Assembly (NCBI GenBank): GCA_965221695.1
Contig: OZ244905.1
Coordinates: 2,432,001-2,496,000, forward strand
Reading direction: 5' to 3'
Source: Gammaproteobacteria bacterium
GTDB lineage: Bacteria > Pseudomonadota > Gammaproteobacteria > Eutrophobiales > Eutrophobiaceae
Length of the DNA stretch: 64,000 nucleotides
The stretch's first letter is position 1. Every line of letters starts with the position of its first letter. Made by a program: the position numbers and the translations under genes. A model generated the notes under the pieces. The model worked only from the letters and a program-made list of their open reading frames with translations, searched no databases and was not told the DNA's origin. Below, in pieces: positions 1 through 64,000 of the stretch.

Positions 1-644
1 CTGCGCTTGCCTTTTGTGTTCTTGATCATATCCAGGAAATTCCTGATGGTGATGCGTTTAATCTCTTCGATCTGGCCCGCCCAGCCTTTGTCCTTGCCCA
101 CAAATACGGTCAGTCCTTCCATCGCCGCGCACATATACAAGGCCATGCGTTCCGTCTCCTTCCTGGTCAGCGTCGGGTTGATCTGCGGGATGAGCTCGTT
201 CAGCGGCAGCCTTGCCTTGGCGTACAGTTCATCCACCAGTTCGGCCACGCGGGGTTCATGATTTCCAAGCGCCCACAGTTCTGGAAAGAAAATGGTGGTT
301 TCCCGGGTGCTCAGGTCATCAATCCAGAATTTCAGCACTGCCAGCAGTTGTTTTTCGGGAGAGCGCCCGGCAACCTGCCGGCGGCTCTCGAATTCCACCA
401 GGTAATCATTGATTACGTATTCCACCAGATCATGCAACAGATCTTCCTTGGTACGGTAGTAATAGTTGAGGTTACCAATGCTGATGCCGGTGCGCGCGGC
501 AACCCTGCGCATTGTAAAGCCGGTATACCCAGCTTCCATGAAAACCTGTCTGGCCGCATCCAGGATGCTGATCAGGCGGGTAATGCCTTTCTCCTGGGTA
601 GCCGTGCCGGACCGGTTCAGGGGTTTGCGTTCTCGTATCAGCAT
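1..644 (-). CDS. TetR/AcrR family transcriptional regulator (3' end runs off the window)
   Basis: Not in the ORF track. Manual translation from ATG 644 gives MLIRERKPLNRSGTATQEKGITRLISILDAARQVFMEAGYTGFTMRRVAARTGISIGNLNYYYRTKEDLL, a classic TetR HTH. The frame stays open to the window edge. Confidence 0.9.
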   Translation of the reverse strand, partial: MLIRERKPLNRSGTATQEKGITRLISILDAARQVFMEAGYTGFTMRRVAARTGISIGNLNYYYRTKEDLLHDLVEYVINDYLVEFESRRQVAGRSPEKQLLAVLKFWIDDLSTRETTIFFPELWALGNHEPRVAELVDELYAKARLPLNELIPQINPTLTRKETERMALYMCAAMEGLTVFVGKDKGWAGQIEEIKRITIRNFLDMIKNTKGKR

Positions 645-708
645 CGGTTTTTGTTCCGCATTTTGCAATTATTCTAAAGCGGCAAGGGTTTTTTCACAAT
701 ATTTTGTA

Positions 709-741
709 TAGGACTATTGACCTATTAAGACATCTGTCCTA
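709..741. promoter_or_regulatory. Tandem imperfect palindromes, putative TetR operators (TAGGACANNTGTCCTA-like)
   Basis: TAGGACTATTGACCTA (709-724) and TAAGACATCTGTCCTA (726-741) lie between divergent tetR and the TonB receptor. Confidence 0.6.
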
Positions 742-808
742 AAATAGCCTGTGTAAGAATGTTCGGGTACAAAATCGTTTCTTCAACAGCTATCCGAGGG
801 GGTATAAA

Positions 809-3199
809 ATGATAAAACGAAGCATGCTCATTCTGGTGACGCTCGCCATTGCCGGGCCGGTCAACGCCCAGGTGCTGGAAGAGATCATCGTCACCGCGCA
901 AAAGCGTGAACAGAATATCCAGGATGTCGGCATCGCCATCACCGCGTTTTCCGGTGACCAGATGCGCCAACTGGGTTATACCAATGCCCAGCAGATCACT
1001 GCGCTGGCGCCCGGCGTGCATACCGTGCAGCCGAACGGCGAAGCGAACTACGCGCTTGCTATTCGCGGGGCGGCCAACAGTGACTTCGTCGCCAACCAGG
1101 AAAGCCCCGTATCACTCTATGTGGATGAGGTGTATATCTCGCAGATGTCCGGCGCCGGGTTCATGCTGTTCGACATGGAGCGGGTGGAGATCCTGCGCGG
1201 GCCGCAGGGCACTTTGTACGGCCGTAACGCTACCGGTGGCCTGGCTCACTTCGTCACCAACAAGCCGGAACAGGAGTTCGGTGGCTACGGACAGGTTACC
1301 GTGGGCGAATATGACCAGGTGAAATTCCAGGGCGCAGTCACCGGCGCGCTGACAGAGGGGCTGTCCGCCCGGCTGTCCGTGTCCACCCACCACAATAGCG
1401 GTTACGTGGAAAACCGCCTGGACCCGGGCGATGACCTGAACAATGCCAATGACTATGCCGGCAGGATGCAACTCCTGTTTGAGCCGAACGAAGATTTTTC
1501 CCTGCTGTTGAACGCCCGCTATTCGCTGCAGGAGATCCGCACCGGTTTCTTTGAGAATGTCAGCGGCTCGTTGGATGCAGCGGGCAACGGCGTTAAGGAA
1601 GACAATTGTGCGCTGTACACAAACTTCAACGGCTATTGCGATGACGACGGCGACAACTTCGCCGGCGACTACGACAAGCTTGGCCACAATGACCTGGAAA
1701 CCTACGGGTTTACCGGTACCCTGAAATGGCAACTGGGCGACAACCTGCTAACCGTGATTATGGATCGCCAGGGAGTGGAACGCGACTATATTGAAGATTC
1801 AGACGCCAGCCCCCATGCCGATTTCAACTTTTTTCTCAATACGGACGCTGAGCAGTGGTCCACCGAGATCCGCCTGGACGGTGAAACCGACTCGCTGCGC
1901 TGGGTAGCCGGATTTTATTACCTGGATATCGATATTGCCGACGCCAACGGCGCGGAGATACCTGGGCTGGGTACGGACAGCGCCGGCACGGGCGGCAATC
2001 CTATCGGTGTCGGGACTTTTGAGAGTTTCGGCTTCGATCCCGTCAGCGCCTTTCTGGCGGCAGGACTTTTTGGTCTGTCCGGCCCGGCGCTGGGGCTGCC
2101 CGACCCGGCTGATGCGTATGTCGGTGTTGACAATCCGTACCGGCAACAAAAGGATTCCTGGTCGCTGTTCGGCCAATTGGAGTATGAACTCAACGACCAG
2201 TTTACGATCATTGGCGGTTTTCGCTGGATTGACGAGAATGTCGATTTCCATTACCAGAGTAACGTAGTCTGGTTCCCCAATGACGGCAGCGTGGAACGCA
2301 ATGGCAACCCGAATATTGCCGTTCCAACCGGAGGGTTTATTGAAATTCTGGGCTATCCGCCCTTGGATAGACTGGATTACACCGGCGCCTACGATGAAGG
2401 TTTGTGGTCGGCCAAGGTGGAACTGGACTGGCGGCCGAATGATAACCTGCTGGCTTACGCGAGCTGGAACAGGGGCGTGAAAGGTGGTGGTTTCAATGCG
2501 CCGTTGAATCCCTTGCTGGTATTGGCGCAACCGGAAGGTGTCTTATCCTCTCAGGATGAATTTGACGCGCAATTCTCTTTCGGTGAAGAAGAGTTGAATG
2601 CCTTCGAGATAGGCTTCAAGTCAACCCTGATGGATGGCCTGGCGCGGCTCAACGCTTCCGCCTATTACAATGATTACAAGGATTTTCAGGCATTCACTAT
2701 CGTCAGCCTGGCGACCAACGTGGTCAGCGCGCCGGACGCAGAGAGTATCGGTTTTGAAACCGAATTGTTCCTCACCCCGACCCAGGGCCTGGATGTTGCT
2801 TTCGGTCTTTCCTATAACGACATGGATGTGACCCTGGCCGACGGCAGCAAAACCACATCCATCCAATCGCCGAAATGGAATGTGAACGGGCTGGTTCGTT
2901 ATGAGTGGTCCGCATTCAACGGTTCGATGGCCATACAGGGAGACATCCACTATCGCTCGAAGCACCACCATTCCGTAACGCGGGCGGATGCGGTGACCGA
3001 AAACGGTTATCATGTCGCCAATGCCCGTCTTTCCTGGTCAAGCGCGGATGATAAATGGGAAGTCGCCGTATTTGCCGAGAACATCACTGATGAGAATTAC
3101 GTGGTGCAGTCTTTCGACATCGCCGCAGTGCTTGGCTGGATCGAGGAATACTACGGTCGCCCGCGCTGGGTGGGAGGCAGTATCGCGTATAATTTCTAG
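809..3199 (+). CDS. TonB-dependent outer-membrane receptor
   Basis: Signal peptide, TonB box LEEIIVTAQKRE, plug motif RVEILRGPQGTLYGRNATGG, C-terminal Phe; SD GAGGGGG. Confidence 0.95.
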   Translation: MIKRSMLILVTLAIAGPVNAQVLEEIIVTAQKREQNIQDVGIAITAFSGDQMRQLGYTNAQQITALAPGVHTVQPNGEANYALAIRGAANSDFVANQESPVSLYVDEVYISQMSGAGFMLFDMERVEILRGPQGTLYGRNATGGLAHFVTNKPEQEFGGYGQVTVGEYDQVKFQGAVTGALTEGLSARLSVSTHHNSGYVENRLDPGDDLNNANDYAGRMQLLFEPNEDFSLLLNARYSLQEIRTGFFENVSGSLDAAGNGVKEDNCALYTNFNGYCDDDGDNFAGDYDKLGHNDLETYGFTGTLKWQLGDNLLTVIMDRQGVERDYIEDSDASPHADFNFFLNTDAEQWSTEIRLDGETDSLRWVAGFYYLDIDIADANGAEIPGLGTDSAGTGGNPIGVGTFESFGFDPVSAFLAAGLFGLSGPALGLPDPADAYVGVDNPYRQQKDSWSLFGQLEYELNDQFTIIGGFRWIDENVDFHYQSNVVWFPNDGSVERNGNPNIAVPTGGFIEILGYPPLDRLDYTGAYDEGLWSAKVELDWRPNDNLLAYASWNRGVKGGGFNAPLNPLLVLAQPEGVLSSQDEFDAQFSFGEEELNAFEIGFKSTLMDGLARLNASAYYNDYKDFQAFTIVSLATNVVSAPDAESIGFETELFLTPTQGLDVAFGLSYNDMDVTLADGSKTTSIQSPKWNVNGLVRYEWSAFNGSMAIQGDIHYRSKHHHSVTRADAVTENGYHVANARLSWSSADDKWEVAVFAENITDENYVVQSFDIAAVLGWIEEYYGRPRWVGGSIAYNF

Positions 3200-3237
3200 G
3201 ATAAACTGATTTTCCTGGAAAACATGGGGAGGCAGCA

Positions 3238-4386
3238 ATGAAACGCGCAATATTCGGCTTGATGTTCGGGTTCATGTATGTGGCGGCGCAGGCGGAATTG
3301 CCGGTGGATACGATTCCGAAAGTGGAGACTTTGCCGGCAAGTTATCCGGACACCTGGGTGTACGCCCACGACACCAACTTTTTCTCGTTGAGTGACGCTA
3401 AAGTGGTCCTGGTCGATGTCGCAGCAGAGAACCGCCATTACAAGGGATCCATCCCCTCATCCCATTTTCCGTCGTTTCTCGCCGCAACCACGAGACCGGA
3501 AGTGTATGTTGCCGAGTCCGTGTACTCCCGGCGCCTGCGCGGAGAGAAGACAGACCTGATCACCATCTACGACAAGGTCAACCTGGCGCCGATTGCCGAG
3601 GTGGTTCTGCCCGGAGCCAAGCGCGGCATGATCGTCACCCACAAGAACACGCTGCAGTTCCTGGACAATGAAAAACTGCTGCTGGTGTACAATTTCACGC
3701 CTGCCACTTCCGTGAGCGTCGTGGATATCGAGCAACGCGCCTTTCTCGGAGAGGTTTTCATCGGCGGTTGTACGATGATCTATCCGTCGAAACAGCGCAG
3801 CTTCGGCAGCCTGTGCGGCGATAACAGCATGATGGTCACCCACCTGGACAATAAGGGAGAGATCTCGAAACAGGCGCGCACGCCTGCCTTTTTCGATGCC
3901 GACACTGACCCTATTTTCGCCAAACCAGCGGTCATAGACGGGGTGTATTATTTTCCCTCGTTCAAGGGCATGGTGCATCCGGTCGATATGAACGCAGCCG
4001 ACCCCGAAATGCAGGACGCCTGGTCTTTGCTTAAGGAACCGGACCGGCAGGCAAACTGGCGCCCCGGCGGCTGGCAGATTGCCACTGCCCATGAGGATAG
4101 CGGCCGTCTGTTTATGCTCATGCACCCTGATGGTGAAAACGGCTCCCATAAAGGCGGCGGCAGCGAGGTCTGGGTGTACGACGTGGATGCGAAACAGCGC
4201 GTTGCCCGCATCAGTCTGAAAGAATGGGGTGTTTCCATTGAAGTGACCCAGGGTGAGCAGCCTTACCTGGCTGTGACCAACGGCAATATGGACCTGGACG
4301 TTTATGCTGCGGACACGGGCGAATGGTTGCGTTTCATCGGCGGCCGGGCATTTGAGACGCCATTTATTCTGCATGCGTCTAAATAA
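3238..4386 (+). CDS. Amine dehydrogenase large (beta-propeller) subunit, MauB/AauB family
   Basis: Signal peptide; motifs YVAESVYSR, VYNFTPATSVSVVD, WRPGGWQ, HKGGGSEVWVYD; adjacent to a TTQ small subunit. Confidence 0.9.
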   Translation: MKRAIFGLMFGFMYVAAQAELPVDTIPKVETLPASYPDTWVYAHDTNFFSLSDAKVVLVDVAAENRHYKGSIPSSHFPSFLAATTRPEVYVAESVYSRRLRGEKTDLITIYDKVNLAPIAEVVLPGAKRGMIVTHKNTLQFLDNEKLLLVYNFTPATSVSVVDIEQRAFLGEVFIGGCTMIYPSKQRSFGSLCGDNSMMVTHLDNKGEISKQARTPAFFDADTDPIFAKPAVIDGVYYFPSFKGMVHPVDMNAADPEMQDAWSLLKEPDRQANWRPGGWQIATAHEDSGRLFMLMHPDGENGSHKGGGSEVWVYDVDAKQRVARISLKEWGVSIEVTQGEQPYLAVTNGNMDLDVYAADTGEWLRFIGGRAFETPFILHASK

Positions 4387-4495
4387 CGATTCGGTTATTG
4401 GAGATACCAGCCCGCATTTCTCACCAGGTCGCTTGTTGCTAACGGAAACATAATCGCTTTGAAATTGCGGGCCAAGAGCATAGAGAGATACAGTC

Positions 4496-5056
4496 ATGTA
4501 CTGGTTGGATAAGTTAACTGAAAAATTTTCCCGAAAGGTCGCTAACAGCACCTCTAGACGGCACCTGTTAAAACGCATAGGACTGACCCTGGCCGGCAGC
4601 GCGGCCGTACCGCTGTTGCCCGTTGCCCGGGCCGCGGACACCGGCGGCGGCAGCGGCTATCACGGCGTCGCGCCGCAAACTAGCAGCAACCCGGACGCCG
4701 ACCCGGGCGATCCGGCATCCTGCGACTACTGGCGCTATTGCGCCATCGACGGCTTCCTCTGCAGTTGCTGCGGCGGCACCCACAATTCCTGCCCCCCCGG
4801 CACCAGCATGAACCCGATGACCTGGATCGGCACCTGCAGGAACCCGGCCGACAACCTGAACTACATCATTTCCTACAACGACTGCTGCGGCAAGACCTCC
4901 TGCAGCCGTTGCCTCTGCAATAACAACGTGAACGACACGCCTCCCTACCGCGCCTTTTCCAACAACGACATCAACTGGTGCCTTGGCATGGAGAACAGCA
5001 CCATTTATCACTGCTCCACGGCCATTATCCTGGGTGTGGCGACGGGGGAAAACTGA
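4496..5056 (+). CDS. Amine dehydrogenase small TTQ subunit, MauA/AauA family (closer to the aromatic amine dehydrogenase pattern)
   Basis: Tat signal SRRHLLK; CDYWRYCAIDGFLCSCCGG...CPPG; both TTQ tryptophans (TWIGTC, INWCLG); YNDCCG. Confidence 0.93.
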   Translation: MYWLDKLTEKFSRKVANSTSRRHLLKRIGLTLAGSAAVPLLPVARAADTGGGSGYHGVAPQTSSNPDADPGDPASCDYWRYCAIDGFLCSCCGGTHNSCPPGTSMNPMTWIGTCRNPADNLNYIISYNDCCGKTSCSRCLCNNNVNDTPPYRAFSNNDINWCLGMENSTIYHCSTAIILGVATGEN

Positions 5057-5129
5057 CCTGACTGTTAACTTTTCTTAGTCGGGGAATTGAAAATCCGAAT
5101 TTTTCCGTTATCGTAGGGTCAGGGAGAAG

Positions 5130-6305
5130 ATGATGATAAATTCCGATTATCCTGGCTTGAGCTTCAACCTTGGCGATACCGCGCAGATGCTGCGTGAATC
5201 CGTGCATGATTTTGCACAAGCGGAAATTGCGCCGCTGGCTGATGAAATAGACAGGTCCAACGAGTTTCCTGCACAGCTCTGGGGCAAGCTGGGTGATATG
5301 GGTTTGCTGGGTATTACCGTCGAAGAGGAGTATGGCGGCGCGGCGATGGGCTATCTCGAACATGTGCTTGCCATGGAAGAAATCAGCCGGGCTTCCGCTT
5401 CAGTGGGCTTGTCTTACGGCGCGCATTCCAACCTGTGCGTTAACCAGATACGCCGTAACGGCAATGCGCGGCAAAAAAGCAAATACCTGCCCGGACTGAT
5501 CAGCGGCGAGCGCCCCGGTGCGTTGGCCATGTCGGAGACCGGCGCCGGGTCGGATGTCGTGGGTATGCGCCTGCGCGCGGACAAACAGGGCGACCGGTAC
5601 CTGCTCAACGGCAGCAAGATGTGGATCACCAACGGGCCGGATGCGCGGGTGCTGGTGGTTTACGCCAAGACAGACCCAGACGCAGGTCCGCGCGGCATCA
5701 CCGCGTTTATCATAGAAAACGATTTCCCGGGTTTCTCCACCGCGCAGAAGCTGGACAAGCTGGGCATGCGCGGCTCCAACACTTGCGAGCTGGTTTTTGA
5801 AGACTGTGAAGTGCCTGAAGAAAATGTCCTGGGCAAGGTCAACGAAGGAGCCAGGGTGTTGATGAGTGGCCTGGATTACGAGCGCGCCGTGCTCGCGGGA
5901 GGGCCACTGGGCATCATGCAATCCTGCCTGGATGTGGTTATCCCCTATATTCACGAGCGCAAACAATTTGGCCGGTCCATCGGAGAGTTTCAACTCATGC
6001 AGGGGAAAATCGCCGACATGTACACCACCATGAATGCGTGCCGGGCCTATGTCTACGCGGTTGCCTCTGCCTGTGACCGCGGGGAGACGACCCGCAAGGA
6101 TGCCGCCGGCGCTATCCTGTATGCGGCGGAGAAGGCCACCTGGATGGCCCTGGAAGGTATTCAGGCCCTGGGTGGCAACGGTTACATCAATGAATTTCCC
6201 ACCGGCCGCCTGCTGCGCGATGCCAAGCTGTACGAGATCGGCGCCGGCACCAGTGAGATCCGGCGTATGCTGATCGGGCGCGAGCTGTTCGAGGAATCCG
6301 CTTGA
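5130..6305 (+). CDS. liuA: Isovaleryl-CoA dehydrogenase
   Basis: Acyl-CoA dehydrogenase motifs [40 protein letters not shown]; liu context. Confidence 0.93.
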
Positions 6306-6410
6306 TCGGAAGCTTGCAGAGAACACAGAAAAAACAGGAAGAATATATTGCCGAAGCGCTTGCAATATGTTGTTCAAAGCCTGCTATGTGCGCAGCGGCA
6401 ACAATAATCT

Positions 6411-8009
6411 ATGACCCTGATAAAGACAGCGATTAATCCCCAGTCGGAGGAATTCAAGACCAACTCCGCAGCTATGCGCGCCCTGGTCGATGACCTGAGC
6501 GAGAAGGTTGGTATCGTTGCCCGGGGCGGGGATGAAAAAGCCCGGGAGAAACACCAGTCGCGGGGCAAACTGCTGGCGCGCGATCGTATAACACATCTGT
6601 GCGATCCGGGTTCGCGTTTCCTGGAGTTGTCCCAGCTCGCCGCTTGGGACATGTATGACAATGCCGTGCCGGCGGCGGGGATCATCACCGGCATCGGGCG
6701 CGTGGCCGGGCGCGAGTGCGTGATTGTCGCGAACGATGCTACCGTCAAGGGAGGAACGTATTACCCGATGACGGTGAAGAAACACCTGCGCGCCCAGGAA
6801 ATTGCGGGTATGAACCGCTTGCCATGCATCTACCTGGTGGATTCCGGTGGCGCGTTTTTGCCGAAACAGGATGAAGTATTCCCGGACCGGGATCATTTTG
6901 GCCGCATTTTCTACAATCAAGCAAACCTGTCGGCTAAGGCCATCCCCCAACTTGCTGTGGTCATGGGGTCTTGCACCGCGGGCGGCGCTTATGTGCCGGC
7001 CATGTCCGACGAGAGCATTATCGTCAAAAACCAGGGCACGATATTTCTTGGCGGACCGCCGCTGGTCAAGGCTGCGACGGGGGAAGAAGTGAGCGCGGAG
7101 GACCTGGGCGGCGCCGATGTGCACTCCCGGCGTTCGGGCGTGACCGACCATTATGCGTTGAACGATAAGCATGCCCTGGAACTGGCAAGGCGCTGCGCGA
7201 GCCATTTCAATATGCTCAAACGACATGACCTGCAAACCCGGGAGACGATTGAACCGGCCTATGACATCGAAGAGATCGGCGGCGTGGTACCGGCGGATAC
7301 GCGCAAACCCTTCGAGGTGCGGGAAGTCATTGCCCGCATCGTGGACAGCAGCGAATTTGCCGAATTCAAGCCGTTGTACGGCACAACGCTGGTATGCGGT
7401 TTTGCCCATATTTACGGCTACCCGGTAGGCATCATCGCCAATAACGGCATCCTGTTCTCCGAGTCGGCCCTGAAGGGCGCGCATTTCATCGAGTTATGCA
7501 GTCAGAGACGGATTCCCCTGGTGTTTTTGCAGAACATCACCGGTTTCATGGTAGGGCAAAAGTACGAGGCCGGTGGCATCGCCAAGGACGGCGCCAAGAT
7601 GGTGACCGCAGTGGCCACCACCTCGGTGCCGAAGTTCACCGTCATTATCGGCGGCAGTTTCGGCGCCGGGAATTACGGCATGTGCGGGCGCGCCTACAGC
7701 CCGCGCTTCCTGTGGACCTGGCCCAATGCCCGCATCTCGGTCATGGGCGGCGAACAGGCAGCCAATGTGCTGGCGCAGGTGAAGCTGGACAACCTGAAAA
7801 GCGACTGGCCCGACGCGGAACAGGAATCCTTCAAGGCGACAATACGGCAGCAATACGAAACCCAGGGGCATCCGTATTACGCCAGCGCCCGGCTCTGGGA
7901 TGACGGCATCATCGCGCCGCAGGACACGCGCCGGGTCCTGGGCCTGGGCATCTCCGCGTCCCTGAACGCACCGCTGGAGGAAACCCGGTTCGGGATATTC
8001 CGCATGTAA
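6411..8009 (+). CDS. liuB: 3-methylcrotonyl-CoA carboxylase beta (carboxyltransferase) subunit
   Basis: [26 protein letters not shown], ends FGIFRM. Confidence 0.93.
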
Positions 8010-8026
8010 CCGGGCTGAGTAGTTTT

Positions 8027-8815
8027 ATGACATACACGTATATCACCTGCGATACCGACCCGCGGGGCGTGACCACGATTACCCTGAACCGTCCTGATAA
8101 ACACAATGCCTTCAATGAGGATTTTATTGCGGAGTTGAGCAAAACGCTGGACGAAATCCGCGGCAATCGGGACTGCAGGCTCATGGTGTTACGTTCCAAC
8201 GGCAATAACTTTTCCGCTGGCGCCGACCTGGACTGGATGCGTCGCATGGCCGGTTACACGCGGGACGAAAACGTTCGGGACGCCAATGCCCTGGCAGAGT
8301 TGCTGTACAAGCTTAATTTTCTTCCCGTGCCCACAATCGCCAGGGTACAGGGCGCGGCCATGGGCGGGGGCTGTGGCCTGGTCGCGTGCTGCGATATTGC
8401 GCTGGCCGCGGACGATGCCGTGTTTGCCTTCAGTGAGGTAAAACTTGGCTTGATCCCGGCCACGATCAGTCCGCATGTGTTGCGCGCCATCGGTGAGAAA
8501 CCGGCGCGCCGCTATTTTCAGACAGCAGAACGATTTGGCGCCGAACGCGCCAGGGAACTCGGCCTGGTCTCCGAGGTTATGGAAGAATCCGCACTGGATG
8601 AGGCCGTCGAAAAAACTGCCGGTTTGGTCCTGTCCAACAGTCCCGAAGCGGTGAAGGCGGCGAAGCAATTGGTGTTCGACGTTGCCGGCAAGCCGATAAC
8701 CCCGGAACTCATGCGGCAGACCAGTGAGAGCATCGCCGGCATACGCGCCTCGGAAGAAGGCAAGGAGGGCTTGTCCGCGTTCCTGGAGAAGCGCAAGCCC
8801 GCGTGGTTGAAGTGA
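8027..8815 (+). CDS. liuC: Methylglutaconyl-CoA hydratase (crotonase family)
   Basis: FSAGADLDWM, SEVKLGLIPATISP; position between liuB and liuD. Confidence 0.85.
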   Translation: MTYTYITCDTDPRGVTTITLNRPDKHNAFNEDFIAELSKTLDEIRGNRDCRLMVLRSNGNNFSAGADLDWMRRMAGYTRDENVRDANALAELLYKLNFLPVPTIARVQGAAMGGGCGLVACCDIALAADDAVFAFSEVKLGLIPATISPHVLRAIGEKPARRYFQTAERFGAERARELGLVSEVMEESALDEAVEKTAGLVLSNSPEAVKAAKQLVFDVAGKPITPELMRQTSESIAGIRASEEGKEGLSAFLEKRKPAWLK

Positions 8816-8858
8816 TTACAATTTAACATGGATTTACAGGATGCACAGGATTGGAACG

Positions 8859-10874
8859 ATGTTTAAGAAAATATTGATCGCCAACCGCGGTGAAATCGCC
8901 TGCCGCATTATCCATACGGCAAAACGCTTGGGTGTCAGGACGGTCGCGGTCTATTCTGAAGCAGACGTCAATGCGCGCCATGTGAGTCTGGCCGATGAAA
9001 CTGTCGCCATCGGGCCAGCGCCTGCCCGGGACAGTTACCTGGTAGTGGAAAAACTGGTTGGCGCGGCTGAACGTACCGGCGCGCAAGCAATCCATCCGGG
9101 TTACGGTTTCCTCTCGGAAAATGCCGGTTTTGCCGAAGCCTGTGCTGGCGCCGGTATCACCTTCATCGGTCCGTCGCCCCGGGCAATCGACGCCATGGGT
9201 TCAAAAAGCGCGGCCAAAACCATCATGCAGCAAGCCGGTATTCCCCTTGTTCCCGGCTACCACGGCGATAACCAGGATGCGGCGTTGTTGCTCAGCGAAG
9301 CGGAACAAATCGGTTTTCCAATCATGCTCAAGGCATCGGCGGGTGGCGGTGGCAGAGGCATGCGGGTAGTCAACAGCGCTGCGGATTTCAGCGAAGCGCT
9401 GCGTTCGGCAAAGCGGGAATCGCTGGGCGCGTTCAATGACGACAGGATGCTGCTGGAAAAATACCTGGAACAACCCCGGCATATCGAGATACAGATCTTC
9501 TGCGACCAACAAGGCAACGCCGTACACCTGTTTGAACGGGACTGCTCGGTTCAGCGGCGTCACCAGAAACTGTTGGAAGAAGCCCCGGCGCCGGGCATGA
9601 TGGATGAAACGCGTAACGTAATGGGCGCAGCCGCAATCAAGGCCGCCCGCGCCATTGATTACACCGGCGCCGGCACGGTCGAATTCATCGTGGATAGTGG
9701 CGGCAAATTCTATTTCATGGAGATGAACACCCGCCTGCAGGTCGAACACCCGGTAACCGAATTGATCACCGGCCTGGACCTGGTCGAATGGCAGTTGCGG
9801 GTCGCCGCCGGTGAACCGCTGCCGGTGAACCAGGAACAACTTGCCATTAACGGTCATGCGTTGGAGGCGCGAATCTATGCTGAGGACCCGAAGAACGGTT
9901 TCCTGCCGTCCACCGGCAGCTTGAACTACCTGCGATTCCCGCCGGAATCACCCCAACTCCGTGTGGATACCGGTGTGCGCCAGGGAGACACTGTCTCGAT
10001 TCACTACGACTCGCTGTTGGCGAAGCTGATCGTGTTGGGCCAAGACCGCAGCGACTGTCTGCGGCGTATGTTGGAGGCGCTGAGCCGGACCCGGGTGGTC
10101 GGGGTGGCAACCAATGTGGATTTTCTCAACTCGATCATCTCACACCAGGCGTTCCAGTCCGCACAGTTCGACACCGGATTTATTGATCGCCACCATACCG
10201 AATTGATACCGGACAGGGCGCCAGTCAGCGCTGATATCCTTGCCCTGGCCGCGCTGTACCAGGCCTTGGCGCGTACCACCCGAGCCCGCGAAAAAGCGAA
10301 AACCTCAGACGACCCGACATCGCCTTGGTGGGTCAACGACAACTGGCGGCCCAACCTGGTTGAGGAACAGCGTTTCCATTTCCATGACGGCATTGAGGAG
10401 CATGAAGTGGGGGTCACCGACTCAGGCAACAGGCGTGAGCATTCGCAGCATAATTACCTTATCCGTGCCGGCGGGCAGGTCATGCAGGCATCCGGCTGGC
10501 TGGAGACGGACAACGGGTTGGTAGCCATTCTGGATACGACACGGCGACGCGTGGAAGTGATTGCAGATGATAAAGAGCTGACTGTTTTTGACTCCAACGC
10601 TACCTACCGTTTGCAGCCAATCCTCGATACCGATCATTCAACCGAAGAGGAAACAACCGGCAGCCTCATCGCTCCGATGCCAGGCACGATCATCGAAGTG
10701 ATGGCAAGCGTGGGACAACAGGTCAGCAAAGGTGACGCGTTGCTGATTCTGGAAGCCATGAAGATTGAGCACACAATTATTGCGCCACATGACGGCACAG
10801 TGCAGACCTTGCGCTACCTGGCGGGTGACAAGGTGGAGGAAGGAGTGGAATTATTGGCGCTGGTTGATATGTAA
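8859..10874 (+). CDS. liuD: 3-methylcrotonyl-CoA carboxylase alpha (biotin carboxylase + BCCP) subunit
   Basis: MFKKILIANRGEIA (start 8859 preferred over 8841), EMNTRLQVEHPVTE, biotin site EAMKIE. Confidence 0.92.
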   Translation: MFKKILIANRGEIACRIIHTAKRLGVRTVAVYSEADVNARHVSLADETVAIGPAPARDSYLVVEKLVGAAERTGAQAIHPGYGFLSENAGFAEACAGAGITFIGPSPRAIDAMGSKSAAKTIMQQAGIPLVPGYHGDNQDAALLLSEAEQIGFPIMLKASAGGGGRGMRVVNSAADFSEALRSAKRESLGAFNDDRMLLEKYLEQPRHIEIQIFCDQQGNAVHLFERDCSVQRRHQKLLEEAPAPGMMDETRNVMGAAAIKAARAIDYTGAGTVEFIVDSGGKFYFMEMNTRLQVEHPVTELITGLDLVEWQLRVAAGEPLPVNQEQLAINGHALEARIYAEDPKNGFLPSTGSLNYLRFPPESPQLRVDTGVRQGDTVSIHYDSLLAKLIVLGQDRSDCLRRMLEALSRTRVVGVATNVDFLNSIISHQAFQSAQFDTGFIDRHHTELIPDRAPVSADILALAALYQALARTTRAREKAKTSDDPTSPWWVNDNWRPNLVEEQRFHFHDGIEEHEVGVTDSGNRREHSQHNYLIRAGGQVMQASGWLETDNGLVAILDTTRRRVEVIADDKELTVFDSNATYRLQPILDTDHSTEEETTGSLIAPMPGTIIEVMASVGQQVSKGDALLILEAMKIEHTIIAPHDGTVQTLRYLAGDKVEEGVELLALVDM

Positions 10875-12113
10875 CTGATCATATCTCCCCAGAAACGCGA
10901 ACAGCACGGTGGCCAAGGCCAACAAGGCGAGGCTTGTTTGGAGTATGGGAATATAGTTGCCATGGATATCGAAGGATCTGCCCATGATATAAGGCCCGAG
11001 GCTGGTGCCGGTCATGTGGGCGATAAATACCCAGGAGAAGATTGTTCCAAAGTGACGCAATCCGAAATAGCGGCCGGTCAGGAATACCATGAGGTCACTC
11101 TCCGTGCCAATGCCAATTCCCATCAGGATCGCGGCAATAAAATAAAGTTCCGTGCTCCGACCGTAGATCAACAATCCGACACCGAATAATACACAGAGAA
11201 AAACGAGGAAGGCCACCCTGGGAGCAAATAGTTTGTCGATAATATAACCAATGGCGACACGGGCGATGGCCATGCTGATACCCATGGTGGAGACCACCAG
11301 TGCAGCCGTGGTCATGTCAATGCCTCTGTCGGTGAGCAAGGCTGCCAATTGGCTGAAGATGCCGTTCAGGGAAAAGGCAATACAGGCAATGATGATGATC
11401 ATGAGCCAGAACACGCGGGTGCGCAGCGCCTCGACCAGTGATAGATGCCTGCTGGAGTCGCTTGCCTGGTGATGTCCCGAAACGCTCGGCGCAGCGCCGT
11501 CCGGCAACATGCCCACATCTTCGGGTTTGTCGATGAGGAAAAAATACACGGTGGGGAATACCATAAACAGCAGGAACATGCCCAGGCTGAAATACCCCGC
11601 GCGCCATCCACCGATGCCCACAGCCCAGTTGCAGAGCATTGGCGCAAGGGTAAATCCCAGTCCAATGCCGGCTGAATTGATGCCTATGAACAGTCCGCGA
11701 CGCTTGTCGAACCAGTTGGAAATGACGCGCGCATAGCCAATGGTGTTGGTAGGCGCACCGAGCGTCGCAGCGAGAATCATCATGGTGTAAAACAGGGGCA
11801 GGGTGGCGACATACAGCGGTCCGGTGAGGATTATCAGGATGGACAAGGCAATGGATGCGCATACCACCCGTCTGGCTCCATAGCGGTCAATTAACCTGCC
11901 GCTTACCAGTACCCCCAGGGCAATGCCAAACGTGAGCCAGGTCAGGCCGAGGGAGATCTCGCCGCGGCTCCAGCCGAATTCAAGGGACAGGGGTTTGATG
12001 AGTACACCTGTTCCGGCAAACAGGATCGCTCCTGTATTGCCAATCATGCCTACGAGGCAGGCCAACGCGACGCTGGAGCCGAAGAAGAATTTGAATTTTG
12101 GTTCAGGTTGCAT
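10851..12113 (-). CDS. MFS transporter (OxlT/MCT-like)
   Basis: About 12 hydrophobic helices, GRLIDRYGARR, WFDKRRGL; 3' end overlaps convergent liuD by 24 bp. Confidence 0.88.
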   Translation of the reverse strand: MQPEPKFKFFFGSSVALACLVGMIGNTGAILFAGTGVLIKPLSLEFGWSRGEISLGLTWLTFGIALGVLVSGRLIDRYGARRVVCASIALSILIILTGPLYVATLPLFYTMMILAATLGAPTNTIGYARVISNWFDKRRGLFIGINSAGIGLGFTLAPMLCNWAVGIGGWRAGYFSLGMFLLFMVFPTVYFFLIDKPEDVGMLPDGAAPSVSGHHQASDSSRHLSLVEALRTRVFWLMIIIIACIAFSLNGIFSQLAALLTDRGIDMTTAALVVSTMGISMAIARVAIGYIIDKLFAPRVAFLVFLCVLFGVGLLIYGRSTELYFIAAILMGIGIGTESDLMVFLTGRYFGLRHFGTIFSWVFIAHMTGTSLGPYIMGRSFDIHGNYIPILQTSLALLALATVLFAFLGRYDQLHINQRQ

Positions 12114-12219
12114 TTAGGGAATAATTTTCTATTAGATTATTGCATTCGCAGGGATGACAGGACGGAGTTCCCGTAGGAATCACGGCAGGAGTCTCACAGG
12201 CTTGGCGGCAGCAGGCATA

Positions 12220-14484
12220 TCATGAGAGATTTTCCGGAGCGCTCCAACGGGTGATCTTCAGATCGTGCAACGGCGCCACGCCGCGTTCCTTTACATCCAG
12301 GGAGTGTTGCCGACCGCAGGCAGGACATAAATACCCGACCAGCTCTATGGTCTCATGCAGTCTGATACCCGGTGGCAGTTCATCCTCTTTCAGGCTGTGC
12401 AGGGCAGCATACTCCTTCCAATTGTCTACGGCGTCACAAAATACATGACCACACTCACATTCGAATTGCAACTGATCCTGTTCGTTGCGCGCCAGCGTTA
12501 AGCCGGCCCCGAAACGCGATAATTCAACGCCTGTCACGCGGCCAAGCTCGGCTTTTCGGGAAGGCTGGGCGGCGTTTGCCAGGCGTTCTCGGCGCATGCG
12601 GTCCCGACGTTGGCCGGTCTTTGCCTGGTTCTCGCCCGTTACCATGCCGTAGATTTCCAGCGCCCGCTGCGCCGAGATGTGCCCGCACGCCACATCAGTG
12701 GCCACCGCCTGCGGCGCGCGCTGCAACGGGTCGCCGTAACCGCCGCCACCTTGCCAGGTATACTGCACGATATCGCCCGGGTACAGTGGCAACTCGTCCT
12801 GCTTAGCTTCAAGCATCTGCATGCGGCCGCCCAGCGCATCCGCATCCATGGGCATGCGCACGTCATCCAGCTTTAATGGCAGTTCGCCTTGTGCGAATTT
12901 ATCGCTGACATTCGATTCATGGATGATCATGGCATTGCTGCAAACCCCGGGAAATCCGCCGAACTGGCCGTAGGAAATCGGCACCTCAACGCCGTGTGAG
13001 GTGAGGGAACAACGCAACCGCTTTACGCCGTGAGGAGTCCACGCGGTCCCGGCGGCGCGCCCGCCACGCTGCTCACCGTCTCCACCCGTGTCCGGGAAGA
13101 AGGAACGGTAGAGGAATAGCATGGGACTATGCATCTCATTGTATTCGATGTTGGGAATATGCGGCCTGGGTGAGACAAAGCAGCCGGTCTGGTCCAGGCC
13201 GTCGGCAAACGGGTTAGCGCCGCCGCCGCCAATCTGCGCATCAATTAGCTGGTTGCCGAAAGGCTCTCCATGCTGGTTGGTATCGCCGGTAAACAGCGCC
13301 GCCATCGTCCCATGCGTCACGCCCTGGGAATGTTTGCGGCTGTGTTCCGACAGCGCCAGTAGTTTCGATATGGCATGGGCGGTAGTCAGCGTAATCACCC
13401 AGCCCTGGCCGATAGTGGCCGCGCCAGTGGCCGCCGGCGCAACGGCGTTGCAAATCAAACCCTTGGGGGCGATGACCTCAATGCTGTTCAGAATCCCCTG
13501 GTTCCAGGGAATGCCAGAACCCAGTAGAGGAGCGACCCCGCCGAACACGGCGCCGACCAAGCATCCCTCGGTACAGTTTATGTACCCCGTAGCCTGCGGT
13601 GAAGAGTCGGACATGTCGATGGTCAACCTGTCAGCGTTCTTGACTATCTTGACATCGGTGCGATAAACCTTGTTCTCCCTGCCGTCATGGTCCAGGTAAC
13701 CACAGGTTCTGGTCTCGCCATCAGGCAGCGTCAGCAAATGTTCCCGGACCTTTCTCTCCGAATAACGGATTAACTCTTCCATCACGGTCAGGATTGTGTC
13801 TGCGCCGTACTGTTCCATGAGTTCGGCCAGGCGCTCCCGGGCCACCACGTTGGAGGCGATGAAACCGCTCAGGTCCAGCCCGACCATTTGTGGCTGGCGG
13901 GTCATGTTCATGATCATGCGCCAGACATCCTTGCGTAAGTTGCCTTTTTCGATGATGCGCATAGGCGGCATCATCAGCCCTTCCTGCTGTTTTTCTGTGG
14001 CTCGCACCGAAACGGATCCCACTGCCATGCCGCCCATATCCACCTGGTGCGCGGTTACTCCGGCCCAGGCGACCAGACGCCCCTCAAAGAACAGCGGCGC
14101 CATGATGCTTACGTCAGGATGGTGCACCGCGCCTTTATAGGGATCATTGACGATAAACATATCGCCATCGGCAAACTCCTCGTCGGCAAAATCCTCCATC
14201 ACGTGCCTGAGGATGACGGGCATGGCCCCGGAATGGAATACCACCTGGGGTCCCATGGATGCCAGCCTGCCGTCAGCAGTGAACAGGGCATTATTGAAAT
14301 CGCCAGCGCCGGCAACGATAGGGGAGACCGATACCGCTTTCAAGGCCAGGGCTTGCTCTTCGTTGATTGCGGCGAGTTTGTGCCGGATGATCTCAAAGGT
14401 GATCGGGTCTACAGAAAGCGGCTTGTTCAGCGCGTCCCAGTCGGCAACTGTCGGACCCAGCACATAATCGATTTTGTCAGTCAT
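12220..14484 (-). CDS. Hydantoinase B/oxoprolinase family protein with C-terminal acetone carboxylase gamma-like Zn domain
   Basis: DPITFEII, NDPYKGAVHHPD, GGGGYGDPLQR; C-terminal CECGH...NWK...CPACG; TGATG coupling to the upstream A subunit. Confidence 0.88.
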   Translation of the reverse strand: MTDKIDYVLGPTVADWDALNKPLSVDPITFEIIRHKLAAINEEQALALKAVSVSPIVAGAGDFNNALFTADGRLASMGPQVVFHSGAMPVILRHVMEDFADEEFADGDMFIVNDPYKGAVHHPDVSIMAPLFFEGRLVAWAGVTAHQVDMGGMAVGSVSVRATEKQQEGLMMPPMRIIEKGNLRKDVWRMIMNMTRQPQMVGLDLSGFIASNVVARERLAELMEQYGADTILTVMEELIRYSERKVREHLLTLPDGETRTCGYLDHDGRENKVYRTDVKIVKNADRLTIDMSDSSPQATGYINCTEGCLVGAVFGGVAPLLGSGIPWNQGILNSIEVIAPKGLICNAVAPAATGAATIGQGWVITLTTAHAISKLLALSEHSRKHSQGVTHGTMAALFTGDTNQHGEPFGNQLIDAQIGGGGANPFADGLDQTGCFVSPRPHIPNIEYNEMHSPMLFLYRSFFPDTGGDGEQRGGRAAGTAWTPHGVKRLRCSLTSHGVEVPISYGQFGGFPGVCSNAMIIHESNVSDKFAQGELPLKLDDVRMPMDADALGGRMQMLEAKQDELPLYPGDIVQYTWQGGGGYGDPLQRAPQAVATDVACGHISAQRALEIYGMVTGENQAKTGQRRDRMRRERLANAAQPSRKAELGRVTGVELSRFGAGLTLARNEQDQLQFECECGHVFCDAVDNWKEYAALHSLKEDELPPGIRLHETIELVGYLCPACGRQHSLDVKERGVAPLHDLKITRWSAPENLS

Positions 14485-16556
14485 CACGTTCTCCTGATGG
14501 AAATGCCCAGGAATTCATCCACCGCGCCGGACTGTCCGGAGTGGATAGCCACGGTGGTTGTGTCATATTCGATTATGGCCGGCCCTGCTATTCGATTGCC
14601 GTTTCGCAAAGCTTCTCCCCGGTATATGGGCGTATCTATGAAACCCTGTTCAACTATATCATAAACCGGACGCGCGCCCGTGCAGGCATGTCTCGCATCA
14701 GCTCCTGAACTGGGATATTGGACGCTGTCGGGACGGGGCAACAGCCCCACGGCTTCAACCACATAGGTAACGAACTCAAAGCCGGCTTTTTCCGGCAAGG
14801 CCTCAGCGCCATAGCGTTGTTTGTATGCATTCAGGAAGTTTTCCACCAGGCCCTCAATCGTGCCCGGAAACGGCACGGACAGGGACTTGGTCTGGCGGAT
14901 AAATCGCACTTCCACCACGCGCCGGAACCGGCGTCGCTCAGGGGGGACATTCTGCTGTTCGAGGGACTCATCGGCCCGGTCTTCCAGGCCTCTGAAAAAC
15001 TCTTCTATATCAGCAAGTTGCAGCGCGCCTTTCCCGTCCCTGTCGAAACGCCTCGGTTCGGTACGCCCGACACTTAGCCTGATGTCCGATGCGATGGCGC
15101 CCAGGGCGCAGAAAACGGACTGGCTGGCAGGGATCAACACCTCTTCAACCACGTCAAGAGCAAAGGCCGGTGCGTGGGTGGGGCCGGCTCCGCCAAAAGC
15201 ATATAGCACGAACTCGCGGGCATCGTGGCCTTGTTCGATGGTGACTGTCTTCAGTAGATCCGCCATGCGCGCATCCACGATCCGCTTGATGCCGGCAGCC
15301 GCCTCCTCTATAGACAATCCGAGCGGGTCGGCCACGAACACTTTCAACGCCTGCCGTGCCTTGGACATGTCCAGACTAAGTTTACCGCCCAGGAATCCGT
15401 CAGGATCGATGATGCCGAGCACAACGTCCGCGTCGGTGACGGTGGGACGATCTCCCCCCAAGCCGTAACAGGCAGGACCCGGTTCTGCCCCCGCGCTTTC
15501 GGGTCCGACAAAAATGTACCCGCCCGGCTCGACTCCTGCGATTGAACCGCCGCCAGCGCCGATGGCCCGAACATCCAACATAGGAAGCAGCAGATGGTAT
15601 TTGCCGGCAACGGTTTCACGGCGTTGTCCCGCATCGCCTGATGCGATAACGGCAACATCCGTGGAGGTGCCTCCCATGTCAAATGAAATAATGTTGTCAT
15701 GGCCGCACAGATTGCCCATGTACTTTGCGGCAGTGACACCACCGGATGGGCCGGAGAGCAATAACCGAACCGGAGAACGTCCCGCTTCCCCGGGTGTCAT
15801 TACGCCACCGCTGGAATCCAGCAGGAACAACCGGCTTTTGTCCAGCTTCCGGTCAAGCTGATCGGTATATTCCCGCACCAGAGGTCCAAGGTAGGCATTG
15901 ATGACAGCGGTTGCCGTGCGTTCATATTCACCCAATCGCGGCGCCAACTCATGGGAAGCCGTCAGGTATACGCCCGGTAACGCTTCTGTCAGGATTTCCA
16001 TTGTTCTCTGTTCATGAGCGGTATTCTTGAAAGACCAGAGATAAGACACGGCAATTGCTTCAATCCCGGATTTGTTTATGCTATCGATAGTATCGTAAAC
16101 GTCCTGCTCCGCCAGCGGCGCGATCACTTCGCCGCGGTAATCGATGCGTTCGCGGATGCCAAAGATAAGTGAGCGGGGAACTATCGGTTCAGGAACACGC
16201 CTGTTTGAGTAATCAGTCAGTTCCGAGGGACTGAGCCCGGCGGTCATGCCCATCATCCGTTGCATGATCATCGTGTCCTCGAAACCGCGCGTGGTTAACA
16301 GGGCCACTTTGGCGCCGCGCCGTTCGATGAAGGCATTGGTCGCGACGGTAGTGCCGTGGGCGATTCGGTCGATGCGGCCAAGCAGCGCCGCGAGATCGGT
16401 CTGTTCTTTTTCTGCCGCTGCTCTAAGAGCCTTTACCAAGCCTTGCTGTAACCGTCCCGGAGTCGTGGGTGATTTGGTCGTAGTTACTGAACCATCTTCT
16501 CCCATGACTACGACATCTGTAAAGGTGCCGCCGATATCAATTCCGATGGAACTCAC
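14484..16556 (-). CDS. Hydantoinase A/oxoprolinase (ATP-binding) subunit
   Basis: IGIDIGGTFTD, HGTTVATNA, FDMGGTSTD, IGAGGGS, GPESAGAEPGPACYG. Confidence 0.92.
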   Translation of the reverse strand: MSSIGIDIGGTFTDVVVMGEDGSVTTTKSPTTPGRLQQGLVKALRAAAEKEQTDLAALLGRIDRIAHGTTVATNAFIERRGAKVALLTTRGFEDTMIMQRMMGMTAGLSPSELTDYSNRRVPEPIVPRSLIFGIRERIDYRGEVIAPLAEQDVYDTIDSINKSGIEAIAVSYLWSFKNTAHEQRTMEILTEALPGVYLTASHELAPRLGEYERTATAVINAYLGPLVREYTDQLDRKLDKSRLFLLDSSGGVMTPGEAGRSPVRLLLSGPSGGVTAAKYMGNLCGHDNIISFDMGGTSTDVAVIASGDAGQRRETVAGKYHLLLPMLDVRAIGAGGGSIAGVEPGGYIFVGPESAGAEPGPACYGLGGDRPTVTDADVVLGIIDPDGFLGGKLSLDMSKARQALKVFVADPLGLSIEEAAAGIKRIVDARMADLLKTVTIEQGHDAREFVLYAFGGAGPTHAPAFALDVVEEVLIPASQSVFCALGAIASDIRLSVGRTEPRRFDRDGKGALQLADIEEFFRGLEDRADESLEQQNVPPERRRFRRVVEVRFIRQTKSLSVPFPGTIEGLVENFLNAYKQRYGAEALPEKAGFEFVTYVVEAVGLLPRPDSVQYPSSGADARHACTGARPVYDIVEQGFIDTPIYRGEALRNGNRIAGPAIIEYDTTTVAIHSGQSGAVDEFLGISIRRT

Positions 16557-16569
16557 AATGGCTCTCAGT

Positions 16570-18882
16570 TCACATTTGCGCCTCAGATCTCAGGCTCTGT
16601 GCTTCTACCACCGCCAGCGCGGACATATTGACGATGCCGTGCGCGGTCGATGCGTTTGTCAGGATATGGGCGGGCCGGGCTGCCCCCACTAGCATGGGTC
16701 CCACGGTCACGCCGCCGCCGAGCATCTTCAGCAGGTTATACGAGATATTGGCCGCATCGATATTCGGCAGGACCAGCGTATTGGCGCTGCCGCGCAGTTT
16801 GGAATTGGGAAAGACATTGGCGCGAATGGTTTCCGATATCGCGGCATCGGCGTGCATCTCCCCTTCCACGACCAATTGCGGTTCGCGTTCTTGCAGGATT
16901 TTTGCCGCGGCGCGCATTTTCTGGGAAGAAACGTTATCCCTGGTGCCGAAGTTGGAATGTGAAACCAGCGCGATGCGCGGCTTGATCCCGAAGCGCTGAA
17001 CGGCTTCCGCGGCCAGCAGGGTCATGGCCACGATGTCGTCCACTTCAGGCATGGGCACAACATGAGAATCACAGAGGAAAAACGTTCCTTCGGGAAGCAC
17101 CAACACGGTTACGGAGGATAAATCCCTGACATCCTCGCGTTTGCCGATGATGTCGCGCACATGGGTCAGGTGGTTGATAAATGGCCCTATCGTGCCGCAC
17201 AGCATCGCGTCCACATCCTCGTGCATCAGCAACAGGGCCGCCAGCGCCGTGGATTGAGTGCGCACGATGCGGCGCGCCTCGTCCGGTGAGATGCCTGCGC
17301 GTCCCTTGATGTCGTGATACAGCTCGGCCAGTTCCAGGCACCGCTGGTCTTCGACCGGGTTGATCACATCGAAGTCTTTGTCTTTGACCATCGCCAGTCC
17401 CAGTTCGCCGATGCGGTGGTTGATGACTTCCGTGCGCCCTACCAGTAACGGCCGCGCCAGGCCTTCATCGATCACCTGTTGTACGGCTTGCAGAACCCGA
17501 CGTTCTTCCCCTTCGGCGTAAGCGATGCGTTTCGGGTCGCGCGCCGCCTGGTCGAAGACGGGATTCATAATAGTGCCGGTCTGGAAGACAAACTGGATAA
17601 GGCGTTGGCGGTAGCTTTTGAAATCGGTGATGGGCCGGGTTGCCACGCCGGTGTCCATGGCCGCCTTGGCCACAGCCGGCGCCAGGCGCACGATCAGGCG
17701 CGGATCGAATGGTTTGGGAATGATGTAATCGGGCCCGAATATCAGGTCGCGGCCGCCATAGGCCCGGCTCACTACTTCCGAAGATTCGGCCATGGCCAGG
17801 TCGGCGATGGCCTTGACGCAGGCAATTTTCATCTCCTCGTTGATGCAGGTCGCGCCCGCATCCAGCGCGCCGCGAAACAGGTACGGGAAACAGAGGACGT
17901 TATTCACCTGGTTGGGAAGGTCAGAGCGGCCGGTTGCGATAATCGCGTCAGGCCGGACCGCGCGCGCCGTCTCCGGCGCGATTTCCGGAACGGGGTTCGC
18001 CAGGGCCATGATAATGGGCTTGTCTGCCATGCGCTTGAGCATAGCCGGTCTGAGCACGTCCCCCACAGACAAACCCAGGAATACGTCAGCATCGTCGATC
18101 GCGGCGCCCAGTGTTCTCGCTTTTGTGGTCCGGGCATAGCGGGACTTGTAGGGGTCCATCATTTTCCTTCTGCCCCGGTACACGACCCCGGCTATGTCGG
18201 TGACGATGACATTCTCTTTCTTGAGTCCCATTGCGACCAGCAGGTCCAGACAGGCCAGGGCCGCGGCCCCGGCTCCCGAGGTGACCAGTTTTATCTCCGT
18301 CAGTTCTTTGCCAACCAGCCGGAGTCCGTTACTGATGGCGGCGGCGACGATAATGGCTGTGCCGTGCTGATCATCGTGGATGACCGGGATGCTCAGACGT
18401 TCCTGCAATTTTCGTTCGACGACAAAACATTCAGGAGCCTTGATGTCTTCCAGGTTGATGGCGCCAAAGGTGGGTTCGAGACTGGCAATGATATCCACCA
18501 GTTTGTCCGGGTCGGTCTCATTCAGTTCCAGGTCGAATACATCGATGCCCGAGAATTTCTTGAACAGCACCGCCTTGCCTTCCATAACCGGTTTCGAGGC
18601 GAGCGGGCCGATAGAACCCAGGCCAAGCACGGCAGTGCCGTTGCTGATCACGCCCACCAGGTTGCCCTTGGTCGTAAGCGTGGACGCTTCCGACGGGTCG
18701 CTCACAATTTCTTCGCAGGCAGCGGCAACCCCAGGCGAATAAGCCAGGGCCAGATCATACTGGTTCGCCAGCGGCTTGGTCGCGTGGACCGTCAGTTTGC
18801 CGTGAGGCGGTCTCCGGTGATAGTTCAGCGCGGCATCGCGTACCTCACCGATTTTCTGCTGGATGGTTTTTGTTTTTTTCAT
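16570..18882 (-). CDS. maeB: NADP-dependent malic enzyme with phosphotransacetylase-like domain
   Basis: [39 protein letters not shown]; C-terminal PTA domain EGEMHADAA. Confidence 0.95.
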
Positions 18883-18957
18883 GCTCGTTCAGGACTGGTC
18901 TGATCTTATGCTGGCTATGCTGGTACTTATCTTAGTCAAACATCCGAGGATTCATAT

Positions 18958-19578
18958 TTATATTGGAGTGGTCAACTGTTTCAGGAAGTCCCGGACATGG
19001 TTGAGGGCAGCATGGTCCAAATTCCAATAGCCTTTTTTTGCTGCGACACCAACTGACAATTCCGGATGTTCCCTGGTTGATAAAAAGGAGAACGCGAGGG
19101 ATTTATCAGGCCGCTTTATGGAGTTGCCGGTCCGTTTTTTGATACATCTGAAGAACTCATCAATACAGATATACTCAGGTTCCTCTGCAATCGTTCTGCA
19201 AAGCAATGTCTCAAGCATACCTTCTGCGTTGTCTCCCGGGAGGATCAGTACGCCCGGTCCCGGGCGATCAGAGAGAAACTTGCACGGTTTTTCAGGGGAC
19301 GGAAGATCGTTATTTTCTAATGCGGATTTGACGCTTTGAAATGCGGATAATGCATCTTTTTCAGCATCTCGAACAATACCTAATCGGGTAACGAGGGCAA
19401 AACGGGGCGATTGAATAAACGAGGCTAAGAATTTGCTTAAATCGTTGACACCACCGAAGTCATGAATCTGGATCCCGTCCAAGGAAAGATGCTGACAAAA
19501 ATGTTCAAAAAAATTTCTCTGGTCATTACCTTCTACAAGAAGTTGTGCGCGTTTTTCAATCTCTTTTCGTTTTCCCAT
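18958..19578 (-). CDS. DUF3226-like protein (TOPRIM-like)
   Basis: LLVEG motif, GIVRDAE (DxE), LPG...GMLETL; 2 bp downstream of the ATPase; AT-rich. Confidence 0.7.
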   Translation of the reverse strand: MGKRKEIEKRAQLLVEGNDQRNFFEHFCQHLSLDGIQIHDFGGVNDLSKFLASFIQSPRFALVTRLGIVRDAEKDALSAFQSVKSALENNDLPSPEKPCKFLSDRPGPGVLILPGDNAEGMLETLLCRTIAEEPEYICIDEFFRCIKKRTGNSIKRPDKSLAFSFLSTREHPELSVGVAAKKGYWNLDHAALNHVRDFLKQLTTPI

Positions 19579-19580
19579 AT

Positions 19581-20648
19581 TTAGCGAACTTCCATATCAT
19601 ATTCAATTGCTGTTTTTATTTTCTCTTTGTCATAGCCGACACATTTGGTTTCTGTCTCTGCGGATTCGAGACGGTAAACATTAAATATGCCATTGTCGGA
19701 CACATCAAATGTCTGGCTCGCAGCTTCAATACATTCATAACTATGCGTAGTTGCAACAATCTGCGTGTTGAATTGTTCAGTGGCTTCTCTAGTGACTTCC
19801 CAGATTTTAGAGAGTACCGAATGATGAAGACCGTTCTCAAACTCATCGATTAATACAACGCCATCGGGCGTTGACGAGATAGCCAAGACAATACGGGCAA
19901 GTTGGATCATGCCATCGCCCATTACAGGTAAAGGGACTAATTCATTAAGCCCGATATCTCCCCATATCATGGAGGTTCCGGTGGCAGAATTCACTTCAAG
20001 ACTTTGTAACCTAGGCTCAATAACTTGCAAAGCTTTAACAATCAAGCCTCCTTGTTTTTGTCGCCGTAGCTGGCTCAATCGTTGCGCATTTTCCTCTGAA
20101 TTTCTGTTGCGGAAAGAAAGGATAGTACTCGGAAATGGTGGTTCCGGTAAGGGCGACTGAGACTCAGCCTGCATCCCGCCGCTTGTGACAGTGATATTAA
20201 AATTTGCCTTCGGTGTGCCATTCAGTATGTAATCGAGCACAAAGGTTTCACTACTGTAGAGTTTTTCTCCGAGAGTGACATTGCCATCATCAAATGGCAG
20301 TTCAAATAAATTCGGTTGTTTAAGAGACAGTCTGACCTTTAAATCTCCGCAAGAGGAATGATGACCGGAAATTTCTATGGGCTCAGACATATCCAGGTTA
20401 TGGAATATGGGTTTCCATAATAGATTTTGTATATCCTCTTTCGAACCGGAATGTATTGATAGGCCACGTAATACGTTTTGATTCAATAGCAAACCGGGAT
20501 TTGAGGCCCCAGACAGAAGAAAAATAGCTTCAAGCAGACTTGTTTTTCCTGAATTGTTCTGCCCGCAGAATAGATTGATTTTCCCCAATCTGTCGATGTT
20601 AAGCGGCTTAAAGGCTCGAAAATTATCAATGCGCAGCTTTGATAACAT
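19581..20648 (-). CDS. ABC-type ATPase (AAA_15/AAA_21, OLD/AbiEii-like)
   Basis: IDNFRAF, Walker A GQNNSGKTS, signature MGDG, Walker B VLIDEFENGLH, TTHS switch; no transmembrane partner. Confidence 0.9.
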   Translation of the reverse strand: MLSKLRIDNFRAFKPLNIDRLGKINLFCGQNNSGKTSLLEAIFLLSGASNPGLLLNQNVLRGLSIHSGSKEDIQNLLWKPIFHNLDMSEPIEISGHHSSCGDLKVRLSLKQPNLFELPFDDGNVTLGEKLYSSETFVLDYILNGTPKANFNITVTSGGMQAESQSPLPEPPFPSTILSFRNRNSEENAQRLSQLRRQKQGGLIVKALQVIEPRLQSLEVNSATGTSMIWGDIGLNELVPLPVMGDGMIQLARIVLAISSTPDGVVLIDEFENGLHHSVLSKIWEVTREATEQFNTQIVATTHSYECIEAASQTFDVSDNGIFNVYRLESAETETKCVGYDKEKIKTAIEYDMEVR

Positions 20649-20680
20649 GGATTTACCTTGTCATAGTGATAATATGTTAA

Positions 20681-20833
20681 GGAACCTCTGATTAAGTCTC
20701 AGAGGTTCCTACGATACAAGGATGTATCGTCAAAATCAATGACTGTAAAGCATTGATTTTGAGAGGAAAACAAAAATCGTATTTTTGTTTTCCGTACTCT
20801 GACAAGTCCAGGATGGACTTGTTCAGAGTTTCC
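20681..20833. mobile_element. 153-bp MITE (family A) made of five tandem hairpins, IS5-like ends
   Basis: Ends GGAACCTCTGA...TCAGAGTTTCC; TTAA direct repeat on both sides (20677-80, 20834-37); near-identical inverted copy at 62299-62449. Confidence 0.85.
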
Positions 20834-21001
20834 TTAATTTATCGGCTCATTGCATTCTGATATGGTCCGGATTTACAGAGGTCCTCAGATATCCCTGTCT
20901 GAATAACGAACAAAATGGTTGAAAATATCATAGCAGGCTGATGAAGCGATTCTACTGTATTTCAGTATAGAAAGGAACGCTACTTACACAAAACTATACT
21001 G

Positions 21002-21238
21002 TCAAGCTCTACGTACCTTTCTCCCCGAAGAATTAACGGGAAGATAAGTTATGTTAGAACGTAACGTCCCTTCTTCAGGTTCATTCCAATCAGGCTTCCA
21101 TTTGCTGCAATACCAATATATATTCTCATTAATCTTCTTGGTTTCAAGCGTTGATTGCTTAGAAAACTCAATCAAAGCAGTGTCGGCGTCTTCAAAAAAT
21201 TTAAGTTTAAGGATCCTGCCTCTTAAAATCTCAGTCAC
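21002..21238 (-). CDS. Small AT-rich hypothetical ORF or gene remnant
   Basis: 78 aa; GTGA overlap with the PLP gene stop; no recognisable motif. Confidence 0.3.
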   Translation of the reverse strand: MTEILRGRILKLKFFEDADTALIEFSKQSTLETKKINENIYWYCSKWKPDWNEPEEGTLRSNITYLPVNSSGRKVRRA

Positions 21239-22476
21239 ATCATCCCCTTCTGTAGATCTATCAGGTAGTCAATCTCCTCTTCGGTGTTGAAGAAATGCGC
21301 GCTGATGCGCAGGTTGCCTACGCCGCCCAGGGCGCGCATGGAGATCTTGATAGGCCTCATGCCGCGGCCTGGAGCGGCGCAGCGTTGGAAGAATGCCAGA
21401 TCCTTGTCGTAATCTCCCGTGGTGTAAGTGATCAGGCCATGGCGTTTTTTCGGGTCGGTGGGGCAGGTTACCCGGCAGCCGATTTCCTCCAGCCTGTTGA
21501 CGGTATAGGCGCCCAGGCGGCGCACCCGTTGCTCGACATTTTTGATGCCTATCTTCTCGTAGAACTTCAGGGTGGCCACCCAGCCGAACAGCGATGGACC
21601 GATAGTGGTGTCTTGGGAAAAGCGGTTGGCGTTGTTCACCGGAGGATAATTCCAGCTTGCCAGGTTGTCGTGGTCGCGGTCTGCGAAGGGGATGGAACCA
21701 GGGATATCCGCCCAGATGTAATTGCGGTAGCGGGCGTCGATGCGGTCCATGACGGAACGCTTGATGTAAAAGATGCCGGCTCCTTCCGGTCCGCACTGCC
21801 ACTTGTAGGCGCCTGATACCAGAAAGTCGACGCCGTCATCCTTAACGTCTATGTCCACTGCGCCCAGGGCCTGCATGGCGTCATCCAGAACCAGGGCGCC
21901 CTGGGCATGGGCAATCCGGCAGACTTCCTTCATGTCGAAGGTGAACCCGCAAAACGCCGCAGTGCGATCCACAATCACCATACGGGTATCGCCGTCCACC
22001 TGTTTTTCCATATCCTCCATGCGTATTTCGCCGTTAACGTTGCGTACCACCCGGATCTCAATGCCATGACGGCGCCGCAGGTCCTGCAGAATATAAGGGA
22101 TAGACGGGTATGACAGGTCTGTGATCACCACGTTGTCGGATTCCGACCACTCCATCATGTTATAAAGGATCAGGTTGGCAGTGATCGCCGGCCGGTATGC
22201 ATTGGTGACCTCATCCTTGTCTGCATTGATAAAGCGCGCGCTCAGACGCACGCTCTCGTCCCATTTTGCAAGCAGGAATGGATGGGTGGCGATGTCAGCA
22301 GTAGGAATGTCTTCCATGCGGCCATATTCGACGAAGTTATAGAAATCGCGGACAGCTTTAAGCCAGTAATTACCTGGCGCCATCTGGTCTGCCGCGTTCA
22401 GGTAGACCCAGTGCTCAAGCAGTTTGAATTCGGCGCGGACCTCGTCCAGGTGTACGTCAATATAGTTCTCAGCCAT
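21235..22476 (-). CDS. Class V PLP-dependent enzyme (cysteine desulfurase/kynureninase/isopenicillin epimerase-like fold)
   Basis: VRAEF...VYLNAA, LDDAMQALG, PLP lysine in SGAYKWQCGP, LRISAHFFNTEEEID; start MAENY at 22476. Confidence 0.85.
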   Translation of the reverse strand: MAENYIDVHLDEVRAEFKLLEHWVYLNAADQMAPGNYWLKAVRDFYNFVEYGRMEDIPTADIATHPFLLAKWDESVRLSARFINADKDEVTNAYRPAITANLILYNMMEWSESDNVVITDLSYPSIPYILQDLRRRHGIEIRVVRNVNGEIRMEDMEKQVDGDTRMVIVDRTAAFCGFTFDMKEVCRIAHAQGALVLDDAMQALGAVDIDVKDDGVDFLVSGAYKWQCGPEGAGIFYIKRSVMDRIDARYRNYIWADIPGSIPFADRDHDNLASWNYPPVNNANRFSQDTTIGPSLFGWVATLKFYEKIGIKNVEQRVRRLGAYTVNRLEEIGCRVTCPTDPKKRHGLITYTTGDYDKDLAFFQRCAAPGRGMRPIKISMRALGGVGNLRISAHFFNTEEEIDYLIDLQKGMM

Positions 22477-22624
22477 CTTGTTGTTTACCTGCAAAACGGT
22501 AATTATAGGGGAAAAGCAGGATCTGTGAGCTTTGTTTCGGACAATCCCTCCAGATGTGATTATGCGACGCCCTCCGGGCGACACAATATTACCGAGCTTG
22601 TGGTTGTGTTGAAATGGTAAAATA

Positions 22625-22652
22625 GGCGTACTCTGATTAAATCAGAGGTTCC
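22625..22652. repeat. Degenerate terminal hairpin of MITE family A
   Basis: GGCGTACTCTGATTAAATCAGAGGTTCC. Confidence 0.65.
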
Positions 22653-22671
22653 TAATAAATTTAATGAGATG

Positions 22672-22770
22672 TGCTGCTTGCGAAGGGCGCGCCATTCACT
22701 GCGCGCCGCGCCTTGCGCTCAACCGCTTCCCGACCCGCTGAAAATGTCAAAATTAAGTTGAAAGAGTACT
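22672..22770 (-). mobile_element. Truncated copy (one end, ~100 bp) of MITE family B
   Basis: Reverse complement of ~51471-51570, including the TIR ...TGTCAAAATTAAGTTGAAAGAGTACT. Confidence 0.8.
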
Positions 22771-22777
22771 AGTTAAC

Positions 22778-24130
22778 ATGACTGAACGCACAACGCGCGA
22801 GCAATGGTCTTCACGCGCCGGGTTTATCCTGGCTGCGATTGGTGGGGCTATCGGTCTTGGCAATATCTGGAAATTCCCTTATATCGCCGGGACCAGTGGC
22901 GGCAGCGCCTTTGTCATTATTTACCTGTTCGTCGTCGCGCTGGTTGCCGTTCCCATTCTTACCGCCGAGTTGATGCTCGGACGCTGCGGCAGGCGCAGCC
23001 CGCCCTCCGCGATGTTACACATTGCACAGAGAGAAAGCCGGTCCCGGTGGTGGTCGGGGGTAGGCTGGCTCGGCGCCGGCGCCGGGTTTCTGATTCTCAC
23101 CTTTTACAGCGCTGTGGGCGGTTGGGTGCTGGACTATGTATTCGTGTCCCTGAGCGGCGGGTTTTCCGGGATGGATTCCTCTGCGGCACAAACACGTTTC
23201 GGTCGCATGCTGGCAGATCCGTTGCGCATGTTGCTATCGTATACGGTATTCCTGGGTGTAACTGGATTGATCCTCAGCGCCGGTCTGCGCAACGGCATTG
23301 AACGGGCTACGGGAATACTGATGCCGGCGTTGTTCCTGATGTTGCTGGTATTGATGGTCTACAGCGCGCTTGAGGGTGACTTGGAGGCAGGTCTGAGGTT
23401 CCTGTTCGCGGTGGATTTCAGCCGGATCAACCCGGACGTGATGCTCTCTGCAGTGGGGCACGCATTTTTTTCCGTCGGTGTGTCGATGGGGTTGATGATG
23501 GCCTACGGCGCCTATTTGCCGCAAAGTGTGTCCATTCCCCGTACTGCGCTGATCATCGCGGGGGTCGATACGCTGGTGGCCATCATGGCCGGGATTGTCA
23601 TTTTTCCACTGGTATTCGCAAATGCCCTGGCGCCGGGCGAAGGGCCGGGTCTGATCTTCGTCACTCTGCCCATTGCATTCGGCAATATGCCCGCCGGGAG
23701 TCTGTTCGGCGCCCTGTTTTTTCTGCTGTTGCTGTTCGCTGCAGTAACGTCTTCCATCGCCATCATGGAGCCGGCCGTCGCCTGGGTCGAAGAACAGCGT
23801 AACTTCAGCCGCAAAACCAGCGCGATACTAGTGACCGGCGTCATCTGGGTATTGGGAATCGGCAGCGTGTTGTCGTTCAATTTGTGGGCGGAGGTCAGAC
23901 CCATCGCCGGAAAAACCCTGTTTGAACTGATGGATTACCTCACGGCCAACCTGATGATGCCGATAGGTGGGATGCTGATCGCCATCTTTGCCGGCTGGTT
24001 TGTGCGCCGCGCCACCCTGCTGGAGGAATTACAAATCGACCGGTCCTGGCTGTTTGCAATCTGGCGGTTTCTTATCAGGACGGTGGCGCCGGTTGCCATT
24101 GCCGGAATCCTGGTGACAAACCTGGTTTGA
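22778..24130 (+). CDS. Sodium-dependent transporter, NSS/SNF family
   Basis: REQWSSRAGFILAAIGGAIGLGNIWKFPY, GPGLIFVTLP. Confidence 0.95.
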   Translation: MTERTTREQWSSRAGFILAAIGGAIGLGNIWKFPYIAGTSGGSAFVIIYLFVVALVAVPILTAELMLGRCGRRSPPSAMLHIAQRESRSRWWSGVGWLGAGAGFLILTFYSAVGGWVLDYVFVSLSGGFSGMDSSAAQTRFGRMLADPLRMLLSYTVFLGVTGLILSAGLRNGIERATGILMPALFLMLLVLMVYSALEGDLEAGLRFLFAVDFSRINPDVMLSAVGHAFFSVGVSMGLMMAYGAYLPQSVSIPRTALIIAGVDTLVAIMAGIVIFPLVFANALAPGEGPGLIFVTLPIAFGNMPAGSLFGALFFLLLLFAAVTSSIAIMEPAVAWVEEQRNFSRKTSAILVTGVIWVLGIGSVLSFNLWAEVRPIAGKTLFELMDYLTANLMMPIGGMLIAIFAGWFVRRATLLEELQIDRSWLFAIWRFLIRTVAPVAIAGILVTNLV

Positions 24131-24154
24131 AGCGGACTTTGGTTATGAATTAAG

Positions 24155-24196
24155 GGAAACTCTGAACAAGTCCGTCCTGGACTTGTCAGAGGTTCC
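24155..24196. repeat. 42-bp internal-deletion derivative of MITE family A
   Basis: GGAAACTCTGAACAAGTCCGTCCTGGACTTGTCAGAGGTTCC keeps both termini. Confidence 0.75.
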
Positions 24197-24207
24197 TTAG
24201 GTACCAT

Positions 24208-24879
24208 ATGCTGATGTCCTACGAAGTCATCAAGTTTATCCATGTGCTGCTGCTGGTTTTCTGGCTGGGAACCGATGTGGGCGTCTTGCTGCTGGCCCGG
24301 AAGTTCCGCGATGCAAACCTGTCCGTGGAGACGCGCCTGGCGCTGCTGCACATGGCCATGGTTATCGATACCCTCCCGCGCATCTGTTTTATCGTGATGC
24401 TGCCCGCGGGTGTGCACCTGGCCAATGCCGCCGGGTTGCTCAATGTCGAACCGGTCGGCATGGTTGGCCTGTGGCTGCTTGCCGCGCTGTTGCTTTCGGT
24501 TAACATGTCTGCGGCGAAACATATCGGTACGCCCCTGGGCGCCAGGCTGCAACGCCTGAACTGGCTCGGACTGGGTCTTTCCGGACTGCTGCTGATCGCT
24601 ACCGGGTTGGCCTCGATGATCACGGGGACCCCGTACATGGTTTCCTGGCTCGCGGCCAAGATCGTCATTTACGGCCTGGTCTACTGGTTTGCGATTGGCA
24701 TAGACTGGATGTTCGTGCCGGTTGGCCGGCTGACTGCTGAACTGGCGGAAAAAGGCTCTTCAGAAGAAGTCGAAGCGGGCATCACCCGTACCGTGGACCA
24801 GACCATGTGGGCCGTGCTTGCGGTCTATGCGGCAACCCTCGCTGCAGCCTATATTTGCATAACGAAGTTTGAATTTTAA
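24208..24879 (+). CDS. Hypothetical integral membrane protein
   Basis: 223 aa, ~6 hydrophobic segments, N-terminal IKFIHVLLLVFWLG. Confidence 0.8.
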   Translation: MLMSYEVIKFIHVLLLVFWLGTDVGVLLLARKFRDANLSVETRLALLHMAMVIDTLPRICFIVMLPAGVHLANAAGLLNVEPVGMVGLWLLAALLLSVNMSAAKHIGTPLGARLQRLNWLGLGLSGLLLIATGLASMITGTPYMVSWLAAKIVIYGLVYWFAIGIDWMFVPVGRLTAELAEKGSSEEVEAGITRTVDQTMWAVLAVYAATLAAAYICITKFEF

Positions 24880-24894
24880 GCATACAGTTGTTTT

Positions 24895-24920
24895 CCTGGG
24901 AGCGCGGGCGTCTCGCCCGC
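24895..24920. repeat. REP-like hairpin family C (CCTGGGAGCGCGGGCGTCTCGCCCGC)
   Basis: Between convergent genes; inverted copy at ~35929-35954. Confidence 0.65.
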
Positions 24921-24944
24921 GTATGGGCGCCTGCCCTGTGAAAT

Positions 24945-25427
24945 TTAAAACCTGGCGTCGGGCGTGGCCTGGTCGATATCGAGGTACAGCTTCCACTCAT
25001 TGTCCGGGTTTCGTTTGTAGATGAGTAGCGAGCGACCGGCATCCCGGTAAGTATCTCCGCCCGATATCGGTTCGCTTGTCAGGTAATATTTGCTCAGCAG
25101 GTGCGCGGTGTCGCCGTGAATCTGTATCTCCTCTATATCTATTTCGAACGTCACCCTGGACTTGCCCATACCAGGCGCAAAAAAGTTGCGAATCTGTTCC
25201 ACGCCGCGCAATGCCGGTCTGCCGTGCAGCGCGACGATTGCGTCCTGCGTGTACAAGGTCATCAAGCCGTCCAGGTCGCCTGCCGCATATAATTCGATCC
25301 AGCGTTGGGCGACCTGTTCTATCGCGGCAATGTCGCTCGCGTCATCTGCTGCCGCTTGGTTGCACAACATCAGGCCCAGCAAGATAAACCACGCGGGTTT
25401 TGCAAAGCTGTAATATAAGAATTTCAT
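24945..25427 (-). CDS. Exported NTF2-like/SnoaL (YybH/DUF4440-type) protein
   Basis: Signal peptide; AGDLDGLMTLYTQDA...GVEQIR...KRNPDNEWKL. Confidence 0.82.
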   Translation of the reverse strand: MKFLYYSFAKPAWFILLGLMLCNQAAADDASDIAAIEQVAQRWIELYAAGDLDGLMTLYTQDAIVALHGRPALRGVEQIRNFFAPGMGKSRVTFEIDIEEIQIHGDTAHLLSKYYLTSEPISGGDTYRDAGRSLLIYKRNPDNEWKLYLDIDQATPDARF

Positions 25428-25501
25428 TAAATCGTACCTCTCGTGTGTCGTTGAATGCCGTTATAGGATGGTTGGCGATGAGTTTTGCCATGCGTCTGAG
25501 T

Positions 25502-25517
25502 TAATGTTATAACATTA
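25502..25517. promoter_or_regulatory. Perfect 16-bp palindrome TAATGTTATAACATTA, putative regulon operator
   Basis: Between divergent genes; the core TGWTATAWCA recurs upstream of other operons in the window. Confidence 0.7.
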
Positions 25518-25585
25518 GATCATTCGATAACAGGTCATCGACGTGATAGATTTTCATCCTTGCCTTCAACCGGGAGTACCTATTC

Positions 25586-26581
25586 ATGAAGCGCCACTAC
25601 AAACTTGGTATTTTGCTGTTTGCCTCGGCCATGTTGGTCGGAGCATCTGATGTTTCGCCGGCCACTGATCAATGGCAACCGCTGCAAATCACAGATGTCG
25701 GCAGCCACCCATGGGATACCAGTCCCCGCTTCAGATCAAAGACGAAAACCTTTTTCAAGGGGCCCGATGACAGCAGCTTGATCTATGCGCACTTCTCGCC
25801 GCGCTGGGATATGACACCTCCCGCCGACCCCTTGGGGCCGCACTATCATCACTGGCATGAATGGGCTTATGTGCTCGATGGCGACTTTGTCATCCATGAG
25901 CCGGTCAGCGCGCAACAGAAATCCGGGATGCTGTCACATTTTACCCAAGGTACCTGGCTGGACCGTCCTGCTTACTCCTTGCACGGCGGTGGCTGGGAAG
26001 TCGGCGGGATGCGCGCGCAGAATGCCTGCACCCTGCTGATCTTTGAGGAAGGTGACGGTAGTGTTGTCACCGTGGGGCCAAACGGCGATCATTTCAAACC
26101 GGATTTCCCCGACACACCGGATCCATACTTGCCGGATTGGCAGGCAGTACAACAATTCACGCATCCATGGATTGTGCACACGACGACTGACCTGGAGTGG
26201 GAAACAGATACCAAGGTACCGGGGCGCTTGTTGAAGTGGTTGAGCGATGATCAGAAGGAAGGTTTCCGCGCCCGCCTGGTAAAAATCCCCCCGGGTTGGC
26301 AGGCCCCGAAACAACACAAGGCCAGTTATTATAAACAGGCCAGCCGCTTTATCTACATGATCTATGGCGACCTCAGCATTGCGCAACGGGACAATCTCGC
26401 CGCTTCGGGCATGCCGGTACAACTGTCCAAGGACTTCTTTGTTTACCAGCTCCCCTACAGCCTGTTCGGTTTTGCTGACGGGCCTGTCACGACCAGCGGC
26501 GCGATCTGGCTGGAAGTCGTGTATGCCAAGGGGCTCGCTGTAGGCGGTGGTAGGATCGAAATCCCCTCGCACCCTGAATGA
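25586..26581 (+). CDS. Exported bicupin, DUF4437/ChrR-like
   Basis: Signal peptide; cupin metal motif HYHHWHEWAYVLDG and G-x-W-LDRPAYSLHG. Confidence 0.7.
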   Translation: MKRHYKLGILLFASAMLVGASDVSPATDQWQPLQITDVGSHPWDTSPRFRSKTKTFFKGPDDSSLIYAHFSPRWDMTPPADPLGPHYHHWHEWAYVLDGDFVIHEPVSAQQKSGMLSHFTQGTWLDRPAYSLHGGGWEVGGMRAQNACTLLIFEEGDGSVVTVGPNGDHFKPDFPDTPDPYLPDWQAVQQFTHPWIVHTTTDLEWETDTKVPGRLLKWLSDDQKEGFRARLVKIPPGWQAPKQHKASYYKQASRFIYMIYGDLSIAQRDNLAASGMPVQLSKDFFVYQLPYSLFGFADGPVTTSGAIWLEVVYAKGLAVGGGRIEIPSHPE

Positions 26582-26656
26582 AACCTGTTGCCTGCTCACA
26601 ACACTTATTCGTTTAGACAACAAAACAGTTACAATGTCACGGAAGAATTGATATAT

Positions 26657-26666
26657 TGATATAACA
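26657..26666. promoter_or_regulatory. Operator copy TGATATAACA
   Basis: About 90 bp upstream of the TonB receptor. Confidence 0.62.
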
Positions 26667-26758
26667 TTCAGTGTGATAATGGTAAATCAACCCTCTGAAG
26701 AGATTGGTGCAGTAGGGTTCAGGGGTTCAATAATAAAAAAGCTTTCGGGAGACCTGTT

Positions 26759-29005
26759 GTGAATTTCAGATCCAACTCTATTAACAATATTCTGCTCTCC
26801 GGCGTTGTCCTTGCGATTGTTTTTTCGCCACAGTCCTGGTCCCAGGGCATTGAGGAGGTCGTGGTTACTGCGACCCGGCGCGCGGAGAATGTCCAGAGTA
26901 TTCCTGTTGCCGTTTCAGCATTCACCGATGACGATGTGGCCCGCCTGGGGATCACTGAAACCATGGATGTTTCCCAGGTGGTGCCAAACTTCCTTGCCCA
27001 TAACAACACCGGGCTGGGAACCGCCAACACCTATTCGTTGCGCGGTCTGAACAATACCGAATCGATCGCCACGTTCGACCCGCCGGTAGGCACCTACGTG
27101 GATGATTTCTTCATCCAGCGCCAGAATGCGAACAACTATGCGTTGTTCGATATCGACCGGATAGAGGTATTGAGAGGTCCCCAGGGCACGTTGTTCGGCC
27201 GGAACACGACCGGCGGCGCGGTGCGCGTCATTCTGGATGAGCCGGCTGAAGAGTTCGGCGGCTATGCTGAAATAGGCGGCGGGCGTTTCGATAAGATTTC
27301 CGCAAGAGGCAGCGTGGATATTCCTGCAGCGGAAACGTTACGCATGAAGATTTCCGGTTATTACATCAATGACGATGGATTTGTCGATAATCTGACGACC
27401 GGACAAAAAGGCCTCAATCATGAAGACAACTTCGGCATACGGGGCGCGCTGTTATGGGAACCCACGGATACTGCTTCATGGAATGTCGCGTTGGCTTATA
27501 TTGATAATGAACATGCGAACATGTATAACTATGTCGATGGCGGTGATCGGTACACCCGGACCGGACTGGTCACTGACGGGACGCCCTATGCAGGCCTGCT
27601 GACCGGCGACAAGCAGAACTTTGGCTTGGGCAATGATACCCGATCCTTGCATTTCACTTCCGATATCGAATGGGAAACCGCCATTGGCACCGTTAATATC
27701 CTTACCAGCTACCTGACTTTGGAACAGGACTTTCTGCTGGATTTCTATGAGGGCCCGTTTACCACTGGCGGTTTTGTCATCGCCAATGAAGGCGAACACG
27801 ACCAATTCTCACAGGAGGCGAAACTGACCGGGTCCTTCGGCGACAAGCTGGATTACATTGCCGGTGTCTTCTATTTCAACGAGGATAACAAGACCGACAT
27901 GGCGCAGATATTCAACCTGGGCATGGTCGGACTGTTCCTGCCCACCGGGTTCCCGTTAATCCAGTACGACCGAACCATGGATAATAGTGTGGATTCATGG
28001 GCGGTCTACGGTCAGTTTGACCTGCGTGTGACCGAGCAGTTGACGCTAACGGCCGGTGTGCGCTACACCGATGAAGAGAAGGACTTCGGCATTACCGACA
28101 ACGGCAACCCGCGGGCCGGAAATGTTTTTGGCAGCAGGGATATAGAAGCCTTGGGCATTCTGTTGAAGCAGGATGAGTCCATGGTCACTCCGCGCTTTGC
28201 CATCGAATTTGAAGCCACTGACGACTTCATGGTTTACGCTTCTGCTACCCGCGGCTTCAAGTCCGGCGGTTGGAATGCCAGGGGCACGGCCGCGGCGACA
28301 CTAACACCGTTTTCTGCGGAGAAGATCTGGAATTACGAAGGCGGAATACGCTCAGAGTGGCTCGATAAAAAAGTGCGGGTGAACCTGACAGGATTTTACT
28401 CCGATATAACCGATTTCCAATTGCCGTCGGCTTATGTCAACCCGGTGGATGGTTCCATTGCCTTCATCACCCAGAACTTTGCTGACCTGGAGGTCTATGG
28501 TTTCGAGGCGGAACTGCTTGCCAATCCGGTGGATAACCTGACGCTGTTTGCCAATATAGGCATCATGGAATCGGACTATAAAAACCTGGATCCATCGATT
28601 ATCACGCAGCAGGGAATCTGTCTGACCACCGGTGAACAATGCGCGCAAAGCATCGTCAATCCGTACGGCAATATTGCGCCGCCGGTGCGGTCGCCGGAGC
28701 ACCAGTTATCGATAGGCGGCTGGTATGAGATACCGATCACCGATGACATAAACATCGTCCCGCAGATCAACGTCATTGATTACGGCGAGCACAATATCAG
28801 CACCAGCGGCCAGGACAGTGCGCTGATAAACGGTTATACCATCATCAACGGCGGTGTCAGCATCGAGCATAAGACGCAGGGCTGGTCTCTGACCGCATCC
28901 TGCCAGAACTGCACCGATAAGAATCAGTACGTCTCTTATCTTGCCGGATTGGTTTATCTGCAGGACCCGGCAACCTGGTCGGTGACCTTGAACAAGCGGT
29001 TTTAA
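26759..29005 (+). CDS. TonB-dependent receptor
   Basis: IEEVVVTATRR, IEVLRGPQGTLFGRNTTGG, C-terminal Phe. Confidence 0.95.
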   Translation: MNFRSNSINNILLSGVVLAIVFSPQSWSQGIEEVVVTATRRAENVQSIPVAVSAFTDDDVARLGITETMDVSQVVPNFLAHNNTGLGTANTYSLRGLNNTESIATFDPPVGTYVDDFFIQRQNANNYALFDIDRIEVLRGPQGTLFGRNTTGGAVRVILDEPAEEFGGYAEIGGGRFDKISARGSVDIPAAETLRMKISGYYINDDGFVDNLTTGQKGLNHEDNFGIRGALLWEPTDTASWNVALAYIDNEHANMYNYVDGGDRYTRTGLVTDGTPYAGLLTGDKQNFGLGNDTRSLHFTSDIEWETAIGTVNILTSYLTLEQDFLLDFYEGPFTTGGFVIANEGEHDQFSQEAKLTGSFGDKLDYIAGVFYFNEDNKTDMAQIFNLGMVGLFLPTGFPLIQYDRTMDNSVDSWAVYGQFDLRVTEQLTLTAGVRYTDEEKDFGITDNGNPRAGNVFGSRDIEALGILLKQDESMVTPRFAIEFEATDDFMVYASATRGFKSGGWNARGTAAATLTPFSAEKIWNYEGGIRSEWLDKKVRVNLTGFYSDITDFQLPSAYVNPVDGSIAFITQNFADLEVYGFEAELLANPVDNLTLFANIGIMESDYKNLDPSIITQQGICLTTGEQCAQSIVNPYGNIAPPVRSPEHQLSIGGWYEIPITDDINIVPQINVIDYGEHNISTSGQDSALINGYTIINGGVSIEHKTQGWSLTASCQNCTDKNQYVSYLAGLVYLQDPATWSVTLNKRF

Positions 29006-29010
29006 CCTTA

Positions 29011-29037
29011 GGAAGCTCTGACTTAATCAGAGGTTCC
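29011..29037. repeat. 27-bp minimal MITE family A hairpin with 4-bp flanking direct repeat
   Basis: CTTA-GGAAGCTCTGACTTAATCAGAGGTTCC-CTTA. Confidence 0.75.
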
Positions 29038-29082
29038 CTTACTATTTTGTGTAAGTTTTAGTAACTGAACAGCGCCCCATAC

Positions 29083-29195
29083 CATTCCCGCGCAAGCGGG
29101 AGTGGTATTCTGGCAATGTTTACGCAGCGCCCCCCTATCCCATTCCCGTGGAAACGGGAATCCAGTGAAAAAACGGGTCGGCCCCGGGCGACACA
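29083..29195. repeat. dRS3-like REP hairpins (family D)
   Basis: CATTCCCGCGCAAGCGGGAGTG and CATTCCCGTGGAAACGGGAATCCAG plus a GTCG..GGGCGAC mini-hairpin. Confidence 0.75.
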
Positions 29196-29199
29196 TTAT

Positions 29200-30375
29200 T
29201 CATTGTTCATAGCGAAAAACCAACGCCAGGTAGGACAGCGCCGAGAAACAAATAAACACTGCCACAGGCAAACACAAACTCAATACATTACCGTTATAGA
29301 TCAGTGAAGCCAGGACGGCCGCGATCGCACCCAGGGCCATGGACATACTGTTGGAGATCCCTGATGCAGTGCCGGCCTTATCCGGGTGATGCGCAACCGC
29401 CCCGGCCATGGATGGTGGGTTGACCAGTCCTGTGGAAGCGAACAGGAACAGAAAGGGTATCAGGATGGTTAAAACGCCGACCGGTAAATGCCAGGTCGCA
29501 AGCAGAATCAGCCCGGCGCTGAAAAATGTGCCGCACAGTCCCAGTTGCAATGAGCGTTCGGCGCCGCGCCGGCGGATAACCACGCTGCCAATCAACGATC
29601 CGCAGATATAGGCTAAAGCCATGCTGCCCATGTAAACACCGAACAGGGTCGGCCCCGTGAACAAGCGCTCTTCAAAATACAGCGGCGCGCTGGTCAGGAA
29701 AGTAAAAAAAGCAGCGTTGCCGAACCCGAATACCAGGGTGTAGCCCCAGAATAACCTGGACTTAATCAGACTGCTGAGGTCGGCGCGGATTTTTCTGACA
29801 GCACGGTCTGCTTTTGCCTGTTGCCGACCGGTCTCCGGCAACATTGATATCAACAGCATCAGCACTACCACGGCAAGGCCGGTCATCGCATGAAAACTCA
29901 TGCGCCAACCCCAGGTTTCTATCAGGTAACCGGACAAGGCCGGCGCCAGCATGGTTGCCACGCCCATGCCCCCGGCCAGGTAAGCGGTGTAATGCGCGCT
30001 GGCATCGATACTGAAGCTATCCCGAAACATTGCGCGCGTAACAACTGTGGCCGTGGCTATGCCGGCAGCCTGGACAAGCCGGAATACGATGAACCAGAAC
30101 ATCGTACCGCTCACCGCACAGGCCAGGGTCGCCAGAGTAAATACGGCAAACCCCCACAGCAACACCGGCCGTCTTCCGTACCGGTCACTCAACATGCCGT
30201 GCACAGGTTGCGCCAGGGCCAGCCCCAACAGGTAGATGGAAATCGTGAACTGCACCGTCGATATGGGCAGTCCGAACTCATTTCCGATTGCCGGCAGCGC
30301 CGGCACACACGCGGTCATCGCTAACGGAGAGAACGAACTGGCAATGATCAGGAGAGATATCGGCGGTTTGGACAT
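29200..30375 (-). CDS. Bcr/CflA family MFS transporter
   Basis: PALPAIG, GMLSDRYGRRPVLL, FRLVQAAG, GWR motif. Confidence 0.88.
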   Translation of the reverse strand: MSKPPISLLIIASSFSPLAMTACVPALPAIGNEFGLPISTVQFTISIYLLGLALAQPVHGMLSDRYGRRPVLLWGFAVFTLATLACAVSGTMFWFIVFRLVQAAGIATATVVTRAMFRDSFSIDASAHYTAYLAGGMGVATMLAPALSGYLIETWGWRMSFHAMTGLAVVVLMLLISMLPETGRQQAKADRAVRKIRADLSSLIKSRLFWGYTLVFGFGNAAFFTFLTSAPLYFEERLFTGPTLFGVYMGSMALAYICGSLIGSVVIRRRGAERSLQLGLCGTFFSAGLILLATWHLPVGVLTILIPFLFLFASTGLVNPPSMAGAVAHHPDKAGTASGISNSMSMALGAIAAVLASLIYNGNVLSLCLPVAVFICFSALSYLALVFRYEQ

Positions 30376-30383
30376 GTTAAAAC

Positions 30384-30439
30384 GGTCGCCCTCCAGGCGA
30401 CACAGTATTCGATTGGACTCCCGCTTCCGCGGGAGTGGT
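30384..30439. repeat. REP family D copy
   Basis: GTCGCCCTCCAGGCGAC...TGGACTCCCGCTTCCGCGGGAGTGG. Confidence 0.72.
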
Positions 30440-30560
30440 TCGGAAAAATACCCTGATCATGAGAGTTTAGAATGACAGAGAGAGCCTGTCAGCACAACAT
30501 AATGTCATCCAGGACCCGGGATCAAACCATGGGCGGCTTATCCCGCGCAGTTATCCTGAG

Positions 30561-31442
30561 TTATTTTTGCGCGTCGATATATTTCTTGAAATAAGTCCAA
30601 CTGGTCTCGTTCGTACGGGCGTCGTCGCCAGGAGGCGGGCTCGTGTACTCAGGGTAGTTGGCGTTGATTTCATCCTTCATTAATGCCGGCAAGTCGTCCC
30701 AGCTTTTCAGCTTGCTGCCTACCGCGTTGAAATACATCAATCCAGAGCGTCCTCCCATTTTCATCCACGGTAACCAGGGAGCGATGCGTACCCACGCCAC
30801 GTTGATAGCGGCGGTGTTCTTCGACAGGTCGGCGATATCGTTTATGTTGCCGTTAAAGTCAAAGATTTCTGTCGCATGATAACTGTTGCCGACATAGGGC
30901 TGGTAATCCCCTCCCAGCACATTGGTATAAAACAAGGGCACTTCAAACGCCATGAAAGCAACATCATCAATGACCAGGGGTTCAAACCGGCGTTCCTTGC
31001 CATCCCTGCCCACTGGGAATTGTGGCCGTTGATTGACCGGATCGTTGGCCACGTGCAGGACCTCGACCTTTTCCCCGGTCCAGGGATTGTCCCACTCGCG
31101 CAAGATCTCACCGGTTTTCGGGTCGAGGTACAGCATGATTTCCCGCGATACCAAGCGGTAGCCTTCGCCTTTTTCGGCATCGGTAACGGTAACACATTGC
31201 CTGACATTCATACCCAGCACGTCAAACAACATTTTGTCCCGTTCTCCCGGGACCCTGGCATAGCCTCTGCCCTGCCACATATAGGTGACGGGATCGTTAT
31301 CTTTCAGCGAGCAATGGATTTTGCGCTGCGCCTGGATGTAACCCTTGCCGGTGGCAAAGTCGATTTGCGCCACCGCGCTGTTCGCAGCAAGCAGGGAAAC
31401 GCAGAAGCAAACTTGCGCAACCAGTCCAGTTGAATTCTTCAT
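30561..31442 (-). CDS. Exported DUF1838 family protein
   Basis: VPGE..LF..GMNV, VSREIMLYLDPKTGE, WDNPWTGEKVEVLHVANDPVN, WLPWMKMG; start MKNST at 31442 with SD GAGGG; signal peptide. Confidence 0.8.
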   Translation of the reverse strand: MKNSTGLVAQVCFCVSLLAANSAVAQIDFATGKGYIQAQRKIHCSLKDNDPVTYMWQGRGYARVPGERDKMLFDVLGMNVRQCVTVTDAEKGEGYRLVSREIMLYLDPKTGEILREWDNPWTGEKVEVLHVANDPVNQRPQFPVGRDGKERRFEPLVIDDVAFMAFEVPLFYTNVLGGDYQPYVGNSYHATEIFDFNGNINDIADLSKNTAAINVAWVRIAPWLPWMKMGGRSGLMYFNAVGSKLKSWDDLPALMKDEINANYPEYTSPPPGDDARTNETSWTYFKKYIDAQK

Positions 31443-31529
31443 TTTAAAACCCTCATGATCAGGTTTCTGCACACCCCAATTGTATGTTACTGTTGGCACA
31501 GGTCAGTTAGTAAAAAATCAGTCTTGTTA

Positions 31530-31576
31530 TCATTCAGAAAATAAGACTGCCGGCATCAACAGAGGATGCCGGCAGT
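31530..31576 (-). terminator. Rho-independent terminator or stabilising hairpin after the TonB receptor
   Basis: 12-bp stem ACTGCCGGCATC/GATGCCGGCAGT followed on the - strand by CTTATTTT. Confidence 0.65.
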
Positions 31577-31623
31577 ACGAGAAACCCGGAGAAAATATCG
31601 GGGGAGGAAATTTTCCATACGGG

Positions 31624-34155
31624 TTAAAACCGGTAACGCGCAGTGACTCCGACGCGCCGTTTTTCAGGCAAGGTAATACCGATTGCCCGGTTGAACGGGT
31701 TGAAGGTCAGGTTGTTGGTCTGCACGTAACGGATCAGCGCGGCGGAGTCCTCGTTGTCAAACAGGTTATCCACCCAGACTTCAATATCGAAATTCCCGCC
31801 CCTAATGCCGCCGCGCAGGTTAACGACCTCCCTGTTGCCGGTATGGGCCAGATTGTAGACCTGCGCGTAACGCTTCGAGTTGTAATTCAGGTCGGCGCGC
31901 AGGAACCAGGACCAGTCATTTGTCATATTACCGTGCAAGGTATTGGACAGGTTAAACTGGTGTCTGGATGTCTGCGGTAAGTGGGTGCCGCTGATGATCA
32001 CGTCACCGCTTGCGGAGTAACCGTTAATCAGCGCCGCTTCGCGGAACGCCGAGCCCGCTGATGCGCCGGCGTCCACTGACTGGATGAACTCATCAATTTC
32101 AGTGTCGGTCCAGGCATAACCGATGCGCGCATCCCAGAAATCCGTCAGTTGCGCGGAAAGATCGAGTTCGATCCCGTTGACAGTGGCTTTACCAACGTTT
32201 TCCAGGATGGAAAAGGTGCGCGGTTGGCCGTTGACCACGGCGGCCCGGGTGGAGGTGAGTTGCATGTCCTGCCAGTCAATGTGATACACCGCAGCATTGG
32301 CGACCACGCGGTTGTCCATCCACGCGGATTTCATCCCGAGCTCGAAGTTCCAGGCGGTTTCCTCATCAACCTCCCTATCAGCCTCCGGGAGCCCTGCCTG
32401 GTTGTTCAGGCTGCCTGGTTTATTGCCCTTGCCGATATTGGCGTAGACCAGCAACCTGTCGGTTGCCTTGTATTTCACTGAAACCTTGGGCAGAAAGGCG
32501 TTGAACGAACCTTTAACGCTTTCATCTGCGCCGGCCGGGGTGATATCGAAATCGTCTTCGTTATAGCGGAACTCAAGGCCGATGCCCAGTTTTTCCGTGA
32601 AGTCAAACTCCATAAAACCGAATACCGACCAGCTCTCGATTTCCTCCCGACCATCGTCCCTGGCCGGCGCGCCTTCATAAAACGCGCTGGTTGAAATGAC
32701 CGCGGGCGCAAAAGTCGGGTTGAAAGGAGCAAACAACCGGGTGCCATCGATATAAGTTGACGTAGTGGTGTCGAAAGAAGTGATCAGATCTTCTTTCATG
32801 TCCGATTCGTAATAGTAGAATCCCAGCATATAGCGCAGCGCCTCGCCGGCGTCATAACTTAGGCGGATTTCCTGGGAAAAATCATCGAAATTATCATTTT
32901 CGGCGGTCAGGAACCCGACCCTTGAGAAGATACGCGGCGCCGCGGAGAACGGTTGTACCGTGAACGGCAGACCAACGCCGACGACCGGCATCCTGGTATC
33001 GCCGCCACCGAAAGTCTGGTCCTGCGCGGCATTTATTTCCACATCGCTATAGCCTGTTACCGACGTGACCGTCATCGCCTCTGTCAGGTCAAACTCGGCC
33101 TTCAGTCCCAGCCGCAAGCTGTCCCGCTCGGTGCCCATATCATCGAAGAAGCTGGTTTCGATCATTGTGTCGCCGTTATTGGCCGCCAGCACATCATCCA
33201 CATCCATGCGCCCGCAATAATAGCCGCTACCGTTGTAACCGGCTGAATTCACCGTGTTCGCGCTGGCCTCGGGTGTGCCCGCGGGCGGGAGGGGTTGGGC
33301 AAGCGGTCCGCCCCGGGTGACCTGGTAGCAATTGTTCGCGCTGGATGACTGCACGGCAATCGCGTAGTGGTCGTCTTCGGTCTCCTCGTACATGATGTGG
33401 GCTTGCAGGTTTACCCTGTCATTGGGGCTAAGGGTCAGGACTGCGGTGATACTGCTTGTCTCTTCGCCGCCTACATCGTCGCTAATGGCCGGGGTGCCCA
33501 GCGGGTTGCCCGGAAAGTGGTTATCGTATTCGCCGTCGCGCTCGTAGTGACTCAGGGTAATCGCGAAACCCGCGGAGTCCCCCAATGGGCCGCTGCCGTG
33601 TATCTCAGCCCGAAAATGATCGCGCTCTCCATACTCTGCAGTGACCTCACCCTCAAACTCATCGCCGGGTTTTTTTAACACATAATTAACTGCGCCGGCC
33701 AGGGTGGAGCGGCCATACAATGCGCTTTGCGGGCCTTTCACCACTTCCACCCGCTCCAGGGCAGCCAAGGGAACGCTGGCGTTGCCTTCCTCAACGATGA
33801 TGCCGTCGATGAAAAGGCCGGCATTGGCGCGGCCAAGAATATTGGCCTGGCCTCTTATGACCGGACGAAAATCGTTCCTGCCGAAGGCCTGGGCGAAGTC
33901 GAAGCCCGGCGTGTAATCAGCAATATCCTGCAAGGAAGTGATACCCCGCTCTTCCAGCGCCGCTTCCGTAAACGCGTTCACCGTCAGGGGAATATCCTGC
34001 AGGTTTTCCTCGCGCTTTCTAGCTGTGACGATAATCTCTTCTATGGAGTCCTGGGCGAACGTAGTCAATGGAACTAATGAGGTCAACGTGAATACGATGG
34101 CCAGCGCCAGACCACCCGAACGGATCCAACAACGATGTAAATGATGCGTGAACAT
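31624..34155 (-). CDS. TonB-dependent receptor
   Basis: IEEIIVTARKREE, VEVVKGPQSALYGR, ends ARYRF; start 34155 with SD AGGGGG. Confidence 0.95.
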   Translation of the reverse strand: MFTHHLHRCWIRSGGLALAIVFTLTSLVPLTTFAQDSIEEIIVTARKREENLQDIPLTVNAFTEAALEERGITSLQDIADYTPGFDFAQAFGRNDFRPVIRGQANILGRANAGLFIDGIIVEEGNASVPLAALERVEVVKGPQSALYGRSTLAGAVNYVLKKPGDEFEGEVTAEYGERDHFRAEIHGSGPLGDSAGFAITLSHYERDGEYDNHFPGNPLGTPAISDDVGGEETSSITAVLTLSPNDRVNLQAHIMYEETEDDHYAIAVQSSSANNCYQVTRGGPLAQPLPPAGTPEASANTVNSAGYNGSGYYCGRMDVDDVLAANNGDTMIETSFFDDMGTERDSLRLGLKAEFDLTEAMTVTSVTGYSDVEINAAQDQTFGGGDTRMPVVGVGLPFTVQPFSAAPRIFSRVGFLTAENDNFDDFSQEIRLSYDAGEALRYMLGFYYYESDMKEDLITSFDTTTSTYIDGTRLFAPFNPTFAPAVISTSAFYEGAPARDDGREEIESWSVFGFMEFDFTEKLGIGLEFRYNEDDFDITPAGADESVKGSFNAFLPKVSVKYKATDRLLVYANIGKGNKPGSLNNQAGLPEADREVDEETAWNFELGMKSAWMDNRVVANAAVYHIDWQDMQLTSTRAAVVNGQPRTFSILENVGKATVNGIELDLSAQLTDFWDARIGYAWTDTEIDEFIQSVDAGASAGSAFREAALINGYSASGDVIISGTHLPQTSRHQFNLSNTLHGNMTNDWSWFLRADLNYNSKRYAQVYNLAHTGNREVVNLRGGIRGGNFDIEVWVDNLFDNEDSAALIRYVQTNNLTFNPFNRAIGITLPEKRRVGVTARYRF

Positions 34156-34221
34156 AATAACTGCCCCCTGCCTGATCTCAAGGTGTATGAGAATGTTTGC
34201 CTGTTGTTGCAATTGTAAGAA

Positions 34222-34239
34222 TGTTATATCTTTATATCA
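34222..34239. promoter_or_regulatory. Overlapping operator-like sites TGTTATATCT / CTTTATATCA
   Basis: About 70 bp upstream of the TonB receptor start. Confidence 0.55.
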
Positions 34240-34327
34240 TTTAAGACGATGTGTCAACCAATGTCAACATTAATTTTACAATATGCGTTGGTATGATAGG
34301 GAGCATCCGTGAACATCGCCGCCTTAT

Positions 34328-34380
34328 CACTCCCGCAACAGCGGGAGTCCGTCAAATACTGTGTCGCCTGGAAGGCGACT
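34328..34380. repeat. REP family D copy
   Basis: CACTCCCGCAACAGCGGGAGTCC...GTCGCCTGGAAGGCGAC. Confidence 0.72.
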
Positions 34381-34416
34381 CTTTAAGTATGCGTTTGCGT
34401 TGACTGGCATGAGAGG

Positions 34417-35838
34417 TCAAGACAGACGTTCAATCACTTCCTGTGCCCCTCGGTCGCCGGATTTGACGGCTGCTTCCATGCCGGATGCGGAAGGTTCGGT
34501 GTGGGCGCCGATGAAATGCAAGCGGCCCTCGGGCCGGCTGACGGCCTGGCTGAACTGCCCGACCCCACCCGCTAGGTAGTGGGAAAACGCGCCGTAGGCG
34601 AAAGGGTTTTTCCCCCAGGCGATGACCCGTTCCACTTCAAGTTGCGATTTGGTAGCGGGCCTGGCATGTGCCAGCAACGCGATGACATGTTGGCCGAGTT
34701 CGCTGTCCGGCATGCTCTCAAGGCGAGCAGCCGCTGCGCCCTGGATCCAGGCGCGTAAACGTATCACTTCGCCCTGTTCATTGGTCTGTGTGAAAATCCT
34801 GCCCATATCGGTATCGGTCCACATATTCGGGCTGAAGCCATCGGCAAGCCAGAACGGACTTTTCGGTTTCAGCAGCACATGGGTCACAGGGGTATATCCC
34901 ATACGCGTGATCGCCTGTTGCTTGGGACGGGATATGGGCGCCTGGATGTCCAGCCGCCGCAACACGCTGAACGGCAGGGCAAGCAGGCACAACCGGCAAG
35001 TGTAGCTGTCGGAATCGGCGGTGTGCAGCCGTACCCCTGTGCCGGTGGTAGAAATACCCGTTACCTGCTTGCCTGTCTCCACAAAAGCCCTGATTGAGGC
35101 ATGCATGGCATCGGGCAATCGTTGCGTGCCGCCGCTGACATCCTCCGGCGCGCCGGCGCCCTGCAGTATCGCGAGCTTGCGCAGCAGGTCCAGCGCCGAC
35201 AGCGTCTCGATGCTCTCGCCGTTCAGGTTGGCATCGACCAGTCTCAGCGCTTCTTCATCGGCGCCCATTTGTTGCAGGTAAGCTTGCAACGGGATGTCCA
35301 TCACGCTGTTTTCGGATTTCCACCAGTCCAACGGGTCGGCCAGGAAGCGGCCGTTGCGCAGCAGCCTGGGCAACAACCCGTATGGCGGCGTGTCTTTCAG
35401 GCTTTCCGGCAACAGGTTACCCGGGCTGTCACCCCATGTCTCAACGGCGCTGAGATGACCGTTCACCAGCAGCGTCATCCCCGGCGCGCCGGCGCTGATG
35501 GAGGTGGTCGTTATCTTCAACTCATCCAGCGCCCGGTTAAGCGCCTGGTAATTGGTCCCGATGCGGGCGCCGCCAGCTTCCGGCCGGCCGGGCAGGTCAT
35601 CGAGCGTATGGACCCGTCCGCCAATCCGTTGCGACCCCTCCAACAACAAAAAATCCACGCCTTGCTGTTGTAATAGTCGTCCCGCCTGTAATCCGGCAAG
35701 TCCGCCGCCGATAACAATAACGTCAAAATGTTTACGCGCAGCGAAAGCAGGTCGGCACAGACTGGAAAATGCAGCCGCCGCGCTCACCCGGAGCAGTTTG
35801 CGGCGGGTGATATCGGTTGAGGTTAGCAGGCGTTGCAT
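34417..35838 (-). CDS. Tat-exported flavin monoamine oxidase family protein
   Basis: TRRKLL signal, VIGGGLAGL, RIGGRVHT, GMEAAVKSGDRGA. Confidence 0.88.
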   Translation of the reverse strand: MQRLLTSTDITRRKLLRVSAAAAFSSLCRPAFAARKHFDVIVIGGGLAGLQAGRLLQQQGVDFLLLEGSQRIGGRVHTLDDLPGRPEAGGARIGTNYQALNRALDELKITTTSISAGAPGMTLLVNGHLSAVETWGDSPGNLLPESLKDTPPYGLLPRLLRNGRFLADPLDWWKSENSVMDIPLQAYLQQMGADEEALRLVDANLNGESIETLSALDLLRKLAILQGAGAPEDVSGGTQRLPDAMHASIRAFVETGKQVTGISTTGTGVRLHTADSDSYTCRLCLLALPFSVLRRLDIQAPISRPKQQAITRMGYTPVTHVLLKPKSPFWLADGFSPNMWTDTDMGRIFTQTNEQGEVIRLRAWIQGAAAARLESMPDSELGQHVIALLAHARPATKSQLEVERVIAWGKNPFAYGAFSHYLAGGVGQFSQAVSRPEGRLHFIGAHTEPSASGMEAAVKSGDRGAQEVIERLS

Positions 35839-35928
35839 TTCAATGTGCCTTCGAGCGGAATCCGGGGCAGTCAATTTGTCATGTTTCAGTCTTCTTGCGC
35901 AGTGCAACCGCCAGCCCGCCAGTCTGAC

Positions 35929-35954
35929 GCGGGTGAGACGCCCGCGCCCCCAGG
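35929..35954. repeat. REP family C copy
   Basis: GCGGGTGAGACGCCCGCGCCCCCAGG, inverted relative to 24895. Confidence 0.6.
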
Positions 35955-36015
35955 GAAGCGGTGAAACACATAATATGCGTTTGTCATGTCTTCTTACCAG
36001 AGAAAACAGCCGTTG

Positions 36016-37146
36016 CTAATTGTTGATCCTCACCAGTTCGAATTCTGTTGTTGGAGGGTTCTCAATCTGCGGCTGATCCAGGATCTGCCAGCTTACGCCG
36101 TCCGGACCGGTAAACAGGAACGAGCGTTCCGAAAACTCGTTCTGCATGATGCTTGATGGTTGCAAACCCTGTTCGCGGGCAAGTTCATGCACATATTCCA
36201 GCGCCGGTGTATACAAGCTGTGCAGGGTTATGCCCAGTTCCCCGACACGCTGGTGACGGCTGCGGTCACGCACATGCTCAGGGTCCCGCGCACTGATGAA
36301 TTTCAGCTTGCCGCAGATATTGTTCGGTGAGACAAAGCCCCGGTACCAATGGCTTTCTCCGGGTTCCATAAGAAATACCTGGCCCGGCCCTTTTTGCCAG
36401 TCGCCGTCGATCACAGGTTCATTTTCCGCCAGAAAACCAAGCACGGACATATAGTATTCTGTCACCTCCTCCAGGTCTCCGTTGACGATAAAATCATGGT
36501 GGGTGAATTCGCTGGTCTGCAATGGCGCCGCCTCGTTGACAGTGCCGTAGCCGGGGATCGTGTAACCGTAACGTTGAAAGAATACGTGATTAAACAGCCG
36601 CCCGTACACGGCATTTTCGCGCACGCCGGCACGCCTGTCCTTGATGGATCGCTTGCCGGTATCCAGACCGTACAAGTCGTCGAAAACCGGCTCCGTGCTC
36701 AACCATGGCTCGCCGGCCTTGTTGCGTAAATCGAGAAACGTGTCATGCACGCGATGGATATCGCGGGTGCGCATCACCGCCATGCGCTGGCCCACGGTCT
36801 CCGGCGGCGCATAGCCGACTCCCGCGCCCAGAGGTTGTTCCCATTCCAGTATGCGCAGCAGCCCATGACTGTCAATCGCGCCATTCTGCATACGGATTGA
36901 ACGCAACCCGGAATTCACCCCGTACAATTTCTGCGCGCTTGCGCCGTCTATGCTGGCCTCATTTTTTACGCTGAAACCGAACTCGGTAAAGTACTCGACC
37001 AGTTGCTCGGCGTCATCGGTTCCGACCATGACCTCGTATACGCCGCTGATCCCTGTCTCAGGCAACTCTCTGTCAATGGCGAATGCCTGGGTTTGCAGCG
37101 CCGCCGGTAACAACGCCAGCAATACTGTAATAACAGTCTTGTTCAC
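36016..37146 (-). CDS. Exported VOC/glyoxalase-fold protein (multi-module)
   Basis: Signal peptide; repeated VOC modules, NEFSERSFLFTGPDGVSWQI. Confidence 0.7.
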   Translation of the reverse strand: MNKTVITVLLALLPAALQTQAFAIDRELPETGISGVYEVMVGTDDAEQLVEYFTEFGFSVKNEASIDGASAQKLYGVNSGLRSIRMQNGAIDSHGLLRILEWEQPLGAGVGYAPPETVGQRMAVMRTRDIHRVHDTFLDLRNKAGEPWLSTEPVFDDLYGLDTGKRSIKDRRAGVRENAVYGRLFNHVFFQRYGYTIPGYGTVNEAAPLQTSEFTHHDFIVNGDLEEVTEYYMSVLGFLAENEPVIDGDWQKGPGQVFLMEPGESHWYRGFVSPNNICGKLKFISARDPEHVRDRSRHQRVGELGITLHSLYTPALEYVHELAREQGLQPSSIMQNEFSERSFLFTGPDGVSWQILDQPQIENPPTTEFELVRINN

Positions 37147-37192
37147 AATCAGAAACCTATAGCTGTGATATCAGTAATTCACTCAAAGCCGC

Positions 37193-38539
37193 TCAATCTC
37201 CTGCGCGCAGCATATCCGCGCAGGCGCCGGCATACAGTCGCAGGGTTACCGGAACCAGCAACAGCACCGGTACGCCGTAGATGAACGGCAGCAGCGCCAT
37301 GGAATATTTCAAGCCCAGTTCGCCAAAGACCTGGTCGTTGAGGATCCCTATGGTGGTCGGCCCGAGCAGCAATCCGGCCAGGCTGATGGCCATGTAATAA
37401 AACGCAACCACCTGGGCGCGGATCTCGCCGGGGGTCATGTTCAGCAATGCAGTCACGCCGGTTGCGGTAGTCATGGCCAGGCCCACTGCATTGATGCCGA
37501 ACATCAGCATGGCCATGCCGCCTGTCGGCATTAACGGCGCGATAACCCCGGTAATCACCATGATGAATGCGCCGATGATGGCAATGCGTAACGCGGCGTC
37601 GGTCACCCCGGCGGCATACCAGCGGTCACAAAGCCAGCCGGCCAGGTTCACTGTTGCCGGGCCCACGGCCAGCAGCACGATGCCGTTTACCAGTGCGAAC
37701 TGTGACGCTTCCCAACCCCAGGTGCGCATGAACAGGGCCGCGCTCCACCCCTGGCTGTAAGCGACGGTAGTCATCAGACAGAAGATGGTCAGGAAGCTGG
37801 CAAAGGCCTTCCATCTTTGCAGCACGAACTTCAAGGTATCGATTAATGACGCATTGCCCAGGCCCGCGGTCATGCCCCGTTCCTGCCGCTTTGGCTCCCG
37901 CAATACAAAAAACAGCAATGCCAGCGCAAACCCCGGCAATCCCACGGCAATGAATGCAAATTGCCAGGGCGCAACCGTTCCAATCCACGGCAGGTTGGTT
38001 TCAGGGGAGGACTTGGCCCAGACCAGTACCGTCGCGCTGAACAGTGACGCAATGGCTGCGCCGATGGATATGGCCATGCTGTAAAATGCGATAGGCTTGG
38101 CCCGGCGCTCCTTGGGAAAGCTGTCGGAAATCATGGAGATGGCGCACGGGCTCAGGGTCGCCTCGCCGATGCCTACGCTCATGCGGGCTATGAACATCTG
38201 GAAGAAATTCTTTACCAGGCCGGAGGCGACGGTCGCCGCGGACCAGACCGTGATGCCCACCGCCACGATCCAGCCGCGCCGGTAGCGGTCCGCGAGCCAG
38301 CCCAGGGGCAGTCCCATGGTGGCATAGAATATCGCAAACGCGGGTCCCAGCAACAGGCCAAGTTGCGTGTCCGAGAAGCCGAGATCAGCTTTAATCGGCT
38401 CCACCAGCAGCCCCAGCATGAACCGGTCTATGAAGGAACAAACATAGGCAATAGTCAGCAGTATTACCATATACCAGGCATAACGGGCGCTGGGATAGGC
38501 GCTATGGGTTTGTTGTTCTGATTTTGTGGAATTATTCAT
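37193..38539 (-). CDS. MFS transporter (spinster-like)
   Basis: SFIDR..LLVEPIKADLGFSDTQLGLL, RMSVGIGEATLSP, ISDSFPKERR. Confidence 0.9.
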   Translation of the reverse strand: MNNSTKSEQQTHSAYPSARYAWYMVILLTIAYVCSFIDRFMLGLLVEPIKADLGFSDTQLGLLLGPAFAIFYATMGLPLGWLADRYRRGWIVAVGITVWSAATVASGLVKNFFQMFIARMSVGIGEATLSPCAISMISDSFPKERRAKPIAFYSMAISIGAAIASLFSATVLVWAKSSPETNLPWIGTVAPWQFAFIAVGLPGFALALLFFVLREPKRQERGMTAGLGNASLIDTLKFVLQRWKAFASFLTIFCLMTTVAYSQGWSAALFMRTWGWEASQFALVNGIVLLAVGPATVNLAGWLCDRWYAAGVTDAALRIAIIGAFIMVITGVIAPLMPTGGMAMLMFGINAVGLAMTTATGVTALLNMTPGEIRAQVVAFYYMAISLAGLLLGPTTIGILNDQVFGELGLKYSMALLPFIYGVPVLLLVPVTLRLYAGACADMLRAGD

Positions 38540-39515
38540 CGATTCGTGTCAGTCCGGCCTGGAACCAGCGCACATTCAGACCCACTCGATGTGAATCCGG
38601 ATCAGTCCAGGAATAAGAGAGTGTGTAGCCGGTACTGTCTTCGATGATTCCGATTTTCAGAACCGGTATTTGGGTTTGCTGGTAGGTCAGGGTCTCCAAC
38701 GACAAGGTATAGCCGGTATTATTGCCGCTTTCATCCAGCAGGGGTATTTTCTGGCCTTCGTTATGCATCCTTCCGATCTTCGTGAAGACCCAGTCTGACA
38801 GGTCGGCGCCGGCATCGACCTTGTGTTTTTTTACCGCCATCCAGCCCCGGTAGAATTTCACTTTCCTGTTTTTATGCGGCACATCATGACCGAATATGCG
38901 GTTGCCGCCGGCATCATGGGCCTGGTCCTGAATCCATATCCACGAGTCGGTCAGGCGCAAGGTATCGTTGATATATATTCTTTTGCCCGTTTGTCTTGAG
39001 ATAATCGAACAAGCGTCCTGTTTCATGTAGCCGTCATAATATTCGCCATTCCATTTCCAGAACACCTCGCAACCGGGCAGGGTCTTCAATTCATCCAGGT
39101 CCAAGTCTTCAAGTATCGCTGGTTGCTGGTCGGCCAGCCGGTACTTCAGTTCGTCGGCGAATGAATAGATGGTCAACAGAATGGCGTTTTCCTGATCATC
39201 AATGGAAAACCGGTAGAGCCGCTGCCGGTAGACCTTGTCGTAGTCGCCGTCAATGTACTGCTTGACAAAAAATACGTTGTCGCCCAGCGCGGGAACACGG
39301 GCCGGCTTGAAGATGTGATGGATATGCTCGAGGATATCCTGCTCATTGTCTTGTTTCTGTTGCCAGACCTGTTCGTAGTTATCGAATTCCCCCTCGAACC
39401 AGTCAAGAAATCGGGCAAAGTCTGCTTCGGTTGCGGCGCTGCATAAGGGTGCGCTTAACCAGGCAAACGTGAGCGCGAATACCAGAAATACAGATCGGCT
39501 CACCGGCTTAACCAC
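38532..39515 (-). CDS. Exported CpcT/CpeT-family (bilin lyase-like) protein with C-terminal extension
   Basis: GEFDNYEQ, YRQRLY, LPGCEV, conserved second Cys (DACS), DQAHDAGGNRIFG match T-type lyase motifs; N-terminal signal peptide. Confidence 0.75.
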   Translation of the reverse strand: MVKPVSRSVFLVFALTFAWLSAPLCSAATEADFARFLDWFEGEFDNYEQVWQQKQDNEQDILEHIHHIFKPARVPALGDNVFFVKQYIDGDYDKVYRQRLYRFSIDDQENAILLTIYSFADELKYRLADQQPAILEDLDLDELKTLPGCEVFWKWNGEYYDGYMKQDACSIISRQTGKRIYINDTLRLTDSWIWIQDQAHDAGGNRIFGHDVPHKNRKVKFYRGWMAVKKHKVDAGADLSDWVFTKIGRMHNEGQKIPLLDESGNNTGYTLSLETLTYQQTQIPVLKIGIIEDSTGYTLSYSWTDPDSHRVGLNVRWFQAGLTRIDE

Positions 39516-39988
39516 TGATTCGCCTCAATAAAATAACCATTCGGGTCAAAAAAGCTCATGCACAGCAGCTTGAATACGCCACCGTCGGGCTTGGGATATT
39601 CGGACACATGGGGTTCGCTTTTTATGTGCACCCCGGGAACATCCAGCAACTCGCGATGCGCTTGCTCAGCGTCAGCAACACTCATCACGAATACGGTATC
39701 ACCGACACCCAGTCTTTTTGGATACTCGCCCCTTTCCGGCAATGGCGGGTCCAGGTATTGCAGTATGCCGAGCATGCCGATGTAGGGATCGTTTGCCTTG
39801 AGGATGACCAGGCGCGCCTTTGAACCCGGCTCGCCGGCCGGCAAACCGAGACCGGAAATAACCAGTTCATTATCGTAGTAGGTTTCCAGGCCAAGAATAT
39901 CACGATAGATTTTCAGCGGCGTTTCAATCTCGTTCACCAGCATCGTGGCGCGGCGAAAATCGGTGGGTACTTTACTCATCGCAGGCAT
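39500..39988 (-). CDS. VOC/glyoxalase family protein
   Basis: YRDILGL and FFDPNGYFIE motifs. Confidence 0.85.
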   Translation of the reverse strand: MPAMSKVPTDFRRATMLVNEIETPLKIYRDILGLETYYDNELVISGLGLPAGEPGSKARLVILKANDPYIGMLGILQYLDPPLPERGEYPKRLGVGDTVFVMSVADAEQAHRELLDVPGVHIKSEPHVSEYPKPDGGVFKLLCMSFFDPNGYFIEANQWLSR

Positions 39989-40012
39989 CCTCCTCGGATA
40001 ACGTGTGAAGTT

Positions 40013-41008
40013 TCACTCAGCGACCTTAACGATGGCCTTGCCGAAGTTTTCTCCCCGCATCAGGCGGCAAAACAGCGCGGGCGCGTGCGCAAGTCCTTGC
40101 ACGCAGTCTTCCCTGTAGCAGAGCTCTCCCTGTTTCAGCCACTGGCTGACCTGCCGCTCGAACTCGGGGCGCAGGTCTTCATGATCATAGACAACCAGGC
40201 CGCGCACAGTGGCCCTGGCCTTGATGATGAAGCCCGGATTGGGTCCGGGAGGCAACTCGTCCGTGTTGTACTGCGCGATCAACCCGCACAGGATAACCCT
40301 GGCGCCCAACGCCAGTTGTTCCATACAGGCTTGCAACAGGTCGCCACCCACGTTATCGAAATAGACATCAATACCGTCGGGACAGGCGCGCCTGAGACTG
40401 TCTCTGAGCGTTTCCGTTTTGTAATTGATACAGTGATCGAAGCCGGCTTGCGCTACCGTCCAGCGGCATTTTTCCTCGGAACCGGCAATACCGACCACGC
40501 GGCAACCCTGGCGCTTGGCGATCTGTCCGACCATTGACCCGACCGGGCCGGACGCGGCTGAGACAACCACCGTGTCTTGTGCTCTCAAATCGGCGAGCCG
40601 GGTCATCCCGGCATAGGCAGTCAGGCCCGGCATCCCCAGGATGCCGAGCAGGGTGGATAGTGGTCCGAGTTCCGGGTTTACCGGCCGCGCTGCGTCTTCC
40701 CCGACAACCGGGTGGCTTTGCCAGCCGCTGTGAGCAGCGACGATATCGCCCTGTTTGAACCGGTCCGAGTTCGATTCCAGAACCCTGCTGATGGCTTCTC
40801 CGGCCATCAGGTCACCCACGTTGATCGCGCCGGAAATATGCCGGCCGCTGATCTTTCCGCGCAGGTACGGGTCCAATGACAGGCATAAAGTCTCACATAA
40901 CAACTCCTGCGCATCGGGCTTACGTAACGCTGAGTTGACCAGTTCGAAATCCTGCTCTTTGGGCAATCCCTCGGTTCTTTGTTTCAGTAAAACCCGTGTA
41001 TTATTCAT
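40013..41008 (-). CDS. NADP-dependent ene-reductase (prostaglandin reductase/CurA-like MDR)
   Basis: LSLDPYLRG, LGMPGLTAY, VSAASGPVGS, GIDVYFDNVGG, GENFGK. Confidence 0.92.
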   Translation of the reverse strand: MNNTRVLLKQRTEGLPKEQDFELVNSALRKPDAQELLCETLCLSLDPYLRGKISGRHISGAINVGDLMAGEAISRVLESNSDRFKQGDIVAAHSGWQSHPVVGEDAARPVNPELGPLSTLLGILGMPGLTAYAGMTRLADLRAQDTVVVSAASGPVGSMVGQIAKRQGCRVVGIAGSEEKCRWTVAQAGFDHCINYKTETLRDSLRRACPDGIDVYFDNVGGDLLQACMEQLALGARVILCGLIAQYNTDELPPGPNPGFIIKARATVRGLVVYDHEDLRPEFERQVSQWLKQGELCYREDCVQGLAHAPALFCRLMRGENFGKAIVKVAE

Positions 41009-41129
41009 GATATGACAACCATGTTTTTTTCGGGCCAGCGTTCAAGAGACCCTGACCAGGGCAAATGCATATTGTGTGCTTAACCGCTTCCCCGACCTGC
41101 ATTAAATCAGAGATCGTTTCTTTCTACAA

Positions 41130-41147
41130 TGATATAATGTTATAAGT
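41130..41147. promoter_or_regulatory. Degenerate operator pair TGATATAATG / TGTTATAAGT (plus TGATATGACA at 41008-41017)
   Basis: Divergent promoter region between the ene-reductase operon and the FAD oxidase. Confidence 0.45.
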
Positions 41148-41157
41148 ATAATACAAC

Positions 41158-42765
41158 TTGTTTCGAATTTCTTGCACTGTGCCACAGACTCCAGCAGATA
41201 AATTTACAGTGGTTGACGATATAGCCGCAATAGTCGGGGCCGAATTTGTTCTGACCGATGAACAGAGTTGCGCGTTTTACTCCCAGGATATCTATACCAA
41301 GGCCCTGCCGGCTCTGGCAGTGGTGCGGCCAGGTTCCGGCGCGCAGGTCGCCGAAGTTGTCGCTGCCGCGACACAACAGGGCCACGCAGTAGTAACACGC
41401 GGCGGCGGTATGTCGTACACCAGCGGCTACGTACCGGCGGAACCGGATACTATTCTGCTCGATATGAGCCGGCTCAACCGGGTGGTAGAGTGTAATACCG
41501 AAGACATGTACGTGACCGTGGAAACGGGTTGCACCTGGAAGGATTTGCGCGAGGCATTGAGCGGAACCGGTTGCCGCACGCCATACTGGGGCACGCTCTC
41601 CGGCATCAAGGCCAGCGTCGGCGGCAGCCTGTCCCAGAACAGCATATTCTGGGGTTCGGGTCGATATGGCAGCGCGGTTGACTCGGCGCTGAGCCTGGAG
41701 GTGGTCCTCGCGGATGGGACCATACTGGATACCGGATCGAACGCCCACAGCAACGGCGCGCCTTTTTTCAGACACTACGGTCCTGATCTCACCGGCCTGT
41801 TTTGCTGTGACACCGGCGCGTTGGGAATTAAAACCAAGGCCACACTGCAACTGGTCCCTGATTTGGCCGCCAATCGCTTTGCTTCTTTTGCCTTTGATGA
41901 TTACCGCGACATGGCCGGGGCAATGAGCGCGATTTCAAGGGCTGACCTTGCAATGGAATGTTTCGGATTCGATCCTTTTCTGCAACGCCAGCGCTTGCAA
42001 CGCGAGAGCCTGTTACGGGATGTAAAATCGCTTGCCGGCGTCATGAAGGCAAGTGGCGGCGTGGTTGCGGCGCTGAAAGACGGCGCACAGACGGCGCTTG
42101 CCGGAAGAGGTTTCATGGATGATGTCGGGTACTCTCTGCATGTTATGGTAGAGGAAAGCGGCGAATCCCTGGCCGATGACCGGCTTGACCGGGTCCGGCA
42201 GATTTGTTCGGATAGCCAGGGTCGGGAGATTGAAAACAGCATCCCTAAAATACTCAGGGCCAATCCGTTTACTCCCTTGAATAATGTTGTCGGCCCCCAT
42301 GGCGAACGCTGGGCGCCGGTGCATGCGCTGGTCCCCCATTCCAAAGCTGTTGCCGTGATTGATGGTGTCGAAAAAATATTCTCGGAACAACGTGAACGCA
42401 TGGACCGGGAGGGTATCGGCGTCGGCTTTTTATTCGCAACGGTATCGACGCATTGCTTCGTGGTTGAACCTGTTTTCTTCTGGCCGGATGCGATGACTGA
42501 AATACACCGGGATACCGTGGAACCGGGCGTGTTGAAAAAACTTCCGGGATTTGAGGAAAACCCGGCAGCGCGTCAGGCGGTCGCGCAGATCAGGGAGAAA
42601 CTGCTCGAATTTTTCTGTGAAACCGGCGCCGCGCACCTGCAAGTCGGCAAGGCCTACCCGTACAAGCAGGGATTAAAACCGGCAAGCTGGGATCTGGTCC
42701 GGCAGGTGAAGCGCGTGCTGGACCCCGATAACCGAATTAACCCCGGCGCGCTGGGTTTGTCCTGA
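41158..42765 (+). CDS. FAD-binding oxidoreductase (VAO/glycolate oxidase/D-lactate dehydrogenase fold); start may be GTG 41179
   Basis: RGGGMSYTSG, LEVVLADG, GPDLTGLF, DPDNRINPG. Confidence 0.9.
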   Translation: MFRISCTVPQTPADKFTVVDDIAAIVGAEFVLTDEQSCAFYSQDIYTKALPALAVVRPGSGAQVAEVVAAATQQGHAVVTRGGGMSYTSGYVPAEPDTILLDMSRLNRVVECNTEDMYVTVETGCTWKDLREALSGTGCRTPYWGTLSGIKASVGGSLSQNSIFWGSGRYGSAVDSALSLEVVLADGTILDTGSNAHSNGAPFFRHYGPDLTGLFCCDTGALGIKTKATLQLVPDLAANRFASFAFDDYRDMAGAMSAISRADLAMECFGFDPFLQRQRLQRESLLRDVKSLAGVMKASGGVVAALKDGAQTALAGRGFMDDVGYSLHVMVEESGESLADDRLDRVRQICSDSQGREIENSIPKILRANPFTPLNNVVGPHGERWAPVHALVPHSKAVAVIDGVEKIFSEQRERMDREGIGVGFLFATVSTHCFVVEPVFFWPDAMTEIHRDTVEPGVLKKLPGFEENPAARQAVAQIREKLLEFFCETGAAHLQVGKAYPYKQGLKPASWDLVRQVKRVLDPDNRINPGALGLS

Positions 42766-42835
42766 TAACCGCCAGTTCGCAAGAGGAAGAATATTTGTCG
42801 AAACCTCATGAACCGATCTCTGCATGCCCCTGTAC

Positions 42836-42925
42836 CACTCCCGCAAAAGCGGGAGTCCAGTCGAATACTGTGTCGCCCAGAGGGCTACCCTTTGTTCCAC
42901 TGGATTCCCGTTTGCACGGGAATGG
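42836..42925. repeat. Complete REP family D doublet (REPIN-like)
   Basis: CACTCCCGCAAAAGCGGGAGTCCAG-spacer hairpin-TGGATTCCCGTTTGCACGGGAATGG. Confidence 0.8.
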
Positions 42926-43020
42926 GATGGGGGCGCAGGTCAGTTAATAAAACTTACTTACATTGCAAAAAAACCAGTGCGGTTACCGTATCCCTGGTGC
43001 GCTAACAGTATCAGTGATCC

Positions 43021-44673
43021 ATGCAAATCAGACAAAATTACATTGACATAGGCAGCGACAAGGCGCCGCAACAGGTCCATTTCCGCACCGCCGGGAGCGG
43101 GCCGGCGCTGGTGATGCTGCATGCCTCGCCCATGTCCTCGGCCGCGTTGGCGCCGTTCATCCGGGTGGCTGCGGAATTCAACACGGTTATCGCGCCCGAT
43201 ACGCCGGGTTACGGCTGGTCCGACCCCATGCGGGAACCGGGCGAAGACCTGAGCGGTTACGTGGCGGCTTTGCATACATTTACCAGCCGTTTGGGCCTGG
43301 ATCGTTTTGGCCTGTACGGGACGGCCACGGGCGCGCAAATCGCGATAGAATTCAGCAAGACCTACAGCGCCATTGTGGATTACCTGATCCTGGACAATGC
43401 CGCGCATTTTACCGACGAAGAAAGGGCGCGCATCGTAGCCGGCTATTTTCCCGACCTGACACCGGAGTTGACCGGCAGTCATTTAACCAGGACCTGGTCG
43501 GTGGCGCGGGACCAGGGTCTGTTCTTTCCCTGGCACCAGACAACTGCCGAGACCCGCTTGCCGGGAGGCGGTGTCAATACCGAGATGACACAGCAGATGG
43601 CCATGGAGTTCCTGCAGGCGGGCAAAGACTATGACCGGGCCTACCGGGCCGCGTTTGCCAACGAAAAAATGGGACGGGTACAGCCCATTACCGTACCCGT
43701 CACCATCATGCGCTGGCAAGGCAGCATCCTGAAACCCTATACCGATCGATTTGACTCGGTGGAATGGCCGGACAATTTCTCCATGCTTCATTGCGGCCCG
43801 ACCCGTGAACAACGAAGCAGCGCGTTCAGGTCCATTGTTACCGAGCAAGCGTCCCGTTCACGGAGCAGCAGTCCCCAACTCAACAGTTCGGACACTACAC
43901 TCAGAACGGGAAAAGGATTTCTTCACCTGGATACGGGACTGTACCATTACTTCTGCGCAGGGGACACGCAACAACCTGCGTTACTGGCCTTGCACAACCT
44001 CGGCAGCTCCCAGCGTTCCCTGGCCGGGCGCGTCGCCGGCCTGTCCGCGCAATACCACACCGTCGTTCCTGACCTGCCGGGACATGGATTATCATTCCGA
44101 CCGGAAACAGGTCAAGCGAGTGTCGATGGGTTGGCCGGCGCGCTGGTTGAACTGGTTGAAGCCCTGGGTTGGAACCGGTTTGCGGTCCTGGCCGAGAAAG
44201 ACAGCGCGGCCATTGCCGTGGAGGTCGCACAACGGCTGGGGCAGTCCATCGAGAAATTGATGTTGGTTAACCCGGTTGATTATGCCGCGCTCTCCGATGA
44301 ATGGGAACTCGAAGAGTTTTGCCCTGATTTCATACCGGAGACCGACGGCTCGCATCTGCTGAAGACCTGGCACTGGTTACGGGACCGGCAATTGTTCTGG
44401 CCCTGGTATGCCAGAGACGCCGGCCATGCGCTGGCCGGTCAATGCAACCTGGATGCGGATTACCTCACTGCGCGCGTCACGGAATTCTGGCAGGCGCAGC
44501 CTGTAGTGAGCGAGCTGCGGCATGAGCTGATGAGTTATCCTCTGACAACGCGACTGGAGCGATTGGATTGCGCGGTGGAACTTTGCCTGACGGAAACAGA
44601 ACCACTGCTGGAGGTAGCCCGGCGCAGCCTGGCAGACCAGCGTTTTGACCTGCGCCCCATACCGTTCCCGTGA
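43021..44673 (+). CDS. Tandem two-domain alpha/beta hydrolase-fold protein, no canonical nucleophile
   Basis: LHASP...APDTPGYGWSD and LHNL...PDLPGHGLS; elbow GTATG. Confidence 0.85.
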   Translation: MQIRQNYIDIGSDKAPQQVHFRTAGSGPALVMLHASPMSSAALAPFIRVAAEFNTVIAPDTPGYGWSDPMREPGEDLSGYVAALHTFTSRLGLDRFGLYGTATGAQIAIEFSKTYSAIVDYLILDNAAHFTDEERARIVAGYFPDLTPELTGSHLTRTWSVARDQGLFFPWHQTTAETRLPGGGVNTEMTQQMAMEFLQAGKDYDRAYRAAFANEKMGRVQPITVPVTIMRWQGSILKPYTDRFDSVEWPDNFSMLHCGPTREQRSSAFRSIVTEQASRSRSSSPQLNSSDTTLRTGKGFLHLDTGLYHYFCAGDTQQPALLALHNLGSSQRSLAGRVAGLSAQYHTVVPDLPGHGLSFRPETGQASVDGLAGALVELVEALGWNRFAVLAEKDSAAIAVEVAQRLGQSIEKLMLVNPVDYAALSDEWELEEFCPDFIPETDGSHLLKTWHWLRDRQLFWPWYARDAGHALAGQCNLDADYLTARVTEFWQAQPVVSELRHELMSYPLTTRLERLDCAVELCLTETEPLLEVARRSLADQRFDLRPIPFP

Positions 44674-44718
44674 AAACGGGAATCCAGAGAAAAAACGGGT
44701 CGCCCTCCGGGCGACACA
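44663..44718. repeat. REP family D copy supplying the stop codon of the upstream gene
   Basis: GTTCCCGTGAAAACGGGAATCCAG...GTCGCCCTCCGGGCGAC; the TGA at 44671-73 lies inside the hairpin. Confidence 0.72.
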
Positions 44719-44811
44719 GAATTTAAGAGGAATGGACTGGCCTGTGCCAATAGTTATATACAATCGGACCTGCATAGTTCTGATCATGAAGGTTTAGAGG
44801 AGGAAATTAAG

Positions 44812-45315
44812 ATGTCACTGAGAGAAAAAATGCCGCTGCTGGCGCGTCACGAAGGCGTGTGGGACGGCGTTTACCGTTATTTTGACAAGGACGGGAACAA
44901 GATCGATGAACACAAATCCAGGGTGCTGTGCCGCATGATCGGCGCTGACGATTACCATCAGACCAACTATTATTTCTGGGCGGACGGCAGGAAAGACAAC
45001 CGGGATTTCCCGGCTATAGTCAAGCAGGACCGCCTCGTGTTTTATACTGAAATTACCGGCTGGGCGGCGGAAGTGCCGTTGGATGAGAACAGCAGGACCA
45101 TCATGCTGCACTGGACTCGAAATAATGAACCGGGTCTGTATCTCTACGAGATGATTCAAATCAGCGACTGCGGGCAATACCGGGCCAGGGTCTGGCAATG
45201 GTTTCGAGAAGGACAGTTGTTGAAACGAACGCTGGTTGACGAGCAGCGCGTGAGCAAAGACTGGCAAGGCTATGAAAACAAGGCGGTGGCATATGACGAT
45301 GTTGCCGTTTTCTGA
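44812..45315 (+). CDS. DUF3598-like beta-barrel protein
   Basis: HEGVWDGVY, YHQTNYY.W.DG, YEMIQIS, RARVWQWF, KRTLVDE; strong SD GAGGAGG. Confidence 0.72.
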   Translation: MSLREKMPLLARHEGVWDGVYRYFDKDGNKIDEHKSRVLCRMIGADDYHQTNYYFWADGRKDNRDFPAIVKQDRLVFYTEITGWAAEVPLDENSRTIMLHWTRNNEPGLYLYEMIQISDCGQYRARVWQWFREGQLLKRTLVDEQRVSKDWQGYENKAVAYDDVAVF

Positions 45316-45405
45316 TTACAATATATGCTTGCTGACACGATCGCACAGAGGTAATTCGGGAAAATGATTCCATTCCCGGCTATTCCATAGAAACAGAGGT
45401 GGACC

Positions 45406-45696
45406 ATGACTTTTAAAAATCTTTTTATCGACCATGAACGCAGCAAGGAGGAGCAAGAATGGGTAAGCGAGGAACTTGCAGAACAGGAGCAACGCTACGC
45501 AAAAATCGACAAGCACCTGAACGACCTGGCGCCGACGCGGGCAAAATGGTACGAAGAATTCTTCGACCGGATTTCCCTGCGCGGCTTTAATGCCGACGGC
45601 GACCAGAAGGTGAAGATCAAACGGGAAAACCTGCCGGCAAAGCCGGAAGGAAGGGAAGACCGGGTGCTCTGGAAGTACGGGGCAGAAAGCGAATAA
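45406..45696 (+). CDS. Small hypothetical protein
   Basis: 96 aa, SD GAGGTGG, 20 bp upstream of the cupin gene. Confidence 0.75.
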   Translation: MTFKNLFIDHERSKEEQEWVSEELAEQEQRYAKIDKHLNDLAPTRAKWYEEFFDRISLRGFNADGDQKVKIKRENLPAKPEGREDRVLWKYGAESE

Positions 45697-45716
45697 ACTA
45701 AGACAGGAGAAATATT

Positions 45717-46697
45717 ATGGCGCGTCCACACATAGAACCCTTTGTAGACCGTGATGTTGGATTCAAGAACATGCTGTTACCGGGCTTCGGCCGGGGCATG
45801 CACTACAAGATGCTGAGCATGGATACCGATACCGGCGCTTGCACGATGACGGTGCAATTGGACGGCGGTTACAGCCAGGTTCCGGGCTTTTCCTGGTCGG
45901 AATGGGAGATGATCGTTATTGAGGGAGAACTGCAACTGGATGAGCGGACAGTACGCAAGGGCCATTACTTCTATGTCCCGGCAGGGTATGCCATGCCCGC
46001 AATCAAGTCAGAAAAGGGCGCATTGGCGCTGATGATGTACAACACCGGCGAACCCAGCCTGGTTGAGTCAACCGAACATCATCACCTTGCCCACACAAAT
46101 TTATACCATGACGTCGACTCCTACCTGGACATCATCTGGGAGCCGGGCAACATCGTCAAACCCGCAGTGGCTTCCGGCGTGATGATCAAGCTGCTGAACT
46201 ACAATCCGATTTCCCATGCGATGACGTTCCTGTACTGCATGACGCCGGCGTTTTACCAGGACAACATTTCCTACCATGACTGCGCGGAGGAATCGTACCA
46301 CCTGTGGGGTACGTCCTGGATGATGCAATTCGGCGATATCCCCACCGGCGGCTATTTCTGGCGCCCGGCATACATTAACCATGGCGCGTTCGCGTCGGAA
46401 TTCGGCTGTATCGCGCTGGGCAGGGTCGATTCGAAACTGTTCAACTACTTCCACTACAATCCCTGGTCCACGCCAAAGGAAAACCAGTGCCGCGCGGCGG
46501 CACGGGTCTACCAACGTGACCCGTTACTGTACAAGTGGATGGTCAGCTACTCCCACAACCACCCCCACGGCCCGGAAGACTTCGAGCAAACGCAAGCGTT
46601 ACGCGGCCCGGACTTTCTGGACAACGAACCGGACACCGACGGCCACAAACACAGCCACTGGCATACGCACAAGCACCATCATCATTCCCATGATTGA
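45717..46697 (+). CDS. Cytoplasmic bicupin, DUF4437-like, with His-rich tail
   Basis: MARPHIE, KMLSMDTDTGA, YHDCAEESY, GGYFWRPAYINHG; tail HKHSHWHTHKHHHHSHD. Confidence 0.78.
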   Translation: MARPHIEPFVDRDVGFKNMLLPGFGRGMHYKMLSMDTDTGACTMTVQLDGGYSQVPGFSWSEWEMIVIEGELQLDERTVRKGHYFYVPAGYAMPAIKSEKGALALMMYNTGEPSLVESTEHHHLAHTNLYHDVDSYLDIIWEPGNIVKPAVASGVMIKLLNYNPISHAMTFLYCMTPAFYQDNISYHDCAEESYHLWGTSWMMQFGDIPTGGYFWRPAYINHGAFASEFGCIALGRVDSKLFNYFHYNPWSTPKENQCRAAARVYQRDPLLYKWMVSYSHNHPHGPEDFEQTQALRGPDFLDNEPDTDGHKHSHWHTHKHHHHSHD

Positions 46698-46713
46698 GCC
46701 GTGACCTGGAACT

Positions 46714-46776
46714 TAGCCCGCATTTGACAGCAATCATGTTGCCGGCAGCAATATGCAGCCTGATAAATGCGGGTTA
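46714..46776. repeat. Inverted repeat or stem-loop between convergent genes (possible MITE scar or terminator)
   Basis: TAGCCCGCATTT ... AAATGCGGGTTA (11/12 pairing). Confidence 0.5.
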
Positions 46777-46819
46777 GGCGCTTTAACGGTAGCGCATCAC
46801 AGCCGAGTGGAGTCCTGGA

Positions 46820-47122
46820 TCATATTTTCTCAAGCATCAGGCGATAGCCCAAAGCATGAATAACTGCATTGATATTATCCAGGCGCGGGTTCCCTTTGGG
46901 GGAAAGCGCTTTTTGCAATCCCTGCCTGGACATCCCTGTTTCTGCCGCAAGTAATGAGATACCTTTTAGCTTGGCTATAACTCGCAGTGAGGCAAGTAAC
47001 GAACCAGAATCTCCATCCTGCGCATATTCGTCAAAGATTTCTGACAGGTAAGCATCCACCTCATCAGGGTGCCTGCGAAAGTAATCTTCCTCAAGATTGT
47101 CAAAAGTTCTCAACTCACTCAT
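46820..47122 (-). CDS. Addiction module antidote (HTH antitoxin, HigA-like)
   Basis: GISLLAAETGMSRQGLQKALSPKGNPRL; 8-bp overlap with the toxin. Confidence 0.88.
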   Translation of the reverse strand: MSELRTFDNLEEDYFRRHPDEVDAYLSEIFDEYAQDGDSGSLLASLRVIAKLKGISLLAAETGMSRQGLQKALSPKGNPRLDNINAVIHALGYRLMLEKI

Positions 47123-47459
47123 TGGACTTGTATTTTTCCCAGTACTGTAATGCTACCCGGATATCTTTTTCCTGGCTGTTTTTGTCACCACCAGCCAATA
47201 ATACGATAAGCGAATTCCCATCTTTGCCGAAATAAATTCTATAACCAGGACCGAAAAACAAACGCAATTCATATAAACGCCCCTTGATATGTTTAGCGTC
47301 ACCGAGATTTCCTTGTTCCAGCCGTCTGAGTCTCATGATTATCCGGCGCCGATCTCTACCATCTTTTACTCCATTAAGCCAAATGGTAAAAGGTTCCCTT
47401 CCGTTACTATTCTTATAAATAAGAAGCGTTTTTGTCCTTGAGTTTCCTGGCATGTCCAT
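47115..47459 (-). CDS. RelE/ParE-superfamily toxin (addiction module killer, HigB-like)
   Basis: RLEQGNLGDAK, ELRLFFGPGYRIYF, LLAGGDKNSQEKDI; toxin-first order. Confidence 0.9.
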   Translation of the reverse strand: MDMPGNSRTKTLLIYKNSNGREPFTIWLNGVKDGRDRRRIIMRLRRLEQGNLGDAKHIKGRLYELRLFFGPGYRIYFGKDGNSLIVLLAGGDKNSQEKDIRVALQYWEKYKSNE

Positions 47460-47751
47460 ATTGTCCGATGGCAGTCATGCAAACTATAGTAGGCGTTACA
47501 TCTTATTTCAAGAAGAATCTTCCTTTGCTGGAACAACCCTCATATTTCAAGCTTTCAAGTTGATATACATTGCGTTTTCAATCGGCAAATTGGGAATCTA
47601 TATGCTCTTGTCGTAGGTGACCTGACGCCAGACGTAACCGGTCGCCCGTCTGTTCGTTGTTATGCAGGATCTTGGCCTTCCCTAATCAGCCGCAAACTGG
47701 CATGTTGTCATGGTAAAGTGGTTGTCCAGAATTGACCTGAGGAGAAATTTC

Positions 47752-48054
47752 ATGCTCGTATCCGTTTATTGCAAAGACGCGCCGGGCGGCGCTGAACCCA
47801 GGCAAAGTAAACTATCGGAACACTTTGCGCACATTGAAGAGATTGAGGAAAAAATCAAGGTGGCAGGCCCGGTGATGGGCCCTGACGGAAAAGGTCCGGT
47901 AGCCAGCCTACTGATATTCGAGGTCGATAGCCTTGATGAAGCAACACAAATGATACACGCCGATCCATATTACCAGGCCGGTGTCTGGCAGGAAGTCAAC
48001 ATACAGAAGTTTAAAGGCGTAGTAGGCAGTTGGGTAGGCGGGAAAACCTGGTAA
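47752..48054 (+). CDS. YciI family protein
   Basis: R....EH, AGP, SLLIFE, DPYYQAGVW; SD GAGGAG. Confidence 0.85.
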   Translation: MLVSVYCKDAPGGAEPRQSKLSEHFAHIEEIEEKIKVAGPVMGPDGKGPVASLLIFEVDSLDEATQMIHADPYYQAGVWQEVNIQKFKGVVGSWVGGKTW

Positions 48055-48299
48055 GTCGTCAGCGTATATCTTGCGAGCAAGGATGAATACTCTTACCTAA
48101 GATAGAACCTTTTCGATCCAAAGATTACATCTGGCTGACGCCCGTATGAATGGGATATTTCAACTCCCTGAAAACTTACTATTCCAAGCAAGTGCTGATA
48201 AGTCATAAATCTGATTTCGTAGTACCCACTTTTATCAGTTCAGAAACGCCAAGGGAGGATTCAACCTCTGCCCCCTCATTAGAGGTGAAATGGTAATGA

Positions 48300-49349
48300 T
48301 TATGGGGTGAGCACTCTGATCACACGAAACCCGATGTCGATGTTCCGGAGGTCGGACATGAACCCGCCGCGCCACGCCGATCGCAGGTTCCTCGGACTCC
48401 AGAGCCAGGAACCGCCACGCAAGACGCGGTATCCACATTCATCGTACTCCCAAGCACTACCATCATTCGGCGCTCCTTCATAACTGTTATGCCAGCAATC
48501 CTGCACCCATTCCCAGACATTGCCATGCACATCATGCAAACCAAAATCATTAGCCATAAAACTCCCTACCTCTACAGTCTCCTGCCTGTATAATCCTCTA
48601 CCCAAATAACTGCCATAACTACCCAGTCCCCGAAAATTCGCATGTTCAGGCGTGATGCTTTCACCCGTATGGAAAGGGGTCGTTGTGCCCGCTCGCGCCA
48701 TGTATTCCCATTCCGACTCACTTGGTAGACGATAAGGATGCCCAGTCTTCTCACTAAGCCACTGTACATATTCTTGTGCATCCTCCCAAATCACATGTAT
48801 CACCGGACGACGACCTCGGCCCCAACCTTCATCATGCGGAGTGTGACTGCACCCTCCGGCAGACACGCACGCATCCCACTCGGCAAATGTAATCTCGTAT
48901 TTGCCTACGGCGAAAGAGTAAGCAATCCTTACTTGATGCACCGGGCGTTCGACATCGCCACTCTCCTCCTCCCACTCCGGCGCGCCCATCATGAATGCGC
49001 CGGGAGGTATCACAACCAACTCCGGACACTCCGAGCAATCTTGAAATGTGTCGCCAGGCTGGTAGGAAATCTCACCGGTTGTGTTGTTCCCTGTCACGCT
49101 TTCTAATTCTGATCTGCCCGCCTCAGGAGCGCCCCCTGCGAGTGCGCTTTTTCTTGTCACCTCGATCAGCTTCGGTAACAGTGTTTCCAACAACGTCAAA
49201 CAGCCTGGATATTGTTTAAAAGTCTCTTCTGCCGTCAATTCTGTCGTTTCCGGGCAAGGGGTGTCATGCGCCATTACCAAGGAACCGGGCAGTGAGATTA
49301 CTAAGACGAATAGGACAAAACTGACACAACGAATTGAAAATTTAATCAT
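48300..49349 (-). CDS. Exported FGE-sulfatase (SUMF1/C-type-lectin fold) domain protein
   Basis: FQDCSECPELV, FMMG, RLPSESEWEYMARAG, GLHDVHGNVWEW, RGGSW...GFRV; lacks the catalytic FGE Cys pair. Confidence 0.9.
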   Translation of the reverse strand: MIKFSIRCVSFVLFVLVISLPGSLVMAHDTPCPETTELTAEETFKQYPGCLTLLETLLPKLIEVTRKSALAGGAPEAGRSELESVTGNNTTGEISYQPGDTFQDCSECPELVVIPPGAFMMGAPEWEEESGDVERPVHQVRIAYSFAVGKYEITFAEWDACVSAGGCSHTPHDEGWGRGRRPVIHVIWEDAQEYVQWLSEKTGHPYRLPSESEWEYMARAGTTTPFHTGESITPEHANFRGLGSYGSYLGRGLYRQETVEVGSFMANDFGLHDVHGNVWEWVQDCWHNSYEGAPNDGSAWEYDECGYRVLRGGSWLWSPRNLRSAWRGGFMSDLRNIDIGFRVIRVLTP

Positions 49350-49697
49350 TGCGGATAGGTACGGTTGGTTGCGGTCAGCTTGCTCAAAGTTTTACATCTG
49401 AATTTCGCATCGGAGCTGCCAATATCGAACAATGTATAGTATCACCAAATCAGGTTATCGATTAAAATACCTATACAGAAGCTAAGTCCGACAGGGTGTC
49501 AGAAAGACAATAACCAGTTCAATCAAAAAATCTAGAAGATGGCAAGATACAAACAACGGAATAAGAACGACAAGACCATGTCCGGGTTTACGTAAATCTG
49601 AGGAAGCTATGTGGTTGTGAAGAAACAAAATAAGAACATTATTGTAAACTATTGGGAACAACCTATTGCGGCAGACGTGTATGGGATCTTTGTAATT

Positions 49698-50096
49698 ATG
49701 CGAACTGTCTTCCTGATAGCGTTCCTACTCCTAATAAGCGGGTGTTTACTAAGCACCACTCTCAAATCGCCTACGCTCGTGAAATGGGAAGAAACAAAAG
49801 TAGTACTTGATACCGAATGTAGGGATACTGAAAAATGGTGGGAGACATGTAAGAGCCGTTTTAGTAAAGAGGAAGCGCTGAGCTTGGCGCAAAAATATTG
49901 TGAACTCTCAAATCGCACTGCACATCCGGAATACTATTGGGATTGTGCTGATACGTACTCTCGGACAGCATGCGTGACCAGCGAAGAAATTTTGACATAT
50001 CCAGGAGGCCCGAAGGAAAGGACAGTGTGTACTACAAGCGATGCCTGCGAAAACTATGTCATGGTTTACAACTGCATCCCCGAACCTCAGGATTGA
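49698..50096 (+). CDS. Cys-rich hypothetical lipoprotein
   Basis: MRTVFLIAFLLLISGC lipobox; 8 further Cys. Confidence 0.65.
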   Translation: MRTVFLIAFLLLISGCLLSTTLKSPTLVKWEETKVVLDTECRDTEKWWETCKSRFSKEEALSLAQKYCELSNRTAHPEYYWDCADTYSRTACVTSEEILTYPGGPKERTVCTTSDACENYVMVYNCIPEPQD

Positions 50097-50556
50097 TGAG
50101 AGTCTGACCGAGTGTCCGCTCTTTATTCCCGTGCCACACAAACCAGAACACCTCACATGTGCCCGCGAGGGTGAAGGCAATCGTGCATGGAGTGCTCAAG
50201 GCGGCGCAACATCACTTGCGGCTGGATTATCGGAAACTGTTTGGATACTGACCCGTATACAGCACAAAATTAGAAACTACATCCCTATACATTTCACGTG
50301 GTCACCCTTCATACAATCAAACGCAGGTCTTTTTCTCTGGGAAGCATTTGTCAGCGGCGAGTCAAAGACTGACACCCACACTGGTGATGCTGAGCTTGCT
50401 GTTAATCAGTTTTACAGGTATCTGCCTGATCCAGAAACTCACAATGCCATAACTTGCGCTAATCCGCGCTCATTAATTGGCGCTGCGATATTGCAAGCGG
50501 GTTTATCAGATGATGTGTCATTACTCAATAAGGCATGTTTAGTGATTCGCGGATAA
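50097..50556 (+). pseudogene. Probable 5'-truncated hypothetical gene
   Basis: Protein-like frame (ECPLFIPVP...REGEGNRAWSAQGGA...LFLWEAFVSG...HTGDAELA) with no convincing start or SD; the track start lies inside the lipoprotein gene. Confidence 0.45.
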
Positions 50557-50594
50557 ATTGGCTGTCACTGGAAAACAAGCAACGGAGGTAGGTA

Positions 50595-50798
50595 ATGAAT
50601 GAGAATGATTCAAACAGTAACGGACAGGTCTTGATCAAAAAAACGACACAGCCATCCCCCAATTTTAGAGTGCAGAAAATTTGGGAAATGGAATGTAAAC
50701 ACTGCCAACATAGGTATGGAGCGAATGGATGCGATGCCCATGAGCGCAGGTGTCCGAATTGTCAAGGTGGGGCAGATGGATTCGTTGTAACAACCTAG
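50595..50798 (+). CDS. Small Zn-ribbon protein
   Basis: CKHC...YGANGCD...CPNCQGG; SD GGAGG. Confidence 0.7.
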   Translation: MNENDSNSNGQVLIKKTTQPSPNFRVQKIWEMECKHCQHRYGANGCDAHERRCPNCQGGADGFVVTT

Positions 50799-50872
50799 GC
50801 AAATTATTAATATAGATGCGGCTGGCTATGGTCAGCTTGGACAAAGTTTTACATTAATTATGAAGGACAGAC

Positions 50873-51139
50873 ATGAGTTATTTTATCGAGCTTATATTGT
50901 TTATAGCCATCATAGTCTGGTTAACCCTGTGGCTTGTGCCATTGGAAACCTATCTCAGCTTTAATCGGAACACAGATGGTAAAGCCGTATACCTGGAGAA
51001 GAGGAATATGTTCGGGTCATGGGAGAAGACATCCCTCTTTTTTGGTTACTACAACAATTTATCAGCATGCTCGGACTTTAAAAATACATACACAAAAAAG
51101 TACTATGCTGACCAGTATCGATGCACATATGTCGAATAG
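50873..51139 (+). CDS. Small membrane-anchored hypothetical protein
   Basis: N-terminal TM helix, 2 Cys, SD AAGGA. Confidence 0.55.
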   Translation: MSYFIELILFIAIIVWLTLWLVPLETYLSFNRNTDGKAVYLEKRNMFGSWEKTSLFFGYYNNLSACSDFKNTYTKKYYADQYRCTYVE

Positions 51140-51198
51140 CTCATTGAGCGGAATCTCACGAAAATTTGCTGTGTAAAATTTTACTAACTGACCTATGC

Positions 51199-51400
51199 CA
51201 TTCCCTTGCAAACCGCGTTTTTTATGGGTGCAGGCTACGGAATCCAGTGAAGCAAAGGGTCCCCTTTCAGGCGACACAGTATTTAACTGGACTCCCGCTT
51301 CCGCGGGAGTGGTTTGGTGGCAGGGCGACGCTGTATTGGACTGGACTCCCGCTTTTCTGCCTTCCCCTGTATGGCGTTGAGCAGGGGCGGGAGTGGTATG
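51199..51400. repeat. Composite REP family D cluster with insertions inside hairpin loops
   Basis: CATTCCC[insert]GGAATCCAG, intact TGGACTCCCGCTTCCGCGGGAGTGG, and TGGACTCCCGC[insert]GCGGGAGTGG. Confidence 0.65.
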
Positions 51401-51470
51401 GGGTAATACCATGGTCTTTGTCAACAGTTATGTGCAGTCGGTGCGCACACAGATCTGATCATAAGGGTCT

Positions 51471-51735
51471 AGTACTCTTTCAACTTAATTTTGACATGTT
51501 CAGCGGGTCGGGAAGCGGTTGAGCGCAAGGCGCGGCGCTCAGGGAATGGCGCGCCCTTCGCAAGCGGCGCAACGACGCGGGCGACCGCTTCCCGGCCCGC
51601 CCGCAGGGAGCCACACAGCGACGCCAATACGGCGTTGCAGCCCTTGGCAAGGACTCGCCATTACCGGCGGGCTGCGCCTTGTCTTGGCGTCGCTGTGTGG
51701 CTCTGAACATGTCAAAATTACGTTGAAAGAGTACT
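51471..51735. mobile_element. 265-bp MITE (family B) with 33-bp TIRs
   Basis: AGTACTCTTTCAACTTAATTTTGACATGTTCAG / CTGAACATGTCAAAATTACGTTGAAAGAGTACT (32/33); GC-rich internal stems; partial copy at 22672-22770. Confidence 0.85.
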
Positions 51736-51795
51736 GGTGTTCCTGAGAGTTTCATCATCACATGGATTTCACGGCAATCAGCCAGTTACATTTCT

Positions 51796-53484
51796 TCACG
51801 CTCCATCCCCATCAAAGTGCGCAGCGGTAATCTCCGGCCAGTTGTCGGATGTTTCCCGGCAGGTTGTTGTAGGCACATGCGCTAATGCGGAAAGTGTTTC
51901 TTCCCGGCAGGGATGGGTCTGACTCAGGCTGACCGAGAGCGGTGTGGTCAGTGTCCTCATTGCGTTGATCACATCGGTTGCGAAAAACTCCTGCCAGATC
52001 AGGTGGTAATTATTGCCGCAGCGGAGCGCATCGAACAAGGACTGGTGAAGCGTCTCCGGATCCAGGCTCGGAGTATCCAGACGGATATTGGCGGCTAACG
52101 GCTCATGCCATGGCCAGAACAGCCGGGCGTCACGCAACGCGTACCAGAGTTTCGTGATATGCAACCCATACTCATCAGGCTCGATGGGCAACGCAAAACG
52201 GTCCTGCAACGCACTACGGGTTATCGCGCTCAGCAGCAGTGGGTTGTGCATTCCCGTGCTGACGAACATGTCGGGGTTGCGCCGGATCAAACCCGGCATG
52301 AACACACAAGCCGCGCCCAGGCTCAGCAATCGGCAAGCGTCAATACCAAGTGCAGCCAGCAGTTCCGACAATGCGGCAACGACCGTGCTGATGGAAAATC
52401 CGGCAGTCAGAACATCGGCGCTCTCGCCATGTCCCGGCAGGTCGGGACAGATAACGCGGTAGTGGCGAGAAAGGTCTGAAACCAGGGCGCGCGCCGAAGC
52501 CGCAGACCCCGCCAGGTCGTGCAACAACAACACTGTTGGGCGGTCCGGTTCACCCGCTGCCAGCATGGCAAGCTGTTGTTCGCCGATATCGATATAAGCG
52601 GGTTCAGGCTCTGCCGTTGGAGGGTCTTTATGGCGCCGATACCGCCACGCCAATTGTCTCTCTACGCGGCGCTCGCCCAACAATTCGATGATTCGATCAT
52701 CCAGCCTGCCGGGTCCCGATGGGATAATTTCCGACCAGGCATGTTCCGGCAGCGCGGGCAAGCGCTGACGGTGAGACTCGAGTACATCACCGCTGCGATA
52801 TAAGGCGGCGGCAGACGGAATGATATGCTTAATCGCCGCACTGTTATGATAACGGAACGCGGCGCCATACCCACCGCGGTAGTTATCGCCTGCATACATG
52901 AAATCCATGAACCAGCCATGCAGATAGTCCGCGTTCGGCATATCGTAATACATGCGCGCGCCGCGATCTTTCCTGTACCAGGGAAAGAAGATCGCCTGTT
53001 CGCGCAACCGCGCCCATAACCAGGTCAAATGGCTGCCGTCCCAGTTCGGTGTGAACGGCGGCAGATAATGCTCCAGGATATCGGCGCTTTCTTCTTCGGT
53101 GAACAGCGCGAGTCCGTCCAGGATCAGAAAATCGACCTTGTCCGGGAACCGCAGCGCAAATTCCAGCGCAATCAGCGCGCCGGTATGAACGCCGATGACC
53201 GTTGCCGGCGGAAGCTGAATGGCGTCCGCGAACTGATCCAGCGCGTGCGCGATGTCCTCAATGGTCGGCTCTGCTATCGGCAGCGGGTCGGACAGGCCAA
53301 AACCGGGACTGTCAGGCGCTATCACGCAATGACGGGAAACCAGTTTTTCCGCCAGCGGCAGCATGGCCGTTGAGGATTGAGGCGACTGGTGCAACAACAG
53401 CACGACCGATCCGGCGCCGCCCGAACGGAAGTGCGTCCATCGCCCCTGCACATTGATGAAATGCCGGTTAATCTGCCGGGACAT
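51796..53484 (-). CDS. Tandem two-domain alpha/beta hydrolase-fold protein (paralog of 43021), His at the elbow
   Basis: LHQSP...APDSPGFGLSD, GVHTG, DGSHLTWLW; second domain PDLPGHGES. Confidence 0.85.
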   Translation of the reverse strand: MSRQINRHFINVQGRWTHFRSGGAGSVVLLLHQSPQSSTAMLPLAEKLVSRHCVIAPDSPGFGLSDPLPIAEPTIEDIAHALDQFADAIQLPPATVIGVHTGALIALEFALRFPDKVDFLILDGLALFTEEESADILEHYLPPFTPNWDGSHLTWLWARLREQAIFFPWYRKDRGARMYYDMPNADYLHGWFMDFMYAGDNYRGGYGAAFRYHNSAAIKHIIPSAAALYRSGDVLESHRQRLPALPEHAWSEIIPSGPGRLDDRIIELLGERRVERQLAWRYRRHKDPPTAEPEPAYIDIGEQQLAMLAAGEPDRPTVLLLHDLAGSAASARALVSDLSRHYRVICPDLPGHGESADVLTAGFSISTVVAALSELLAALGIDACRLLSLGAACVFMPGLIRRNPDMFVSTGMHNPLLLSAITRSALQDRFALPIEPDEYGLHITKLWYALRDARLFWPWHEPLAANIRLDTPSLDPETLHQSLFDALRCGNNYHLIWQEFFATDVINAMRTLTTPLSVSLSQTHPCREETLSALAHVPTTTCRETSDNWPEITAAHFDGDGA

Positions 53485-54388
53485 TCTCAGTCGTTGCCAA
53501 TGTCGCTTCGACCAGCTCGATATACTCGCCGGCAGGGCCGATTACTACACCGGCGCGGCGCTCCAGGTACGGATATGATGGCGGGCGGGCGGTCCCGCCA
53601 ATATAGGGCAGGTCCGATTTCCACTCCGTCACCTCAAATGTCACCATGGCAATGCCGGCAGGCATGGAACCCGGAACAGTGTCTCGACGCATAGCCGTTT
53701 CAGGGTAACGATCCAACTCGATCAAAAAGCGTTCCGACAACTGTACTATGGACAGCTCGTGCAAGGTCTGCGGCGGCAGGCCATACGCGTTGGACAATAC
53801 GCCGATTCGGTATTGCATCGGCGCGGTCACGGTCATGCCCAGGACTGTCCGGTAAAACTCAGCGAGGGCGGAATGGTCGCGGGCGCCGACCACCATGATG
53901 AATACCCGGTCAACATATGTCTGCGCGGGCAGAAGGCCGAAACCGGATTTCTCCGGGTCGCTGATGCGGGTGAAATAGATCAACTCGCCCGCTGGCCCCA
54001 GCGCTTGCATGGCCTTGATGTTCTGTTTTTCTGTGAGATAACGCGGTTGGCCAACCACGCGAAAATGCGTTGAACGGTCCAACGTCCGCGCCAGGACATC
54101 GGGGTCTTGCGCGAGTATTTCCACCGCGTTCCAGCCCTCGGTTCGCATAGGCTCTACCTGCGCGCCGGAGGGGTCTTCTATGAAACGCAGATAAACGGCT
54201 TCGTTGCTTGAGGGCTGCAGCATTACATAGTCTTGGCCGGTGAGCGACGCTGCGTTCCAGGAGGCAGCTAGAGTTTGCGAGATCGCACCGCGCTGCGCGA
54301 CCTGGTATCCGAGTTCATCCCGATAGGCCTGTTCCACCTGCATCAGGTTGGCCGCCATGATGGTGACGATGAGGATGGTTTTCAGCAT
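53468..54388 (-). CDS. VOC/glyoxalase-like protein, probably exported
   Basis: GPAGELIYF and GPAGEYIELVE module ends, FYRTVLG; overlaps both neighbours. Confidence 0.7.
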   Translation of the reverse strand: MLKTILIVTIMAANLMQVEQAYRDELGYQVAQRGAISQTLAASWNAASLTGQDYVMLQPSSNEAVYLRFIEDPSGAQVEPMRTEGWNAVEILAQDPDVLARTLDRSTHFRVVGQPRYLTEKQNIKAMQALGPAGELIYFTRISDPEKSGFGLLPAQTYVDRVFIMVVGARDHSALAEFYRTVLGMTVTAPMQYRIGVLSNAYGLPPQTLHELSIVQLSERFLIELDRYPETAMRRDTVPGSMPAGIAMVTFEVTEWKSDLPYIGGTARPPSYPYLERRAGVVIGPAGEYIELVEATLATTENVPAD

Positions 54389-55818
54389 TTATCCGGCGCT
54401 CTGTACCACCAGGGGTCCCAACTTGTCTGGGTGTTCTCGATCAACGCCTTGCTTCTCAGGAAGCGCCGGATGGAGGCCGGTCCCATGCGCGAACCGCCCA
54501 TGCCGGAGGCCTTGAACGCTTGTTTCTCCCCCTCGTGCATAACGCTGGTCAACGCAGCATCATTGATGCTGATCGCGCCGGCGTCGAGCTTGCCGGCAAT
54601 ATGGCGGGCGCGCCCGATGTCATTCGCAAATACGGCTGCCGACAAGCCGTAAACGGTGTCATTGGCCAACTCAATGGCCTCGGCATCCGTATCAAAGGCC
54701 ATTACAGGGAGTATCGGTCCGAAGGTCTCTTCCGTCATCACCAGCATGTCGTGATTGGCATTTGACAATACCGTCGGTTCGCACCACAAGCCGCCATCAT
54801 GCTCAATGATTCTGCCGCCACATTCGGTATTAGCGCCCTTGGCAACGGCATCTTGAAGGTGAGTTTCGAGAATGTCCCGCTGGCGTTCGGATATGATCGG
54901 CCCAATCTCGCCCTTGTGGATATCATTGGTATTCGGCTTCAGGCGGCTGGCCTGGTGCGCGAGCGCCGCAATCAGCGCCTGGTAAATCGGGGCTTCAGCG
55001 TACACCCGTTCGACAGACAAGCAGGACTGTCCGGCATTCACCATGCCGCCCCAGCACAGCGCTGCGGTCGCGCGTTCTATGTCCGTGCCGGCGGTGACTA
55101 TCGCCGGGTCTTTGCCGCCCAGTTCAAGCTGCGCGGGGATAAAATTATCGGCGCAGGCCTTAGCCACCTGCCTGCCGGTCTTGACGCTGCCGGTAAAACA
55201 GACCAGGTCGGCATGGCCGATGAGCGCGCTGCCCAGGCTGCCGTCTCCGGGGAGAAAGCGGAACACCGTGGGCAGGTCCTTAACACCGGCAATGATATCC
55301 TGTAATGGTTCGACGAAACGGGGCGTGACCTCGCTCGGCTTGACAATCACTGCGCTGCCAGCCAGCAACGCAGGAATGGCATCGATGCAGGATAACAGCA
55401 GCGGAAAATTCCACGGCGAAATCACCAGCGTCAGCGGATAAGGCACAGCCTGGCTGCCGATCTCAATAAACGGCACAGAGGTGTTTTTGTTCTCCTCCAC
55501 GGTCAGCAGATCAGGCGCTAGCCCGCTCCAGCGCTCTATGCTGGAAATAACCGCGTTGATCTCCAGTTCGGTTTCTCCGACGCGCCCGGTATCGGCGCAC
55601 AGGGCATCAAACAGCCGATCGCGTTGATTGGACATGGCCTCAGCCAGTTGCAGCAGGGTCTGACAGCGCGCTTCCACCCCGCGTTCGAGCCACAGGGTCT
55701 GTGCGTGACGCAGATCGGCTGCCATCCGCACCAGTTCTGACGCTCCAACCTGCTCAAAGCGATAGTCGATTTTACCGGTACGAGGGTTGCGAACTTCGAT
55801 GAAAGGGTTAATCGTCAA
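54382..55818 (-). CDS. Aldehyde dehydrogenase
   Basis: ISPWNFP, KPSE, FTGS, LELGGKD, GQSC (catalytic Cys), EETFGP. Confidence 0.95.
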   Translation of the reverse strand: MTINPFIEVRNPRTGKIDYRFEQVGASELVRMAADLRHAQTLWLERGVEARCQTLLQLAEAMSNQRDRLFDALCADTGRVGETELEINAVISSIERWSGLAPDLLTVEENKNTSVPFIEIGSQAVPYPLTLVISPWNFPLLLSCIDAIPALLAGSAVIVKPSEVTPRFVEPLQDIIAGVKDLPTVFRFLPGDGSLGSALIGHADLVCFTGSVKTGRQVAKACADNFIPAQLELGGKDPAIVTAGTDIERATAALCWGGMVNAGQSCLSVERVYAEAPIYQALIAALAHQASRLKPNTNDIHKGEIGPIISERQRDILETHLQDAVAKGANTECGGRIIEHDGGLWCEPTVLSNANHDMLVMTEETFGPILPVMAFDTDAEAIELANDTVYGLSAAVFANDIGRARHIAGKLDAGAISINDAALTSVMHEGEKQAFKASGMGGSRMGPASIRRFLRSKALIENTQTSWDPWWYRAPDKC

Positions 55819-56229
55819 TATAATGTCCCGCTGTTCTTGTACTTGTCAGACTTCAGGGCCAGAGTGAGTCGCTCTGCAAGGCTTGCAGAAAGCAGTTTAC
55901 CGGCCATATTTCAATTACGCACACAGGCCAAATTGGCCTTTATTGCGTGAACCAAGCCGGGGTCAATTCAGAGCCGCACTCACCGAAAAGAAAGAAACTG
56001 TGCTGTCGTATTTTGGCCATTTTTTTGTACATTATGCCGTCAAAAATATACGAAAAGTGACGATAAGACAAACAGCGCATGTATACGCTTCTCTTCCTCT
56101 TTGACTTGGTTACAGCGTCGAGCTAGTATGTAAGAAGTGCCGTTCAGGCGCTATGCTTGCGCTCAGCTAAAGCAAATTGTACGCAGCGTGTAATGGTGAA
56201 AGATTACCAGGAAAACGGGTTCCCGCATA

Positions 56230-56943
56230 ATGAAACACAGAACAATACGCGGCAAAATTTTATACACCAGTCATAAACCTGATCGGTGGGGTCAGGAACG
56301 CGGGCGCGAATCATTTATCATCACAACGCATACAGATGGCAAACGCACTTTACGCGCGTTGTGTGAGATCGACGATCCGCCCACTGTTTTACGCGATGTG
56401 ACCCTGAGTCTGGATGCAGACTACTATCCACTGGATTGCTTTGTGCGGCTGACCATTGATGATGAGTTTGAAGGCTCAGGCTGGATGCGATTTAGTCATA
56501 ACAGCGCGGAAACGGAAATGTTCAACATCCGCGATGGGCGTGTCTCCCAGCGTTTTGAACTGGAACAACGTATACGATGGCTGGCTAGCCACCCCATATC
56601 CGGTGATAGCCTGGGTTTATATATTTATGACCGCAGACAGGGGCCAGGCAAGATGTTTTTTCCCGACATGATGGTGACGTCTCCCGACCACCGCGGCGCA
56701 ACAGGTCCGATGTTGTTCAAGCTGGGTTTTGGCATTGAGTATGTGGGCGATGAGCGGATCACGGTGCCAGCCGGCGAGTTTGATGCGCATCACTTTCGCT
56801 ATGTTGATACCGCCGGGCAACTGCCGGAGGAGCACCCTGAATACAATATCTGGTGCACAGCCGATAACGACTTTGTGTTTTTGCGCGGCGAAGTGGGTGG
56901 TTACATGCAAACGTATTACGAGTTGATTGACCTTGAGAGATAG
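56230..56943 (+). CDS. Hypothetical beta-rich protein
   Basis: 237 aa, first gene of a three-gene operon; VGDERITVPAGEFDA motif. Confidence 0.78.
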   Translation: MKHRTIRGKILYTSHKPDRWGQERGRESFIITTHTDGKRTLRALCEIDDPPTVLRDVTLSLDADYYPLDCFVRLTIDDEFEGSGWMRFSHNSAETEMFNIRDGRVSQRFELEQRIRWLASHPISGDSLGLYIYDRRQGPGKMFFPDMMVTSPDHRGATGPMLFKLGFGIEYVGDERITVPAGEFDAHHFRYVDTAGQLPEEHPEYNIWCTADNDFVFLRGEVGGYMQTYYELIDLER

Positions 56944-56955
56944 AGGATAAATGCT

Positions 56956-57243
56956 ATGCCGGCTTATATGGTTGTACAAGCTACCGTTACCAAACCCGAA
57001 CAGTTTTCTGAATATGCGCAACGCATGCCTGCCCTGGTTGAAAAACACGGGGGACGTTACCGGGCGCTGGGAGGCGAAGTTGAAATTCTGGAAGGAGATT
57101 GGGGTTACCAGGCGTTGGTGATATCCGAATGGCCGTCCATGCAAGCGGCGCGCGCCTTCTGGGATTCGGACGACTACGCAGAACTGAAAAAAGTGCGCGC
57201 AGGCGCGCTGGATGTCACCGTGTTATTAACGGACGGATTATAA
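56956..57243 (+). CDS. DUF1330 family protein
   Basis: HGGRYRALGG..EILEG, WPSMQAARAFWDSDDY..LK..R. Confidence 0.88.
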   Translation: MPAYMVVQATVTKPEQFSEYAQRMPALVEKHGGRYRALGGEVEILEGDWGYQALVISEWPSMQAARAFWDSDDYAELKKVRAGALDVTVLLTDGL

Positions 57244-57246
57244 CTT

Positions 57247-58281
57247 TTGACCTGCTACTACGCGCTGGCCTTACAGACCCGCTGTCGCGCCGTCAATGCC
57301 CTGGATGTCACCGAGGCGCGGCGTGCGATCCATGCCGCCATACAGACCTGCGCGCGCCAGATTGCGGCCAGCAAGGGATTCATCGGCGCCGATACCCGCC
57401 TGGTTGTTCTGCCTGAATACTTCCTGACCGGCTTCCCCATGGGTGATTCCGTGCCGGCCTGGGGCGAAAAAGCGGGCATAGAAATGGAAGGCGCTGAGTA
57501 TGAGGCATTGGGACGGATTTGCCAGGATAACGATATTTTTCTTTCGGGCAATGCTTATGAGTTGGACCCGGCGTTTCCCGGCCTTTATTTTCAGACTTGT
57601 TTCATCCTGGCCCCAAGCGGCGATGTAATCCATCGCTACCGGCGCCTGATTTCCCTGTTTGCGCCGACACCCCATGATGTCTGGGATCGTTACCTGGACC
57701 ATTATGGGATAGAAGGCGTATTTCCGGTGGCAGATACCGAACTGGGGCGTTTGGCGACTGTTGCTTCGGAAGAGATTCTGTACCCGGAAATTGCCCGTGC
57801 GCTGGCGCTGCGCGGCGCCGAGGCTATATTGCATTCAAGCAGTGAAGTGGGCAGCCCGGAACTCACGCCTAAGGACGTGAGCAAACGTGCCCGGGCCATC
57901 GAAAACCAGGTCTATGTCATCTCGGCCAATAGCGCCGGCATCAGCGGTATAGGGATACCGGAATCCTCAACGGACGGCATGTCAAAAATCATCAATGATC
58001 ATGGCCATGTGCTTGCCGTGGCCGGCCCGGGAGAGAGTATGGTTGCGAACCATGAAATCGACATCGCGTCCCTGCGCCGCCGCCGCCGCCGTCCCGGAAT
58101 GGCCAACCTGCTTGCGCGCCAGCGCCTGGAACTGTACGCCCATATCGCTTATCCGCAAACCCGCTACCCGGCCAATACCCTCCTGGATACCGCAGGCAAT
58201 ACAGTCACGCCAGACCGAGGGCACTTCATCGGCACGCAACGCGCCGTGATAGAGGACTTAATCAAACAAAACCTGATTTGA
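57247..58281 (+). CDS. Nitrilase-superfamily C-N hydrolase with non-canonical catalytic residues
   Basis: LVVLPEY, YRR, ASEEILYPEIARALALRGAE, RARAIENQVYVISAN. Confidence 0.88.
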   Translation: MTCYYALALQTRCRAVNALDVTEARRAIHAAIQTCARQIAASKGFIGADTRLVVLPEYFLTGFPMGDSVPAWGEKAGIEMEGAEYEALGRICQDNDIFLSGNAYELDPAFPGLYFQTCFILAPSGDVIHRYRRLISLFAPTPHDVWDRYLDHYGIEGVFPVADTELGRLATVASEEILYPEIARALALRGAEAILHSSSEVGSPELTPKDVSKRARAIENQVYVISANSAGISGIGIPESSTDGMSKIINDHGHVLAVAGPGESMVANHEIDIASLRRRRRRPGMANLLARQRLELYAHIAYPQTRYPANTLLDTAGNTVTPDRGHFIGTQRAVIEDLIKQNLI

Positions 58282-58358
58282 CCCGGATATCTTGGCCCGC
58301 ATTCCAGGCCAACATCATGAGGGCGCCTACAGAGAGCGCCGGAGAAGACTGTCCGTGA

Positions 58359-58640
58359 CTACTGGGCAACTCCGGGAGATAACATGACTTGCATCACTAT
58401 ACACACACCGGCAATGACAATGCCGGCAAACAGAAATGCACAGCTCACTGCCCACTTTATAAGTCGAGTTTCCAGCGCCGCAATATCAGCTTTGGTATTG
58501 CTTTCCAGTTTCGCAATATCAGACTTTGTCGCCAGGTGCGCTAACTCCGACATTTGAACCACATCCTCCGCTGCCCTGTTGGCGTTTTCTTGCGATGCGC
58601 CGACTTCAATCAATGCTTGGTAAAGCGCTGTGCTGGTCAT
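58359..58640 (-). CDS. Small coiled-coil protein with C-terminal TM (DUF1640/CCDC90-like)
   Basis: LATKSDIAKLE..TKADIAALETRLIKW + TM; SD GGGAGG. Confidence 0.7.
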   Translation of the reverse strand: MTSTALYQALIEVGASQENANRAAEDVVQMSELAHLATKSDIAKLESNTKADIAALETRLIKWAVSCAFLFAGIVIAGVCIVMQVMLSPGVAQ

Positions 58641-58821
58641 ATGGGTCACCTCCCTATCAGTTAAGTTGTAATCACGTCCTGGTCCGGTAGCTGTGCAGCT
58701 TCCGCCCATATCTGTAACCTACAGTTTTCCTTCCAGCTTGTCAAAGCAACATGGTCGCGATTCGATTATCTTAATACTCTAGCAAGGCCAGCTATGGCAG
58801 TTAGACGAGAGAGGGATGTCG

Positions 58822-60270
58822 TTATCCCTCTAGCCTGGCCAGTAGCGCGGTCTTGTCCAGTTTGCCTGATGCTTTTTTGGGCAAGTGATCCAGAAACACG
58901 TAACGGGTCGGAACCTTATACGGCGCCAGGTGTTGGCGGCAGTGTGCGTCCAGCGCCTCTATTGAGATGGCCTCGTCTGCTACGATGAACGCGGCAACGG
59001 TTTCCCCGAATTTCTCTGATGGTTCACCCACGACAGCAGCTTCCCTGATTGCGGGCATTTGCATCAGAACGGCCTCTATCTCAGCCGGATATATGTTCAC
59101 GGCGCCACGGTTGATGACATCCTTGTCGCGTCCGCGTAGCACGATATGTCCACTGTCCAGGCGGGCAGCCAGGTCCCCGGGGTAGAACCAGCCGTCGGCC
59201 GCGGCGGGATGTTCCTGTCCGTCTGCGTCGATAAAACGCATAGCGACACCGGGTCCGCGATAGCGCAAGCGGCCGGTTTCTCCCGGTTTTGCCGGTTTGT
59301 CCTCGCGGTCCACGATCTGAACTTCGGTTCTGAAGGTGGCCCGACCTGCGGTGTGCGCGTAGTCATTGAACTCGTCGGTATTCAACACGGAAATGCCACC
59401 GCCTTCGCTGGACGCATAATAGCCTATCAGTCCGGGGTTCACTTTTTCGCGTATCGCCTCTGCCTCGCCGGGGTACAGGGCGGCGCCGCTTATCAGCAAC
59501 TTATCCAATCGTGGGAACAATAACTGGTCCTTGTGCAGCGGCAGCAACCCGCGCAGTTGAGTCGGCGCCATGAATGTGACACTCGCGCGAGACCCATTTA
59601 CGGTCGAGACCAGTTGTTCGGGCGTATGCGGGGGCGGATCGAGAATGACCGTAGCGCCGGCGGCAAGAAAGCCCATCGCAAATGAACGTCCGGCGCCGAA
59701 GTACAGTGGCGTCAACCCCAGAAACCGATCTTGAGAGTTGAAACCGATAGTGACCCACTGGCTAATAAATCGCTGATACATCTGCTCATGGGTAACTTGC
59801 GCGCCCTTGGGCCTGCCGGTGGTCCCGGATGATAAGGATATGAGCAAAGGCAGGTCGGGATGATCCGGGATAGACGGCAGACGGGAGACATCGCCTGCTT
59901 GCAGGTCGCTGCTGATCCTGAGTGTGTCGATATGCGCCGGCGCGTCGCCATCTTCCTCCAGTATCAGCAGTTTTGCGTTGAATGCCGTCACGGTTCCGGC
60001 TTTTTCGGTCAGAGTCCAACGATGGTCGACCGGCAAGATCACTGCGCCGAGCCGGGCCAGAACATAGTGCAGGATCAAGTGGCAGGGGTGTTCTTTCAGA
60101 GCAAGGCCGACCCGGTCTCCCGATCTGATGCCGTGTGCGTGCAGGCAAGCCGCATAGTCTTCCAGGTATTGCCACAATTCGAGATAACTGATTCGTTCTG
60201 CGCGAAATTCAATGGCCGTCTTGTCGCCATAGCTGTCCGCGTGGCAGCGAAGGATGGAAGCCAGGTTCAT
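58822..60270 (-). CDS. AMP-dependent acyl-CoA synthetase/ligase
   Basis: SSGTTGRPKG, YASSE, GD, GRDKD, LPKKASGK. Confidence 0.92.
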   Translation of the reverse strand: MNLASILRCHADSYGDKTAIEFRAERISYLELWQYLEDYAACLHAHGIRSGDRVGLALKEHPCHLILHYVLARLGAVILPVDHRWTLTEKAGTVTAFNAKLLILEEDGDAPAHIDTLRISSDLQAGDVSRLPSIPDHPDLPLLISLSSGTTGRPKGAQVTHEQMYQRFISQWVTIGFNSQDRFLGLTPLYFGAGRSFAMGFLAAGATVILDPPPHTPEQLVSTVNGSRASVTFMAPTQLRGLLPLHKDQLLFPRLDKLLISGAALYPGEAEAIREKVNPGLIGYYASSEGGGISVLNTDEFNDYAHTAGRATFRTEVQIVDREDKPAKPGETGRLRYRGPGVAMRFIDADGQEHPAAADGWFYPGDLAARLDSGHIVLRGRDKDVINRGAVNIYPAEIEAVLMQMPAIREAAVVGEPSEKFGETVAAFIVADEAISIEALDAHCRQHLAPYKVPTRYVFLDHLPKKASGKLDKTALLARLEG

Positions 60271-60286
60271 GGATGGTTGTCAGGAG

Positions 60287-61150
60287 TCAGTCGAGGCGGT
60301 AGACGCGGCGCGCATTGTCCCGAAGGAACTTTCGCATTGCCTCCGGTTTCAACCCAAGACCCTCGATCTCCTGCCGGGTGCGTTTGAAATTGAGCACCGG
60401 AAAATCCGTTCCAAAGATTACCTTGTCCTGGCCGTAGCTGTTCAGGTAGTTAACGAAGCTCGGCGGCCAGTATTTCGGGCTGTGCGCGTCACCGCCGATG
60501 TACACGTTTTCGTGCTTCCACGCCATGGCGATCATCTCATCCGCCCAGGGAATGCCCACGTGAATGCCGACCAGCCTCAGCTCAGGGAAATCACAGGCCA
60601 CCGGGTCCAGCTTGATGGGCTGTCCCACGCTTTTGCAGCGAAACTCCTTTGAGTAGATCATGGACTGTCCGACCTGGATCTGTATCGGTATATCCAACTC
60701 GCAACATTTTGCATAAAACGGATAGTATTTCGCATGGTCCGGCGCCAGATCAAACCAGTGCGGGTAAAGGTGCGCGCCGATAAAACCCATATTTCGTACT
60801 GCGTTGTCCAATTCCCTGAGTCCGGCCATGCCCATGAACGGGTCGATGCCCAGCAGCCCGGAGAAGTGATCAGGATATTTGTTCACGGCTGCGGCCACGA
60901 TATCCGGCGGCAGGTGATAACATCCGGGCAAGCCGGGCCGTCCGGCTTTGGCGGCGATCAGGAACCCATGTTCGATGCCGGCCTCCTGCATCAGGTCTAT
61001 CATCTGTTCCAGCGACAGCCCCCGCATCAGACTTTGCTCGGCTCTCATCTTGCCGGCGAAGAATTCATCTCGCCAACCCGGGCGGTGCGATAACGCTTCC
61101 TCCGTCCAGATATTGACGACGGCATCAATGGCTTTGATGTTGTTTGACAT
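60287..61150 (-). CDS. Amidohydrolase_2 family protein
   Basis: YYPFYAKCCELDIP, DFPELRLVGIHVGIPW, KVIFGTDFP; N-terminal IDAVVN instead of HxH. Confidence 0.88.
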   Translation of the reverse strand: MSNNIKAIDAVVNIWTEEALSHRPGWRDEFFAGKMRAEQSLMRGLSLEQMIDLMQEAGIEHGFLIAAKAGRPGLPGCYHLPPDIVAAAVNKYPDHFSGLLGIDPFMGMAGLRELDNAVRNMGFIGAHLYPHWFDLAPDHAKYYPFYAKCCELDIPIQIQVGQSMIYSKEFRCKSVGQPIKLDPVACDFPELRLVGIHVGIPWADEMIAMAWKHENVYIGGDAHSPKYWPPSFVNYLNSYGQDKVIFGTDFPVLNFKRTRQEIEGLGLKPEAMRKFLRDNARRVYRLD

Positions 61151-61222
61151 GGGGCTTCCTCATCAGTTTATTATCATACCTGGTCTATCATGCCAGATTT
61201 ACCGTATGGCATGGCTATGATT

Positions 61223-62269
61223 TCACAACGATGCCGACTTGGATGCGGACTGGAACTCAGCTTTTCCCTGTTGCACCAGAGCATAAATCTGCCTGGCCTG
61301 TCCACCCGTCTCTTCAAGCAATCTCGGGTGGGTGGGCAACGCCCGCTCCCGCCATTGCGCTTGTTGTTCCGCATCCAACTCGTGCACGGTCACGGCCATT
61401 GCCGGCAGAGATATTTGGAAATAATTATCCAGCGCCGCGCGGATCAATGTCCGATTCACCTCGGCGCTTTCGATGCTGTCGAAAACAAGCCGCCGGAGTC
61501 GTTCGGGCAACCCGTCATACCAGTCCTTGTTGGCCAGGATGGGACCCATGTCAAACGCGTGCCGGGTGAGCATCAGGTGCGGCGCCGGCCTGGCAATCCC
61601 TGCGAGTGTATACATGCCCACGCCGGTCTGGCCGCTTTCGATCAGGTTGGTCTGCAACGCGGGGATCACCTCGGCAAAACTCAGGGGAATGAGGTCGGCG
61701 CCGATAGCCTCGGCGAAGTAGCGCGAACCCAGGGCGTTTGAGGATCTCATGGAAATGCCACGGGTTGCCGCCGGCGTCAACAGCGGTTTCTTGCCGTAGA
61801 TATAGAACCAGCCCACTTCCGACCATTGGATCAGTGTCAGTCCTTTTTCCGCAAACAGTTTTGCATACGCATCGGACAGGTAATGGTCCATCACGAACGC
61901 GGCTTCCTCGCGGGAATCAAACAGGTAGGGCGCCAACAGCACGTTCAGTTCCGGGATCAGTGTTGCGACCCCCTGTAACGCAAAACCACCGATCTGTATC
62001 CGGCCCCGGCGCAGGTTCGCGAGCGCCGTCTCTTCACTGCCCAACTCCCCGGAAATAAACAGGTCCAGGTCGATCTCCCCGGCGCTGTCGTTCTGTTCCA
62101 GTGTCGCCGCAAAGCGCAGCCAGAAATCATGCCAAGGCGTATCCGGTATGCCGAGCGAGGTGACCCGCACCTTCAGTTGCTTGTCCCCGCGCTCTGCGCA
62201 GCCGCCGATCTGGGTAATCATGACTGCCAGCAACAGAATTATCAGGCTGGCCCGTTGAAGTAATGGCAT
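61223..62269 (-). CDS. dctP: TRAP transporter substrate-binding protein
   Basis: GELGSE, PYLFDSRE, EVIPALQT; neighbours are dctQ/dctM. Confidence 0.85.
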   Translation of the reverse strand: MPLLQRASLIILLLAVMITQIGGCAERGDKQLKVRVTSLGIPDTPWHDFWLRFAATLEQNDSAGEIDLDLFISGELGSEETALANLRRGRIQIGGFALQGVATLIPELNVLLAPYLFDSREEAAFVMDHYLSDAYAKLFAEKGLTLIQWSEVGWFYIYGKKPLLTPAATRGISMRSSNALGSRYFAEAIGADLIPLSFAEVIPALQTNLIESGQTGVGMYTLAGIARPAPHLMLTRHAFDMGPILANKDWYDGLPERLRRLVFDSIESAEVNRTLIRAALDNYFQISLPAMAVTVHELDAEQQAQWRERALPTHPRLLEETGGQARQIYALVQQGKAEFQSASKSASL

Positions 62270-62298
62270 TCCGGTTATTGATGACAGTTAAATGTTTA

Positions 62299-62449
62299 GG
62301 AAACTCTGAACAAGTCCATCCTGGACTTGTCAGAGTACGGAAAACAAAAATGCGATTTTTGTTTTCCTCACAATATCAATGCCTTACAGTCATTGATATT
62401 GACGATACATCCTTGTATCGTAGGAACCTCTGACTTAATCAGAGGTTCC
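62299..62449. mobile_element. 151-bp MITE family A (inverted relative to the 20681 copy)
   Basis: GGAAACTCTGA...TCAGAGGTTCC flanked by TTTA on both sides. Confidence 0.85.
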
Positions 62450-62455
62450 TTTATT

Positions 62456-62465
62456 TGTTATATCA
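62456..62465. promoter_or_regulatory. Operator copy TGTTATATCA
   Basis: Between divergent dctP and dctQM. Confidence 0.6.
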
Positions 62466-62565
62466 TTAATAGAACTCGGTATAAACCTCCAAACCCTCAT
62501 GATCAGGGCGCTGCTCACCCCGTCGGCATGTAGCTATTGGCATAAACCAAGACATGCCTCCGTAC

Positions 62566-62655
62566 CACTCCCGTGCAAACGGGAGTCCAGTAGGACAGGG
62601 TGTCGCCCGCAGGGCGACTCTTCAGTCTATTGGATACCCGTTTGCACGGGAATGG
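62566..62655. repeat. Complete REP family D doublet
   Basis: CACTCCCGTGCAAACGGGAGTCCAG-GTCGCCCGCAGGGCGAC-TGGATACCCGTTTGCACGGGAATGG. Confidence 0.8.
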
Positions 62656-62690
62656 TACCGAGCACAGGTTATACAGGATAAATTACACAT

Positions 62691-63206
62691 ATGGCAGAAC
62701 GGTTTTTGCAACTCCTGGGGCGCATGGAGCGCATCGTCACCAGCGCCGCGTTTACGCTGCTGATTGCAGCTATTTTCCTTGACGTGTTCAGCCGGGAGCT
62801 CACCGGCGTGGGCTTGCACTGGGCGCGCCAGGCCGGGGTTTATGCGAACATTATCGTAGTAATGTTTGGTCTGGGCCTGGCCTCGGCAGGCGGCAACCAC
62901 CTGCGGCCGCGATTTGCCGATAATTGGCTGCCGGCGCGCTGGGCCCCCGTGATCATGCGCTTGCAGGATAGTTTGATGAGTGCGTTTTGCCTGTTCGCAG
63001 CCGGCGCCGGCGCGCAACTGACCTGGGAGTCTATGCAACTGGGCGAGCGCTCGACACTGCTCCCGATCCTCATCTGGCCGGTCCTGATGGCGCTCCCGCT
63101 GGCTTTTTTTCTGGTAGGCGTTCGCCATGCTGTTTATGCTGCTTATCCCGAGCTGGCGCCGCAGGATCCGTTGCGTATCGCCCCTGAGTCCTCATCCAAT
63201 GACTGA
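62691..63206 (+). CDS. dctQ: TRAP transporter small permease
   Basis: 4 TM segments, VFSRE, GNHLR; overlaps the dctM start. Confidence 0.85.
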   Translation: MAERFLQLLGRMERIVTSAAFTLLIAAIFLDVFSRELTGVGLHWARQAGVYANIIVVMFGLGLASAGGNHLRPRFADNWLPARWAPVIMRLQDSLMSAFCLFAAGAGAQLTWESMQLGERSTLLPILIWPVLMALPLAFFLVGVRHAVYAAYPELAPQDPLRIAPESSSND

Positions 63207-64000
63207 GACCCTGCTCCTGATCGTACTGCTCACGGCCCTCATTCTGCTGCGCCAGAATCTCGTGGTGGCGCTGGGCGTGGCCGCGTTCTATGTTTACTGG
63301 GTATTTGGCGATGAACCGTTGCGTTATGTGATACTGGATGCCTGGCACGCGCTGAACAAGGACATCCTGCTTTCCATCCCGCTGTTTCTTCTCGCTGGCC
63401 AGATCATGACGCGCGGTTCGATGGCAGAGCGGCTGGTGCGCCTGGTCAAAGCCGCCAGCGCGCCAATTCCGGGCGGTCTTGCCGTCGCCACAGTACTGTC
63501 CTGTGCGTTGTTTGCCGCGATTTCCGGCTCTTCCACAGTTACGCTGCTGGCGGTGGGCGGTATCATGTACCCGGCATTGCTGAAAGCGGGCTATTCCAAA
63601 GCTTTTTCGTTGGGCGCGCTGTGCGCTGCCGGCACGCTTGGGATCATTGTGCCGCCCAGCATTCCGCTGATCCTGTACGGCGTGATGACCCATACTTCCA
63701 TTACCGACCTGTTTATTGCCGGAATCCTGCCGGCGCTGGTCCTGACCGCATTGATGAGCGTTTATGCGCTCTGGTTCAACCGTAACATCCCTGCCGGCAA
63801 GCTGGACCTGCGTGAGTTATGGGAGGCATTGCAACAGGGTGTCTGGTCCTTGTTCATGCCCATCCTGATCCTGGGTGGGATCTACAGCGGCCATTTCACC
63901 GCGACTGAATCCGCCGCCGTGGCCGTGGTATACGCGTTTGTAGTGGAATTGTTCATTCATCGCGAACTGAAACCGGCAAGCGTTCATCTTGTGATCGAAG
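63199..64000 (+). CDS. dctM: TRAP transporter large permease (runs off the window)
   Basis: Not in the ORF track. Manual translation from ATG 63199 gives LLSIPLFLLAG, FAAISGSS, GTLGIIVPPSIPLILYG, FTATESAA. Confidence 0.93.
   Translation, partial: MTETLLLIVLLTALILLRQNLVVALGVAAFYVYWVFGDEPLRYVILDAWHALNKDILLSIPLFLLAGQIMTRGSMAERLVRLVKAASAPIPGGLAVATVLSCALFAAISGSSTVTLLAVGGIMYPALLKAGYSKAFSLGALCAAGTLGIIVPPSIPLILYGVMTHTSITDLFIAGILPALVLTALMSVYALWFNRNIPAGKLDLRELWEALQQGVWSLFMPILILGGIYSGHFTATESAAVAVVYAFVVELFIHRELKPASVHLVIE

Follow-up and report, generated by a model that had tools for sequence, protein, structure and literature searches.

A candidate catabolic regulon in a marine gammaproteobacterium that may serve the breakdown of pyrrole-type pigments

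Do the transporters and enzymes crowded into this stretch of a marine bacterium's genome form one system, and what would that system consume? We analyzed a window of 64,000 nucleotides, in which the region of interest begins at 24208 and continues past the window end for 15 kb or more. The initial annotation proposed one coherent, undescribed uptake-and-degradation system, with bilins or other tetrapyrroles as the suggested substrate. Pfam and NCBIfam searches verified nearly every gene on its list, and a literature search found no description of the system. Judging from sequence, we put the probability that this import and breakdown gene set is one coherent catabolic regulon at about 85%. The regulon may be an undescribed route for eating pyrrole-type pigments, hypothetical as that substrate still is.

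The coherence of the system is well supported, on the basis of synteny across phyla, genome-level co-occurrence, and a shared, positionally conserved operator, and the original proposal is upheld in this respect. We fetched 80 loci from Gammaproteobacteria, Bacteroidota, and Acidobacteriota, each with a CpcT-like gene, and searched them with the window proteins using tblastn. The same families recur beside an exported CpcT-like gene across these loci and all three phyla, in shuffled order. Co-occurrence was assessed in 126 genomes from the source organism's taxonomic order. A nitrilase-like gene was present in 13 of the 14 holders of a CpcT-like/C-domain gene versus 4 of the 112 non-holders, and 9 of 11 genomes with the 376-aa VOC protein (VOC376) were also among the holders.

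The operator is a 14-bp palindrome of the AATGTTATAACATT type, present in five promoter gaps of the window. Searching for AATGWTATAWCATT with at most two mismatches gave these five sites, all intergenic, against 0.45 expected by chance, and 0 of 100 shuffles reached five, which bears out the claim that several operons share one palindrome. Site 1 (25503-25516) is a perfect AATGTTATAACATT in a divergent promoter gap, site 2 (26655-26668) lies upstream of a TonB receptor, site 3 (34220-34233) upstream of a receptor operon, site 4 (41128-41141) in the divergent gap between the CurA-like reductase and FAD oxidase genes, and site 5 (62454-62467) in the DctP/DctQ gap. Four relatives (L001, L002, L090, and L091) keep equivalent positions, that of site 4 in all of them and that of site 3 in L090, L091, and L001. 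The 80 loci hold 11 sites with at most one mismatch beside cluster genes, including a gap between GntR and nitrilase-like genes. A HutC-type GntR gene ~11 kb past the window end, with an orthologue in L084 (7089-7856), probably encodes the repressor that controls the regulon. GC-rich hairpin repeats, which occur in many gaps, were rejected as operators, being generic REP-like elements with 357 and 210 copies genome-wide.

Could the region instead be a set of unrelated catabolic operons, side by side in an island rich in TonB receptors, with the palindrome belonging to a global regulator? The window and its surroundings do hold other, unrelated catabolic clusters, including leucine/isovalerate, methylamine dehydrogenase, and hydantoinase/acetone-carboxylase-like clusters and a Mo-hydroxylase locus. 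A low-GC insertion with HigBA and an FGE-sulfatase-like gene (46.8-51.7 kb) interrupts the region; congeners lack it, and it is unrelated to the system except for its YCII-family gene (47710-48054, plus strand; Pfam; 12/80 loci), a member of the conserved set. The acyl-CoA ligase and TRAP genes at the far end do not share the conservation of the rest in the 80 loci, and the palindrome occurs 31 times genome-wide at up to two mismatches. However, three of the five genomic sites with at most one mismatch fall in this region, at positions kept in relatives. With the recurrence across phyla in shuffled order and the genome-level co-occurrence, this makes such a chance assembly very improbable.

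We then considered uptake. The two TonB receptors, two MFS transporters, and TRAP system named initially were all matched by Pfam or NCBIfam, and six proteins carry a signal peptide or Tat motif. The first receptor (26759-29005, plus; 748 aa; plug and barrel by Pfam) is 83% identical to, and likewise adjacent in, the congener locus L091. The second (31624-34212, minus; Pfam; 15/80 loci) is listed at 862 aa, likely starts ~57 nt downstream of the listed position, and has homologues beside the CpcT-like gene in loci such as L028, L043, and L059. Receptor homologues occur in 15-16 of the 80 loci by tblastn. One MFS transporter is of the Bcr/CflA type (29200-30375, minus; TIGR00710, 229.7 bits versus a cut-off of 200.9), and the other (37193-38539, minus; 448 aa; Pfam, NCBIfam) shares 8 nt with the CpcT-like gene. 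The TRAP genes encode the solute-binding DctP (61223-62269, minus; Pfam, NCBIfam; 0/80 loci) and DctQ plus DctM (62691-64000, plus; Pfam), with DctM continuing past the window; DctP is tied to the set through operator site 5 alone.

Several further proteins are exported. The DUF1838 protein (30561-31499, minus; Pfam 258 bits; 16/80 loci) likely starts at Met20, which a signal peptide follows. An NTF2-like (SnoaL/DUF4440) protein (24945-25427, minus; Pfam) has a signal peptide and no homologue in the 80 loci at the thresholds used. Also with a signal peptide is a 331-aa protein (25586-26581, plus) with homologues of 35-36% identity in L001, L002, and L091; counted initially as one of two bicupins, it is only weakly cupin-like (Cupin_2 E 8.7e-4, below cut-off), while the DUF4437/Cupin_7 bicupin described below is confirmed. 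Similarly, one of three proposed VOC proteins stands, the exported 376-aa VOC-superfamily protein (36016-37146, minus; PF00903 E 3.1e-5), with 53-57% identity in Bacteroidota loci and no PDB sequence match; the other two are weaker candidates.

The Tat-exported flavoprotein (34417-35907, minus; PF01593, 172 bits; TRRKLL motif; 16/80 loci) is one of two flavin oxidases correctly recognized at the outset. The protein is MAO/LAAO-like and not protoporphyrinogen-oxidase-like, which points to an amine. Among PDB entries it is closest to MAO-A (E 2.8e-25), with weaker matches to nicotine and 6-hydroxynicotine oxidases. The same regulon could act on another nitrogen compound, such as a hydrophobic amine or an N-heterocycle of alkaloid type built on a pyrrolidine, hydantoin, or other cyclic-amide ring. 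Periplasmic MAO-type oxidation, as by nicotine oxidoreductase, would come first, and oxidation of the aldehyde, hydrolysis of the ring amide, and a branched dicarboxylate route would complete the breakdown. In L013 and L019 the MAO-like gene is immediately followed by a cytochrome c gene, an arrangement that resembles the NicA2-CycN pair. However, the MAO-like gene is found in only 14-16 of the 80 loci and is therefore accessory, and small polar amines would need neither TonB receptors nor three barrel-type binding proteins. We consider this substrate class unlikely, though not negligible.

The protein at the center of the set, a relative of a cyanobacterial enzyme that attaches pigments, is an exported, two-domain member of the CpeT/CpcT family (38532-39515, minus; signal peptide; Pfam 110 bits versus a cut-off of 21). 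A CpcT/CpeT-fold barrel (residues ~30-212) precedes an 8-stranded barrel at the C-terminus (~213-327). Profile comparison of the CpcT-like domain with 4o4o gave E 3.8e-15, and the predicted model (pLDDT 91.9) has a Foldseek TM score of 0.79 to CpcT. PDB matches of this domain are bilin lyases only, the relatives of the fold being CpcT, phage CpeT, and CRL; bilins are the only known CpcT-fold ligands, which speaks against an amine. Of the 14 genomes of the order that have a match, however, nine keep the syntenic cluster but encode the C-terminal barrel only, so the bilin-lyase-like barrel can be dispensed with, a point in favor of the amine or alkaloid. As noted initially, no phycobiliprotein or photosynthesis gene is in the window (0/56 scanned ORFs), and profiles PF00502, PF01126, and PF05996 found no match in the whole genome. 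Since this genome makes no bilins or phycobiliproteins, any such ligand would be of external origin.

The remaining proteins are mostly predicted cytoplasmic enzymes. The proposed ene-reductase is a CurA-like MDR enzyme, an NADPH alkenal/one (C=C) reductase (40013-41008, minus; 42/80 loci), though at 378.6 bits it falls under the NF058644 cut-off of 440. Across the divergent gap lies the second flavin oxidase, a VAO/GlcD-type FAD-linked enzyme (41158-42765, plus; PF01565, FAD_binding_4; PDB matches; 10/80). The two "double alpha/beta-fold" proteins are tandem alpha/beta hydrolases of 550 aa (43021-44673, plus; Pfam, NCBIfam; 9/80) and 562 aa (51796-53484, minus; Pfam; 5/80) with 28% mutual identity. 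The DUF3598 call is borderline (44812-45315, plus; DUF3598_N, 22.9 bits versus 22; 11/80). A 96-aa protein of no known family (45406-45696, plus; 10/80) is always encoded 5' of the bicupin (45717-46697, plus; Pfam; 15/80, median identity 73%). The weaker VOC candidates are a 306-aa protein (53468-54388, minus; Glyoxalase_6 E 1.2e-3; VOC neighbor E 6.6e-5) and a 162-aa cytoplasmic protein (39500-39988, minus; 14/80) with no Pfam, NCBIfam, or PDB match. The ALDH, amidohydrolase, and acyl-CoA ligase were likewise found, as an NAD(P) aldehyde dehydrogenase (54382-55818, minus; PF00171, 354 bits; 35/80), an Amidohydro_2 enzyme of ACMSD/LigW type (60287-61150, minus; Pfam; ~72% identity in 6/80 loci, where it adjoins the 96-aa ORF and bicupin), and an AMP-forming ligase of doubtful membership (58822-60270, minus; Pfam; only 2/80, ~26% identity). 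A 237-aa protein of no known family (56230-56943, plus; 8/80, 52-61% identity) and a weakly DUF2269-like integral membrane protein (24208-24879, plus; Pfam E 4.3e-4, below cut-off; 4/80 by tblastn, in an ORF cluster spanning 7 loci) complete the set. Finally, a DUF1330 protein (56956-57243, plus; Pfam; 10/80) is paired with the nitrilase-superfamily protein (57247-58281, plus; 27/80 by tblastn). Alignment to Nit3/Nit2 confirms the reported Glu-Arg-Ser in place of Glu-Lys-Cys, with Glu kept, and this triad is retained in all 21 clear orthologues among those 27 loci. Lacking the Cys nucleophile, the protein may not be an amidase.

As the most constant partners, the CurA-like reductase and ALDH fit alkenal or apocarotenal chemistry, and VAO-type oxidases, cupins, VOC, Amidohydro_2 (LigW/ACMSD type), and meta-cleavage-type hydrolases are characteristic of pathways that degrade aromatics. 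The regulon might therefore serve a nitrogen-free, hydrophobic conjugated carbonyl (apocarotenoids, methyl-branched isoprenoid polyenes, or curcumin/phenylpropanoid-type aromatics), with the barrel proteins as lipid carriers and the "amidohydrolase-like" proteins as esterases, lactonases, or decarboxylases. Polyene chains could also yield methyl-branched C5 diacids, an ABA4-like gene is present in L010, and a further operator site in the genome adjoins a VanA-like Rieske oxygenase and a TonB receptor. However, carotenoid-cleavage oxygenase and beta-ketoadipate-type genes were not found among cluster representatives and 199 residual ORFs, and the MAO-type oxidase, RidA, amidase-like isochorismatase-type enzyme, and allantoinase/PuuE-like and hydantoinase genes would be left unexplained. 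We regard a nitrogen-free substrate of this kind as doubtful; the substrate probably contains nitrogen.

Past the window end, this genome encodes a CoA-transferase, a LeuCD-like hydratase, an allantoinase-like enzyme, and hydantoinase A/B as well as the GntR regulator. Unbiased clustering of ORFs in the 80 loci gave CoA-transferase III in 40, LeuC-like in 37, PuuE-like in 28, HMG-CoA-lyase-like in 24, HapK-like in 18, HpcH/RipC-like and isochorismatase-type in 13 each, and MaoC/RipB-like in 11. The commonest partners elsewhere thus resemble an alkyl-maleate/citramalyl-CoA-type lower pathway (LeuCD/homoaconitase-, HMG-CoA-lyase-, and RipB/RipC-like enzymes with CoA-transferases), though the RipB/RipC-like neighbors score below NCBIfam cut-offs. 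Other common partners appear to be cyclic-amide openers (PuuE-like, maleamate-amidase-like, and hydantoinase). The PuuE-like neighbor is closest to allantoinase. For the isochorismatase-type neighbor, the closest proteins are N-carbamoylsarcosine amidase, an enzyme type of creatinine breakdown, and the maleamate amidases 4l07 and 3uao. With hydantoinase A/B, RidA/YjgF, and sarcosine-oxidase subunits among the neighbor ORFs, these genes also suit the amine or alkaloid.

Our tentatively preferred substrate class, at somewhat less than even odds, is pyrrole-type pigment material, meaning either linear tetrapyrroles (for example phycobilins, biliverdin, or chlorophyll-derived phyllobilins) or their maleimide/formyl-pyrrole fragments. 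Oxidative tetrapyrrole cleavage yields methyl-alkyl maleimides and formyl-pyrroles, whose hydrolysis gives alkyl-maleates; the tri-acid of hematinic acid, a methyl-homoaconitate, is an example. Such alkyl-maleates would be substrates of LeuCD/homoaconitase-type enzymes. The alkyl-maleate lower pathway and cyclic-amide openers therefore fit pyrrole-ring (maleimide) units and lend the bilin idea indirect support, as does the CpcT fold. Against it, none of 199 residual ORFs lying up to 6 kb from CpcT-like genes encodes a heme oxygenase, HemS/HutX, HugZ, biliverdin reductase, FDBR, or RCC reductase, so that the neighborhood links suggested initially were negative. The flavoprotein is of MAO type, the CpcT barrel is missing in the nine congeners, and some members of the PuuE-like and hydantoinase-type families are esterases or carboxylases, for which nitrogen is not required.

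From the observed gene content, export signals, synteny, and operator, we infer a route in which all chemical steps are conditional. The regulon would import and degrade a compound from outside the cell that dissolves poorly and probably contains nitrogen. This compound would cross the outer membrane via the two TonB-dependent receptors and be held or pre-processed in the periplasm by the CpcT-fold, DUF1838, VOC, NTF2-like, and cupin-like proteins and the MAO-type flavoprotein. Products would enter the cell via the MFS (and TRAP) transporters, where the CurA-like reductase would saturate conjugated C=C bonds, ALDH would oxidize aldehydes, and the FAD oxidase, bicupin, VOC-like proteins, and tandem hydrolases would open or cut rings. 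The Glu-Arg-Ser nitrilase-like protein with DUF1330, allantoinase-like, and hydantoinase-type enzymes may then open cyclic amides. The LeuCD/homoaconitase-like enzyme would add water to the resulting alkyl-substituted maleates, and family-III CoA-transferases would then activate them for cleavage by lyases. A paralogue of the 306-aa VOC-like protein lies just past the window end.

The source genome is a single contig of 3.54 Mb from a marine-type gammaproteobacterium, and an ORF listing together with Pfam and NCBIfam searches bore out the gene list of the initial annotation almost item by item. Judging by their N-termini, the SnoaL-like protein, a cupin-like protein of 331 aa, DUF1838, the MAO-type flavoprotein, a 376-aa VOC protein, and the CpcT-like protein are predicted to be exported, the flavoprotein bearing a twin-arginine TRRKLL motif. 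The CurA-like reductase, FAD oxidase, tandem hydrolases, DUF3598_N, bicupin, ALDH, DUF1330, and nitrilase-like protein are predicted to be cytoplasmic. The DUF1838 protein matches PF08894 at 258.1 bits (Pfam gathering score 25), and its matches in the ESM Atlas were DUF1838 clusters only. Neither the 376-aa VOC protein nor a 162-aa ORF had a PDB sequence match, and the bicupin returned one kind of match only, an uncharacterised protein. The CurA-like reductase scores 378.6 bits against the curcumin reductase CurA equivalog NF058644, below its cut-off of 440, and belongs to the wider alkenal/one-reductase MDR group (PF16884 plus PF00107). A low-GC insertion (46820-51700; GC 0.47-0.50) lies within the cluster and carries a HigB/HigA-type toxin-antitoxin, an exported FGE-sulfatase/PvdO-like protein, several ORFs without a known family, and stacked REP-like copies. 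It is absent from congeners, in which the bicupin, YCII, and ALDH genes lie near each other.

CpcT-like loci occur 322 times in species-level genomes; we fetched 80 of them with 10-kb flanks and searched these by tblastn with 37 window proteins, requiring at least 50% coverage. The CurA-like reductase was found in 42 of the 80 loci, ALDH in 35, and the nitrilase-like protein in 27, followed by DUF1838 and the MAO-like flavoprotein (16 each), the TonB receptors (15-16), the bicupin (15), the 162-aa ORF (14), YCII (12), DUF3598_N (11), and DUF1330, a 96-aa ORF, and the FAD oxidase (10 each). The 376-aa VOC protein and the tandem hydrolase were each present in nine, a 237-aa ORF in eight, and a 448-aa MFS transporter and Amidohydro_2 in six. 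Gene order is shuffled among the loci, which come from Halieaceae-like bacteria, Pseudohongiella, Alteromonadaceae, Lysobacterales, Flavobacteriaceae, Saprospiraceae, Chitinophagales, Cytophagales, and Pyrinomonadaceae. Within the order of the source organism (126 genomes), the CpcT-like or C-domain gene occurs in 14 genomes, the nitrilase-like gene in 17, and the 376-aa VOC gene in 11. The nitrilase-like gene is present in 13 of the 14 CpcT-like/C-domain holders vs 4 of the 112 others, a descriptive comparison only, as kin are not independent. The initial annotation had taken the region for one coherent system whose families should co-occur across genomes. They do, and the shuffled-order recurrence and the co-occurrence within the order strengthen and extend this claim. 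Some genes had counts of zero or near zero in the 80 loci: the SNF transporter, SnoaL, HigB, the FGE-sulfatase-like protein, and the unknown ORFs of the insertion, along with DctP/Q (0), DctM (1), and the ligase (2). Set beside the recurrence of the others, a mere mosaic of operons is the reading that we rank last and regard as very improbable. Literature searches returned no description of the cluster, nor of CpcT-like proteins in heterotrophs. Passages of PMC10151467, whose subject is pre-PcyA and globins, do not mention CpcT.

The CpcT-like protein (38532-39515, minus strand) has two domains. Its N-terminal domain matches PF06206 at 110.4 bits over residues 36-210 (cut-off 21) and 4o4o in a profile search at an E value of 3.8e-15. 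An AF2 model of the protein (pLDDT 91.9) has the calyx-type beta-barrel fold, with a Foldseek TMt of 0.79 and an rmsd of 2.8 to 4o4o/4o4s, and bilin-lyase-family chains were the only matches at E<1e-3. Profile and model together mark the N-terminal domain as a true CpcT-family barrel; its solved relatives are all bilin-binding lyase-family proteins. It resembles the T-type lyases CpcT/CpeT (PF06206; 4O4O/4O4S, phage CpeT 5HI8, and plant CRL 6LIX) by Pfam, profile, and fold, and the motifs W..F.N..Q and YR.R and two Cys (PGC ... GC) align. However, unlike the cytoplasmic CpcT/CpeT, the window protein is exported (signal peptide or lipobox), has an additional C-terminal 8-stranded barrel, and is encoded in catabolic operons of heterotrophs without phycobiliprotein, haem oxygenase, or FDBR. 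Searches of the 96.85%-complete genome with PF00502, PF01126, and PF05996 gave no match, and positive controls were detected. Since the genome lacks these matches and the protein is exported, the CpcT-like protein is a member of the fold and family and not a phycobiliprotein lyase by role. A large protein collection held 112 relatives, with no phototrophs among those named.

The C-terminal barrel also occurs alone. In nine congeners of the same genus the cluster is fully syntenic at about 80% identity, and the CpcT-like slot holds an exported protein of 130-160 aa that consists of the C-terminal barrel only (9771-10253 in congener locus L090 and 9832-10335 in L091; window counterpart 38535-38879). 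We found no separate N-terminal domain in these nine genomes with this query. At E<=1e-3, a search of 1.84 billion representatives gave 433 clusters for the C-domain family. In most of them the domain follows an N-terminal domain of ~200 aa in a fusion protein; of the 150 best relatives, some 45 fall below 210 aa and are stand-alone forms or fragments. The family is small and distinct, and no Pfam model for it was encountered. The model predicts an 8-stranded barrel. Foldseek gave nothing at E<1e-3, and the best structural match had a Z score of 5.4 and an rmsd of 3.6 over 96 aligned residues. The best matches, weak at Z 4.0-5.4, are the barrels of TbpB, HpuA, and hemophilin-type haemophores, TonB-receptor partners that combine a ligand-binding domain with an 8-stranded barrel. 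The CpcT-like protein also recalls these partners in that its gene often adjoins a TonB receptor. Because Z scores this low do not distinguish kinship from chance, we treat this as resemblance only.

The nitrilase-like protein is a member of PF00795 (105.4 bits, cut-off 23.2) and departs from the Glu-Lys-Cys triad of nitrilases: Glu57 is kept, with Arg133 in place of Lys and Ser174 in place of Cys. All 21 orthologues from other genomes are alike, so the Glu-Arg-Ser nitrilase proposed previously is real. The MAO-type flavoprotein matches PF01593 at 172 bits over all profile positions (1-443 of 443), including the FAD-binding N-terminus. In the PDB its closest match is MAO-A (E 2.8e-25), with animal MAO-A/B and LAAO at 1e-25 to 1e-21 and NicA2 at about 1e-14. 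Its MAO fold and Tat motif are shared with Tat-exported amine oxidoreductases of the NicA2 type, although it is closer to animal MAO-A/B and LAAO than to NicA2. Nicotine oxidoreductase is paired with a cytochrome c gene, and likewise in two relatives' loci such a gene lies directly 3' of the MAO-like gene (L013 12227-12820; L019 15547-16011), unlike in the window, where none lies beside the flavoprotein gene. The arrangement in those two loci points to a periplasmic flavoprotein that works as a dehydrogenase, passing electrons to cytochrome c, and not as an oxidase.

We clustered the 1,348 ORFs of the 80 loci and scanned representatives, and the commonest neighbours proved to be absent from the window. 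These are a family-III CoA-transferase (40 of 80 loci), a LeuC-like large subunit (37; small subunit 23), a PuuE/allantoinase-like protein (28), an HMG-CoA-lyase-like protein (24), an SDR (23), a HapK/REDY-like protein (18), an HpcH lyase (13; RipC model, E 2e-63), an isochorismatase-type enzyme (13), a MaoC hydratase (11; RipB model, E 1e-70), an acyl-CoA dehydrogenase (11), a 400-aa methyltransferase (10), hydantoinase A/B (5), and a PrpD-like protein (4). The 16 kb past the window encode a paralogue of the window's 306-aa ORF, a CMD-family protein, the CoA-transferase, preceded by a further palindrome site, a LeuCD pair (a paralogue, given the other pair at 313 kb), an allantoinase-like amidohydrolase, a GntR protein, the methyltransferase, hydantoinase A/B, and an MFS transporter. 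Given these partner genes, the true system is larger than the 24208..64000 region first proposed.

The relatives' MaoC hydratase, HpcH lyase, family-III CoA-transferases, acyl-CoA dehydrogenase, LeuCD/HacAB-like pairs, and HMG-CoA-lyase-like enzyme together resemble itaconate/C5-dicarboxylate degradation (RipA/B/C = Ict/Ich/Ccl), citramalyl-CoA lyases, and enzymes of the LeuCD, homoaconitase, and dimethylmaleate-hydratase type. Scores of the relatives' proteins against the RipB and RipC models (NF038241 and NF038242) were 236.8 and 214.5, below the cut-offs of 340 and 375, respectively. The source genome has no close copy of either, the best matches being 30-32% identical and elsewhere in the genome. 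Unlike in itaconate systems, these modules sit within a far larger set that includes receptors and ring-opening enzymes, and the source genome has only a CoA-transferase and the LeuCD paralogue nearby. We infer that the lower modules are of the itaconate/citramalyl-CoA plus LeuCD/homoaconitase kind, for alkyl-substituted C4-C7 unsaturated diacids.

A second likeness is to the maleamate branch of nicotinate and nicotine degradation and to cyclic-amide pathways (PuuE; N-methylhydantoinase/N-carbamoylsarcosine amidase), to which neighbour families are closest. The isochorismatase-type neighbour is nearest to N-carbamoylsarcosine amidase (E 1.8e-29), then to 4l07 (E 1.7e-27) and 3ot4/3uao (E 1.1e-18), of which we take 4L07 and 3UAO to be maleamate amidases. 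For the PuuE-like neighbour, the nearest match is allantoinase. From sequence, the ring openers thus appear to resemble cyclic-amide enzymes, and the shared logic would be ring cleavage, amide hydrolysis, and release of an unsaturated diacid. These likenesses rest on low identities, and differ from the maleamate branch in that no NicX-type dioxygenase or NicC is found here and a maleate-isomerase-like gene occurs in one locus only (L013). Another N-heterocycle or an amine as the substrate, to which the MAO-type flavoprotein and these amidases would also be suited, ranks second among our readings and is fairly unlikely. A separate TonB-receptor cluster at 2.63 Mb (2624000-2643000), with a three-subunit molybdenum hydroxylase, an isochorismatase-type enzyme, FAD_binding_2, a PuuE-like protein, and an AMP-ligase, looks like another, separate N-heterocycle degradation locus.

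Taken together, the C=C reductase, ALDH, oxygenase-type cupin/VOC proteins, MAO-type oxidase, and RidA point to a conjugated, aldehyde-forming, N-containing molecule whose rings would end as alkyl-maleates. Cleavage of tetrapyrroles yields methyl-alkyl maleimides and formyl-pyrroles, and the tri-acid of haematinic acid is a methyl-homoaconitate; such products would fit the gene pattern. The CpcT-family barrel, as predicted, is a second, independent hint to bilins. We rank pyrrole-pigment material first as the substrate, with a rough probability of 0.4. In a genome without haem oxygenase, FDBR, or phycobiliprotein, a bilin ligand would need an outside source. The link to haem oxygenase, HugZ, HutX, or RCC reductase that had been suggested for these loci failed: among 199 residual ORFs (at least 100 aa and within 6 kb of CpcT-like genes; singletons and one representative per small cluster), none was of these types, nor HemS, biliverdin reductase, or FDBR. 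This counts against bilins, as do the kinship of the flavoprotein to MAO-A/B and L-amino-acid oxidases with a cytochrome c gene 3' in two loci, the nine congeners with the C-terminal barrel only, and the small C-domain family with its weak resemblance to TbpB/HpuA/hemophilin-type barrels. Several of the amidohydrolase-like families also act on nitrogen-free substrates, a further point against bilins; a nitrogen-free conjugated lipid or aromatic, set against a gene set that suits an N-containing molecule, is ranked third and is quite unlikely.

In its fullest form, the pyrrole-pigment reading would make this the first bacterial pathway for full mineralisation of linear tetrapyrroles (phycobilins, biliverdin, or chlorophyll-derived phyllobilins), which we put forward as rather doubtful. 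The exported CpcT-fold "bilin carrier" would capture the pigment, or free it from chromopeptides by reverse lyase action, and the C-terminal barrel would pass it to the TonB receptor. Periplasmic and cytoplasmic oxidoreductases would then cut the methine bridges, and unusual hydrolases, among them the nitrilase-like protein that lacks the Cys, would open the pyrrolinone/maleimide rings. LeuCD/homoaconitase-like hydratases and citramalyl-CoA-type lyases could carry the resulting alkyl-maleates into central metabolism. Chlorophylls, haems, and phycobilins turn over, in synthesis and breakdown, at very large scale; a bacterial route for mineralising their pyrrole rings is not known to us, and literature searches found none. 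Marine and soil heterotrophs carry the gene set in no fewer than 322 species-level genomes. Even if the substrate differs, the exported two-domain branch of the bilin-lyase family, the small C-terminal barrel domain with its 433 clusters, and the conserved Glu-Arg-Ser branch of the nitrilase superfamily are new.

Several of the operons share the AT-rich palindrome AATGTTATAACATT, as noted previously. It has five window sites (25503, 26655, 34220, 41128, and 62454) vs 0.45 expected at up to two mismatches, all five in promoter gaps, and none of 100 shuffles reached five sites. Genome-wide there are 31 such sites; three of the five with at most one mismatch are in this region. In L001, L002, and both congener loci the palindrome keeps its place at two promoters, in front of the receptor and between the CurA-like reductase and the FAD oxidase. 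Across the 80 loci, 11 sites have at most one mismatch, all in Gammaproteobacteria and adjoining cluster genes. A Pfam scan found no regulator gene inside the window. A GntR plus UTRA gene lies 11 kb beyond the window end (7089-7856 in segment L084), and its product is orthologous, at 43% identity, to the GntR protein of three loci (L033, L037, and L046) in which a palindrome site separates the GntR/UTRA gene from the nitrilase-like gene. This HutC-type GntR is likely, on sequence grounds, to be the repressor acting at AATGTTATAACATT. With one palindrome and one GntR the regulatory handle is clear, and several named, cultured carriers exist, among them Thalassotalea piscium, Paraglaciecola spp., Halioglobus maricola, and Exilibacterium tricleocarpae, so the substrate question is directly testable by growth, induction, and binding. 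The Crp-type regulator beside DUF1838 in some relatives' loci had no match in the source genome with that query. Across the window and the 16 kb beyond it no Rfam family reached its gathering score, and a known riboswitch, for example of the cobalamin type, is accordingly not involved.

A second, bipartite element consists of a 21-bp box (CCRAT..TGTAT..ACT.TTGG), a spacer of ~13 nt, and CTGATCATGAGGGTTT. It lies at 31447-31498, 44736-44800, and 62491-62542, also at 30453 and 51455, and at genome position 2501510, just 5' of start codons, namely those of DUF1838, DUF3598_N, and, beyond the window end, the allantoinase-like gene. The leader has 19 copies genome-wide (five in the window) and the box six (three in the window), and the element may be a promoter or activator site. 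At 1745000-1754500, a one-mismatch palindrome and a box copy lie by a CMD-like gene, a VanA-like Rieske oxygenase gene, and a TonB receptor gene; this locus may also belong to the regulon. GC-rich intergenic double hairpins (29066-29188, 30380-30443, 34318-34384, 42823-42934, 44646-44723, 51239-51356, and 62549-62660) were considered as the operator and rejected, as they are REP/MITE-like elements, with two patterns having 357 and 210 matches genome-wide.

Catabolic genes unrelated to the system lie in the upstream part of the window (809-20648). They comprise genes for the heavy and light chains of methylamine dehydrogenase, accompanied by a TonB receptor; the leucine genes for isovaleryl-CoA/methylcrotonyl-CoA carboxylase; and a hydantoinase/acetone-carboxylase-like pair accompanied by an MFS transporter. 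The same part also encodes a fusion of malic enzyme and PTA, and a DUF3226 plus AAA (AbiEii-like) pair of low GC. Two inverted repeat pairs, copies of intergenic repeat elements, flank most of the region (20699-20837 vs 62295-62433, 139 nt, 96%; 22670-22772 vs 51469-51571, 103 nt, 95%) and could mediate inversions.
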